Positions 1 through 63,999 are shown, counted from the whole stretch's first letter. The stretch: DNA of 63,999 bases, filler included, from Asterionella formosa (GCA_002256025.1; 10 parts of 10 records of this genome joined end to end with filler, not necessarily neighbours in it); one strand, 5' to 3'. Translations and numbers: made by a program. Notes: generated by a model from the letters alone, not told the origin.

Positions 1-592
1 CAAAGAAAGCAAAACTTGCTTACTATTTTGCTTACTTTTGCTTTGGGGGCCGCCCCTCTAATTGCCCCGGTCATTGTTGTGTTTTGACGTTTCCCTGTTT
101 TGAAGAATAGAATTAGCATAAAACCTACGTCATGAAGTTCGAAGCGGCGATCATACCACAGACGATTTTAATGATTGAATTGATGATGTTTTCAATGTAT
201 TCTTTTTTTTTTCTGCGTCACGTCATCAATTTCAGCAAAATGACCGCAACTTGCACATATGACTAAAATTTATTATGATACCCGGTACATGATCTATTAA
301 TAAATATGATCATACATATATGAGAATATAAATATATGTATCATATAATCCATGTACCGTACCGGTACCTGGTACCAGGTAGTGTAATCTATGTAAAATT
401 GTACTCCGAGTACGTGTTACATACTCAGCCCGCGGGAGCCACGACGAAGCAAAACACATCAAAGCAAGCGGCAAGCAGAACAATCTGCTGTGCTCCCAAA
501 GCAAGCCGTCGTGTATTATTATACCGCGGTCGTTACGAGGCGCGACGATCTGTTCAGTTCTTTTTAAAGTTTTCAATAACCAAAACACAACC

Positions 593-1587
593 ATGACAAT
601 CGTTTACGCCCTGGTATCACGCCAGAAGACAGTTCTGGCAGAATTCACTGCAACATCAGGTGAGAGGGCTTCCAGAATAATTTCTTTACCGTTCATTGCC
701 GCGTCAAATAAGTCCTGATTGCTCTGTTGTGACTCAATTCGCGAACCATGAAGAATCGATTTGTAGCATACTTGGATGGACCCAACGAACTCCTTCGCTG
801 AAAACCACAGTAAATAGTTGCCAGAACGTACTAGACTTCCGTTACTTTCAGGGATGCACGAGAACTTTTCGGTCGTGAGAATGACCTTGAAAATCAATTC
901 CATTGCTTTAACGTCTCCGTTTCCATGACACTTGTTTTGGCTAATTCTCCATATTTCCTCCTTCTGATGGAAGCGACAGGCAATTTTCCTACCGTCACTA
1001 GAGTTTTGCTCTCCAAAATTCCAGTCCAGGATGGTAAAATGACCTATGTGTACGACCAGCATGTCTTTCATTACATTGTAGAATCTGGCATTTGCTACCT
1101 CTGTATGAGTGACGAACTCAACAAACATCGCATCCCGTATGCGTTCTTGAACGACATGAAGGAGCGTTTCATTGCCAGATTTGGAACGGACGAACCTCAA
1201 ACGGCCATTGCCTTTAGTATGAACGAAGAATTTTCCCGCGTTATTTGCGAACGAATGGAATTTTATAATTCAGATGCCGCGGACTTGACGGTCGACAATA
1301 TTGGCGCTGTGAAGTCCCAGATTGAAGATGTCAAGGGAATCATGGTTCAGAATATTGAAAAGGTGTTGGAACGTGGTGAAAAGATTGAATTGCTGGTGGA
1401 CAAGACGGATCGGCTCAATCAGCAGGCCTTCAAATTTGAATCGTCGTCGCGCAATTTGCGACGTTCTATGTACTGGAAGAGAATGCGGTGCTACATTTTT
1501 TCCGGAGTTTTTGGCGTCCTTTTTGTCTACTTTGCCGCATCGTCGCTCTGTGGATTTGACTTTCATCGATGCCATTCCAAAAAATAA
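593..1587 (+). CDS. VAMP7: Longin R-SNARE VAMP7/VAMP71-like; exons 593-659 and 980-1587
   Basis: ATG at 593 gives MTIVYALVSRQKTVLAEFTATSG. A GT..AG intron (660-979) joins in frame to NFPTVTRVLL. Longin domain, R-SNARE motif (VKGIMVQNIEKVLERGEKIELLVDKT) and C-terminal TM segment are present. Confidence 0.93.
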
Positions 1588-4500
1588 CGTGAGTTATATT
1601 CAAGGAAACATTAGGATGACTATATATTATTGAGTAAACAAAAGAATTATAAGAATCGCGAATAAGTCGACAACAACAGCAAGAATCAAACAAGCCGGTA
1701 GTGGTCTAGACTTGGTGATCGCGAACTGANNNNNNNNNNNNNNNNNNNNNNNNNNNNNNNNNNNNNNNNNNNNNNNNNNNNNNNNNNNNNNNNNNNNNNN
1801 NNNNNNNNNNNNNNNNNNNNNNNNNNNNNNNNNNNNNNNNNNNNNNNNNNNNNNNNNNNNNNNNNNNNNNNNNNNNNNNNNNNNNNNNNNNNNNNNNNNN
1901 NNNNNNNNNNNNNNNNNNNNNNNNNNNNNNNNNNNNNNNNNNNNNNNNNNNNNNNNNNNNNNNNNNNNNNNNNNNNNNNNNNNNNNNNNNNNNNNNNNNN
2001 NNNNNNNNNNNNNNNNNNNNNNNNNNNNNNNNNNNNNNNNNNNNNNNNNNNNNNNNNNNNNNNNNNNNNNNNNNNNNNNNNNNNNNNNNNNNNNNNNNNN
2101 NNNNNNNNNNNNNNNNNNNNNNNNNNNNNNNNNNNNNNNNNNNNNNNNNNNNNNNNNNNNNNNNNNNNNNNNNNNNNNNNNNNNNNNNNNNNCCATATCT
2201 GATGAAAGCAGCACAAAGCAATGCCTCCAGTAAACACATGACAGAAGCAAAGGCAGGAAATGTAAGCAAGTTTAACCCAAAATAGGAGCATTTGACAAAG
2301 ATAGAGGGACGCCCACACCACCCTAGTATCGATACACAACTCTACAAGTCGATGGCAAGGATTGATGAGTGGGGATGTCTACAACGTTCCAGATGAACCA
2401 GCCAATTGGAAACAATTCAGCCCACTCAGCCAGGTCAGGCTGTTTGTTGGGTGGGCGAGATCAACACCGCACAACTGCTGGCTAAACAATGACGCACAAA
2501 TCGAATTTCGATGTACAGCATCCAGAGCTTTTCAAACTCGAGCTCATTCTCCACAAGTTCCATGCCCTTAAATTCCCAATAGCTTTAGCTAAGCAGGGGG
2601 TACAGATACACCAAACCCTGGCGAGTGAAAAATGGTGTGAGTGGTAGAACAGGAACAGACCCAGGTACTGTGATGGGATGGTGGAGTTTCTTGATTACTA
2701 CCTACTAACTGTAAAAGGAAAAAGCAAGATGGCCATCACAATCTTTACTGGTGCATATGGAGCTTCACATAACTCAATGCTCACCCGCCAGGGCGAGCAC
2801 ATGTTTTACTACTATCAGGAACACATGATAATGTCTAAGCAGGGAAATATATCTCTGAACCTGCCAAGCAACACAAAGATGGCTGGGTATTAGTGACATG
2901 GGTTACTATTTATAATATTTTTATTACTATTTATAATAGGAGATCAGCAAAAAATCCCAAGGAAGAACAACTATGCTAATGGTGGAATCCAGCAAGGACA
3001 CTGAGTAATCACCCTCTGTACATGCTGTTTGATCTCATGAATAAACTTAACCCACAAAGCAGCCCATCCCTGTTCCCTAATGATCATATGATGGGTTCAA
3101 GACCATATGAATGGGGGATGCTGATACATCAAGGAAACCATGCATCACACAATCGGGTATTCTTCCATGTTCCTGCCACATAAAAAAGTTTCATCCATGT
3201 GAAATCGAAAAGCATGAGACTAACTATGTAAACAAACATACATAATAAACGCCTATGGGGTTTTTGATGACTCAGGGCTAATGGTAACCCCCCCCCCTCC
3301 CCTTAAGATAGATCTATATCGTTAGACAAAGAAGGCTATTGATCGAGACTTTCGTTTCTCTTTCGTTTCTATATTCTTATTGTGAGTTACTAAACTAGTT
3401 TAGGTTGTTCGGTTTGAATAAACAAACGAACTATTGCAGCTGTTCCTTGATTCAAAAGTTGACTTTTCTTCAGCTTGCAAAAAATCGTATTTCACGAAGC
3501 TATTTGGAATTAAAGGGACCATTATTATTGCNNNNNNNNNNNNNNNNNNNNNNNNNNNNNNNNNNNNNNNNNNNNNNNNNNNNNNNNNNNNNNNNNNNNN
3601 NNNNNNNNNNNNNNNNNNNNNNNNNNNNNNNNNNNNNNNNNNNNNNNNNNNNNNNNNNNNNNNNNNNNNNNNNNNNNNNNNNNNNNNNNNNNNNNNNNNN
3701 NNNNNNNNNNNNNNNNNNNNNNNNNNNNNNNNNNNNNNNNNNNNNNNNNNNNNNNNNNNNNNNNNNNNNNNNNNNNNNNNNNNNNNNNNNNNNNNNNNNN
3801 NNNNNNNNNNNNNNNNNNNNNNNNNNNNNNNNNNNNNNNNNNNNNNNNNNNNNNNNNNNNNNNNNNNNNNNNNNNNNNNNNNNNNNNNNNNNNNNNNNNN
3901 NNNNNNNNNNNNNNNNNNNNNNNNNNNNNNNNNNNNNNNNNNNNNNNNNNNNNNNNNNNNNNNNNNNNNNNNNNNNNNNNNNNNNNNNNNNNNNNNNNNN
4001 NNNNNNNNNNNNNNNNNNNNNNNNNNNNNNNNNNNNNNNNNNNNNNNNNNNNNNNNNNNNNNNNNNNNNNNNNNNNNNNNNNNNNNNNNNNNNNNNNNNN
4101 NNNNNNNNNNNNNNNNNNNNNNNNNNNNNNNNNNNNNNNNNNNNNNNNTTGCTTCCATTTTATTGCTGAGGACTATACTATTAGGAGATTTGAATGCTGC
4201 AAAGACATTGTTCATCACAACCTGTAAATAATATTCTTAATGCTTTGGTCCAAATCATGACTTGAGACAATTGAGGAGATTCAGCAAACTCCACTTTTCT
4301 TCTTGCACTGCTAGGTGATTGGCAACCCCGCCCTCCTCCACAGTGCTGCCTGGTGTCTTGAAAGAAGAATGGGATCATGCATTGTTAACCTAGCAATCAA
4401 TGATTGCTAATGCGCATGAAGCAACAGTGCAATTACCGGACTTCCCTCAGATGGATGGATGCACACCATCAGTGGTGTGTGGGATCATGTGCATGCATAC

Positions 4501-4870
4501 GACAGCTATTATTAATGAAATTGACAATAGAGAGCTCGTACAAGAGCGAGAAACGAAACGCGCCAATTTTTCCTCGCTCATACCGGTACATACCGGTACA
4601 TGCATTCTAAAAGAGTGAGCGAAGCAAAATGGGATGATGTCATTTAATGGAAATCACGGACACCTGCAGTCGTTGCTGTTGTAGACAAACAAAGGAATCA
4701 TCTCTTTGGAAATCCCTCAGATCAGCGTTGCATAACAGTGCGGTTCTGCAAACTGCAAGACACGACAGGGGCCTGAAGTGAGAACAAGGGGACAGAACGT
4801 CAACTATTACTTTACCATTCCGTTCACCATCCGTCCCTTTCTTACTTGTTGGTTTTTTGTTTGGACGGCC

Positions 4871-6301
4871 ATGGCTTCTACAACAGACAACATGAAGGGG
4901 TGTGGCTGCCACAGTGGCTTAATAAATGGAAATCTTTCGGAAGAATTTGTCGAAACTCCGACGAAACGAGTCAAATTGACTTTTTCGACCGCGACCGATA
5001 TTATCAACGACGAGCCATCATACACAACAACTGCAATGCCGACGGTGACACCTGCTTCATCACAACAAGGTGAATACACAATTGACTCAGCTGCCCAACA
5101 AATAAATGTTCCTAGTCCCGCGCCATTTCCCACTCCTTTGTCGAAAGAAGAAATAAAAAGGTTGCTCCAATCAGAAGCAGGATATGATTGCGATGCAGAG
5201 ACGGCTACCCCGAAGCGAGCAAACTACTTGACGTGGGATGAATATTTCATGGCTGTTGCCTTTCTAAGTGCCCAGAGATCCAAGGATCCTTACAAACCAG
5301 TCGGTGCTTGTATTGTGGACGAGGCTAACCGTGTGATTGGCATTGGTTACAATGGCTTTCCTCGAGGATGTGACGATGATGCCCTCCCGTGGAATACGGC
5401 CAATGACAACAATTGGTTGCATTCTCCAAGTCCCTACGTGTGTCACGCGGAAGTAAATGCCATTTTAAACAAGTGTAGCGATGCGACGGGTGCACGTCTT
5501 TATGTCCCTCACTTTCCTTGCAACGACTGTGCCAAAGTGATTGTGCAGTCGGGTATCAAGGAAGTGATTTTCATTAATGACCTAGAAACGAACGAGGACA
5601 CGTATAGGGCAAGCCGAATCTTGCTCACCATGGCAGGTGTGGTCATGAGAAAGTATGAGCCAACCATTTGTACGGTAGTTCTAGATTTTTCCAACGCCAT
5701 TGCCAACGTGACAAATGTCATGGCAAACGATGTGGTAACTGCAACACGTCCGAAACAAGCCTGCTTTCGCCAATTGCTTTTGAAAGAAGCCAACTGGGAT
5801 CCAACCCAACACCCTTCTACCAAGCGCAGTGACTACTTGACTTGGGACGACTATTTCATGGCAATGGCATTTCTCTCTGCTCGCCGTTCCAAAGACCCCA
5901 ACACTCAAGTTGGCGCGTGCATTGTCGACAAGTCGAATTGCGTGATAGGATTGGGGTACAATGGATTTCCACGAGGGTGTTCGGACGACCACCTCCCGTG
6001 GGGACGGATCGATGACAAGACGCTTCATAACAAGTATGCGTATGTTTGCCATGCCGAAGTGAACGCAATATTAAACAAGTGTAGTGCCAGTGTCAAGGAT
6101 GCGACACTGTATGTGGCCCTTTTCCCTTGCAATGAATGTGCCAAAGTGATTATCCAATCGGGCATACGAGAGGTGGTGTACATGGCAGACACATATCGTG
6201 ACACTGACATGTGCCGGGCTTCGAGAATAATGTTTCAAATGGCAGGAGTGACGCTACGACAGCACATTCCCAAGCTGACTCAAGTTGTTATTGCGTTTTG
6301 A
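4871..6301 (+). CDS. DCTD: dCMP deaminase with two tandem deaminase domains
   Basis: Two copies of [59 protein letters not shown] in one uninterrupted ORF. First ATG in the ORF is at 4871. Confidence 0.93.
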
Positions 6302-6361
6302 GTGAAACAGTAAACTAGGTTGTTGAATGTATATAAAAGTCTTGCACGTCTACATGATACT

Positions 6362-6461
6362 NNNNNNNNNNNNNNNNNNNNNNNNNNNNNNNNNNNNNNN
6401 NNNNNTTAATTAATTAANNNNNNNNNNNNNNNNNNNNNNNNNNNNNNNNNNNNNNNNNNNN
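6362..6461. other. Artificial contig linker N44-TTAATTAATTAA-N44; also at 12813-12912, 19273-19372, 25732-25831, 32191-32290, 38649-38748, 45107-45206, 51565-51664, 58018-58117
   Basis: Identical 100-nt spacer with stops in all six frames, recurring every ~6.46 kb between unrelated sequences. Confidence 0.99.
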
Positions 6462-6839
6462 TGCTAAGGATTGTCCTGAAGAAAAGAAAACAAAGGAAAA
6501 GAAAGAAACTGAAATGTTTGTTGGTATTGTTGAAACGATCGAAATCCATGATGAAAAGTCTGATACAGATGATGATTTTGAAATAATTGACTTGACTACA
6601 AACAACAAGACGTTTTTTGACTATGAATATGTTGAAGACACAAAGGTCTACATTACATGCGAAGAAACAGAATATGCATTTATTGGAGTGACGGTTGAAA
6701 TTGTGGATGAAGAGATCAATCAAGCACACCATGCAAGCATCAAAAACAGTGAGAGTAAAATTTGCGCATCAATCGAGGAAAATGAACGTTGGTTAGCTGA
6801 TACAGGCGCAACCAGTCATATTACTATGTGCAATAAGTA

Positions 6840-7440
6840 TAGGAAAAAGATATTTCGTCCCCCTATTTCGATATTTCGTCCCCCTCTTTTTATAAACCCT
6901 TAAACCCTAGCCTACATAGCCTTCATATAAACCATTTTTGCTCGCACACGGAAATCAGTTGGCTTGATGACACTGCCGTGACGGCTGCTACTCATACTAC
7001 ACATGCACATCATTGTGTTCAAATTGACTCTAATGGCCTCAACCAAAGCAGTCAGAGCCTATTGAGGACAATACAGAGGAGGGACTGGACGGCCCTGTAC
7101 AGGCGTTCTACGGCGCTGTAATTCGAAGATACAGAGCTTTTTTGTGCACTTGAATGATCACCCCTCGACCCTCAGTCTACATGATGTTAGCTAAGGCGAG
7201 ATAATTGTGGAGTTCATCATCTTTGCTGGCTTCCATTAAAAGATCAACAGAGGGAAAGCGACGGTACCTCCCAACGATGTTATGTCAACTCAACGTGAAT
7301 CTTTGGGAAGCTAATGCAACAAATGGAATCATCAATGGATCTGATGCTGCTCAGCTCGCAGTTCATTTGGAACAATTTTGTAGTGTGATATTCAGGAATA
7401 TAAAGCGTATAAACTGCAATTGTTGAAAGCACAAAATCGG
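6840..7440. mobile_element. Unclassified insertion replacing the Copia protease-to-integrase linker
   Basis: Copia homology stops after HITMCNKY. The insert starts with GATATTTCGTCCCCCT twice and TAAACCCTTAAACCCTAG. Copia frame resumes near 7470 (KAKAKSVPK). Confidence 0.55.
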
Positions 7441-10304
7441 TTGAACGTTTGTGCACAGATATCCGCTAGCTAAAGGCTAAAGCAAAAAGTGTTCCTAAAA
7501 TCACTATGAGCAAGGCTACTCAACCGGGCAAACGTTTGTGCACAGATATCAGCGGTCCATATAAACAGTCGATTTTAGGAAATGACTATTGGATCCTTGT
7601 TGTTGATGATTACACCGGAAAATCTTGGAGTTTCTTTGTTAAGAAGAAGTCACAGCTTGCTTCAAAGATTGAAGATTTGTTGACTAAACTCAAAACGGCT
7701 GAGTATGTTACCAAGTTTCTCCGTTGTGACAATGCGGGTGAAAACGTCTCAGGTTTGACAAAACTATGCGACAAATTCAATATTCAAATCGAATTTGCGG
7801 CACCCTACACACCACAACAGAATGGAATTGTTGAGTGAAAGTTTGTAACCATTCGTCAACGAGCATGTGCAGCAATGTTTGGTGCAAAATTTAATGATGA
7901 ATTTCAAGGTTTACTTTGGGCAGAGGCCATCAACACCAACACACGAATCACGAACATTGTGGCCACATCTAATGATGTAAAAAGTGCAGATGAGAAGTTT
8001 TTCAATAAGGTTCCAATGATTTATGATCATCTAATGCATTTTGGCAGGATCGGATGGGTGAAAATTGGTGCTAAGAAAAAAAATAAACTCGAAGAAAAGG
8101 CCATTAAATGTGTGATAGTTGGTTATTCTCATGATCATGCTGGAGACACTTACCGAATGTTTAACCCTCAGACAAGAAAGATTTTAAATAGTCGAAACAT
8201 TCGCTGGGCTGATTGGCATGGCCAAACAAGTCCAATCGCAGGTTTGAGGGATTTCAATGTGGAAGGGGACACAGAAGTGGTTGTTATTCCAATTGATGAT
8301 GAAAAGCAGGACGAAGATGTTCTTCCTGTTGTGCTACCTATCCAGCAGGATATTGATTTGGAAACACCTGTTCCAGTTGTGAAACAAACAAGATTTCAGC
8401 TATCCGAAGCAGTGGGGAAGTTAGGTGATGAGATCAACAAAGATGCTTCGAAGAAAGTAAAATTGGAACAAGAATTGAAACGCCTTGATGGTTGGAAAGA
8501 AGTTACTGGCAAACGCAGTGCTCGGCGCAACTTACAACTAGATGACAAGGACAAAGGATCAATTGAAGAAATAGATTATTCTGAAGCGGCCTATCAAGAT
8601 GATGATGAACTATTTCAAAGTGAAGAAGGAGTAGAGAGGTTCTATGCACATTCTACAACGCTTGCTTCCGATCCTGGGGAGCCAAAGCATTACAAGGAGG
8701 CTATTAAAGGAGACAAGAGCAAGCAGTGGACCGTTGCTATTAAAAATGAAATCAACAATTTCTACAAGCGAAATGTTTGGAAAATGGTTCCTCGTGACAA
8801 TCTCAAGGGCAGAAAACCCTTAGGCACACGCTGGGTATTCAAGAAGAAATCTGAGCAGGAAAAAAGTATTCGATACAAAGGACGTATTGTAGTGAAAGGC
8901 TATGTTCAGATCCCAGGACTGGATTTCACTGATTCATTTGCTCCATTTGCAACAGATGCTTCAATGCGTATGATATTCGCTCTCTCGTTATACAAATTGG
9001 ATAAGTCTGAAGAAATACGATGGGTTTGTGAAATCATTGATGTTGAAGCTGCTTTTCTTGAAGGAGACATGGAAGAGCAAATCTATATTGAATGGCCAGA
9101 TGGGGTTTTAGACTTTGGTTTCGAAACACAAGAAACAATGAAAAACAAATGCATTAAGTTGGAGAAGGCCATGTATGGCACAGTTCAAGCAGCGCTACAA
9201 TTCTTCAAGAAGATGGTTCAAAACTTAACCAAAGTTGGATTGAGGCAGAGCAAGGTCGATCCATGTGTATTCTTCATCAAGGAAAACAATGCACTAATCC
9301 TAATAATTGCCACAAATGTCGATGATTGTGCAATTGCTGGAAAGCCAAATGATATTAAATGATTCAAAAATGAAATCAAGAAACACTTCACAATTGAGGA
9401 GCTTGGCCCTTTGAAGAAGCATTTGGGATTGTGGTACAATTGGGGCCAAGATAAAGTGGGACGCTACTTGGAGTCGAGCATGGAGGATTTTGTGCATGTT
9501 ATGCTCCAAGATTATCATGATATTTTTGGAAAGTATCCAAGAGATGCATCAACCCCAGCATTTCCAGGAATTGTTCTCAGAACGAATCCAGACAAAGTGA
9601 TTCTCCATAAAGAATATCGTTCAATGGTTGGAAAATTGTTGTATTTTTTGAAGAAAGTTGGACCAATATGCGCGATCGCATGTCGTGAACTTTCTCAACA
9701 TTTAGAGAATCCTGGTGATGCCCATAGGAGTGCTGTTGAACGTTTGTTAGGTTTCATTGCAACTGATGAAAGGAACAGAAAATTAAAAATGAGACCACCA
9801 CATGAATTACGAATTCAAGACGTGGTAGACAGCTCATTTGGGGACAATCCAGATACAAGGAAATCGACAAGTGCATATTTGGGTACGATTGGTGGTGCAT
9901 CGCTAGTGAATTGGATTTCGAAAGGACAGAAGATTGTTACTGTTTCCAGCACTGAAGCAGAGTATGTGGCTCTATCAGATGGATCAAAGGAAACTACTTT
10001 TATAATGAATCTACTCAATGAAGTTGAATACGTGGAAATGCCCAGTATCATTGCAGAAGACAATACAAGTGCAATTTTTCTATCAAGGAATAAGCAGGTT
10101 GGTTCACGAACTAAGCACATTGATGTGAGATATCATTTCATTCGAGAAAAGTTGAAGGCTGGGGATATTAGAGTTGACTATGTGAATACTTTAAAGAATC
10201 CTGCAGACCTACTTTCAAAGAATGTCATTCAGAAAATTCATGACACTCATGCAACCCACATTATGAATGGGACCATGGATTGTTGGTTTCGAGATCAGGG
10301 AGGG

Positions 10305-10739
10305 TGATAAAATATGTGGAATCCAACGAATCGAGAATCAATATTCTTAGTAGTGATTAGAAACCAAGATCCAAAACATCTCGACATTTATTGACAAATG
10401 ACTGGAGATGTTTACTTATTGACAAATGACTGGAGATGTTACTTATTGACAAGTGAATCAGATGCTCACTTATTGTCAAAAGAATAAGTGCTGCTCACTT
10501 AGCTATTGTCAAATGAATATGCTTACTTATTGTCAAAGTAAGCAAGATCATTTTTGACGAGATCAAGGAAAGTGTGAGAAGTCTTGTTTGGGATTACATG
10601 AGTAATCAGGCAAGAACAAGACCTAGATAGACAATTAACAGAAAGCTCACAATATTACAAAGTGTAAAGTGAAAATACGTTTTCAGCTTTAGAGATCTTA
10701 AAAGTAAGATCTGTGATATTTCAACTAGACAATTTAACA
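10305..10739 (+). repeat. 3' LTR of the Copia element (~435 bp)
   Basis: Polypurine tract AGGGAGGG directly precedes TGATAA at 10305; segment ends TTAACA at 10739, giving imperfect TG..CA inverted ends. Confidence 0.75.
10388..10540 (+). repeat. Degenerate ~27-bp tandem repeat inside the LTR (TTATTGACAAATGACTGGAGATGTTTAC-like, ~6 units)
   Basis: Repeated TTATTG(A/T)CAA cores; the first two units are nearly identical. Confidence 0.85.
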
Positions 10740-11023
10740 GATGTGACCCCCACCATCCGTGGTCTGTGTGCCACTTTCCTTCTTCATTATTTGTGTCGGT
10801 GGCATATCAGTTTTGTTCGCTCTTGTTTAGTATGAAAGTTATTGATTTGTGGGCGGATGATGCATTTTATGATTTTGATTATATTATGTATTAGCCAACA
10901 TTTTTGTTGCCAAGCAAAACCAGTTGCTAGACATTCGATTGACTACATTTTGGCTTGGTGCACTGAATGCACTGTGAAGAGTCATGAGTGATACTCGAGC
11001 TGACGATGTCAGCGACGATGGAA

Positions 11024-11299
11024 TTAAGGATTCCTTTGGACCATTCGAATCCGATTCATTGCTGCAAGAAGACCAAAAACAAGGCGCAACAATAAATTCT
11101 CATTGATGCAGCAAAGTGTAGTCAAGACAGTATTAGGATTGACCTTGAGAGCCTCTGCAATGGCCTTGGCTCCGTCAACACCAATTGAATTATCACGGAG
11201 ATTAAGTGTAGTCAAACTTGGATCATTCGCTTTCAACCGTTTGACAGATTTTTCCAATTCTGTTTCATTTTTCCAACCAAATGCTCTTAGCATTGTCAA
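11024..11299 (-). pseudogene. Fragment of an RI-type leucine-rich-repeat (NLRC3-like) gene
   Basis: NDPSLTTLNLRDNSIGVDGAKAIAEALKVNPNTVLTTL is about 1.3 LRR units; similarity then ends abruptly. Confidence 0.65.
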
Positions 11300-11429
11300 T
11301 GTCGTCTTGAATGAAATGAGGGTTGTCTTTGGTTTATTCGTGCGACTTCTTTGTTTGGTTCTTGTTCGTGTCTCGTCGTCGTTGTCGTCGTTTTAGTCGT
11401 GATTGAAAAGTAATTCTTCAGCCCTTCTA

Positions 11430-12597
11430 CCAAAGTAGTGTCTTTACCACTTGTCGTAGAATTCTACGCAACTCATTCCTCCTGCATGCCGAAACCTGTT
11501 CGCATATGTAAAAATAACATTCATTTGCGTGCATGTCGTATGATGTCGCTCGTGTTTGTAATTCTTGACACTTGTCAATCACAGTTAGTACCTGAAATAA
11601 TTTCTCTACCACCTGATGTCGTTGAGTTCTACATGAAATCATCACCATGATGATGCCGGAACTTTTGTCCATCATAAAATATGTTTGTACATATGCCCTT
11701 CGTGATGGTAAACCGGTTTCAGTACAATAGGTACATTTATTGGAAAAACATCGGTGGTACCACTCCACATGGTTCGTTATAATCGTCATGTAGAAGAAGG
11801 TTGAAGTTTAGTCCAATGTATGTTTGATACCAGTATTTAACATAGATTAATGACCCCGAGGGTCTTATTCAGCTAAGCAAAATTCCGGACATGATATGAG
11901 AATTTTTCCCTTTCCACTCCTACTGACAAAATGTTGGTACGATAATAATACTTCCTGACTCAAATCGTCCTTTATTTTTGTGATCGCTGTTTGATGGATA
12001 TTAGTCCATTCCCAGCGGGATTTTGTGGAAGTTATTGCACTACGTCTGATCCACATATCGCGTTAAAAATTTATCATACCAATAAAGCGTCGTAGCTGTC
12101 TACGTGTGGCTGGTCTTGCGATATTTTGAATTGCCTCGATTTGATTAGTCATTGGTTGAACACCCTGACGAGTTATCCAAAAACCAAGATGCTCAATTTC
12201 GATAGCACAGAATTTAGACTTGTCTGCATTTATCCGAAGGCCCGCTTCGGATATTGTTTGCATTACAATTCGTACATGCTGTAGGTGATCGTGAAACGAT
12301 CCCGAGGTAATACCCAGAAGGTCGTCTAAGTACGTACGTACCCAGGCCTGTCATTAAGTTTGACATTTTTTCTTGAAAAATGTCCGGGGCACAGTTGATT
12401 CCCATTGGTAATCGGTTATATCTATACTTGCCCCAAGGGAAAATTATAGCACTTAAGTTTTGAGCCTCTTTATCTAAACGAATTGCATAGTATCCCATGT
12501 TAAGGTCTAATGCCGTGGCATATGTTAACCCTTGTTCAAGCTCTTGGATGAAATCGGATATTTTTGGGATAGGAAGCGGTTTTTGTTTGATATTTTT
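11430..12597 (-). mobile_element. Ty3/Gypsy pol remnant (RT, RNase H start, integrase zinc-finger region), frameshifted and deleted
   Basis: ATALDLNMGYY, PWGKYRYNRLPMG, YLDD at 12321-12332, RRQLRRFIGMINF, VEWYH. Confidence 0.9.
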
Positions 12598-12912
12598 GCA
12601 TGAAGCCGGCGAAAGTCCGAAACTACGGTACGTGGACACTACCTTATTTTGGCTTAGTAATGTATGTAATCCCCCCCCCCCATATGGTACCAGGGTGGTA
12701 CATGCAAAAAATTCAACCCCCAGTGCAACCTTTTAAGACCGTAGTGAAAGCTAGTGTACTAGCAGTCAACTAGCACTGTGTACAAAGGTAAACTACAAAA
12801 ACCCCTGGTACCNNNNNNNNNNNNNNNNNNNNNNNNNNNNNNNNNNNNNNNNNNNNTTAATTAATTAANNNNNNNNNNNNNNNNNNNNNNNNNNNNNNNN
12901 NNNNNNNNNNNN

Positions 12913-13078
12913 CAAATGAATTATTTGAAACATCAACTAATTCAGTCTCGCGTTCAAAATTCATTGTGAAAACTTCACATGAAACAGTTAAAACTTCACA
13001 TGAAACCGTTAAAACTTCACATGAAACCGTTAAAAGTAATCTTTTTACGTGAAGAGTGGCATTAATGCATGTGAAGTA
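12913..13078. repeat. Second copy of the 188-bp monomer, abutting the protease motif
   Basis: Near-identical to 13827-13972, with three rather than two internal 21-bp units (AAAACTTCACATGAAAC(A/C)GTT). Confidence 0.9.
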
Positions 13079-13783
13079 GCTTGATTGATTATCCAATAGT
13101 ATCCAGTCATGCATCTCAGATGCTTGGTAAAATTGTAGTTTCATATGAGCTCCAGTCCATCCAAATATATTGACATTTGCTTGTTGTGAAGCTTGTGATG
13201 ACGGCGGGTTGTTGGAATTCACAGAGGTAACTGTACTTGTGTCCGATGTAGTAGCCCGTGCCTGTGCATGGCTTTTTTGGGCCTTGTTGATTGCCCATTC
13301 CTCTTTGGGTTTATTCTTGTCTCGGCACGAAGGGGATTTGTGTCCTGCTCTACCACAGCAGTAACATTTTCCCTCTAACTGTGCAAACAATAAGTTCCCA
13401 TGTTCATCTTCCTTCCCTGCATCCTTTTGTTCTCTGCCTTTATTAGGATCTCCTGGTTTCTTTTGACTGTTGGGTTTATTTGTTACATCAAACCGATGGT
13501 TGCTGAGAACATTATTTGATTCGGTGATGGTCTTCGGGTATTGGTCGTTGCCGAGTGATTGTTGAGTGTTCAGCCCGGTCATAATTGATCCATATTTGGC
13601 TTTATCCGCATTATCGAGGTATAAATAGGCCATAAATTGACTGAAAGCTTGTTCGCGAAATTTATCTTGTAGCTTGATGTTGGTCTTGCTGTATCTGTCC
13701 ATGGCTTCAACGAACTTGGTGAGGATAATGGGTCCTCCCATGTGTGACTTGAGCATATCTTGTGCCACACGAGATCTCTTGGT

Positions 13784-14040
13784 ACCACATAATTAACACT
13801 CGTACGTAGACGAAATTTCGAAAAGTCAAATGAATTATTTGAAACATCAACTAATTCAGTCTCGCGTTCAAAATTCATTGTGAAAACTTCACATGAAACA
13901 GTTAAAACTTCACATGAAACCATTAAAAGTAATCTCTTTTACGTGAAGAGTGGCATTAATGCATGTGAAGTACCACATAATTAACACTCATACGTAGACG
14001 AAATTTCGAAAAGTGGCGTATTTCGCGGCTTAGATGTGGT
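13784..14040. mobile_element. 257-bp insertion in gag: one 188-bp monomer plus a partial second copy
   Basis: Removing 13784-14040 restores the gag frame (QDYT|KRSRVAQD). Ends are ACCACAT / ATGTGGT. Confidence 0.8.
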
Positions 14041-14859
14041 GTAGTCTTGTAGACTTTCTCCTTCCTTTTTCTTTGTAAATAAAAGCGTTCTCATCGCATC
14101 TAAAATGATCGACATAGAATATCGATTTTCTTGAAAATTTAGTGCGTGTTCTTTAATTGCCATAAGCAATGTTATTGGGTTATTTTCGATCCTATTGTAA
14201 TCGGATCTTGCTTCGATCTTGTTCTTCATGGCTTTGTTGCATCATTCCTAGAGCAACGCATATGCCTTGGTATTATTATTTTCGTAGGCCTGTACCCTTT
14301 TACTGTAGGTGTCATAGTCAGCCTTGAACTCAATCTCATATTGTCGATTCTCTGCATTGCAATCTTTTTCTGTTGTTGCAATACTCACTTGCATTCTTGG
14401 CTTCCATGCCGATGTGTTGATTGGTTCTAACAACTTGAGCGCGGTTCCTATGTCGTTGCCAGAGTTGAACACTTTCTTGATGTGATTGATGAGGTACTCA
14501 GTAGTAGTCTCATAATCAGATGCCTGGCCTGCTTCGCCGATCCGAGGTAGTAGTTATAGTCATTAACTGTCTTCTTGATGGTGTGAGAAGCATTATTGGT
14601 CCCTCCCCTGGCTTGAAACTTTCCTTTGCCACTCAGGATGCGCCTTGTGCGACTTCTTCAGACTCTGGATGGTCTGGTACCCCCAGATCTTGTCTCCGGA
14701 CTCTCAACGGTCCACCTGTTGTTGATTGTGATACTACGGCTCTTCCTGGCTGGCTAATTCTATTAAAACTGTTAAATTGCGTCACGAAGCCCTCTATTGC
14801 TTTCTTGTATCCTGTAAGGACACATCAGGGACCTAATAGGCTGTAGATATGAACAACGA

Positions 14860-15042
14860 TGTTGCAGTAATCGATTGTAATCGTTCCTAAGAGTTTTAGA
14901 AGAATTATGGGTTTTACTGGTGATGTAGATTGTTTTCGAATTCTGAGTTTTCTCTGGTACCATATTCTTTTGATTCATTCGATTCAATATGTAGTAGGTT
15001 ATTTACACCGGGATTTTCTTTCCTAAAATTATTTCTCCAACA
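14860..15042 (-). repeat. 5' LTR (~183 bp) of the CoDi-like element
   Basis: Minus strand reads TGTTGGAGAAA...CTGCAACA. First ~60 nt nearly identical to the PPT-preceded LTR at 26110. Confidence 0.75.
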
Positions 15043-15671
15043 ATGCTCTGCCATTGTTTTGGATGAATAGACTGGCCTTTATGATTGGTTAGTGGACAGG
15101 GCATTGGTGTGATCCTCCTATGGCTACAGATTTTTCATCTTTCAAGGAAATAGTATGCCATTGCGACAGCAGTAAGCAATGTTCATTCCTACTGAACAAG
15201 AACAAGAAAGCTTCTTCTTTGTGGGGTCACTGTCTTGATGCGCTGTATCCAGTGATTTAGCTGTGATAATAACAACAATGAGTAACACTGAATCCGTTTG
15301 ACATAATCAAATCACACAGTACAAAATATACCGGTATATATATTCAAAATAGATTCTACATCGCTTTACGTAGTAGGTATATACTATAATCTATACTCCG
15401 ATCGACGACTATGTATCATACTTATGTACGACCCTGCGGCTTGGCAACTATTTGAAAGTGCACGCACTCAAGGAGTGGTACGCGTATGTAGGTCCAATGA
15501 TGATCATGTACTAGTACCCGTACATTATGAAAATAATACCAACTGCCAGTACCAGGTAGTCTACTGTCTACTGTCCACCCAAGAAAATGTTTCGAGGTAC
15601 CTGGTACCAATGTGGCCGGCATGGGTCTGAAAGACCTTGCAAACCGGGCCAATCAAACGGAGGAAAAGTTC

Positions 15672-15734
15672 GTGTTTGATTACCGGTAGTCTGACTCATT
15701 GTTTTTTAACCCTACCTTGAGCTAGGGGCTCAAA
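15672..15734 (+). repeat. Dispersed repeat, reverse-complement homolog of 61399-61460; probably a DNA-transposon terminal region
   Basis: Direct alignment of TGTTTGATTA..GTCTGACTCA.TTGTTTTTTAACCCTACCT.GAGCTA..GGGG.TCAAA. Confidence 0.85.
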
Positions 15735-15827
15735 TGCAGCAACCCTAAGAGGTTTACGGTACAAAAAGAATAACGCACCCCTCAAACATTTATTTTACAC
15801 ATCTTGTCGACAGCCACAATCAACAAA

Positions 15828-16868
15828 ATGGCGGCACTTCAGCCGGTAGCTGTTGGCTTTCCTCCAGAACCTCTGGAGATTCCTCCTATCATCCATGAAG
15901 CGCGATATCGCAGCAATGAAGTTCTATTTCTTATGCGTGATGGTGGGGAAGCAACCAGCGCTTATTCTCGGATTGACAAACCGTCAATTGCGTGCAGTCA
16001 TGAAAGAGGGTCAGTTCTGTTCTGTCACTTGTGGAGCAGACAATCTTCGGCGGTTCCATTCGAGATTTCCAAGGAAATCATGGTGGTGAAGAAACTATTG
16101 AGAACAAAGTTGGACAAGGCCATTGCGGCAGGAACGACACAAGAAAACTCCTACACTGAAATCGCCTATATGCAACAATGCGGTGACGACACTCACATTG
16201 GGACAATTCATGAAGCATTGATGGACCGAAAGTATCTGTTCATCATTATGCCATGGCTAGGATGGGACTTGTCATCCACCCAAATTCACGATCCGAAACG
16301 TCTTGCCAGAGCCATGATGCAAGATTTGATTCACCTGCAGAGGCACTCAATCCTTCATCGAGATGTTTCACCGGAAAATATTATTTTTTCGTCCATTAAT
16401 TCGTCGACTCCACTTATTGATCTTGCCATGACACTTAAATGCTGTGTCCTGGAAGGAAACTCCCAAAGTATTGCGGCTGGTCAACCCTGGTGTGGGAAGT
16501 TGCCATATATCTCACCAGAAGTATTGGCACAAGAAGAATTTGATTTTGCTGCAGATGTTTGGAGCATGGGTGTCACTCTCTTGACTTTAGTATTACAGGA
16601 AAGATTTTGGGAATCTCCATTGCCCTCTGATCTGATGTATACATTCTTTATTCTTGACCAAGGCTTAACCGACCACAATGTCTTGGAACGAACAATCGAG
16701 GCACTGGTCAGTCAAAATGAATTCCCGCCGTACTTGGGAAAATTGCTCAAGGTTAGGGACATGGACCCATTACTTCGGGATTTGTTAGGATTGATATTGT
16801 CTCCAGTTCCAAATGACCGACCCTGTGTCAATGAGATTTTAAATCATCCTTGGTTTCTTAACAATTGA
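15828..16868 (+). CDS. Intronless Ser/Thr protein kinase-like protein with atypical motifs
   Basis: VVKK, alphaC Glu (YTEIA), HRDVSPEN, IDLAM at the DFG position, CGKLPYISPE, ADVWSMG, ILNHPWF. Confidence 0.85.
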   Translation: MAALQPVAVGFPPEPLEIPPIIHEARYRSNEVLFLMRDGGEATSAYSRIDKPSIACSHERGSVLFCHLWSRQSSAVPFEISKEIMVVKKLLRTKLDKAIAAGTTQENSYTEIAYMQQCGDDTHIGTIHEALMDRKYLFIIMPWLGWDLSSTQIHDPKRLARAMMQDLIHLQRHSILHRDVSPENIIFSSINSSTPLIDLAMTLKCCVLEGNSQSIAAGQPWCGKLPYISPEVLAQEEFDFAADVWSMGVTLLTLVLQERFWESPLPSDLMYTFFILDQGLTDHNVLERTIEALVSQNEFPPYLGKLLKVRDMDPLLRDLLGLILSPVPNDRPCVNEILNHPWFLNN

Positions 16869-17499
16869 GTGAATGACAAGACCAAACACACGATGGATCC
16901 TCATTCTACTGAGTGACGAATACTTGGCAGACTAGTCTATGTACCCATTGTGAAAGTTGGACCAATGATGAGACCTTGCTATGTAGAACCACTGTGCTTC
17001 CAATTTTAAGATATATGTTTAGCTACAAATTTTGTTACGGCAACATTGTTCCTTCAGTGCATATACCATTATTAGACTACATGCAGACCTGCATACATTG
17101 AGCTGAGGCAATTGTGGTGATATACTATTGTGTGGTACAGACACTACATTTATTCTTCATGTAAACTGTAATGAATAATACTATATATATATATTTAACA
17201 CCATTTTTATGGCATCTTAAAAACTACACAACTGGAATAGAATTTTTTGTGTGGACACCCCTTGGTGGCAGGTTCAGCAAGGATCAGCCCAACATACATG
17301 GTGATGTTAATTTCTCTGCAGCATAGGAGGTGTGTGTGGATGCCCAATCTCAAATGAATGACAGGGAAAATTCTTGAGTACTAGGAAATTGTCTCTGCCA
17401 GGTGGCACTCTTCCTTTTCTCACTTATTGCATGAAGAACGGTCTGGTAGGAAATTACATGTTTGTCAATATTTAGGCGCTGAGGGCGTCTGTATTGAAT

Positions 17500-18250
17500 A
17501 GAGTTAAAGTTGTTTGCACTTTTGGAGAAAGTACCAGCCACACTTGAGGTGATCTGGGTTGTCTTGGTTGTGTACTAGGTTTTGAAACCCGAAATGGTTG
17601 TGGATTGGGAGTTGCCCTCGGTTAGTAGTAACCAAGGCAGCAAAGGCTGCATAGAGAAATTCCGCTTTTTCCAATATTTATTCTTTTTGTGTGGGCATTC
17701 CTGGAGGAGTACCTCCACTGGTATTTGGTAAAGGTCTGCATCACCAGTGCAAATCAGTCCCCTGTTGGTGTAATATTCTTCGATTTTTTGGTTCAAATCA
17801 AAGTTATCAATATTGCTATTAGATTCTTTTTGAAGAACCGCAATCCTTTCTTCCCAGGCTTTTTGCCAGTATCTAAATTTGAGTATTGGCCTCGTTGGAC
17901 CAACAGATTCCTGTCTCTAGGGACTTCCAGTTCCCTTTGTGGGTGTGGGTAACAGGGGAACTCCATGATGATGAGCTGAGATACCCATTGGCGAATAGAA
18001 AGTATATCTCCAAATAATCCAGCTGAGAATCTTGTTTGCCACTGCTCCATTGCCTCAGCTGTAGATACAAGAATCATGACATGTTTGTTTCTTCCCTTGT
18101 CCCTCCTGCTGATTGGTTGATTGTTGCCTTGCTTGGTGAATTCTTCGCCAATCCGTCCCTTGTGTGGTTGCCAATGTCCAATGTCCGATTGTGTGACTTG
18201 AAGAAAATAACGACTTCCATTGCGAAACTTGTTATCATTCACATCAACTC
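17500..18250 (-). mobile_element. Probable decayed non-LTR retrotransposon 3' region
   Basis: Frameshifted ORF pieces such as NQKIEEYYTNRGLICTGDADLYQIPVEVLL resemble C-terminal parts of diatom LINE ORFs as I recall them. No RT motif is visible. Confidence 0.35.
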
Positions 18251-19525
18251 AATCCTTGCTCATATCATCGTTATCGCTACTTCTTCCATAAGAAAGAAGA
18301 GGAATGAAAATGGACAAAAAACTGAGAGAGTTTCTGGTGGACAAAGTTGTGCAACATTATTTGGTCTGTTGCAAATGTTACTCTGTTTGATTGTCACATC
18401 ATCGGCCGGGAATACTGTGCACAGCATTTCTCTCAGCTCCAGCAGGCAACTGCCTTAGCAATGCAATCTACCTGTGAGGTGCTGCAAGACAAAAAATGAA
18501 GTAATCAAGACAAATGGAGGACAAGGATCACGATTTCGGAGGTGTGTGACAATGTGGTGTTACTATGTTTTATTATTTTTACTACGGTATGGTGAAGTTT
18601 CATTCTTCACTGTGCTAGCTTTGCTTACCAAGAATATCCTGGTACCAGTACCACCGGTCGTTTTAAGCTGCAAGAAACAAGGCAGGCAGCAAATAAAAAA
18701 CAGCTCCTTACCAGGTACCATTGTGCTGGTACCCTCCTACCTGGGAGTTGCGTGAGAAAGACAGTTTTCATAATGAGGAAAACTGAGATAAATTCTCACT
18801 ACATACGGTACCTGGTAGAGTATGTGTACCTGATGGCATCTACAAAATGTTATGAGAGGGATGATACCATCTCCATCGATGCAGCACCAGTGGTTGTCAT
18901 GATTTAGCGTGGCCGGCGCCAGCTGATCAAATGTTCTGTGTAAAGCACGGTACACCTGGTACACGCCAGACGATACCATCAGGCACGGAAGAACATTTCC
19001 TCATTGTTTGCATCAAGATATCATCCTGTTGTCTCAACACTTCTCTCCCATTAGATGACATCCTCGTAGTCTACTCACAACACAACACCACAGGTAGTAT
19101 GCCAGCAACAACTCCGCCATCCACCGTGGTCACTTCCACTTCCAGTTCCAGCAAGCGCCCTTTTTGTCCTCCAAATCTTTCCTCGGAGAAATGTGCGAGT
19201 AACAAGAAACGAAGGACAGCTGCCAAACCCAAGGTGAGTTCTCACAATGCATGTCACACAAACGAAAAGGACNNNNNNNNNNNNNNNNNNNNNNNNNNNN
19301 NNNNNNNNNNNNNNNNTTAATTAATTAANNNNNNNNNNNNNNNNNNNNNNNNNNNNNNNNNNNNNNNNNNNNAATGAATGAATAATGAACATAACACCGG
19401 TACATAGCAATGTTCGAAGAAACCATGTACAGTATTAGGCAATTATCCCATACAAATTACTTATAGGTACGGCCTGGGACCTTTCTTTTCTGATCGAAAC
19501 ATCGATTACAAGTTCACTTAACAAA

Positions 19526-22500
19526 ATGGTTGCTGCTAATTCTTACCGCAAAGCTACTGTGGACGATAGAAAGCGGCCCATCCTCGGCGCTGCAGGCACT
19601 GTGGCATTCAAGGTTGTTCTTGTTTTGCTTGCTTTCATTGGAAATGTCCAAGCCAGCATTGGTGATTCCGACGAGCAGTCGTGCGGAGTGTACATGGCCG
19701 AAAGTTCTATCAAGAATGCCGGCTGGGGTGTCTTTGCTGGAAGGGACTTTCACCCCGGTGACCGAATGGTGAGACATAAAAGATTTGGTATGGCTGCGTC
19801 CTCGTTATACAAAAATGTACAATCTAATTGATTGCATCTGCAGGGTTCAAAAGGTATCGGAATCCCCGTCGTCGACCCGGAATCCATCAACGACGTTGGG
19901 GCTCTTGCAGGATTTCTCTGGCAAACAGCGACTGTCGGAGCTTTTAACGAAGCGAATAAAGTACAATTGATCCTTCCAGGAATCGCGATGCTGGCTAACC
20001 ATCATCCACAGCTCTCAAACTGTAAGTTGCGGCACTGCTTCCTTGGGATGCCCTTGAGCCGCTGTGACACACGCTGGTATTTAAAATCAACCCTCACACT
20101 CCTGTTTGGTAGCCTATGAAAGTGGTCTTTCATACAGTCCCGAACTGAGAAGGGACAGAGATCCCATGACCGGTAGCATTACGTCATATCATGGTCTTGA
20201 CTTTATTGCAAGTAAGAGCATATCTGCAGGTGACGAACTGTTTCTTGAGTCGAAGCAGGATTGGGTCGGAACATCAGCCCTTCCTCAACATATCCACTAT
20301 ACCAGGGCAAAAGAAATTGTTGACGCTCTCGTTATTTACCAAGAAAAACATCCTGATCTCAGCGAAGAGCAGTGGATCGACTTATTGTATCGCATGCGAA
20401 CTGAACTGATCAACGGTGAGCCTATTGCAGCCAGTCTACTTCCCAAAAACTTACATTTCTTGATGAAGGCAAAGGAGGCTACAATTGGTAAGATGGATCT
20501 AATAGACCGAAGCTTGAGATGGCTGAAAGAAAATGGAAAGTGTCTCGACAATATTAAAGAAGGAGTGAGCACCCTAGCCGGATCTGGACGTGGAGCTTTC
20601 GCGACCAGATTCCTGAAAAATGGAACAGTTGTTTCCCCTGCTCCCTTGATGCAAATCATGAATAAATCATCCCTACAGATTAAATCGGAGACTAATTCAA
20701 CTCAGCAATTACTGCTAAACTACTGCTTCGGTCATCGACAATCACAAGTTCTGCTCTGTCCAACGACGCAAGCTGCATTGATTAATCACAACTCAGAAGG
20801 CGCGAACGTTGAAATCCGATGGGCAGCAGCATCAACAAACAGGATCAACGCCAATGTAGAAAATCGCCTTGAAGGTCTTGAAGAGATGAAAGTTGATAAC
20901 CGTCACCATGAATTCATGAATTCGAGGCTGTCATTCGATTTTGTCGCAACTAAAGATATTCAACCAGGCGACGAAATATTTTTGAACTACGGTAAGGAAT
21001 GGGAGGACGCGTTATTGGCACACATTAATAAATGGAAACGACCTGAATCATGGCGCACGTACATACCATCAAGTATTCTAAACGAAAGAAACGAAACTAT
21101 CATGCTGTCCGATGACCCAAGAATGATGATTCAGCATAGCTATGAATGCAAAATCGAGCCTTTCGCAACCGAGGAGCGAGTGAGTGACGAGGAAGAATAC
21201 CGGTCTAATCCATCGGTGTTCTTCGAGAACTTGAGTGATCATATGAAGCTTCTAATAAGGGACAACAAGTTTTTGGTTTGGTACCCTTGTGAAGTTCTTG
21301 AAATCGACGAATCAGGGACCGCCTATAAGATCCTTGTCTATTCAAAAGTCCTTCAAGAGCGTAAAGTCATCAGAAAGCTTCGTGGGGTCCCGAGATCAGC
21401 AATCCGTTTTTCTGACCACTCATATCATTCAGATCAACATCTCGTATCTTCCTTTCGACATTACATTCCTATCCCTGACTCAATGTTTCCTCTCCGATGG
21501 AGAATGGATTATAATTCGGCTTCCCAGCTTCATCTTGGTACAACGAATGCTGGTGTGGACGTTGAATTGAAGGAAAATGCGCACCTCATCGAAGAATACG
21601 AAAAAAATCTTCGTGCTGCAAAATGCGGAATATACTTCGCCCCGAGTAATATCCCACATGCTGGTTTTGGTACATACACGGCCGTGCCCCTAAGCGGAAG
21701 AGGTCTTATTATTGGAACCGAGCTTCCAGCTGTTGTTTTCCCTAAACTCAACGGTTTTTGGGACGGTGGTGATTATATTTGGGGGGCAAGGTCGTACCGC
21801 TGCGAATACGAAACAGATTGGAAAGAAATCTCTACTGTAGTGCTCGCTGTCAATGATGGTGCGCTTGCAAATTTTCATCCCGGCTTGGTCAATGAGTTTC
21901 TTGTCCCTTCAAAATGGGATCCCATATTGGATCGATGCACAGATAGCGGAGCTGGGGCCTTTTCAGACTACGTCCACTACTCGTTCAAGTCCGCTTTCCA
22001 ACTTGACGCAGGCGAGGAACTCTTTGTATCATATGGTAAGTCAGTTCTTCAATTCTTCCAATCTATTTCAATTGGATTGCTGTTCTCATACTATCGATCA
22101 TTTACAATCGCCTTTTCAGGTGAGCAGTGGTAAGTTCACTCATTTGCTTAGAAAAGCAGCTATTGTTCCAGTTGTCAACAATTAATCTCGTCTCTCCCTT
22201 TAGGTTCATGACTAGACCGGCATTTGCTGATCTAGCAATGTCCGAACATTTTTCACAGGCAAACAACATTATTGCATCTATTTGGTCCATGATTTCCATT
22301 CCGAATGTGGGTATAACCGGAATCCAGGGAGAGGACTTGTTGGAACTAGCTAAGCTTAGCGTTGTTAAGGAGCACCGAACCAAAATGGCGCTGCGTAGTG
22401 TCCGAACAATTGAAGATATTGCACACGCAGTGAATCGAAATGGCACTGCTCAATTCACCGTGCAGCCGAGGTCTCTAGAATGGTTCGAAGAACACGGTGA

Positions 22501-23782
22501 GTAAAACTGATAGTTTCGTCATTGCCCTATTGTTAAGTGTCTCACCGACGAAACAGGGCAATGCATTGATCACATTTATGTCAAGGACAGCACCATTCGT
22601 CAGGCAGGCAAAGGGGCATTTTCCAGGTAAATCGGTATGACATGAGGTGCATTAATTTTCTTGGATGAATTTCGCTAAAAAAATTGGTGTTCACATCAAC
22701 GGACAGGAGACTCCTCGATGAGGGATCAACGATTATTTCAGCACCACTTATAACAACTTGGGGTCAGCACATGTTTGAAATCAATACTACAGGAGTCCAT
22801 TTTCCGGGCATCGAAGATATCAATAATATATCACTTTTCCTTAATTATCAATTCAGCCACCCTGACTCAAGTGTTTTCTTTTTTCCAATAAATCAAGTCA
22901 TCGCAATTAATCACAACAGTGACAGAAGCAAGGGAGGTGTCGAGCCAAACGCTCAGATTCGATGGGCAACATGGAACCGGAAGAGCACTTATTTTCTTGA
23001 ACGACCAATACAAGATTTAAAAAATGTAAGTTGACTGAGGAGCAACTTACTTCTAAACGATGATGAAAAGAACTCAAATTTCAGCTAACTAAAATCATGG
23101 CATTACTTCTCAGGAGCATTACAGCACGATGGTTTTAGATGTTGTGGCAACTCGAGACATACAAGTGGATGAAGAAATATTTATTGACTACGGTGAAGAA
23201 TGGGAAACGGCTTGGAACCAACATGTGCACAACTATGGAAACACGTGCCAATCAAAGTCGAATACAAAGACATCAAAAACAATTGCATCCATGAATATTG
23301 ACAAGTTCAATCCAGACCACCATGCATGGAGTGACGATCACTTTACGGTATGCAAAAACTACAATATAATTGATACTGACACGTTCTTGATTGTCGCAGA
23401 TATGAAAGAAGCTCATCGTTATCCTGAAACCATTGGTGGCTTCACGCTGCCAACACTGGATTCCTTCGCTTCGATCACTTGGGATCACATTGGTTTCAAT
23501 CTGACAACCGACGACGCTTTTTCTGATAGAAAGCCTTGCCTAATTGTCACTGTGCGTAGTGAGCCCATAGCAGTGTTCGACGTTGTGTATTTTTTGACCT
23601 CCGATGTGACTCCACAAGCTGGGAAGCTCTTTCGTGTGGTTAATCTACCCGCCACCGACCTGGAGTTCATCCCCATGCCATTTCGATCTGACACCTTTTA
23701 CAAAGGTTCATTTCGCCATGCCATCAAAATTCCTGATGATGTTTTCCCTCGGCACTGGAAAGATGCACCCAAGGAAGTTTAA
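19526..23782 (+). CDS. Diatom-type secretory multi-SET-domain protein (BacSET-like); exons 19526-19768, 19844-20021, 20113-22035, 22120-22129, 22204-22496, 22557-22626, 22707-23025, 23114-23782
   Basis: Hydrophobic signal (VVLVLLAFIGNVQA). Four SET-like units with S.I..AG.G.F/Y, (A/I)NH and GEE(L/I)F..YG-type motifs. Two FRH.I.IPD..FP..W tails. All seven GT-AG junctions keep the frame. Confidence 0.85.
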
Positions 23783-24125
23783 TGAAATGGATTGGCCTTG
23801 TTGACCAAACGGTACACTTGACCTGCGCTGTATATGTTGTACGCCGGACAGAGGTACATGGATGTATCAGCAGCCATTTTGTTGTACTCCCCTACTATCA
23901 TGCTGTGAACATATTTCGGCTTCGGTGGATACTGTGCAAATTTAGGAAATCGACCTTACCCGTGTCGGATCTGTTTCGCCGTGCGGCCCTTACTAACCCA
24001 AATTTATCAACATAGTATACCACTTTACTCGCTAGTTTGACTTTATAATATTTAAGCGCCACTGTCCTTTTCCACAGTTCTAACGAATTCAATTAACCTG
24101 TTGGCTAAATTACTCACCCAAACGC

Positions 24126-25532
24126 TTATGCTTCATTTGGATCTGACGTGTAGATATCAACAAATTCAACGCCTTCGAACTTGACATCTTTGTCATATCG
24201 TACTTCATCCATCAAAACCTCCCCCGTCATGACATCAAACACTATGAAATAAGAGCGTTGCTTACAAACGTCCGCTTCCCCTCCGACACAATCCTCTTCC
24301 ACAGTTCTTACTGCGAGTGCATGGCGGTCTCCGGTACCAGGAACGAAGGCAAATGTACTGAACCCGTGCAAAGGGTCCATTTCCTTCATTCCAATCTCCA
24401 CAACCTTGGTTTCTGAAAAGTCCTCATCTACTAGCACCAACTTATTGGATCCCATCTTTTCATCTGCAACCTCATCATATGCCTCTGATGAAATCCTTCT
24501 AGGCAAAAAGACCCATTTCTTCATGGCTGGGCTCCATAAGACAGCTTCATGGATGATATATCCAGGTGCAGACGCCCCCAAGGCCGCTCTGACGACATTG
24601 TATTGTTTAGTCCAATCGACGCGAGTCAATTCACCCCGTGTCGTTAGGATGGCAACCCACAAATTGTTGGTATTGGCAATGCTTCCATCTGGATTCGTAT
24701 ATTCTTTTCCCATGCTTCCCATATAGAGTTCGTTCCCCTTCACAGTTGCCCACTCCCACTTCATACCCTTGTCAGTGTCACCCGACCCTTCAGTAATAAC
24801 AAATCTAGGAACGACGAAGGATTCAGTCCCATGTTTGATATTGAGTATTTCGAAAATAGATCCAGTGCGATCGTCAAAGGTGAGTAGACGGTTTTGAAAG
24901 ACAGTCAGTTCGGAAAGTTCCATTCCTCGCCCCGCTTCATTATGCTGGGAGAAGAGCGTTCGTGTTGGATCAAATTGAATGGTGTATTTGCTAGTATTGT
25001 CACGCCTGATGATACCAGGCAATAAGATGGAGCGAAAGGTAGGTTTCTTGGCATCTGCAACCTTGGAGAGTTGGTCCATGTCTGTCACTGTAGCAAATCG
25101 AAATGAATCTTCTGGAAGAATGGCATCGGCCGACTTGAAGTATCCTGCGCTGGTTGCACCTCCAAAGTGCACGGAGGACGAGGAGCGTCCACTAAGGGGC
25201 AAGTGATATACATGATAGGTGAGTAAATGCTGCTGTGCAGGAGCGGCGACGAAGTGCCAATTTGAAGAAACGAGCACGTTCAAATACGAGCCTGTCGCAA
25301 CACAGCAGGAGCCTCCACAGCAGCTCACTTACAATGACCCCCTGAGACCACCAGATTTCCCACCGCCCGCTGTACTTCCGTGCTGTACAACGTCCAAACT
25401 GAAAATCAGAACAAAGCCAAGGAAGCAAATGGTTGCAATCACCGCCTTGCTATTTTGACGAATGATAAAATTGCCCTTGGCCAAGAATCCGTTGGTCCTA
25501 GGATATGCCATGGATTCTGATCGCTGCAACAT
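24126..25532 (-). CDS. CANT1: Calcium-activated nucleotidase/apyrase (CANT1/SCAN-1 family), type II membrane protein; intron 25192-25332
   Basis: GRGMELSEL, FDDRTG, GMKWEWATVK, GSMGKEYT, IHEAVLWS, FLPRR, KFEG; N-terminal TM segment VIATICFLGFVLIFSL. Confidence 0.92.
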
Positions 25533-25831
25533 AGCTTCTTGTGATGAGAGAAACAGCAGTCTTCGAGGCGGGAATGACGATCCAAGCGCTTGCTTCTTCT
25601 TTCTTTTCCGGCGTAGTAGGATGCTCTTGTTGCTTGGGCCGTCTGTAGGTGGCAAAATGGTGGGCAACCCGGGTCACGTCACGCCAAAGCCGTCTTTGTG
25701 TTGTGCGCTGTGCTGTGCTGTACTGTACTGTNNNNNNNNNNNNNNNNNNNNNNNNNNNNNNNNNNNNNNNNNNNNTTAATTAATTAANNNNNNNNNNNNN
25801 NNNNNNNNNNNNNNNNNNNNNNNNNNNNNNN

Positions 25832-26284
25832 ACAAGGACACAAGGTGACTACAAATGTCATTTACCGTGACAACACTAGCGCAATGAAGCTAGAAGCAAA
25901 TGGAAAAGTAAGTTCAGGAAAACGCACGCAACATTTCAACATCAAGTATTTTTGTCTTATTGAAAGAAAGGAAGTACAGATTAAGTACTGTCCAACGGAT
26001 GCAATGTTAGCAGACTACTACATGACGAAACCACTGGTTGGAACGAAATTCATTCATTTTCGTCAGCAAATTATGAATTCAAAGTGAGCGTCCATGTATA
26101 GCAGGAGTGTGTTGGAGAAATTATTTTAGGAAAGAAAATCCCGGTATAAATTACCTACTACATATTGAACTTTGAGAGAAGGTAAACGTTTTGTCAGTTT
26201 TGTTCCAATAGAAGTGAATAGGTCCAACGAGCGACAAGAGCACTTACGCAATTTGGTTTTGTTTTACATTGGTGCTCCCCAACA
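25832..26284 (+). mobile_element. Copia 3' end: RNase H tail, PPT and 3' LTR (26110-26284)
   Basis: IYRDNTSAMKLE..GKRTQHFNIKYF..YCPTDAMLADY.TKPL; GCAGGAGTG then TGTTGG...CCAACA. Confidence 0.9.
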
Positions 26285-26995
26285 AGCGAAACGAGCTGTT
26301 GAATCAACGGAGAAAAAAGGAAATGTGCGTTTAGTTAACAATTTGTTGTTGTGCTGCCTGCCTCCCAACAATTGTCATCCAAGTACCACATTGATGGCTT
26401 CATTACCTTAAACATTCTCCATCCTTCGAATGCGCAATGTGTCGAAGCCACAATGTTTTTCGTTATGTATTGCATAAACTTTCTTTGCTTGTCATGTGCT
26501 TAACTACGACGTATCTTTTCATGAAGCAGCAGGCATTGTTTGTTAACATGACAGAACGATTTCAAAAATATATGCCATGGATATAGTAATAAAATTTTTA
26601 AATATATATATCAAGTGTTATACATTTTTAAAATTCAAAGGCGCTCTCGATATGGAACATCTGATATGGTTGGGATGATCATACTCGCATATACATAATT
26701 CGAAAATGCTCAATGCACTATATGTCCATTGTTTTCCACGACTACCTGTACCGGTATTGTTTCTGAAATTTGTTTGCATCGATATTTTCTACGTCCATTA
26801 TAACTAATTATTTAGACCGTTCAATTGCCGCAAGGGTTTTGGTAGCAAATTGTTTAAGCCCCTTTTTTGGTTGGGAGCTCTTCATGTGTACCGGTACATC
26901 ATATGACAATCACAATATATCATATATATTTACAGAGTACCAGTAGCAGGTAGTAAGTGATATACTGGGGGTAGTCGGAGTAGTAAACTAGCAAC

Positions 26996-27435
26996 AGAAC
27001 ACCATATGTTCAGGACTGTTGCTACTGCAGTGGGAAAGTAAATCATCATAGTTTTAGGATCGTATGATCGTAAAACTAAAAACCAATAGAACACCATATG
27101 TTCATGACTGTTGCAATTACAGTGGGACAGTAAATCATCATAGTTTTATGATCGTATGATCGTAAAACTAAAAACCAATAGAACATCATATGTTCAGGAC
27201 TGTTGCTACTGCAGTGGGACAGTAAATCATCATAGTTTTAGGATCGTATAATCGTAAAACTAAAAACCAATAGAACACCATATAATCAGGACTGTTGCTA
27301 CTGCAGTGGGATAGTAAATCATCATAGTTTTAGGATTGTATGATCGTGAAACTGAAAAGCTGTAATCGGAGTAATAAGCAAGCAATAGAACACCATATGT
27401 CTATGACTACTGCTACTGCAGCGGGACAGTAAATG
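26996..27435 (+). repeat. 92-bp tandem repeat: four units starting at 26996, 27088, 27180, 27272, plus a partial at 27387
   Basis: Unit AGAACACCATATGTTCAGGACTGTTGCTACTGCAGTGGGACAGTAAATCATCATAGTTTTAGGATCGTATGATCGTAAAACTAAAAACCAAT with few substitutions. Confidence 0.96.
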
Positions 27436-28215
27436 ATTTTAAGATCATCGACCTTTAAGGAAGACAACGACAACAGTTATCAAGTAGTACAATGTTCTTG
27501 TCAATCCATATACCCATGAAATTTCAGAGAACGAAATTCGTCATTCTACCGATTTTGTCGACATTGGTGGGAAACCACTTATTAAAAAAAGTGTGAGGGA
27601 AGAAAGTTCAGTTTCAAATGGTCTTACTGATCAATGGACTGATGAAATTGATTTACTCGGTTAATAAAAGGAAATCTACAATGGATTTTCACAAAAGAAT
27701 CGATCTGAATATGAAAGGCAGGAATCCTAATGGAATTGCTACTCCCACCACAAATATCATCTACCCATTCTCATTCTTTTTATTTCACAATGTAAGTAAA
27801 GAGGATATGCATCAATTTGTTGAATCACTTCAACCAAATGTTCCTGAAAGGAATATTGATTATAATGACCGCATTAATCAACAGGTCATTGATGACGATG
27901 TTGATTTTGAATGGATCTAATAGAATCCAATGCATACTTAGTAGTTACATAATAATTATACTTAGTGTGAGACTTCTACATTGCAAGCCATATCATAGAT
28001 GATAGGAAAACATTGATTCTGCTCTATACTACTATTACTATCAGTGCCGCCTGTACTACATGTAGCGGTATACCTCCATTTTTACTACTATGGTGGAGTG
28101 ATAATTTCACGACTCTGTATTTTCCAGCACAGCATGTTCGAACTGGCGGTCAATTTATTATTATATATTAATTCATTTTCATTGTATCCTGTTCATATCC
28201 TGACTTGGTCATCAT

Positions 28216-31200
28216 TTGCAATTTGCAATGTCTTTGCGCACATTGCAATGGTGTTATCTGTGTAACTACAAATTTCGGAAGAATAAATCCCCATCTGAGT
28301 CTCACAATCGAAATTGTAGCAACCGTGTTTTTTATGCATATGGTCACTGTCGACATTGCATGCAGGAACATCGAGTTCCTGGAATACATAGTGAAACTAT
28401 GTATTGCGGTAGTGCATCTAATCATTCAAGGAAAGAAGTTAATGATGGTAGTGTAACTGCTGCAGCATTTAGGGAGATTAGACAAGAAGAGATTATGTGT
28501 CCTATCCTTGAATCAAGTGAGCACAATCATCCACTTCATGACGACAGCAACGATTCAGTTTATAACAATATTCAGTCACAACAGGATGAACAATTGAGAC
28601 TAAAAACTGTCCAAGGGTTGAATTCAGAAACCATGCAATATTCAGATTTTTAAGATCGCACCGGCTTTCTCCCTGAAAATACAATGGAAATGCCCCTTCC
28701 TCCTCAATTTCAACTTCCAAGTAAAAATTCTTTTGACATGCATCCAATTGAATTAGAACTCATGTTATTCATCAACGAGAATTATCTTCCACCAGTTTTC
28801 TTTGATCATCTAATGAAATGGCTGTTCAAGGCAAAAGCAATGAAATATTTTGATGGAAGGGCTCAGGTATCAAGCTCCATCCTACCAGACTTTGAAAAAA
28901 CGCATGGATGTGCATTTCATTTCCACCATCATTAGCTGGTGGTCAACTGCTGACCCAACAAATAAAGATTGATAACAATTCAAATATGATCATCCCACGC
29001 ACACTCCATTATTTCGAACCAGTACAGCTCATGGCAGGATTGCTACGTGATTCCGATATCATGCAACATTTTGTATGTCACCCACAAGTGAAACTTACTA
29101 CTTGTGGAGAACGCATATATGACGAAGTAACTTCTGCAACTTGGTTTGAAAATGCATTCAACAATTCTCCTGCATCAGAAAATGGAGTGTTGAAGACAGG
29201 GTGTTTATTTGTTGCCCTAGCAGTTTTCAGTGATGGTTCACCTATTGATAAACAAATAAAACATTCCGAGCATCCGTTTTTGCTGACAATGTTGAACTTA
29301 ACGTTAGAAGGAAGAAAAAAAGTTGATGGATGGCAATTAGTATCTCTTTTGCCAGACATTGAAGTCAGTGATCTGGAAAAACAAATGAATAATAAGTTAT
29401 CAGGTGACGACTTGTACTTATGTAGACTCAAATTATATCATTCTGTTACAGGATTTCTATTGTCGCCTTTCGAAGAGCGATCCAAGCAATTTATACGATA
29501 TTTGGGTTCATGGTCTTGGTATGACAAAATTTCATTTCCAAGTTGGAATGATCATTGGTGATACAGAAGAAAAATAAAATTTGTGGCTTCAGGGGTGGTA
29601 ATGGATTATATCGACGATATGTTTGTTGTGATTGCCTGGTTTCAACTGAGGATGCTGATAATCCTGATATTGGATGTGAACATCGTGAAGTGACAGATGT
29701 TAAAATGTTTTTAAACAAGTTTCTTGACAAAAATGCATATCCCGATGGAAATTTCCATGTATCCCACCTGAGTATTGTGTCTCCCAATCTAATGGCAAAT
29801 ACGCAACAGCAAACGAGTGGTGCCGTGTTATATCGCATAATCCTATTATGTCTTCACTAATAAATCATTTTTTTGGTGGTGACTTAGAAGGATTATTTGG
29901 TGCAACTCCATTTGAGGTTCTTCATCAATTACTACTTGGAATATTTAAGTTCGCACATTTTGGAATCTTTGTACAATTATCGGACTATCCCTGAAGAATG
30001 GACATGTTTTTTTAAAGAAAGAAAATCTCCAGATATTCCAGAAAACATCTCCAATCATATACGTAACACTGAAACAACAGACTGTGCTTTTCTTGATCAA
30101 GAGCAACCGAAGAAACGGGCAAAGACCAAAAAGGACACACGCACCAGTTATCAAAAATATCTACAATGGCAAAATCACGACCCAACACTTGCTTGTACCA
30201 GCACCAGAAATGTATTTTCGAAACAATACTTCGAACAAAGTGCTAGATATATCAATAGTCATTTGGAAAGCAAGGCAAAGCGATCGTGATATTCCAAAAT
30301 TGTCGTACAGATCTGGGATGACAGCTTTGTAGAACAAGTCAGGGCGAGAAATTCCCGGATTATGTCTGTTAACTATTTTTTCAATGGGTGGAATGATGGG
30401 TTCAGAGAACATGCACCTAGAAAAGGATTTCACATTGCTGTTATGGCTATGTATATCTATCAATGACACTTTATTCATACCACAATATACATCAACATCT
30501 ATTGATATTTTAGAGGAAAAGGTTAAGAGACTTATGTCAGTTACTAAGATTATGATTGGTCCCCAACGAGAAATGATATCTCAAATTGGCTTACGAATGG
30601 CGAAATTTCATGGAATGAAACATTACCCTCATCTGATTAGGAAGTTCGGATCTCCCCTTATTTTCTTTGGTGGATACTTGGAGTATTTTTTGAAAGACAA
30701 ATTGAAACGACCCAGTAAGCGTGTCAATGGACAATTACATCGATTAAAGCATGACATTTTAACAAGGTCGTATGAAACAAGGCAGTTTGCATTGGCACGA
30801 AAAATTGTATTTGTAAGTGATTCATTACATACAGAAAACAAACAAAAGAAGATGAGTTAAGTGTACATCAATGTAACTGAGGGTATTTCAACAGAAATTG
30901 ATTTCGAAGGAACGATTCCGGATACAATGATGTTGCCTAGTAGGTCGCCTGAAAATTTTGGAATATCGCCTACCAAAATCCATTCACCAGCCCTTCCTGT
31001 TAAAGTTCAATTTTCTGCTTCATCATCAAATGGTCTATGGACTATAGCAGGTGTCCCTAATAAGATTGGGCATGTATCACGGAGTAAGGATGCACCCTTG
31101 TCTCAATTGGTTCATCCTGATTTACCGAAGGGGGCCAACTACGTAAAGAGCATTGCGAATTCAGCAATAGAAATAGCAAAAATCAAAAGTCTTGAAGATG

Positions 31201-31739
31201 GGATTGGGCCTGTTTCCATTGTAAGGATTGACTTTTATTATCATGTCAAAATTGAAAGTAATGTTCCTGGCCAAACTACTATTTTCAGATGCCATCCGAA
31301 ATGGAATAATGATTCAAAGGCAGGAATCTCTGGTCGTTAATGGTTTGACTGGGTCGAAGTGAACTGGGAGAAGGGAGATGGATCAAGTTTCTACACAGTT
31401 TCTGCAAAACTACTTCTTTGGGTAAATGTTATTTTCTCCAACACATCAACCATTCTCTTAGCGTATACTTGTTATTTGAAAAGTTCAACTGAAATGAAAA
31501 TTCATAAACGTATGTTTTTTGCAAGAGGAGACACCTTATGCAATGATACAACTGAATTGAGCGTTGTTGAATTTCATAACATGCTTTCGGCAGCATTTGT
31601 TGTTCCTGCTTTGAAACCACAGGAATCAAGGAAATCTCTGAAACCGCAAGAAGTTTGGGAACAGATATGGAAAGATAATTTTATGTTGCCATGCCTCCAC
31701 GTAATTTATGGAAATCAATCGGGTGGGACCAAAAACTAA
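28216..31739 (+). mobile_element. Plavaka-type (EnSpm/CACTA-related) transposase pseudogene
   Basis: Across frameshifts: AVFSDGSPID..EHPFLLTMLNL, MIIGDTEE..KICG..VCCDC, GATPFEVLHQLLLG, KFHGMKHYPHLIRKFGSP..E..LKDKLKRPSKR, FRCHPKWN..WFDWVEVNW. Confidence 0.8.
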
Positions 31740-33003
31740 CAAGCGAACGTTGATAAATATTTAAGAATAAAATATAAATGATAATGGTAACAATATAGTT
31801 TCGCATACTAAATTGGTTATTATGAGGTTTTCACAAACTACAATTTCCTAAGAAATGATTATCCAATGGTCCATTATTTGTTCTTTTTCACTCCCAAAGA
31901 ACCAAAGATGGTCCTTCAGGTTTCCTCTGAAATTTTGCTTCTCCACTTTTCAACTGCAGTTCGATATGAGTCTGCAAATTTCTTCAATTTGATTCCAGAA
32001 GGGCTATCATCAGATACAAAATTTTCTTTCAACTTTTTGTCAATTTTGATGCATCCAGAAATTTGGCCAAGAGGTGCATGATTATACCATTTGAAGGGAG
32101 CAAGTTTGTCATTACTTTGTTGTATCATGGATTTTACGTAGACAACTTCATCCTTCTTGAAAGAAGAGTTGCAAGGAACTCGTCCAAATANNNNNNNNNN
32201 NNNNNNNNNNNNNNNNNNNNNNNNNNNNNNNNNNTTAATTAATTAANNNNNNNNNNNNNNNNNNNNNNNNNNNNNNNNNNNNNNNNNNNNTGGTACCTGG
32301 TAGTCTGGACTGCTGATAAGATTCCCCTACATTTGCATCAAGATTCACTTATGCAGCAAGATTCACCTATGTGCAAGAAATCTGAATAAGAATTGATAAT
32401 TGCTGCCAAGATTCGCCAACAGATATGAAGAAGTTGAAAACCGAAATGACAGCGATTGACCCCTGCTTGATTTCGCATCGCTCGATTGGCATACCGGTAT
32501 ATCTTATGAAACAATATATTAATTTAGCTACAATGACTGATTAGGATTCTTTTCATCATTTATTCTATTGCCCTTTTCGCCTTCAAACGTTTGAAGGACA
32601 ACGCACCGAAGTCATAAATTAATGTAATTAAGAATACGGATTTCCTTTACCCCAAGGATGTAAAAGAGCTTGGCTGCTTGAGAAAGATTTCACAAAATTC
32701 CTGGGCAACATTGATCAATTACCGTACCCCTGGTAGTAGCTGGTACGGTAGACGATGATTCAAAAGGCATTTCGAATTGGTTGCGTGATATCTTACGTAT
32801 TTTCTGGTACATTCCTTACGAAGTGTCACGAAAAGACGATGACGATAGTATTTCGTCATTTGATATTATACTAAATTACACGCATCATAATATAACCAAG
32901 AAGAAACAAAATCTCGGTTTGGCAACATCGACGTTGTGTTGCTGTGAATCCTCTGACCACTGTCTTCCCCGTCCACCTAACAAAGTAACATCACAGCAAA
33001 AAC

Positions 33004-33453
33004 ATGTGGACTCGCCTAGTTCTTCTCTTTGCATTGATTTCCAACGTGAACTCTCAAACCGCGTATTGCGTCACGGGATTCATTATGGATACCTTTTGCA
33101 TCAAGTTGGGTACTCTTCTGGACAATCCCTCTTTAAGAACTCTACGTTATCCTGCCAACCATACCATACACTGCTTGGTGGATGTACCAAGTTGTGTTAG
33201 CGGTGGGTACGAAGTCTTGACCACACCACCAGCCGGCAAAACCGACTTTGTTCGAGCCGCAAAGTTGGACGCTGTTGGGAATAAGAAAGTTGTTCAAATG
33301 GCAAGGGCGGTTGGATCATGCGGTACATGCAATGTGAAAGGAACTCAAAAGAAAGGTTTCCGTGCAACTGTGAAAGGATTGCTGTATAAAAATACAGTTC
33401 CTCCAACTTTGAAGGTCACTCAGCTCTTGAATGCGTCTGTCAAATGTGTCTAA
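33004..33453 (+). CDS. Small secreted Cys/His-containing protein (149 aa)
   Basis: Signal peptide MWTRLVLLFALISNVNS; motif CVTGFIMDTFC..GTLLDNPS..HTIHCLVDVPSC..GYEVL and CGTC. Confidence 0.82.
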   Translation: MWTRLVLLFALISNVNSQTAYCVTGFIMDTFCIKLGTLLDNPSLRTLRYPANHTIHCLVDVPSCVSGGYEVLTTPPAGKTDFVRAAKLDAVGNKKVVQMARAVGSCGTCNVKGTQKKGFRATVKGLLYKNTVPPTLKVTQLLNASVKCV

Positions 33454-34292
33454 TTCTTGTTATGGACTCAACAGAATGGTCTAAACCTCAAGACAATGTC
33501 ACATCATACAAATGATCATTTGTTTTGTTTGGTCGTGAGCTTGGTGCTTGACCTTGGCACCCTGAGGTTTCCATAAAGTATACGGTGCAATGAAGTTTAG
33601 TATAAAATAATGTATTAGGTAGACTCGTATGTCTTAAAAATCTCTATGGGCCCTATGAATGTGATTTGATATCTGATGCACGCTTTTTGTTTGTTTGCTC
33701 CCAAAGTTGTCGATGTCGGCGTTTCTTGGACATTTTCGCCCCGTAGACACTTAAGCCACTAATCGATCTTTTTAGCCGGTATCTGGCAATTGTAATACCG
33801 GTATCCACAGATCAGATCGCTGATTAGTTTCGTATATATACCAAACAGCTGTTTGGCCACTGCTGCACGATGGTACACACCTTAACTTGGCCCGTTGTTG
33901 ATTTCATGAGGATCCTAGATTGTCTCTCGCTTCATTCCGAAGGTTTAGTGGATGCGACGGTAAACACCACGCCACAACTATCAAAGGTAATTCAAATAAC
34001 CTGATTCGCGCTGGTTGCTGATTCCTTTTTCAGTCGAAGAGTTTGCATCTATCAATATCCAGTATATTTGTCATTTCATTAGCTTTGCTTTAACCCTACT
34101 GCGTATAGTACACATGCAATAACATAGAACTTTTCTTAAATGTGGTATACTCTATACTACTATTTTTGTTCTCATAACCTGCTTTCTACTACTCGTGCCA
34201 CTACATAAATCGCCCCTGACTCCTCGTTTTCGCAATTTTCCGTGGCCTTGATGACATCTCTGTTATTGATGTGTTCCACTTCTATTGCTTTA

Positions 34293-35269
34293 CTACTCTT
34301 CTTCTTTAGCGACTTCCTTGCTACCAAATCCCGTTCCAGCTTCTGCAGCACCCAAACTAACCACCACTTCTGCCAGACGCATAATGTTACCATTGAGCTC
34401 CAATCCTACTTTCTCCACTCGAATGATCATTCCTTTCTCCGTTTCTTTGGAGTGCTCTTCTTTGCTAATGTTCATTCGTTGAGGATCAACAGGACCTCCC
34501 ACTGTTGCTGTAAATTCTTCCACACCCAAGGCCTTGAGAGCAGTGGTCATGGCACCAGTCAATCCAGAATACTGCTTCCCAAAGTCATCCTCCGCATATT
34601 GTTCTTTCAATGCTTTAAGTTCATCCACAATAGGGAGGAATGATTGCACCACAGATGCAGTAGCCGTTCCTGCGTTGCTATTTTCCATGGACTATAAATA
34701 AATTCATGTGTGTGTTTGTGATGGGTTAAGTCTCGAATGTCTCAAGCATTGAAATCATGTCATTTGTAATGCTTGTCAAAACTGACGACAAAACGTACCT
34801 TTCGCAATCGTCGCATATTTTCCACTTCAGCCACTCTTCTAGCATATCCTGTCTTGGTGTATCGTTCCGCTTGTTCTTGAGTGACAGAAAGTTGACGAGT
34901 TTTTGCTTTAAGAGCCGATTCCAAGTCAGCAATTTCCTTTTTGAGAGCTGTCAAGGCTGGATCTTCGACTTGTACTTTTGGTTCCTTCTCCTCCTCCTCC
35001 TTCTCCATCACAACATCATCAGTATCAGTTCCTCCAGTACTAACAGTACCATTCGCATCATCCATAATTTCCGTCACTGTTTCTGATGATGACTCATCTT
35101 CAGCTGGTGCTGTTGCATACAAAAAAGGAATAGGATGTGGAAGGAGCGACGAAGGACGAAGTATGGCGCCAACGTTTCGTCCATTACGGCAACTCAACGT
35201 TACTACTCCAAAAGCATTCGTCGAAACAGCAGTTAGAATGACTGCAAATACGGTCTTGTGGAAGATCAT
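34293..35269 (-). CDS. grpE: GrpE nucleotide exchange factor, probably plastid-targeted; intron 34692-34798
   Basis: Signal ending STNAF, coiled coil, AEVENMRR, QSFLPIVDEL, KVGLELNGNIMRLAEVVVS. Splice keeps the frame. Confidence 0.87.
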
Positions 35270-36714
35270 TTTGGAGGTTTGGGGTGTGAGTGGGGGTGGG
35301 TGTATGGAATGGATATAGAAAGACGAGGATTCAACAATTGATTTATTTCTTTGATAAAAAATATGTAGGTATGTTTATTACCCACCCACAAAGGGTAATA
35401 AAAGTGATGGCGTGCAGAAGGCGAGAGAAGTCGATAATAATACTGGTAAACATATATGTGGATATCAGTATAACAATACAAAGTAATTGCAGTGGTACCA
35501 GGTACTACGGCAGTCTGCTGGTGTATCAGAAAACCATATCTCATACGCCGAGTACCTGTACATTCGTGGGATACTTGATACCCATAGCACCAGGTACCAA
35601 AGGGTAACCTGTTTCAAGTGCGTCTCCTTGATGCATCAACCGCCGCACACTTGGAAAGGTGCGTACATGTGTATGTACTCGTACTAGTTCTAAACATGCT
35701 CTTAGTACCGTTAAAATGGTTGGTACTGGTACCAGGGTACTGTTGCAACGGCACTGCATGATACTGAACGGTACCGTAGTCGTCATTAGTGGTTGATGGG
35801 TAGGGGGGGGTGGGGGGTTTATCATGTGGTGGTAAAAAGCGATGGATAGTAATAAAGAAAGCGAAATGAAATTAGCGTGTGCGTATGGCTGTAGTTAGTA
35901 TGCACACATCTTGCAAACCCTACCACCACCCAAGGAAGAATTTTTTGCCAGGTGGCGTTTTGATGATTGCTGCTGCTTTGAGAACCGGTACAACCCTGGT
36001 AAGCAAATTTCAGGATGACTCCGGCACTACTACCGGGTATGTATCGGTATCCTACAGGTACTCCCTTGTCCCCTGACGAAGAGATTACGCATGTCGTGAC
36101 AATGATGCTGGTAACATCATAAGGCTACCGGTAGGTGATGGACAGACAACAGTATTCAGCACCACCACCGAATGTGTGCAGCTTCCAAACATGTTTTTAA
36201 TTATATCGTAGCAAAGACTTAAAGCAAAGCAATCGGTAGCCACCTGCCTGTTGTGACTTATCAACATACATACTCGTAGTATAGTACCTACCAGTACCCT
36301 GGTACCTGGTAGCAACAATGCCTAGGCAAGCAAGCAAGGAACCAAAAGACAAGTTGAGTCAAACGACGGTTTCTACTTATTTAAAAAAAGAAGAAGCAAC
36401 ATGTTAAAAAAGCGTGGCCACATGTATTCATACGAAATGTCATAGAGTATTCATACATAGAGTTCACAGTACCTGGTAGACTATATGAAATACCATGGAT
36501 ATGTATACCAGCATTTCCTTTCTCGTTCGTTTCAATATTCACCTGTGATACATACCGGTGGTTAATATAAAATAATTTACTATTTTTATAATATAAGTAA
36601 ATAATGCATATATGTGATATATACCTGTATTATCGATAATATATCATCCATAAAAAGTATACCGGTATATCGTTGCAACAAAGTGAAGGAAAAGTAACCA
36701 GCACCTTTCCCACC

Positions 36715-37416
36715 ATGACTATTGTTGCCAAGGAAGATACAAGAAACAAATCGTGGAGTGAAGGTTCCATTGGTGCCAAACTGTTGGGGAAATTGGGCTG
36801 GACAGAAGGTCAAGGATTGGGTCGGAACAAGCAAGGAACGTCACATGCCTTGGTAGCAATCCGTCGTGCCGATGGTGTTGGACTTGGTGCTACTTCCAAT
36901 GATCAAGATACGACTGGATGGAAAGATACGAATGATAACTTTGCTTCCGTCCTGAGGAATTTACAATCTGAGCATGCAACAGCAACCAGCAGCAACAACA
37001 AGAGCAAGAGTAGTAGTAAAAAGGACAAGAAGCCAAAATTAGTATTGGCCAAGAATAGAGTCTTGGCAGGACATGCAAAGAAAATGAGAGCAGCCAAGGA
37101 CTTGTCGAATAAAACAAATGAAGAAATGGCATGTATTTTTGGTGGAGCCGTACATCAAGGGACAACGAAGAAACCCAAAATGTCAAAGAAACGATCTCGT
37201 GAGGACGACAACAACAGTGAGGAGAAGAAACCAAGCGGAAACAATGCAAAATGTGTTAGTACCGCAGTTACCAGTGAAGCGTTATTACTGGATGATGATG
37301 CCTGCAACGACAACGACACACTAACAATGACCACGAAACAAAGTGTAAATGACAATGTCGCCAATAAGAAAGTAAGTAAGAAGCGAAAAAAGGAAAAGAA
37401 ACGGACCAAAGAGTAG
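36715..37416 (+). CDS. PINX1: G-patch protein, PinX1/Pxr1(Gno1)-like
   Basis: DTRNKSWS..GAKLLGKLGWTEGQGLGRNKQG..GLGA..W..F..VL..L; Lys-rich tail. Confidence 0.8.
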   Translation: MTIVAKEDTRNKSWSEGSIGAKLLGKLGWTEGQGLGRNKQGTSHALVAIRRADGVGLGATSNDQDTTGWKDTNDNFASVLRNLQSEHATATSSNNKSKSSSKKDKKPKLVLAKNRVLAGHAKKMRAAKDLSNKTNEEMACIFGGAVHQGTTKKPKMSKKRSREDDNNSEEKKPSGNNAKCVSTAVTSEALLLDDDACNDNDTLTMTTKQSVNDNVANKKVSKKRKKEKKRTKE

Positions 37417-37480
37417 AACTACAATGTGTCACATGTGAAACAAGGGAAGGAACTTTTGTGAACTAGTGATGCAATAAAAT

Positions 37481-38497
37481 TTATTTTTTTAATGGTGCCA
37501 ATCCTAATTTAGCTCGTTGCTCATTCCAATATTCTTCTGAATTTTCGTCCACTTTCATTGAGTCACGTTCCGGAATAAGAATTGTCCGATCGTTTTTGGA
37601 TGGTTTGAATAGCATTCCATAAGTTCGATTGCTTGATTTTTTGGATTGCTTTGCTATTATCGGTAGCTCTTCTTCACGACACCGTTTGTTGCTGGGAACA
37701 CTAGCAATTGAAGTCGTATTCCCCGGGTAGGTGCTTCGATCCTGCTGATTTGGATCGTGAATCTCCCCCTTATCGTGATGTGAATTCCCTTGTCGGGGCG
37801 AGCGAGATTTATTCCATTGCTGCTGTTCCTCTAGAAGTGCTCGTTTTCGTTCAAGCCGTTGTTCCCAAACCACCTTGGCAGCAAGGCTCCCATGGTCAAC
37901 TTTCAACTTCAGATAGTCGTTCAACGATTGTCCCGGTTCCAACACAATGGGTGATTGATAGGGGTCTAAGTAGCCTTCGTCTTCCAATGTCTTTCGTGCA
38001 GTCAATCGCGGCAATGAAATGCCACAGACACGGGATTGCGTCAATAAGGAATGTATGAACTCATCCACATGAATCAATTTCCATTCATACATGTCTCGGT
38101 ATCGCAACTTTCGATAATCCACCAACCATGGCTCCAGGGATTTGTACACATCTGCCGGTCTCCGGGCCGAGAGTCGCACATATAAGGCGGCCAACACTCG
38201 GACATGTTTGAACTCTTCATTTTGTAAAAACTCTTCCAGAAGAGATGGGTCTGGTTGAATTTGCAGTAATTTCAATGTCAGTGATAGGAACTTTGTTGGC
38301 TGACTGTTCCCACCAAAGGAGGCTCCGATGCATTTAAGTTTGGATGCCTTTTCTAATACCCCCACTACTGACAATCCAAAACATTCTTCTTTCCAGTATC
38401 GAGAATCGTAAATCTTTTGCCGAGTGATGTATTCCATGAGTGATTGTGGGTCTGTTCCGTGAACGGCATTGGCCAACGGATCTGTCACGTTTGCCAT
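37481..38497 (-). CDS. PRP38: Pre-mRNA splicing factor PRP38A
   Basis: MANVTDPLANAVHGTDPQSLMEYITRQKIYDSRYWKEECFGL..LKLLQIQPD..DYRKLR..HVDEFI. Confidence 0.95.
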   Translation of the reverse strand: MANVTDPLANAVHGTDPQSLMEYITRQKIYDSRYWKEECFGLSVVGVLEKASKLKCIGASFGGNSQPTKFLSLTLKLLQIQPDPSLLEEFLQNEEFKHVRVLAALYVRLSARRPADVYKSLEPWLVDYRKLRYRDMYEWKLIHVDEFIHSLLTQSRVCGISLPRLTARKTLEDEGYLDPYQSPIVLEPGQSLNDYLKLKVDHGSLAAKVVWEQRLERKRALLEEQQQWNKSRSPRQGNSHHDKGEIHDPNQQDRSTYPGNTTSIASVPSNKRCREEELPIIAKQSKKSSNRTYGMLFKPSKNDRTILIPERDSMKVDENSEEYWNEQRAKLGLAPLKK

Positions 38498-38910
38498 GGC
38501 TATTTCGCAGTTATCGTTTGCTTTTGCTTAGTCTGTTGTCGAATTTTGTCTTCGAAAGACTTGATCAATCCAATTGATGATACTACGCCTGAACAAGCAT
38601 CCATGGAAAGGAAGCGAAATGCAGATAACAGCAGTGCATGCAGTGCATNNNNNNNNNNNNNNNNNNNNNNNNNNNNNNNNNNNNNNNNNNNNTTAATTAA
38701 TTAANNNNNNNNNNNNNNNNNNNNNNNNNNNNNNNNNNNNNNNNNNNNTTCACGTCGATCGTTTCGCCCGCCTTGATACAGTATTGCTCAAATCATCTGC
38801 ACCACTTTCCATAAGTTTCGAAATTTCAACCCGCTTCCAAGTATCGCCGCTATCGAGAGAGTCCCACAGCTTCGATGTATTTATCTTTTCTTACAGAAAA
38901 GGGATTCACC

Positions 38911-41900
38911 ATGAATAATCGCTCATTCAAGTGGACACGACGCGTAGTGACTTTATTTTTATTCTGTTCTGTTTTCACGGGGTCATCCACTGACGGTGGA
39001 CAAGAGATATCGCCTAAGCCATACAGCGAGATCAAACAGGAAACTGAACTCCAAAACCTCATCGATTCCAACGACTTTGAAGGGGCGTTACAGAGGCTTA
39101 CGGATTTCCCAGAGGAAGCTTCGGTTTTGGTCCAAGTCAAGGAGTTCAAAGATATTGTGGCAAGTCACATGGCTCTGCACGCTGCGTTTCTTGTCGATAT
39201 TCCAGCCCAACTCAATGACGCCAAGAACGAAGGCCCTATGCTTCAGCCTCAACTTGATTTGATCATTTCCCTTCTGAAAGCCAATCCTAAGGCCTGCGCT
39301 CAAAAGGACTTGAAGAAACGAAGTCCGTTGCAACTTGCAATGTCATCTACGAAAATTGCCCCAAGAAACGTCATTGAAATGATCATTGCGGCATACCCTC
39401 CCGCCATCAGAGCTCGGGACTCAGAAGAACGCCTACCCCTACATTTAGCTGTATCGAATCCTATGACGAGCATCGAAAATATCCAGACGCTCCTCGAGGC
39501 TTACCCAGGGGCCGTGGATGTACAGGACGAAGACGAGGCACTTCCCATTCATCTTGCGGCTTGGGGCGGCGCCACACCGCAAGCCATGTCTGTGATTAAA
39601 CTTTTGCACAAGCAGAATCCTTCAAACATGGGGGTGAGTGATGGTGACTCCGAGACAGTTTTGAGTCTCATGGCAAAGTATGGCCGTACAACAGAAGAGG
39701 CTATGGAGTATGTTGTGAATCTTGAATCAAATGCTGTCTTGAGCGATCGAGATGAACTGGAGGGAAATACCATTTTACATTTTGCTGTTCAGTCATCCCG
39801 CCTGAACAACAATACTATCTACGTCCCGGTGTTGAAGGCACATCCTGATGCCACCAAAAAGATTAATCAGATTGGACAATTGCCACTTCATGTTGCCTTG
39901 CGTGACTGCTGTTCATCTCAGCAACTTATTCAGGATCTATTGAAAACTTATCCTCAAGGAGCGAAGCGTCTTGATGGAGATGGAATGCTGCCACTTCATC
40001 ATGCTTGCCAACACGGAGTGTCGGACATCAGCGTACTCACGAATCTAGTTGAAGCGTTTCCAGACTCGGTCAAGGTTCCAGTAATTCTACACGGAGAAAA
40101 CAAGAAGATATACCCCCTTCACTTGGCGATGAGACATTCTGCTGAGAAAGGAAGATATTTCGACACACAGAATGATATTATTTATCATCTCCTTGAGAAA
40201 TTTCCAGAGAGTTCGAAAGTTCGGGATTCTCAGGTCGGGTTGTATCCATTTCAAATTGCATTGCTGAGTCGTCGACCAGTGAAGATCTTGAAGAAATTGA
40301 TGGCCATTACCCCCGAAGCGTTATCAGAGTCAATTGAAATCGTCGAGAAGTTAGGCAAGAAGAGATCCACCACAGCTTTACATGTTTTTGCGTCAGTTGC
40401 ACCCACTTATTTGTCTCCAGCGGAAATCAGGGATATTGTGAAGTCGATATTTAGTTACGCTCCGGATTGTGCTGTGCAGAAGGATGGGAATGGGCGACTT
40501 CCATTACATGATGTGTGGACTACTGTGACAGAATATAATCCCGAGAGTCGGGATGCAATGGTCGACTTGTTGCTGCAAATAAATCCTCATGCGGCAAAGG
40601 TTTTTGACAAGAAGGACAAGTCGCCTCTTTCCTACGCGGTGTTTCAACGCGACCTTTTTGGTGTACAAAAACTCCTACCCCTTTACCCAGAAGCAGCAAA
40701 GAAAAAGGCACTAGACGATTCTTTTCCACTCCACCAACTCTGTGATTTAGGGGCGAAAGGAGTTTTTACAGAGAATATTGATATCATAATGGATCTCCTT
40801 CTGGAAATCAACCCACAGGCAGCTTTTGAAGTCGACCAAGACGGAGACTTGCCCCTTCACAAGATTGCAATGTCAGCTGGATTTGATAGCATTAAGAGGA
40901 GTACCATTAATAAGTTGATTGAAGCGAATCCGGAGGCTACGAATACGACCAATTCCAATGATCGACAGCCTCTAATGGTTGCTGTTATCAGCGCCACAAA
41001 AAGTGAGTCGGATTCGAATGCTGAATTCTGGATTGGTATGATTGAAGCCCTTCTTCAAGCGAACCCACAGTCGGCTGCACGACACGCGGAAGGTGGCAAG
41101 ACAGCATTAGCAAAAGTCTTGTTTGATATTGAATCTCTCAACACGAATCGCCGAAGAGAGGACGACCCGCTGCTTCGAATTCTGGAAATGCTCTATAAGT
41201 TGAACCCTCAGTCAGTTCTAGCGCGTGACGCTCGAAATCGAACCGCACTTCATACTATCGCCACACTTCTTGGAGATATGGGAGGAATGACTCCGGATTC
41301 ATGGAAGGAGTTTGCAATTCAAATCATGCATGACTTCCCTGAGGTTGGTGTTGGTGTCGACAATGGTCAAAGAACGCCATTGTTCCTGTACACCCTATAT
41401 CTTGGCGACACAGCGGTTGCCACAAGGGAGTCGCAGGATGCAAGGACCACAAGATATATAGATAATATCGGCGAGCTGCTTCACCAGTTCATCGTCCTCA
41501 ACCCCGACGCATTAGATGTGGTGGACGAGTATGACTTAACACCACTTGCTCAGATCTCGAATAGTCGCTTGGCCACTGTGAGAGGCTCCAAGCGATACAA
41601 TTTAAGCCCAATTATCAAAGTAATGAAACGACTCCTCTCCCGAGACGCCTCGTATTGGAAGTTGGCAAGCCGATTTGAGTTGTCTCTCCGAAACTTCAAG
41701 AGGAATATCGAAGAGCTTGATTGTATATCGTTATCGTTAACCTACAAGGACATCCGAAATGATCTGGATTCCACACTAAAGGAACTAGATGTCGATTTGG
41801 ACCCCTCGATAGATCAACCCTCCTGCAAAGAGGATTGGAATGAGGTATGCCAAATGTGTCCTGAACTGTCTGAGTGCTTGGTAACAATTGACAATGATTT

Positions 41901-41967
41901 GTCGTCCTTGTCAACAATCCTCGATTCCAGGAACACTTACTTAACAGGTATAAAAGTAGATTTGTAG
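38911..41967 (+). CDS. Large ankyrin-repeat protein with N-terminal signal or TM segment (upstream in-frame ATG at 38875)
   Basis: Many (D..G).LPLH.A...LL.AYP repeats over ~850 aa; hydrophobic VVTLFLFCSVFTG. Confidence 0.88.
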   Translation: MNNRSFKWTRRVVTLFLFCSVFTGSSTDGGQEISPKPYSEIKQETELQNLIDSNDFEGALQRLTDFPEEASVLVQVKEFKDIVASHMALHAAFLVDIPAQLNDAKNEGPMLQPQLDLIISLLKANPKACAQKDLKKRSPLQLAMSSTKIAPRNVIEMIIAAYPPAIRARDSEERLPLHLAVSNPMTSIENIQTLLEAYPGAVDVQDEDEALPIHLAAWGGATPQAMSVIKLLHKQNPSNMGVSDGDSETVLSLMAKYGRTTEEAMEYVVNLESNAVLSDRDELEGNTILHFAVQSSRLNNNTIYVPVLKAHPDATKKINQIGQLPLHVALRDCCSSQQLIQDLLKTYPQGAKRLDGDGMLPLHHACQHGVSDISVLTNLVEAFPDSVKVPVILHGENKKIYPLHLAMRHSAEKGRYFDTQNDIIYHLLEKFPESSKVRDSQVGLYPFQIALLSRRPVKILKKLMAITPEALSESIEIVEKLGKKRSTTALHVFASVAPTYLSPAEIRDIVKSIFSYAPDCAVQKDGNGRLPLHDVWTTVTEYNPESRDAMVDLLLQINPHAAKVFDKKDKSPLSYAVFQRDLFGVQKLLPLYPEAAKKKALDDSFPLHQLCDLGAKGVFTENIDIIMDLLLEINPQAAFEVDQDGDLPLHKIAMSAGFDSIKRSTINKLIEANPEATNTTNSNDRQPLMVAVISATKSESDSNAEFWIGMIEALLQANPQSAARHAEGGKTALAKVLFDIESLNTNRRREDDPLLRILEMLYKLNPQSVLARDARNRTALHTIATLLGDMGGMTPDSWKEFAIQIMHDFPEVGVGVDNGQRTPLFLYTLYLGDTAVATRESQDARTTRYIDNIGELLHQFIVLNPDALDVVDEYDLTPLAQISNSRLATVRGSKRYNLSPIIKVMKRLLSRDASYWKLASRFELSLRNFKRNIEELDCISLSLTYKDIRNDLDSTLKELDVDLDPSIDQPSCKEDWNEVCQMCPELSECLVTIDNDLSSLSTILDSRNTYLTGIKVDL

Positions 41968-42019
41968 CTTTAAGTATAGTTTCAAGCCAATCATGCATTA
42001 TACTTCAATTTTAATGGTT

Positions 42020-43255
42020 TCAATTAAAACTGACATCGCCTAGCTCCAATATTGTTCGGATTTGCTGGATGACTGGAATGTACTTACTGGTGGAACTTTT
42101 GGAACTGAACCGCGAGAAAGGCTTCTGGATGTAAAAGCTGTTTGAAGTAGCTTTCAGCTTGGTGACAACAGTTGCCAATGGCTTTTTCGTGTATTGACAC
42201 ACATGTTCAGGTAGATTGCCTTGATCGTCAAGAAAAATGTGCAACCAGAATTGATTCTTCATAATGTCAAAGGTTGCACAAAGAGAGTCTCGTAGTGCAT
42301 CTTCGAAAACTGGACTTTCCATTAAATCCCATGTTTCATCGAGAGTAGAACGAGCCAAGTCATCTTCATTCTCAAAGTCTGCCGCTTGCTCTGTGGGTAA
42401 TAAGAACCGCAATATGCTTCTTGGTCGCCGAGATGACTTCTTGGACCTACCCTCGACGATCTCTCGGATCTCTTGAATCGCGTCATTTAACATTTCGGAT
42501 GTTGTATTTATGGATTCTGGGTTCGTCACATCCCAGTCTCCCATCACTGTCATGACTGCTCGCTCCACAGTTTCTGCTAAAAGGACGATGCCTGTCTCAA
42601 AAAAGTACTCGTACGTTCTTGTCAAAACAAGTCGATGCGACGCTTGATAGGAGGTCATGCGATCCGACGCCAAGCTATCTGCACCAATCGATCTCGCTGT
42701 GGTCTGGATTTTCATTTGCTCATCGAAAAGATGTCCACCTAGCAAATGAACTTGCACGGTGAGAACTAAAAGAAGAATAGAATGGCCATATGCAGTTGTG
42801 ATCATCTTTGTCATGGCCTTCGTCTTGATTGAATCCCAATGTTCCTTTTCTTCAGATCTGCTATCCTCACTCCTTTCGGAACGCATTCTCTTCAATTCCT
42901 TCGTTTCAAGCGTCGTGTCTGTCAAGTTCTCAATTGCACGCCGCATCGTAGGAAGAAAGTCAATAAGAGCGTTAGCCGTTTCTTCCCGGCATCGTTCCAT
43001 TCGTTGACGCCGTAATCTCCATCGCTGACGACTGATATCTAGATTATGCCGCTGCCGCGGCGGATCTGAAACGATAACGTCCCTCATTCCCGAAATGGCG
43101 GGTTGCTCCTGTTCTTCATCCTCCGTTTTCGTCCAAGATTGCCAAGCCCAGTTTGCCAGCTGGTACGTTCCATATGCAAGCACAGCGGCAGTCACCATCG
43201 ATCCAACTGACGGTGCCGAAGCTTTCTGTCGTCGCCTCCTTTGTTGAGTACTCAT
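42020..43255 (-). CDS. PEX3: Peroxin-3
   Basis: Basic N-terminus plus TM segment, WDSIK..MTKMITTAY..LLVLTVQVHLLGG, LDETWDLMESPVF. Confidence 0.88.
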   Translation of the reverse strand: MSTQQRRRRQKASAPSVGSMVTAAVLAYGTYQLANWAWQSWTKTEDEEQEQPAISGMRDVIVSDPPRQRHNLDISRQRWRLRRQRMERCREETANALIDFLPTMRRAIENLTDTTLETKELKRMRSERSEDSRSEEKEHWDSIKTKAMTKMITTAYGHSILLLVLTVQVHLLGGHLFDEQMKIQTTARSIGADSLASDRMTSYQASHRLVLTRTYEYFFETGIVLLAETVERAVMTVMGDWDVTNPESINTTSEMLNDAIQEIREIVEGRSKKSSRRPRSILRFLLPTEQAADFENEDDLARSTLDETWDLMESPVFEDALRDSLCATFDIMKNQFWLHIFLDDQGNLPEHVCQYTKKPLATVVTKLKATSNSFYIQKPFSRFSSKSSTSKYIPVIQQIRTILELGDVSFN

Positions 43256-43979
43256 TTTGGTTCGAAGAATCTCACCTCTGACGACACAACATCAACGAAC
43301 GCTCGAATAAAAAGAACAGCGAAGGAGTCCAGTATAGTTCGTATTTATAAACGTCGTTTTGTCAACTCTTCTATCGTACGAGATGAGGATTACAGTTGCA
43401 GTTGATATACCGAATAATTAGACAGAGAGTAAGAGAAGAAGCCTCCACAAAAGCCGAATGGGACGGCAAGCAACGGTGTATGAATTGTGTTTTAAGCTGC
43501 GCACTGGTTGGGCTCGCTCTATTGTTCTGATAACAAACAACGAGATGCATACCGGTATTACAAGAAGAACTGAAATGTTCATTGATGCTGCCTTTATTCA
43601 CATTTTATTATTTCATGAGAGGCATATTACCTTATTCCAGCGCAAAACACTGCGGCGTGTGATTGTAAAAACAAACAACCCTAAGCAAATTTATGAATAT
43701 ATTAAGACCTGTCTGTCTACATTCTTAATTTGATATATTGGTATCGTAGTTACATAGGTGTTTTTATTGATACATGAATATGATGATATGAACATTCTGC
43801 CTTTGGGTATGCAGTACATGTAAAACTGTGTGCCGGTTGTAAGCAACGGTGCTTTTGTCGACTACCGGGTAAATGCTTTAATCAGCACTGAATGGGTTTT
43901 GTGCACAGCATCCAAGTCTGCGAGTCCAGGAGGCGACGAGTTCAAGTGATAATGTTGTAGCATGTCATCGCTCTCCGAA

Positions 43980-44960
43980 CTAGGCAGCCCGATTCGCGAT
44001 GACCACCAACTTGTCGGCTTCTGAAGCAGGTAAAACAATGGAGCGTGCAGGAGAGTTTGGCTTTTCGGGCTCTTTGATTCGTGCATTCCACTGCTCTGGC
44101 TTGGTTGTAGTGCTGAGTTTGGGCTTCATGGTAGCGCTAACCTTTGTTGATTCTTGTTCTGTCTTTGATATTAATCCCGAATTTCGTCGCTTTGAAACCA
44201 TCACCATCGATGCTCGGTGAGCCGTCTTCAAGAGAGATAAGCTTTGACGTCGCATGGCGAGGTACAAAGCCCCTGTGTCAAATTCCAAAGAAATCTCATC
44301 AAGCTTGTCGGGGTCCCATAAAGTGTACGATCCTCGAATGACACCAGGGGTTTCCATCACGACGACCGTTCTGCGGTAACCCAGAATAAGCAAGTTTACC
44401 TTAACCATGAACGAAATTGGAAGCTCCACAACTCTAACATCACCGTGAGAGACTTTGAGAGTTCCACTACTCAAGGAAGCAGGGACAACTTTCGTCATCG
44501 ACAAAGTGAAGGAGATGGGATGAGAAGTTGCCAGAACCCGAATAGCTTGAGCACGTAAAGTATTGTTATTCAATCCCTTACTTTTGTAGTAGCACGGAAG
44601 TTGATCAATAGCGTCCTCGAGATATCGTGCTCTGGTTTCGTCGACCACAGTTCCAAACGAAGTAGTGACATTGCGAAGAAGCGTTTCCGGGATTGTGCTC
44701 GCGTTTGCCTTATAGACCTTGATACTCTCCGACATCCATGTTGATGAATACAACAGATCCTTGCGACTCTGAATGCTTTGACGACTCTGAAGAGGACCTA
44801 GCCACAAACTAGGAAACTTGCAAGTTGATTCTGGCCCATGAAGGTTCAATGCTAGGCGGCTCGATACAGAAGAAATCAATTGTGTCTCCCCGCCATCGGC
44901 TGAGCGGACGCTGCCCAGGTGAGAGGCAAATGAGCTGAGAGATTGCATTGGAGTTACCAT
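43980..44960 (-). CDS. Hypothetical protein (326 aa), probably a diatom-restricted family
   Basis: Long intact ATG-initiated ORF; no recognised domain. Confidence 0.65.
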   Translation of the reverse strand: MVTPMQSLSSFASHLGSVRSADGGETQLISSVSSRLALNLHGPESTCKFPSLWLGPLQSRQSIQSRKDLLYSSTWMSESIKVYKANASTIPETLLRNVTTSFGTVVDETRARYLEDAIDQLPCYYKSKGLNNNTLRAQAIRVLATSHPISFTLSMTKVVPASLSSGTLKVSHGDVRVVELPISFMVKVNLLILGYRRTVVVMETPGVIRGSYTLWDPDKLDEISLEFDTGALYLAMRRQSLSLLKTAHRASMVMVSKRRNSGLISKTEQESTKVSATMKPKLSTTTKPEQWNARIKEPEKPNSPARSIVLPASEADKLVVIANRAA

Positions 44961-45237
44961 TTTGGAGAATATGAATGAATAGCGAAAGGTATGAATATAG
45001 CAAGAGATAACTGAAAACTATAAGTTGTACACTTGTGCATGTGTATACAAATCATTTATTACCCTCTTCGAATAAAATAGAGAGTCATCGAAAAGGGGCC
45101 CCCAAGNNNNNNNNNNNNNNNNNNNNNNNNNNNNNNNNNNNNNNNNNNNNTTAATTAATTAANNNNNNNNNNNNNNNNNNNNNNNNNNNNNNNNNNNNNN
45201 NNNNNNTTCCATGACCAGGAAAGCATTCTGAGCCCCC

Positions 45238-48200
45238 ATGGCGAGTAAATGGCAAGGAAATAAGGATGGGCTGCCCCCTCGGCGGCATCGCCCGCTACAG
45301 AAGCGCCTGACGCTGAGACAGGTCTCTAAACGAGCCGCTCTGACTAGTAAAAGAATGGTGAGAGCGAATCAAATCTTTATTTATTTATTTCACTGATCTG
45401 ATGATTCTTTACATGAAGTCACTCATGAACATGAAACTGCTTGCTACGCACGTTTTTGTCATTTGTAGATTTGGGATTCCAACGATGCTTCCATTGATGT
45501 CGCGCAATCAGCTGTTGACCATTGGGAAGCTACGTACAATGCACTTCGTGGCTTGCTCGTCGCATCTGTTCACTCAGCGCATGGCCTCTATGGAGCAGCC
45601 AAGGCGGGAGCCAATGGCCTAGAACATGGACTATTGCTCCCGGTTAAAGATTGGATTTTATTGCCTGCTTTTGGAGGGATGGAGAGTATTGTTACAGGAA
45701 CAGGGCGCTTTCTACAATCTCCCGAAGCCGCTCATTTAGCAGAATCATCACTGGGGTTGGTGAAGCAGGTTCCGGTAATTGGCGACAACTTTCTTGCTCC
45801 AGCACTTGTCATAAGTGTCGAAATTATTCAGAAAGCTTGGAAGATTGTTCAATACCCCATTCCATCCAAAGACGTGGTCCGAGACTCCGTCGATGCCATG
45901 TTGACAGCCACCAAGTGGGCGTTAAGTACGGCCGGGAGGGAGATTTACTTCTACACCAAGCGCATGGACGCCAACATTACGAGAACATTGATGCATACTC
46001 AATGGAAAGTTCTAGGGAGTGGACCTTATGCTACGCTTGATAAACTACACAAGATCGAAGTCTTGGATCACATCTGCGAGCGATATTTATCCATAACCGA
46101 AATTGTGGAGCGATACGAACTTATTGGTCACATTCGAATTCACAATCGACAATTATATCGTGACCTTGTACTTAGCGGTCTCCTGCGAGAGAGAGGGGGC
46201 GAGGTAACAAAAGAGGATGAATGGTTGTCCTCCAATCCCTCATATAGATCGTTAGAACCGGCATTTTTGATTCATACCAACGAAGTGGACGTTGAAAATG
46301 ATATCAAAGCCGTCTACTTTCGACTACCCTATCAAAACGGGAAGAAACCTGGCAAGGATGTACCGTGGGTTAGATTTACAGAAGGTGAGAGAATAGTTCT
46401 CGAAGCTAATTACCTCAAAAAAATAAGCACCAATAGTGACGATTCATTGAGTACGTCCGCAATCGAAGGATCACATCCACCAGTAGGAAATGAATGTCAG
46501 AAATTTCCAACTATTGCACAATGGTACAGTCCCAACAATGATGATGTCTTGGTGGATCAGAAACGACATGCAATCTCTTTTCTTCCAGCTTGTGCTCGTT
46601 GTCGACATTGGTTTGGAGAGGTCAAGACTCCCCTTGCACTAAAAAAGAACGGGGACCTCTGCGTCGAGTGCCTGCCATTTTCATCAGAAGAAGAGGTTTA
46701 TCATTTACCTCCTGCAACAGCGATGATAATGAGGCCAACGTTTTGGAGATTTCATGGACAAGGGGATGACGTATGTAGATCAGTTTGGTTCTTAGACACA
46801 CAACGACACGGACTTCAACCATACACTGAAGAGAGCGCGGCTATTCTGGAGGACGCGTATTTGTTTCTGAAATGGCAGAATGGCAACGGAATGCGGAAAG
46901 TAGACATTGATGGGGTACTCTTAACTGTCCAAGTTGCTAGTCCGGATGGCTCGGAGCAACAACTGATACAGTTCAGCTCATTGACTCAAGCTACGGCCAT
47001 CCAGAAGACTCTCGGTGGGGCATTCTCAATTTTTAAACGACGTGTATATCGAGGTCTGCGATTCCAACGAAAAGAATCCAAAGAAAGATCGACATGCACA
47101 CTTTCCGACAATGATTTGACTGTAGATAGTTCCCCATTTCACAACGCAAATTGCGACACCATCGTTCCCGACGAATCAGACTGGGAGCTTCTGGAGACCG
47201 ATTCCGAAGAAAGAGATGGTTTGAGAAGTTCTGTGCAGGTAACTGCTGTGAGATCAATGGCATCCGAGATGCTTGCATATCCAGAAACCAAAATTGTAGA
47301 TGAAAGTAAGTGCTTTGAGCAAACGCACCACTTAGTTCTCATTGTCCACGGAATTGGCGAAATGTTACGTTCGGTAGACGTCATGGGTATGTCCCTGCCA
47401 AGTCTATCGTCCATCATCGATTGTTGTGGTTATTTGAGGAAGAACCATAACGAGGTCCAAAGCAATCAAGAATCTCTTGCATCAATGAGCGGACGAGTCG
47501 AATATCTACCCTGTGAGTGGCATGAAGCCTTTGCATTACAGTCACAGCGACAGCCCACATTTGATCTAGCGCCTGAAAAGAGGAGTGGCAAGTTAGGGGC
47601 GACTTTGAATGATATCTCCCTTAAAACTATACCAAATATGAGAGAATTTGCAAATGATCAGCTGATGGATGTGCTCTATTTCATGTCGCAACAACATCAC
47701 GATGTCATCATTGAAATTGTGGCTACGGAGATGAATGTCGTTGTTAGAAAATTTCGGCAATTGACTGGCTTTNNNNNNNNNNNNNNNNNNNNNNNNNNNN
47801 NNNNNNNNNNNNNNNNNNNNNNNNNNNNNNNNNNNNNNNNNNNNNNNNNNNNNNNNNNNNNNNNNNNNNNNNNNNNNNNNNNNNNNNNNNNNNNNNNNNN
47901 NNNNNNNNNNNNNNNNNNNNNNNNNNNNNNNNNNNNNNNNNNNNNNNNNNNNNNNNNNNNNNNNNNNNNNNNNNNNNNNNNNNNNNNNNNNNNNNNNNNN
48001 NNNNNNNNNNNNNNNNNNNNNNNNNNNNNNNNNNNNNNNNNNNNNNNNNNNNNNNNNNNNNNNNNNNNNNNNNNNNNNNNNNNNNNNNNNNNNNNNNNNN
48101 NNNNNNNNNNNNNNNNNNNNNNNNNNNNNNNNNNNNNNNNNNNNNNNNNNNNNNNNNNNNNNNNNNNNNNNNNNNNNNNNNNNNNNNNNNNNNNNNNNNN

Positions 48201-48973
48201 NNNNNNNNNNNNNNNNNNNNNNNNNNNNNNNNNNNNNNNNNNNNNNNNNNNNNNNNNNNNNNNNNNNNNNNNNNNNNNNNNNNNNNNNNNNNNNNNNNNN
48301 NNNNNNNNNNNNNNNNNNNNNNNNNNNNNNNNNNNNNNNNNNNNNNNNNNNNNNNNNNNNNNNNNNNNNNNNNNNNNNNNNNNNNNNNNNNNNNNNNNNN
48401 NNNNNNNNNNNNNNNNNNNNNNNNNNNNNNNNNNNNNNNNNNNNNNNNNNAAGGGTTTTCAATATTTTCCATCCCTTTGACCCCGTTGCTTACCGCATGG
48501 AACCTTTAATTGACCCACGAAATGCAGATATCGAACCCAAGATTATTTCACACTGGAATGGAGGATATAGAGTTCAATACCAGACGAAACGACTCTGGAA
48601 AAGAATTGTCATTGAAACAAAGAAGACTCAAGAATCCGTGATGGATGTCGTGGAAGCTCAAATGTCACGCCTAGGTCTACTGGACACATTGTCAGAGGAG
48701 GAAGACGAAGCCATGGAAACGTTGTCGGAGGACGTGCCACTTGATCCGATATGTGGTAGTCTGAACGAAGGCCGAAGAATTGACTACATGATACAGGAGA
48801 AAGAGATTGAGAATGCCAACGAATATGTCGCGGCGCTTGCTGCGCACTCCAGCTATTGGACGGAGAAGGACCTGAGCTTGTTTGTTGCTCGTCAAATCGT
48901 TCGAAGCACCCTAGAGTCTGCCTGGATCGATACAACCAAAAGTTCTAACTTCGAATCTGATATTGATTTTTAA
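45238..48973 (+). CDS. DDHD-domain phospholipase A1 (SEC23IP/DDHD-like); intron 45358-45468; spans assembly gap 47773-48450
   Basis: HLVLIVHGIGE, VEYLPCEWH, TIPNMREFANDQLMDVLYF; after the gap FNIFHPFDPVAYRMEPLID, RIDY, AHSSYW. The catalytic Ser motif probably lies in the gap. Confidence 0.88.
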
Positions 48974-49169
48974 TTGATTGGAATACACAACTTTTTGTCT
49001 CCATGTGAAAATGCATTCGTTGAACTCGACAATGGCTAGGTCGCTGTATGACGACAGCGAATGATGCGTCGATTTCTGTCATACTACTAACATTCCTGTA
49101 TAACTATCAGCTCATCTTTCTCGACATGCAACAGCATTAATAACAATTATCATGCATGGACGTGTCCAT

Positions 49170-51391
49170 CTATTTGAGATTCACAGGACTTTTCATACCA
49201 ATCTCTGCAACAGTTGTAAAAATGCTCGGTCTCAGCGTAACGTTGTTGTCAAAACTATTTAGAGTATCACTTTCACTTGTTCCCCTAGAAGCGCCACTCA
49301 ATAAACCTGTCCTTTCTGACGGAGGTGTGTCATCACCTGGAGTAGCGGGTGGAGGGGCCTGTGGAAGTACACTTCCCATATATTGACCTACCATTGAGTC
49401 ATTGGCGCCATCCTCTTCCTCGCCCTTATGCAGGGGTTGTCGGCAAGTTAGGGCAGATGTACCGCGTAGATTCTCGTCTGCTTCAACAAGAGCATCCCAG
49501 TCCTCGTTGTCTAGAATCTTGCTAGCCAAAAGACGCGCTGTCGCTTCCTCGATTTCGGGATCGTCAACACTCAAACTTATCGCAATCTGATCCTCCACAG
49601 CATGCACATCAAATGAATATCCATCGTATCCGGCTTCATCACATTCTGAGTCAGCCATCATTGTCATTGCTTGTGTCGCTTCATCATCGCCATTACCACC
49701 CGGCTCGCGCTCATCTTCGTTGCCCTCTGGAACAGTTGGTTGCTTTGGTATCTTTGGCATCGTTGACTTTGATCTCAAAATCAATTTCAAATCATTCATA
49801 AAATCTCCAAGAGCAATACTATCACCAAACTTTCCGTTGCGCTCATGCGATGCTCTGTAACCTTCTTCCCATTCGTTCGTCGGAAATGTGTAAAAATGCG
49901 CGATTGAAAATAAAAGCATCTCCAAGCAAATTAAAAAGTTCTGCGCTGATTTAGCCCATTCTGCGGCGTTTTTGCCACCCACATCGGTTGTATTTGCCAA
50001 AAGCGATATTGCCAGCCCTTGCCAGAACGTCATGAAAACAACTCCTTTGATGCACAGAAACTTCGCAAAAGGTCGACACCATGCAAGTTGCTTATCGACA
50101 GCATGATAAAACTTCATAAGGCCTGTGAATGCGATAAAAACACTGGCGTTCTGAGCAGCAACAATGTAGAACTGAGGTGATCGATAATCCATTGGATTCC
50201 CAGTAGGCCCATAGTATCCATACTTGTCTAGCACAAACATAGCTATAGTCAGCGTCGGCCGCATGAACACGAATTGTAAGGCAAATATCTGACATTGTAG
50301 CAAGACGGCACTGGCCATGTCCCTATCGGAGTCATATGGATTTCGATTGCACATGCAATCTAGTCGAAATGGAGGCGACAAGTGACCCGCATTTGCCGCC
50401 AATAAGTCTACTACAGCGCTTCGGTCCCCGCGTCCCAATACCGAAATGCAAAAGGAAAGAAACTGATAAATAATGTAGGCCTTTTTGTGTGCGAGAAGTA
50501 TCAGTCAGATGAAGGAGGTTCAACTTGCCTGCTATACACTGGTACCAGAATGACAAACATGCTCACCTCATAGAAATCTTTAACTATTGCAAGGTATCCC
50601 TCTGCTTCATGAAAGACCAAGCTAAACCAGGAGGTAATGGCGTAAATTGGACACATCCACAGAATAGCTAAAATTTTTCTCTGAATTACCGGTTGATTGA
50701 ATTTTCGCAGATGTGCTGTCATGTGCCACATCGAAATGAGCCCACTCAATAATGTGAAAGTACCAGCCAGTTGATATACTAAGGAAAGCACTTAATCAGC
50801 ATCCTTGCACATGTCAACAAACGAACACTTCCCCCAAAAGCTTGACTTACCCATGAAAGAATTCTCCATACTAAACTGATCCTGCGTCGTTCGCACGTAC
50901 TGCTCCACATCAATCTTGACTTTGTTAACTTCATCTTCGATTTCAGCCTGAGCCTTCGTGACAGTTTGATCTAACAGATTCACGGTATTTTGAAGCTCGA
51001 TACTAATTTCCTTCTCAGCTATCATCAGGTCGCCTTTCAATTCACTCACAGTGGCGTTCAGAGCATTCTCCAAACTTTTCAATCGACCCAGCACGTCACT
51101 ATTAGTAACGGCATTATTGAATCTCTGTATGACTTCCTCTTGTCCCGCAACAACTTCCTGTAACTTGCTAATTTTTGATTCGTCCAGTGCAATTTCCAAA
51201 CTTAGCTCGCGAATCTCGGATTGAAAGTATAGCGACGTAGCCACCAAAACAACCAAGGTGAGCACCGCAATGAATCGGTTCGTCATTATTCCGCGATGGG
51301 AGGCCCTCGAGGATGATTCCGACGAGTCACATTTCGACTCTTGGGGACTCCGGAGCCGAATCAAGGGATCTAAAGACGAATCAAGAGCCAT
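49170..51391 (-). CDS. TMEM184: TMEM184/OST-alpha family membrane protein with N-terminal TM and coiled-coil extension; introns 50779-50850 and 50481-50566
   Basis: QRKILAILWMCPIYAITSW, KDFYE|AYIIYQF, KFLCIKGVVFMTFWQG, QNFLICLEMLLFSIAH. Both splices keep the frame. Confidence 0.9.
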
Positions 51392-53505
51392 GATTCATTC
51401 CTACTTTAGAATCAAATTCGATACGGATTCTTCAATCGGACGATTTAGCTTTTCCGTCTGTTTCTTGATGCTTGTCCTCCGCTCAATTACAGAGATACAT
51501 GCAGCCTTTAAAGCTCAAGGCAGAAAGATTGTTCAATAGTTGTATCAAAATGGTCGGCAACTTCNNNNNNNNNNNNNNNNNNNNNNNNNNNNNNNNNNNN
51601 NNNNNNNNTTAATTAATTAANNNNNNNNNNNNNNNNNNNNNNNNNNNNNNNNNNNNNNNNNNNNAGTCTAAACTCAAAAGGGCAATTACTGCTGGACAGC
51701 CCTGCCTAGGAGCTTATTACAAGCGCCATGCAATTTCTTTCTCAACACCTCTGGCACCCTTTACCCCCACCTCTCCCTCTCTTCCTCCCCAGCATCTTTC
51801 CCTCCCTTCTACTGATAACCACGCAAAGCAAGAAGCGCTTGTGTCACCACTCCGACCTTCCACATACACTCTCTCCATCCCAGAACTTGCTGGCCACAAA
51901 AAAATTCTCAAACTTCATCTGGAAATCACTAGCTTCACCATGTTTGTATTGATGAACAACAGTTTGATCATTTTCTCAAATACCGGACGATTGTCCGGTG
52001 GAGGAACATGGTACACAGAATCTTGCAAGTTGTGGTAAAATTGCCGAAATGACGATTTGGACATCTCGGATATGCACGCCTGTAGATCCAACACAAAAAA
52101 TGTAATCTGGCTAGCTCGGAAAACAGTTATCTTTCATTCATGGCATGATCGTTTTGAACTTTTAGAATTTGATTTGGCAGAAACTATTTTAGGGTCAAAC
52201 TCATTCCCCCAATCCAAAAAATTGGGGGGTTTTACTGGAGAGCTAGATTCCATCGGGGTCAGCCAGATGCGGCCACAGGAGAGGGATCAAAGAACATGAT
52301 AGTCGACCCCCACCAATGAGTGCACATGTCCGGGAATACATATAGCGGTACATGCACCTACGGTTATACGTTTAATATGAATGCTCTCTGCCTTCCGGTA
52401 CATACTGTGTATAATTACAATCGCTCATGAATCGAACAAACATGAGAAATTTCCCATTACCATGATTAAATGATTATTAATTTTCGATTTTGTACAACTG
52501 CTTAACACTACTATTATTAGTTACTTAGATAGAAAACACGTGTTGCTAGCAAGTAGTGAAAGAAACAAACACGTAGCTTTGATATTCATTGCGAAATAGC
52601 TAACATTGAAAATCGGCAGAAGCTACATGGCGTTCGACCGCAATGACAATATCTCCATGATTTCTTGACAATATCTCCATGATTTCTTGCTGGATCAATA
52701 CCCAAGTAGCTAGTTCGCACATAACCGTTGTATATCAAGTAGACATATTCTATAATATCAGAAGCTGAAAACAACTATTGGTTTGCTTATAATTCGTGAT
52801 TTATCTGTTAACAATAGGCATATCATCATTGTCATCATGTAACCGGTACCAAACCAGCAAACATCATGTTCCTATAATATACATGCTTGTACCCCTGGTA
52901 CCACCTAAAAACTGAGAGTCATACAAACTTTCAGTTTTGTACTGATAGTCATAACAAAACGGGGTAATCACAAGGTTTGAGACGAATATTTGTAATATTA
53001 TAAATCTGTATTAGACAAAGTTCTTCCTGTGCATATAAGTATCAGCATTGTTCATACTTGAACACTGCAATCTCGTACCAGTTCTTTAGTTATAGTAGCC
53101 CAAAATTGGCTGTCGACGGTTTTTGGTCCAAATCAGTTTTACCCCATTGAGCCTGCATGACTTTTTCAACACATAGGAGAAGCTGAAGCTATATAAATAA
53201 TAAGCTTCTTTCAAGACTTTTCCGCATCATTACTATGGCATGTTTTCGCCATTGCAATTAAGTTGTGCACCATAATAACTTGTTTATTTAGAGTTGTTTA
53301 AGTGCTGGTGCGCCAATCAATAAATATTATAACCTAGTGGTACCTGGTACTGGCATGATAGACTACTAGTAAACCAGCGCTGCGGCTGGTATGCATGACA
53401 TAAAAACAAGCCTACAAAACAATCCAACTTTTAAGTCTCATAATATACAATTACTTGCAGAGTCATCGTTGAGACACTACAGTAATCATGTTGGCAGACC
53501 AAGGA

Positions 53506-56030
53506 ATGCTAACTCCTCATGAAACGGAAATTGAGCAGCTAAACCTCAACAATGTAATTCGAGAGTTAGAAGCTATCAAGGAGGTAAAATGCCATATAGC
53601 ACTATTTCTAAAGTGGTGGACAAGGCTAGGAAAAGATTGCTCCCATGGCTATCAATAAACCATGTCAAGTACCAGCAGATGAAGAAGAACAAGAAATTAT
53701 TTAATGAGATTTACTCTAGTACTACTACATCGACCAGCACGTTCTCAGCTGCTATGGGTAATGCTGCCTCATCCTCTCTGACTTTTGCTTCCCTTTCCAC
53801 AATGTCGACCAGCGACTTTAATGCTCCTACTAGGAACCTTGCCCCCGCCATCCCCACCAATTATGTTTCCTCACCAGTAGCTAGCACCAGCAACCACCCC
53901 AGCAATTGATTTATTTTATTTGTTTCAAACACAGCAGGACGAAGAGGAGGGTGGTGGTGAGATATCATTTGATAGCCAGCAGCTAAATGAGCTGACAAGC
54001 GCAGAGCAGAATGACACACACAATATTAAACATACCTGTGAGAATTTTGGTGAGGGCGAGATGAGAACAGCAGATGCAGAAGGCAGTGTTAGTCAACAAA
54101 CAACCAGCACAATAACCGGAGGAAGACCAAAGGGTGCCACTCCAGCTGCTGTACGAGATGTTGGGCAACGACATGAAATTGCCATGAGTGAAATATGTGA
54201 TTTGTATGCTGTTGCTCAAGAAAATTTCAAAGATGCCAATATGCGAGTAAAAAATGGAACACTTGCGATGATCATAACAGAAGCAAAGGCAAGGAATGGG
54301 CTGCCAGAAGAAACTTTCATGAATAGAAGCACAATTGTTAACAGAGTCTCACAAAAAATGGGGCACTGACATGGAAGGGTAAGCCCAATGCTTGCAATAG
54401 AACCGTACATGGTGGAACTGATTCATCAACTTGCCCAAATGCGAAATCCTATATCTGTCAGTGATGGTCTTCGACTTGCCAACTCCCTAATATCTGGAAC
54501 TAAAATAGGAGACAGCGTCAATTCATGGAGACAAACTCATTCTTCTGCATACCGATCTAATAAAAATCCGAAACTTGGAATGGGTTACTGGAGAGGGTTC
54601 ATGAAAAGGAATAAAGACTTAGTGACCGCTAAACATGGTGTTAAATTTGAAAGCAAGCGAGCCGATTGGTGCACTTACAATAATTTTGAAGCAATGTATG
54701 AGCAAGTGTACAAGGAGATGGTTGCGGAAGGGATTGCTGTTGAATTCCCAAATAAGGAATGGTTGAATAAAGAAGGAGTAGTGGTACTTGAGGAAAAGGA
54801 TGCATTGGGACTCCAGACAAAGTATAATTTGATTCGTCCTGACCGGCTGCTTTTTGTTGACAAGGTGGGATCAAACACATCTCGAACTAAAGATGGCAAT
54901 TTGGGGGGAGAGTTATTTCTCTGTGGAAAGGGCGAGCAACCACAGCAAAGATCGGCACATAAAGATGCACACTTTACCACTCTTGGGTTTACAGCTGCAA
55001 ATGGGAATCCAATTATGTGTGCCATGATCATTTTTTGCTGCTAAGACTCTCGAAGATGAATGGGTACTTGGTCTTGATCCATTTTCAGAGTGGGTGGGAG
55101 ATGAAAACAACTTGTTAGTGAACAGTGGAAAGAACAAAAGGTACCCGCAAGGACCAGTGTGCACAGTTGATGGAGTCAACTTACCTACCTACTGTTGTGC
55201 CTCTGAAAATGTAAGTATCACAGTAGAGCTACTTGTTGGAATGCTTGCAGACATGGACAAAACCGGAATTTTTGCACGGGACACTGCCTGGCCCACCACC
55301 TTTCTTAATTCTTGATGGTCACAGAAGCCGTTTTGACTTGCTCTTTCTTGAATAAATCAATAATCCTGAGCACAATTGGAATGTCTGCATTGGTGTTCCA
55401 AACGGGACCTCCTACTGGCAAGTCGGTGACTCCACTGAACAAAACGGTTGCTACAAGATGGCCATTACAAAAGCGAAGCGGGAACTACTCATCAAGAAAG
55501 CGGACCATCGTCAGGAATTCTCACTCAATAAAATTGACATTGTCGGAATAGCAAGCACTGCATGGGATGAATCATTTGGTCAAGTTACCTCCAAAAGGAC
55601 TGCAATTGCCAACCGAGGATGGGGCCCACTCAACTATAATGTTCTCAATCACTCTGAAATCCAACTTAAAAAGACAACATTGAAAAATGGCACCCAAAAC
55701 AACAACACTGGAAATGCTACTTCTCCGCAAGAATTAAATCTGTCAGATGGATATGCTGGCTGGCACTCTAGTTGACCGTGTCGTTGAATACAGGAATCGT
55801 GAAGATGCTCGAAATGGAATCGACCTTGATGCCCAAGCCCATCAATTCAAGGAAACTGCCCAAGCCCATCTCGACTCGCACAAGAAAAGAATCTCTGCCG
55901 GCCTATTGGCATCTGCTGGTATTCATGCTCTTGGACCAAATGTGCTTGTATCTGCACTGGTGAGAAAGAGAAATGCAGAGGAACTGTTTACTGAGCGTCA
56001 AAACAAAAGACAAGCCCTACTTACCCGCTT
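53506..56030 (+). mobile_element. pogo-like (IS630/Tc1/mariner) transposase pseudogene, DD37D
   Basis: CENP-B-like HTH region (LGMGYWRGFMKRN), LLFVDKVG, FLILDGHRSRF, IGVPNGTSYWQVGD; 37 residues between the 2nd and 3rd Asp; AIANRGWGPLN. Stops and frameshifts present. Confidence 0.85.
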
Positions 56031-56889
56031 AGGAGAGACCTCACACCGAGGAAACCAGCAGGCGCCAGCAGAAGAGATCAAAACTGCTGTGGTTCTTGCT
56101 GCGAGTCCTATCCCCCCTATTCTCCCCCTTGGCCTGCAGTTGACAATTGTGCTGACACATAAGGGGGAATTGACATTCCAGCCGCACTGCTTTGCATGCT
56201 TTGGGCAAGGAAGAATATGAAGGGTGGCTGGCTGAGAGGAGGAATATGAAGGAAGCGACAAAACAAGGAGGCGGAAGCAGAAGCGGAAGTGGAAGCGGAG
56301 CAAGGTGGAGGCGAAGGTGGAGAAGCAAACAAGCAATCAAACAAAAAATTCTCGCTTGGCTGACATCTGTCATAGTAGTAATACCAAACCAGTAGCCTGA
56401 TGTAAGAAGAACACTAATTAGTGACAAACGTAAATAATTCCTTTATAAATCTATATCAAACCATCATCAAAACGAATGAAAGTAAGATTATTGACACAAA
56501 AACTGAAATAATATTTGAGTTAAAAGGCAAACGCATTATTTTTTAAGGTTTAAAAAATGAAAACAATTAATAATATATGGGTAGATGATGCAACGGACAA
56601 ATAATATTGTGGCAGGAAAAAGCTTTAGAGTGAACAATAGGGTAATCGAAACCAGAATTGGAATATAAAATTGTCTTCAGGTACGTAGTAAAAATATGTA
56701 TTGATAGTCATACAAAACGACCATAATCATCAACTTTAAAAACTTCACATCTCTTGAATTATGAAGCTTCATTACTATTTAAACAGATCTATTGAAAGCG
56801 AAGAGCCTATTCTACATTTAGCTACGTACTTGATTTGTTGTCACCATGAAATTTGACTAAAATAGTTTGAGTCGAAACATGGGGTAAAC

Positions 56890-58017
56890 TTTAATGATTA
56901 TCGTGGTCCTTGCCCGGTACATCCTGAAGGTGCACATACTTGGGGCAATTGTTTCCAGAATCCTCGTACTCAAGGTGGTCGAGCAGGTCGCATGGCTGGT
57001 CGTCATAATGGACGAGGCCGTTCCAGTATCGGTAGACTAGGACATTTTGGTGGTCGTGGAGGCGGTTCACATAGCAATCCTATGGAAAGCTACAATAATG
57101 ACACTGCTAACCCTGTGTCTGTTCCACATGCTCGTATGTTAAATACATGGGGTCGTAATACTCATCCATCCGGTTGGGTTACCGTGCCACGTGCCGATTC
57201 TACCGAGAATACATCTGCCCAGGAAATTTCAGTGGTCACGAACCCTCCTGCTGGTCAGATAGTGACTTTTGTTCCTACTACACAACAGCAGATTGCTGAT
57301 CGCCATCACAGAGGTGGTATGTGCGATAATAACGATGCTATTTATAATGACTCGTTGAGTATATCTCACGTTAGTCATCACCAGAATAATATTGTTTACT
57401 TACAGGTTGAATACACTATGGATACCGCTGTTCCTGTAATGCGGGATATGTATAACTGTATTGATGGACATGATGTTCCACATACATTATCAGAGCCCAA
57501 TTCCGGTTTCCTGTTTTACTTCTAAGGATATATTAACATCAATTGATTTGATTCCGATTTCCCTTTTAGCGCCTAGATGGGTGGATAATATACCGATACA
57601 TAAAATACTGCGAGTATTATTCGATAGTGGAGGATCCTTATCCTTAATACATGAACGGGTTATGCCTCAAGGTATTTCTTTGTCTGACGAGACTTCCCAA
57701 TTAATACATAATACCATAGCTGTTACTTATTTATCTCATGCCAGTGTCATGCTATATGACCTGATTTTACCAGAATTTAATCGATCCGCTCATCTATGCA
57801 CATTGGAACTAGTCCATTTGTCTGGTTACCTATCCATCCACAAGCTTTTGAAGAAATGAAGGCATTGTTAGTTGCAGATACACTCATGCGTTATCCTGAC
57901 CATAATCTTCCTTTTCATATCTTTACTGATGCCTCTGATTATCAATTAGGGTCGGTCATTATGCAAAATGATCTCCCAGTTGCTTATTATTCTCGCAAAT
58001 TATCTGCCTCTCAAAAG
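56890..58017 (+). mobile_element. Ty3/Gypsy remnant: gag knuckle, protease, RT deleted, RNase H start
   Basis: [64 protein letters not shown]. Confidence 0.88.
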
Positions 58018-58222
58018 NNNNNNNNNNNNNNNNNNNNNNNNNNNNNNNNNNNNNNNNNNNNTTAATTAATTAANNNNNNNNNNNNNNNNNNNNNNNNNNN
58101 NNNNNNNNNNNNNNNNNAATGCATCGCTCGTCTTTGGTCTCATCCCGATCAGGCGAAGCACTATCGTACTGTATAGATCTCATCGTTTCCCATTCTACCC
58201 GGTACCATCTCTCTGTCATCTC

Positions 58223-58259
<37 letters not shown>
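58223..58259 (+). repeat. (CAT)n microsatellite running into the start codon
   Basis: About 12 perfect CAT units, the last overlapping the ATG at 58258. Confidence 0.95.
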
Positions 58260-58771
58260 GGGAAATGAATCCTCATTCTTGAAGGACCAACAAGGACAAC
58301 AAGAACCAAATGAAGAAGAATCAAATGACAGATTTCATCACGTTTTGGACAATGCGTCATTGTTCGTTTGTACTGGAAGTTCCGTTGGAAGTGCTACTGC
58401 CGGTGCTACTGGTGCTACTGCCAGAACTACCAATAACAACAACAACAACAATAGCAATAGCAACAGCATGGCAACACTATTAGCACAAGCGGATGCACTT
58501 TGCATTTCATCTCCACCAAATTCACCAACAAATGACAATTTTGACTCCTTTCATTCCAATGACAACAATACTATTAACATTACTGCTGACAACAGTAAGG
58601 CAACGTCAACATTGATTCATCCATCCTCGGCCCTGTTTGCACGTGCCCTGGTCTCTCAAGTTAGCAATACTACTTCTTCCACATCCACATCGGCCATTGT
58701 GTCACGGGAAGTGAAGTTGTTAAAAGCCAACATGGCGGTCAAGTCCAACAGCAATAGTTATAGAAGTACTG

Positions 58772-58809
<38 letters not shown>

Positions 58810-61248
58810 ACTAGAAGCAAACCTATTGGAAGTGTCTCCTCCACAACGACACCATTATTGACAAGCATCTATCATTCGGCCAAGGCTGCTGTATTGGAAT
58901 ATGATGATGACCATGGTGGCAGTGCTGGTGGTGGCGTTGTGGATGCCACAACTACAAGTGCATCTACTACTAACCACAAGAACAACAATACTACTTCAGC
59001 CAAGAGCCATATACCAACAAACGCTATTCAAGAAAATGGAACAAACCCGTTTCAAAATGTGGTTCATACGTCGAACAATACTACCACTAATCACAATGGT
59101 AGTACGAGTGGCAAATATACAGTCACCATTGGATTGTCCCTATCACGACGACATTCTACAGTTGGACATTTGGATACCATTACAAGACAAGGGGCTTTTG
59201 ATTTTAATGAATTGCAAGATCGAGACTATAAATATGTGTCATCCACAGATAGTAGTGGATGGAGAGCTGGTGGGGGTGAACGTGGTGGTGGTGGTGGTGG
59301 TGGTGGTGGTAGCAATACCGACACTACTACCACAACGACTCCACACAAGGTGGCAGCACCAGATACGGTACATATCCCAATTATACACATTCATGCAGAA
59401 TCACCCATGGCTGTGGATGCCATTATTAGTGCACTGGCACGGGGAGAACTATTTATCCCACACATGGCGGTCCTACCTGAAGCACTCTCGGTCAATGGAA
59501 CAGTCCCACCAGATATCATGGTTAGATTCAATTGCGAACGTACCACAAATGATGATGATAATAATGGAGTCGTTGTACCTGAAGAATGGCCCAATTGGTG
59601 TTTGGAATTTATGCACAATCAATTGTATGAATACTTTTATTCATATGGGGCCGTATGGACCAAACGGCCATTTTGTATTACATTGGCAAGAAAAGTACGC
59701 TGGAAGACTGTCAAACATATGAATCGATACTTTGCTCATGCAGAACGGGTTTTGGATGCATGGAGAGAAATGGGACCGCAGTACTTGACTCCACAATTGG
59801 CATACAATAACAGACAAGGGACGACACCAGAAGAAGTGGCACGACCACATGGCATTTATTTATTCAGAAATGGTGTACCTACCAATTACTTTGCACCCAA
59901 CTTTGAACCACCGTACACTACCAAGATGACGCGGTCCTTGTTAATGAATGTTTTGGACAAATCATGGGACAAGCGAAAACGAGAATGGACCAATGAACCT
60001 GTACCAAGATTAGTTACACCATCTACCTTGTTGGCCACCATGTGTGGATGTACAGATCCAACACAAGAAGGATTCATGGCTAGTCAAGTGACGACTCCGT
60101 CGTACAATTATCTTGACGAAGATCATCATGGTCCGCAAATGACGATTGTTATGGACGCAATGGTTCATACGCCACAGGAAGAGGAGGAGGATGTCATGCT
60201 GCCAAACGTATTTAAAAGCACAATTGTTGAGGATAGTTTTGAAGGGATGAGCCCACAGTCCAATCAAAGTATTGTTAGTTCGCATTTGTTGAATCCTATG
60301 GATGCAACGACTACTACAGCAACTGCTACTACTAGTAGTAATGCAGCCAGTAGTGGTACGACAGTGACAAGTGATATTGAGGAGAAGAAAATATCTGCTC
60401 TCACAACATTACGGCATGGTCCAGCCCCAAAACCTGAACAGCTACACAACATGATAATGACACCAACAAAACCTCTGGATACGTCAATGGAGGAGATTGA
60501 TGGGTCACAAACAACAGTGTTGCATATGAATTCATCGTCCATGCGACTGGTGGAAAAAGAATTCGAACGACAACAACAAAGGAAGAATAACAATCCATTA
60601 CGATTGGAAACTCCGACAGAAGGCACGCCTAGTGAAGAAGCAGAAACTCCCTTCTCCAAGATGTCGACTACTACTGCTGCTGCAGTTGGTTCCATTTTGG
60701 AACATAACCCTTTTCACACCAAGAATGACCCTCGACCTGTCACTCTTGCAACAAAAGCATCTGCCAAAAATGAAGGTAGAGACAAGTATTCCATGTACAT
60801 TAGTGAAGACAATGGCTCTATTACTACTACCACGAATCGATCTGTCCAACGATCTGATTCTTCCGTATCATTGGACTACTCCATGGATTCCAGCTTGTTT
60901 GGAGGAGATGGTACAAGTATCATGTCAGGAGGAGCACTCTTGCCTAGTATGGACTCGGGTTCTGTGGTAACTAGCATGTCCAATCCTAGTCGCCGAAAAA
61001 ACGGAACAAGACGTGGTGGCAACGATACTTCTGCTACTAACAATACCCAAGCAACAGACGTTCCATCCATAGAATCCATTCCAACTGATATGGAACTCCT
61101 GGCAATTGGGTGGGCCAAGGCATTCGATCAGAACAGTGGTTCTTATTATTACTTTACTTTGGATAGAAGCAAAATTGTATGGGACAATCCATTGGAACCG
61201 GCCAGTACAGCGTCTGAATCATTGCAAGAAGGTTCTACTGTGACATGA
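58258..61248 (+). CDS. 996-aa low-complexity protein with a central globular domain and a C-terminal WW domain
   Basis: Intact ORF; GWAKAFDQNSGSYYYFTLDRSKIVWDNP matches the WW consensus; poly-N/T/A/G tracts; MGNESS is a possible myristoylation start. Confidence 0.85.
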
Positions 61249-61398
61249 AAAGGAGCGAGGAAGAATGTTCATGTTGTTTTTATAGTTGGTCATGTGGATT
61301 TTCCTGGTTATGCTCACCCCCACAAACCCACATTATTATAAATTTATCTAATACCGAAATATAAATGATTTTATTTGTTTCCGAGTGTTCTTGGTCCC

Positions 61399-62960
61399 TT
61401 TTGAACCCCTATAGCTCGAGGTAGGGTTAAAAAACAATTGAGTCAGACTAATCAAACATGTATTTTTCACATTTAAATCAAACATGTATTTTTCACATAT
61501 AAATCAAATATGTATAACGCTCCACAGAGCTTTCACCAAGAGACACCCTTTCCATATGCTTGAGTTTGCGGCGGCCCCGCAGTTACAAATTACGAGGTCC
61601 GTTTTTTCCCAAAATAATTTTTATGATGTACCTTAATTTATTCACATGATAAGTTTAAGGTTGCGGCTCCCGCTTAACCCTAGTTTGGAGAAAAAATCGC
61701 TAGGGTTGTAAAAACGGCATGGAACAGAGAGTTTCCTACTATGAATTCCCATGATTCGACTCTATCACTTCTCAGGTTTTACATCCCGGCAGTTTCATGA
61801 GTGGAATCCAAGGCCAACAGCTGATCAACTAATGGAAATCAATAAAAGTAGAAGAGGTGAAAGCTATGTTTCTGTTGATGCTGCCAACAAGGTGTATGGA
61901 ATGGCCACTAAAGATGAGCTTAGAATGGGGGACCATGGATTTATCAGGTATGTTCTGACATTGGCTTTGCCTCACCTAAAACTACTCTATGAATATTATC
62001 ACTGCTTTAAAACAACAGGACTTTAAAGCCAGGGGTCAATCATGAAGGCTATTGGACAGGGAATCATGTGTTGATCAAGACTGAAGACATGATGGATTGC
62101 ATAAGAGTTCTGTTCCCACAATTTGAAAAACTTTGCTTGTTTGATCACAGCTCAGGACATTGTCACAAGAGAGTTGATGGTTTGGATGAAAGTGTCTTGA
62201 ACAAGGGATTTGGGGGCACTCAACCTATCATGCATTGCTCAATTTTGTTTGCATGAGATATTGGAGAATTCGATAATGGGACTCAGACTTTAAAACCAGG
62301 GGATACACAGCGATTTCAATTCCCAGATACCCCAGATTCAGCAAGCATAGGGCCATGGTGATATGGAACTGATGAAGAAAAGTTAAGGCATAATATGATA
62401 TTGAACTTGATGAATGGAAGACACAGCATCTCAACAAAAATGAGCTGGTGGAAGCACTCCGTGAGAAAGTTTGTTCCGAATTACTACCTTCTCGATTCAA
62501 TGATAGGAATCCAACATTCTTGATGGTGCTCTGCAGGTTGCATAGAATTGAAACAACATGCCAATTCAAACAAGTGAGTCCTGGATGGGCAGGCAAGGCA
62601 AAGGGAATAGCTCAGATTTTATGGGAGAGAGGAAACTTCAACGAAAACAACTGGTAGTACTAAGAGTGCAAAGATTGTGAACGTGATTATTCACTTCCCC
62701 CTGACCAAGTTAAGGGTGCCACTGATTGGTACTTCCAAGAGATGAAGAAAAAGATGTATGTGGAGCTTCGGAAAAAGAAAAAAAGTGAAATCTATAAGGC
62801 TTGTATTGATCAGAACCTTGCACCCCCAGAACGTTTTGGAGATGAAATTAAAGAAAAGATGATGAATGATGATTTCAAGGAGATTGCAGCAAAGAGCTAG
62901 AAGAAATACAAAGTGGCAAAGAAGAATATTTACGCAAAGTTGCACAGGGACTTTTACAGG
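61399..62960 (+). mobile_element. Decayed IS630/Tc1-related DNA transposon with its left terminal region
   Basis: GVNHEGYWTGNH..EDMMDC..FPQF..LFDHSSGH..DGL..NKGFGGTQP.MH and GWAGKAKGIAQILWERG; possible intron 61948-62017; terminal segment shared with 15672-15734. Confidence 0.7.
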
Positions 62961-62964
62961 TTCC

Positions 62965-63872
62965 TAATCGATTTTACGAATTCAATTGTTGAAAGTTACT
63001 CATCCTTTGCTTCTTTTTCTATATAGTACTTGCTAGAGTTATTGCTGTAGACTATTTGTAGCTGCTCCGAAAAGAAGAAGGCCATTGCGGCACATCTCAA
63101 TTTTGATTCACTACGGCGACATGCATTGAAGGTTAAAATATGCAACAGCTGTTTCTAAACGAATTTTACGAATGCAATCGTTGACAGCTACTCATCCTTT
63201 GCTTCTGTTTGTACATTTTACTTGTTAGAGTTATTGCTGTAGACTATTTGTAGCTGCTCCGAAAAGGAGAAGGCCATTGCAGAACATCTCAATTTTGACT
63301 CACTACTAGCATGGCGACAGGCATTGAATGTTAAAATATGCAACAGCTGTTTCTAAACATATTTACAAATTCAATCGTTGACAGCCACTCATCCTTTGCT
63401 TCTTTTTGTACATTGTACCTCCTAGAGTTATTGCTGTAACCTTTTTGTAGCTGCTCCAAAACAGAGAAGGCCATTGCGGCACATCTCAATTTTGACTCAC
63501 TACTTGTTTGGCGACATGCATTGAATGTTAAAATATGCAACAGCTGTTTCTAAACATATATACGAAATAAATCGATGACAGCTGCTCCTCTTTTGCTTCT
63601 TTTTTCAATATTGTACTTGTTAGAGTTATCGCTGTAGACTATTTGTAGCTGCTCCAAAATGGAGTAGGCCATTGCGGCACATCTCAAGTTCGACTCCCTA
63701 TGGCGACATGCATTGAATGTTAAAATATGCAACATCTGTTTATAAACATATTTACGAATTAAATCGTTGACAGCTGCTCCTCCTCTGCTTCTTTTTTTAA
63801 TATTGTACTTGTTAGAATTATCGCTGTAGACTAGTTGTACATCTCAATTTCGACTCACTACGGCGACATGCA
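62965..63872 (+). repeat. ~192-198-bp tandem repeat, about 4.5 units
   Basis: Recurrent AGAGTTATTGCTGTAGACTATTTGTAGCTGCTCC..AGGCCATTGCGGCACATCTCAATTTTGA..GCATTGAATGTTAAAATATGCAACAGCTGTTTCTAAAC; units start near 62971, 63163, 63360, 63558 and 63749. Confidence 0.95.
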
Positions 63873-63999
63873 ATCATGCTCAACGATGCACAACGAGGAC
63901 CAACAGTTTTTTATTTCTATTCTGGCAGGCTATTGTAAACTGTACAATCAACAATGACTAAACAATGTGCCCACAACAGCAATTACTACTAGGTGTGCT

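Follow-up and report, generated by a model that had tools for sequence, protein, structure and literature searches.

Short words in which a CC...GG core is bounded by TA on both sides are strongly enriched in a stretch of DNA from the freshwater diatom Asterionella formosa (63,999 nt, hereafter the window; 10 pieces of ~6.36 kb each, with N44-TTAATTAATTAA-N44 spacers), where they concentrate tenfold in the regions directly upstream of genes. We interpret them, with a probability of about 0.5, as TA-site micro-insertions, the best candidates being excision footprints of the IS630/Tc1/mariner type. Of all 8-mers in the window, TACCGGTA shows the strongest enrichment, with 12 exact copies against a mean of 0.26 and a maximum of 2 in 100 dinucleotide shuffles, and TACCWGGTA occurs 11 times when 0.18 copies are expected from such shuffles, which upholds the enrichment proposed in a first-pass annotation of this DNA. 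TA is found at both ends of 12 of the 99 CCGG and 11 of the 77 CCWGG, as compared with ~0.1-0.2 TA-bounded sites expected per form in non-coding DNA. This double TA bound is specific to the CCGG and CCWGG words, as a Tc1/mariner excision footprint requires. A strict family defined as TAC{2,4}W?G{2,4}TA has 31 copies in the window, 23 of them in one of the two exact forms, and its members occur in seven of the ten pieces (all but 2, 4, and 8). Piece 2 terminates in a cut ...CCCCTGGTACC. Every variant listed earlier (TACCCGGTA, TACCGGGTA, TACCCTGGTA, TACCAGGGTA, TACCCCTGGTA, TACCGTA, and TACGGTA) was found in the window, and 27 of the 28 positions given then hold a family member; the remaining one, 18829, was wrong, the real copy being at 18809.

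The distribution of the strict copies is markedly uneven. Twenty-six of the 31 fall in 5' upstream DNA, which totals 7.3 kb (3.56 per kb), none of them farther than ~710 nt from the start codon that follows, whereas 3' regions hold a single copy in 3.2 kb (0.32 per kb; p = 8e-4 by length) and other non-coding DNA four copies in 11.4 kb (0.35 per kb; p = 1e-7), despite a similar TA density in the three compartments. At least one copy is present in 8 of 16 upstream regions, the empty ones being mostly shorter than 400 nt and clipped by piece ends, and about half of the copies, as read from the motif positions, stand 220-320 nt ahead of the start codon. By ORF status, non-ORF DNA (21.8 kb) has 28 copies and ORF-like DNA (39.7 kb) three; since these three (32725, 36660, and 58196) are upstream of real start codons, none lies in a true exon, as had been claimed. 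The location in non-coding DNA proposed at first pass was also correct, but not its extension to intergenic DNA in general, given the concentration in 5' upstream DNA. Footprints would be expected wherever non-coding DNA that has TA sites tolerates them. The tenfold 5' restriction departs from this expectation and is not predicted by random TA insertion, so that the insertions would have to be directed to open promoters.

TACCCGGTA occurs at 279..287, ~314 nt upstream of a VAMP7-like start codon (593), and two copies of TACCGGTA with CA between them (4581..4598) lie ~280 nt upstream of a dCMP deaminase start (4871). A kinase promoter contains TACCGGTA within the 10-mer ATACCGGTAT (15329..15336), then TACCAGGTA with GTC after it (15550..15558), TACCTGGTA with flanks G...C (15598..15606), and TACCGGTA followed by GTC (15681..15688), which precedes the kinase start (15828) by 147 nt. 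TACCGGTA adjoins a 92-nt tandem repeat at 26889..26896 and lies within ATACCGGTAT at 32492..32499; TACCTGGTA precedes GTC at 32294..32302. Only one strict copy, part of a ATACCGGTAT (33796..33803), lies between genes that converge 3'-3'. The divergent GrpE/G-patch promoter holds TACCAGGTA (35496..35504); TACCGGGTA (36031..36039), TACCGGTA (36126..36133), and TACCTGGTA (36470..36478) come after it, and TACCGGTA within TATACCGGTATAT (36660..36667) is separated by 55 nt from the G-patch start (36715), which it precedes. Another TACCGGTA (43550..43557) precedes the peroxin-3 start (43255, minus strand) by 295 nt, and the others are TACCGGGTA (43863..43871), TACCCCTGGTA (52890..52900), TACCTGGTA (53341..53349), and TACCCGGTA (58196..58204), the last one with a start codon (58258) 62 nt downstream. 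GGTACC stands alone at 14676, 14956, and 50541, between CTGG and CCAG arms.

Adjacent units nearly always have an exact common TA, forming stacks of two to six units that overlap by that TA only. They comprise the four-unit TA-CCG-TA-CCGG-TA-CCTGG-TA-CCAGG-TA (355..381), TACGGTA with TACCTGGTA (18804..18817, the copy formerly placed at 18829), TACCTGTA with TACCGGTA (26743..26756, in non-coding DNA not assigned to a kind), the chain TA-CCG-TA-CCCCTGG-TA-G-TA-GCTGG-TA-CGG-TA (32720..32750, followed after ~270 nt by the start of a secreted protein at 33004, with a G>A at 32724 in a metagenome run), TACTGGTA with TACCAGGGTA (35724..35739), and TA-CCAG-TA-CCCTGG-TA-CCTGG-TA (36289..36311). The loose members TACTAGTA and TACCCGTA likewise have a common TA (15509..15522), and a longer tract (18641..18733) contains CCTGG-TA-CCAG-TA-CC... 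and TA-CCAGG-TA-CCATTGTGCTGG-TA-CCC. In TA-sharing units the centre-to-centre step is only 5-7 nt, too close for joint occupancy of protein sites of 10-11 nt.

The bases flanking the words separate two classes, A-TACCGGTA-T and G-TACCWGGTA-C/G. Outward flank bases are T 13, C 7, G 3, and A 1 for CCGG (n = 24) and C 15, G 6, A 1, and T 0 for CCWGG (n = 22), a difference (Fisher p = 3e-5) compatible with two elements of different target preference. Five isolated copies of ATACCGGTAT occur without any GGTACC.

The cores also vary in length. TACC-x-GGTA is found 12, 15, 2, and 2 times with fillers of 0, 1, 2, and 3 nt, respectively, the single-base fillers being W in 11 cases and C/G in four. Cores shortened by one base are 4- to 10-fold enriched: TACCAGTA/TACTGGTA occur 6 times and TACAGGTA/TACCTGTA 4 times, against 0.61 expected for each pair, and TACCGTA/TACGGTA 5 times against 1.26. 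Shorter and longer cores around a main form are the variant spectrum expected of repair junctions or excision footprints. One-mismatch relatives of TACCGGTA number 22 against ~4 expected, with mismatches at all eight positions and a peak at the central CpG, a spread that matches neutral decay. TACCWGGTA is instead near all-or-none, with 11 perfect copies and five one-mismatch copies outside the centre (~3.4 expected). This behaviour is unlike that of a degenerate binding site.

Under the micro-insertion reading, a cut-and-paste element of the IS630/Tc1/mariner kind would duplicate a TA when entering and, on exit, would leave two or three terminal bases (CC..., ...GG) on each broken end, which end joining would then seal into TA-CCGG-TA or TA-CC(A/T)GG-TA. 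An older source may have produced the CCGG scars at A-TA-T sites and a second one the CCWGG scars at G-TA-C/G sites. As a CCWGG scar would recreate G-TA-C sites, later hits would land on old scars and pile up into GGTACC-rich stacks. Insertion would have strongly favoured open DNA directly upstream of genes. We infer this insertion-excision cycle, the identity of the element, and its promoter targeting from the patterns in the window, in which neither a TA-flanked inverted-repeat element with CC...GG ends (in 61 kb), intact donors of the type envisaged at first pass included, nor a Tc1/mariner or pogo transposase domain (among 58 ORFs scanned) was detected.

Comparison with metagenome contigs and relatives gave mixed indications. 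One contig of run X2, homologous to window 32419-32440, reads ...GATGAAG, then TACCGGTACCTGGT, and continues into window 32432 (AGTTG...); aligned by eye, the window has only an A at this point, so that one of the two copies has a two-unit block which the other lacks. Nevertheless, the window reads AA and not TA there and the segment is multi-copy, and the X2 copy may therefore be a paralogue. In run X6, the four loose ends in the 35.4-36.7 kb promoter all fall within 1 nt of a motif-cluster TA (35723, 36043, 36288, and 36311), contig homology stopping just before 35723 and at 36288 and 36311. A relative ~4% diverged overall, and ~7% in the promoter part by the rows shown, keeps all nine strict and loose units over 35886-37216 without gain or loss, and slippage indels at other places explain its 16 gap letters in this stretch, give or take one letter. 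Only two changes are visible inside units, both at the core centre (one base fewer at 36032; T>C at 36474, C thus being the central base of that TACCTGGTA), and they leave the TACC/GGTA arms intact. Because units of this 1.3 kb promoter stretch were neither gained nor lost, the "very active" element of the first-pass annotation is not borne out. No clean TA versus TA-x-TA allele, the empty-site case that it had pointed to, was seen between the window and the metagenome contigs or relatives diverged by up to ~4-7%. As to orthologous positions between species, the one metagenome scan yielded a single locus with 44% protein identity and 40 nt of upstream DNA.

The footprint reading of the first-pass annotation is partly supported: the anatomy (TA bounds, CC-to-GG cores, TA-sharing stacks, variant cores, and the X2 block) fits it, but the checks for a donor and for empty-TA alleles gave no positive result in this material. 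TA specificity, core-length variation, stacking, decay pattern, and flank split fit a scar origin, as do the X2 block, the X6 ends at motif TAs, and the absence from exons. Against it count, besides the missing donor and allele, the retention of all units in the relative, the 5' bias, the stereotypy of words when natural scars are messy, and the identity with an oomycete 8-mer. A cis-element, which had been set against footprints at first pass, agrees about equally well with the tenfold 5' restriction and this identity; promoter bias, flank classes, and oomycete link are additions to that annotation.

Since TACCGGTA is a published oomycete promoter motif, a regulatory role of the words must be taken seriously as an alternative. 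By analogy, ATACCGGTAT and GTACCWGGTAC might be selected homodimer sites, perhaps for a MYB-related factor resembling the oomycete PsMyb37, and not transposon-derived, which we regard as possible but less likely than scars. Such sites would account for the 5' over-representation, the preferred distance to start codons, the occupied upstream regions (the empty ones being mostly clipped), and the conservation of units and arms in a relative with ~7% promoter difference. Among the motifs of Phytophthora infestans promoters in the available parts of Roy et al. (2013, PMC3597505), M94 has the sequence TACCGGTA. Its Table S1 entry gives over-representation for germinated cysts (p = 1.2e-4) and for zoospores (p = 0.0078), a positional bias, and conservation in P. 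ramorum but not in P. sojae. For the sister word TACATGTA (M93), which precedes 12,070 Phytophthora genes, the accessible text of Seidl et al. (2012, PMC3520976) considers and then rejects an origin from Tc1 footprints; this word is bound by the MYB-related PsMyb37 in yeast one-hybrid and gel-shift assays (PMC11134190, as available in part). However, TACATGTA is not enriched in the diatom (2 copies among all non-coding regions that were classed), which is unexpected for one conserved factor, and no paper describing a TACC(W)GGTA motif was found in our searches of the diatom literature. The half-site geometry is not fixed either, with spacings of 0-3 nt among which 0 and 1 are about equally common; damaged-arm forms (TACCGTA, TACCAGTA) are enriched as well, overlapping stacks preclude simultaneous binding, and TACCWGGTA shows next to no degeneracy. 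A purely local promoter mutation process, such as slippage or expansion of GGTACC-like hexamers or error-prone repair of programmed breaks, might dispense with transposition altogether, and seems improbable to us. GGTACC is found 23 times in non-ORF and 6 times in ORF-like DNA, its lone copies without outer TAs are unpredicted by pure TA-x-TA scars, and C-/G-run length differs between relatives (36032). Yet hexamer slippage would generate a 6-nt period only, whereas the 7-nt CCWGG step is equally common, and the isolated ATACCGGTAT copies have no GGTACC; to our knowledge, no break-repair process adds CCGG or CCWGG.

Scars and binding sites might also both be real: transposon scars in open promoter DNA, some of them later adopted as binding sites, could include the oomycete TAC(W)GTA, TACATGTA, and TACCGGTA. 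We consider this unlikely, and its probability lies inside those of the scar and binding-site readings, not beside them as a third share. It would cover insertional anatomy and promoter bias alike. The RXLR, elicitin, and PcF effector families are located in transposon-rich DNA. The upstream regions of these families in P. infestans show an over-representation of M93 and M94, and the same layout of TA, C...G, TA, the core measuring 3 to 4 nt, is common to M4 ([ACG]TAC[ACT]GTA), M93, and M94 (PMC3597505, available parts); a stacked oomycete example, acatgTACATGTA, is given at PITG_00972 (PMC3520976, likewise). Binding or function in the diatom and insertion in oomycetes would both be putative. 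With similarly low confidence, excision scars could be envisaged as the raw material of a stramenopile promoter-motif class, diatom TACC(W)GGTA and the three oomycete motifs being one phenomenon: TA scars in open promoters that amplify themselves, every scar restoring a preferred target, and that MYB-related factors would later read. Oomycete "binding sites" and diatom words would, if so, have a common TA-scar origin in promoters.

Tc1/mariner-type elements leave footprints such as TAC(A/T)GTA (Sleeping Beauty), TA-CA-TG-TA (Tc1), and TA plus three end bases plus TA (mariner). The diatom words resemble them in the duplicated TA on both sides, the short C...G core of end bases, the core length of 2-5 nt, and the palindromic or W-centred forms. 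They differ in their CC(W)GG core, against CA..TG, in having no known donor, and in being far denser (3.6 per kb of upstream DNA), tenfold 5'-confined, unusually uniform, and heavily stacked. The Tc1 footprint taCATGta is attributed to Eide and Anderson (1988) in the available text of Seidl et al. 2012 (PMC3520976). In rice, mariner-type and other DNA-transposon excisions also leave fixed scars countable genome-wide, but these are heterogeneous (a clean duplicated target in 8 of 94, most others with deletions or fillers, of 18 and 13 bp on average, in the portions available of PMC4423477), whereas the diatom words are stereotyped. With oomycete M94 the diatom word shares the identical 8-mer, stramenopile hosts, promoter over-representation, positional bias, and palindromy, and both sets have TA-bounded C...G cores of differing length. 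The available oomycete reports describe neither the TACCWGGTA 9-mer nor comparable stacks, and their binding assays concern TACATGTA, not TACCGGTA. In Phytophthora, TACCGGTA has a density of 0.03-0.22 per kb (PMC3597505) and is minor beside the dominant TACATGTA; in the diatom, where non-ORF DNA contains ~0.5 copies of TACCGGTA per kb, the reverse holds.

The TA-bounded palindrome TACCGGTA (CCGG class) occurred 12 times in the window against 0.26 expected, and its counterpart TACCWGGTA (CCWGG class) 11 times against 0.18. Under an order-2 Markov model, TACCGGTA was the most enriched 8-mer of the entire window (12 vs 0.37 expected), and its extensions topped the 7- and 9-mer lists. The TA flanks were specific, since TA stood on both sides of 12 of the 99 CCGG and 11 of the 77 CCWGG words in the window. 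A strict definition of the family, TAC{2,4}W?G{2,4}TA, retrieved 31 copies, 28 of them in non-ORF DNA and three in ORF-like DNA, all three ahead of real start codons. The motif family is a strong, unusual and real feature of this DNA.

The window comprises ten pieces of ~6.36 kb joined by spacers (N44-TTAATTAATTAA-N44) and contains three additional N gaps. Its genes are eukaryotic and almost devoid of introns. An ORF and domain scan identified host genes for a longin SNARE, a double dCMP deaminase, a kinase, a SET-domain protein, an apyrase, GrpE, a G-patch protein, PRP38, an ankyrin protein, peroxin-3, a DDHD lipase and an Ost-alpha-like transporter. The deaminase is a single ORF (4736-6298) with two tandem dCMP/cytidine deaminase domains, matched by Pfam as two stretches, whose halves share 73-80% identity in short DNA blocks. 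Mobile elements include a Copia-type retroelement with integrase, SH3-like and RVT_2 domains (6463-10304), a gypsy-type RT fragment with a zinc-knuckle gag-like ORF (12217-13792) and a Plavaka-like transposase ORF (28896-29558); the bodies of these elements held no strict motif copy. Neither Rfam nor tRNA scanning of the window gave a match.

When non-coding DNA was sorted into classes by the adjoining genes, the motifs proved to be concentrated upstream of genes. The 16 5' upstream regions (7.3 kb) contained 26 strict copies, or 3.56 per kb, and 14 loose ones. The nine 3' regions (3.2 kb) had a single strict copy, at 33796, and no loose one (0.32 strict copies per kb), and the transposon-linked, satellite or unassigned DNA (11.4 kb) had four strict and three loose copies (0.35 strict copies per kb). 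The density of TA dinucleotides was roughly equal in all classes, and the excess of strict copies in 5' regions was significant against both 3' regions (p = 8e-4) and the remaining non-coding DNA (p = 1e-7). At least one strict copy was present in 8 of the 16 upstream regions, the empty ones being mostly short and truncated by the end of a piece. Distances from motif to start codon ranged from 55 to ~710 nt, about half of them falling within 220-320 nt. The first-pass annotation was right that the family is real and that host exons carry no copy, and 27 of its 28 listed positions were correct (the copy placed at 18829 lies at 18809). Its description of the motifs as intergenic should read promoter-proximal. 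The telomere-repeat-like word TAACCCTA/TAGGGTTA also occurs in the non-coding DNA of the window (4 vs 0.52 expected) and may be a telobox-like promoter element.

The TACC-x-GGTA cores varied in length, with 12 copies at x=0, 15 at x=1 (11 with A/T and four with C/G), two at x=2 and two at x=3. The longer cores are CCWGG or CCGG with an additional C or G and were probably made by run-length slippage, since a one-base difference of this kind separates a relative from the window at 36032. Shorter cores were also enriched, namely TACCAGTA/TACTGGTA (6 vs 0.61 expected), TACAGGTA/TACCTGTA (4 vs 0.61) and TACCGTA/TACGGTA (5 vs 1.26). Adjacent units in stacks overlap precisely in their TA, as in TA-CCG-TA-CCGG-TA-CCTGG-TA-CCAGG-TA (355-381), TA-CCAG-TA-CCCTGG-TA-CCTGG-TA (36289-36311) and a six-unit chain at 32720-32750. 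The two classes differed in their outward flank bases (Fisher p = 3e-5): T 13, C 7, G 3 and A 1 for CCGG (n=24), which has a perfect longer form, ATACCGGTAT, in five copies, and C 15, G 6, A 1 and T 0 for CCWGG (n=22), with four copies of GTACCWGGTAC and six of GTACCWGGTAG. They also differed in decay. One-mismatch relatives of TACCGGTA occupied 22 sites against ~4 expected, with all positions hit and the CpG most, while the 11 perfect TACCWGGTA were accompanied by one-mismatch copies that, outside the centre, scarcely exceeded expectation. A chaining test, which asked whether the next TA followed within 7 nt, was positive for 36 of 62 motif flanks, compared with a background rate of 0.586 (p = 0.59), and was uninformative because TA is too frequent in the window.

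A GTAC core, or GGTACC hexamer, as the basic unit was ruled out by five isolated ATACCGGTAT copies lacking GGTACC. Lone GGTACC sites do exist at 14676, 14956, 50541 and 52845, between CTGG and CCAG-like arms and devoid of outer TAs (e.g., CTGG-TA-CCCCAG at 14676); this arrangement is the inverse of the motif and is not predicted by a simple scar model, in which the motifs are the bases left between two TAs when a transposon excises. In eight motif copies (15555, 15685, 26740, 26970, 32299, 32747, 36475 and 43860), the next three bases are G(T/A)C, so that the sequence reads GGTAG(T/A)C, and non-coding DNA is enriched in two other TA-bounded words, TAGACTA/TAGTCTA (9 vs 2.3) and TACTACTA (7 vs 0.57). 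Together, these may represent an additional class of short TA-bounded cores.

Sequencing runs matching window DNA came from freshwater and lake metagenomes and algal samples, and one piece (32291-38648) could be aligned with contigs from four of them (X2, X6, X13 and X17). A contig of X13 spans 35886-37216 and differs from the window by 55 substitutions and 16 gap letters. Seven listed indels, six small slippage events off the motifs and a one-base loss at 36032, explain 15 of the 16 gap letters; therefore, no unit is missing or added between 35886 and 37216, where all nine strict or loose units are kept. Among the differences listed, at least two changes fall within units, both at the core centre only (at 36032, CCGGG to CCGG; at 36474, CCTGG to CCCGG). 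Run X2 shows a further within-unit change, CCG to CCA at 32724. One X2 contig is homologous to the window around 32419-32440, where ...GATGAAG is followed in the contig by TACCGGTACCTGGT and then by the window sequence from 32432 onwards (AGTTG...). The window holds just an A at this site, so that one copy has a two-unit block that the other lacks, a comparison that covers one contig with 30 letters visible, at a site where the window has AA rather than TA and within a multi-copy segment. This block is the single direct indication of insertion in our analysis. The ~64-nt segment in question (32401-32464) reaches a summed depth of 35-52 in metagenome contigs against ~5-7 in its neighbours, and the homology of many contigs breaks off at either end of it. 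It is located within a tract in which CAAGATTC-like words recur, and may represent a promoter module or a small dispersed repeat.

In the motif-rich divergent promoter of the same piece, all four loose ends of X6 contigs (35723, 36043, 36288 and 36311) were no more than 1 nt away from the TA of a motif cluster, although at least one of them simply reflects a diverged allele that has a small deletion adjoining the cluster. An inverted 10-nt match in the loose end at 36288, called by eye, was too short to count. A G-rich tract, GGGTAGGGGGGGGTGGGGGG, occupies the middle of this promoter (35795-35822), and runs X2 and X17 showed depth holes over parts of the piece. For the G-patch gene beside the richest promoter, the metagenomes yielded a single related locus at 44% identity, useless for promoter comparison because it had 40 nt upstream. 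No copies of the window Copia element were found in viral contigs for a comparison of TA with TA-x-TA, and the stacked-motif pattern matched seven viral loci that had no extra motif enrichment and look like chance or coding matches. The repeats of the window itself, two tandem arrays (26900-27440, ~5-6 copies of 92-nt units; 62973-63883, ~5 copies of 192-198-nt units) and a 102-nt duplicate (12913 and 13827), carry no motif unit and therefore provide no internal indel test.

The first-pass annotation had attributed the motifs to excision of a TA-targeting transposon of the IS630/Tc1/mariner type with CC-type ends. A TA-flanked element with matching inverted ends, whether beginning with CC or of any sequence, was absent from the window, and none of the 58 ORFs scanned encoded a Tc1/mariner or pogo transposase. 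Excision scars are the best single reading, a candidate mechanism to which we assign a probability of about 0.5. Transposons would insert at TA in promoters, and their excision would leave TA-bounded scars. An insertional origin is favoured by the fixed TA bounds combined with variable core length, the exact TA sharing in stacks, the enrichment of damaged forms, the spread of decay over every position, the fact that CCWGG is nearly all-or-none, and the X2 block. The promoter bias would require targeting of the element to open promoter DNA, which we assume; cut-and-paste elements with such targeting are known among other transposons, so that the bias does not exclude scars. The stereotypy of the words is a real difficulty, because natural excisions in rice, in the data reported in PMC4423477, were clean in just 8 of 94 cases; rice scars are mostly unclean, whereas the diatom words are stereotyped. 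Another mutational process appears improbable as their source.

That the motifs are selected binding sites of non-transposon origin is a tentative alternative, which would account for their tenfold restriction to promoters and the retention of units in a diverged relative. It has a precedent in oomycetes. As given in Roy et al. 2013 (PMC3597505), TACCGGTA is motif M94 of Phytophthora infestans promoters, M93 is TACATGTA, with 4150 promoter hits, and M4 is [ACG]TAC[ACT]GTA; Table S1 of that study has M94 as positionally biased and conserved in P. ramorum, not in P. sojae. Seidl et al. 2012 (PMC3520976) placed TACATGTA upstream of 12,070 Phytophthora genes, printed an example that is itself stacked (acatgTACATGTA), and weighed a Tc1-footprint origin, dropping it for conservation and abundance. 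A 2024 paper (PMC11134190) describes binding of this sister word by the MYB-related protein PsMyb37, whose knockout lowered effector expression. A conserved factor would nevertheless be expected to keep one preferred word, yet the words differ, and each lineage might instead look as if it displayed the ends of its own elements, CATG in oomycetes and CC(W)GG in the diatom. The oomycete parallel thus cuts both ways. Scars later used as binding sites are contained within these two readings.

If the motifs are scars, thousands of visits by transposons to promoters would have left a record in the genome that can be counted, one mutational process would write the commonest short word of its regulatory DNA, and it might be asked whether the abundant 'effector promoter' palindromes of oomycetes, treated as binding sites, started likewise. 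If they are binding sites, they would probably constitute the promoter element with the widest distribution in this bloom-forming freshwater diatom, common in sequence to diatom and oomycetes. To our knowledge, no factor is known in diatoms for a promoter word of the TACCGGTA type, and our literature search turned up neither a diatom paper containing these words nor one on transposon footprints in diatoms. The oomycete motifs M94, M93 and M4, together with PsMyb37, provide a concrete rival reading and might also unify the two cases: both families consist of a C...G core, of 3-4 nt in oomycetes, between two TAs, but oomycetes prefer a CATG core and the diatom CC(W)GG.
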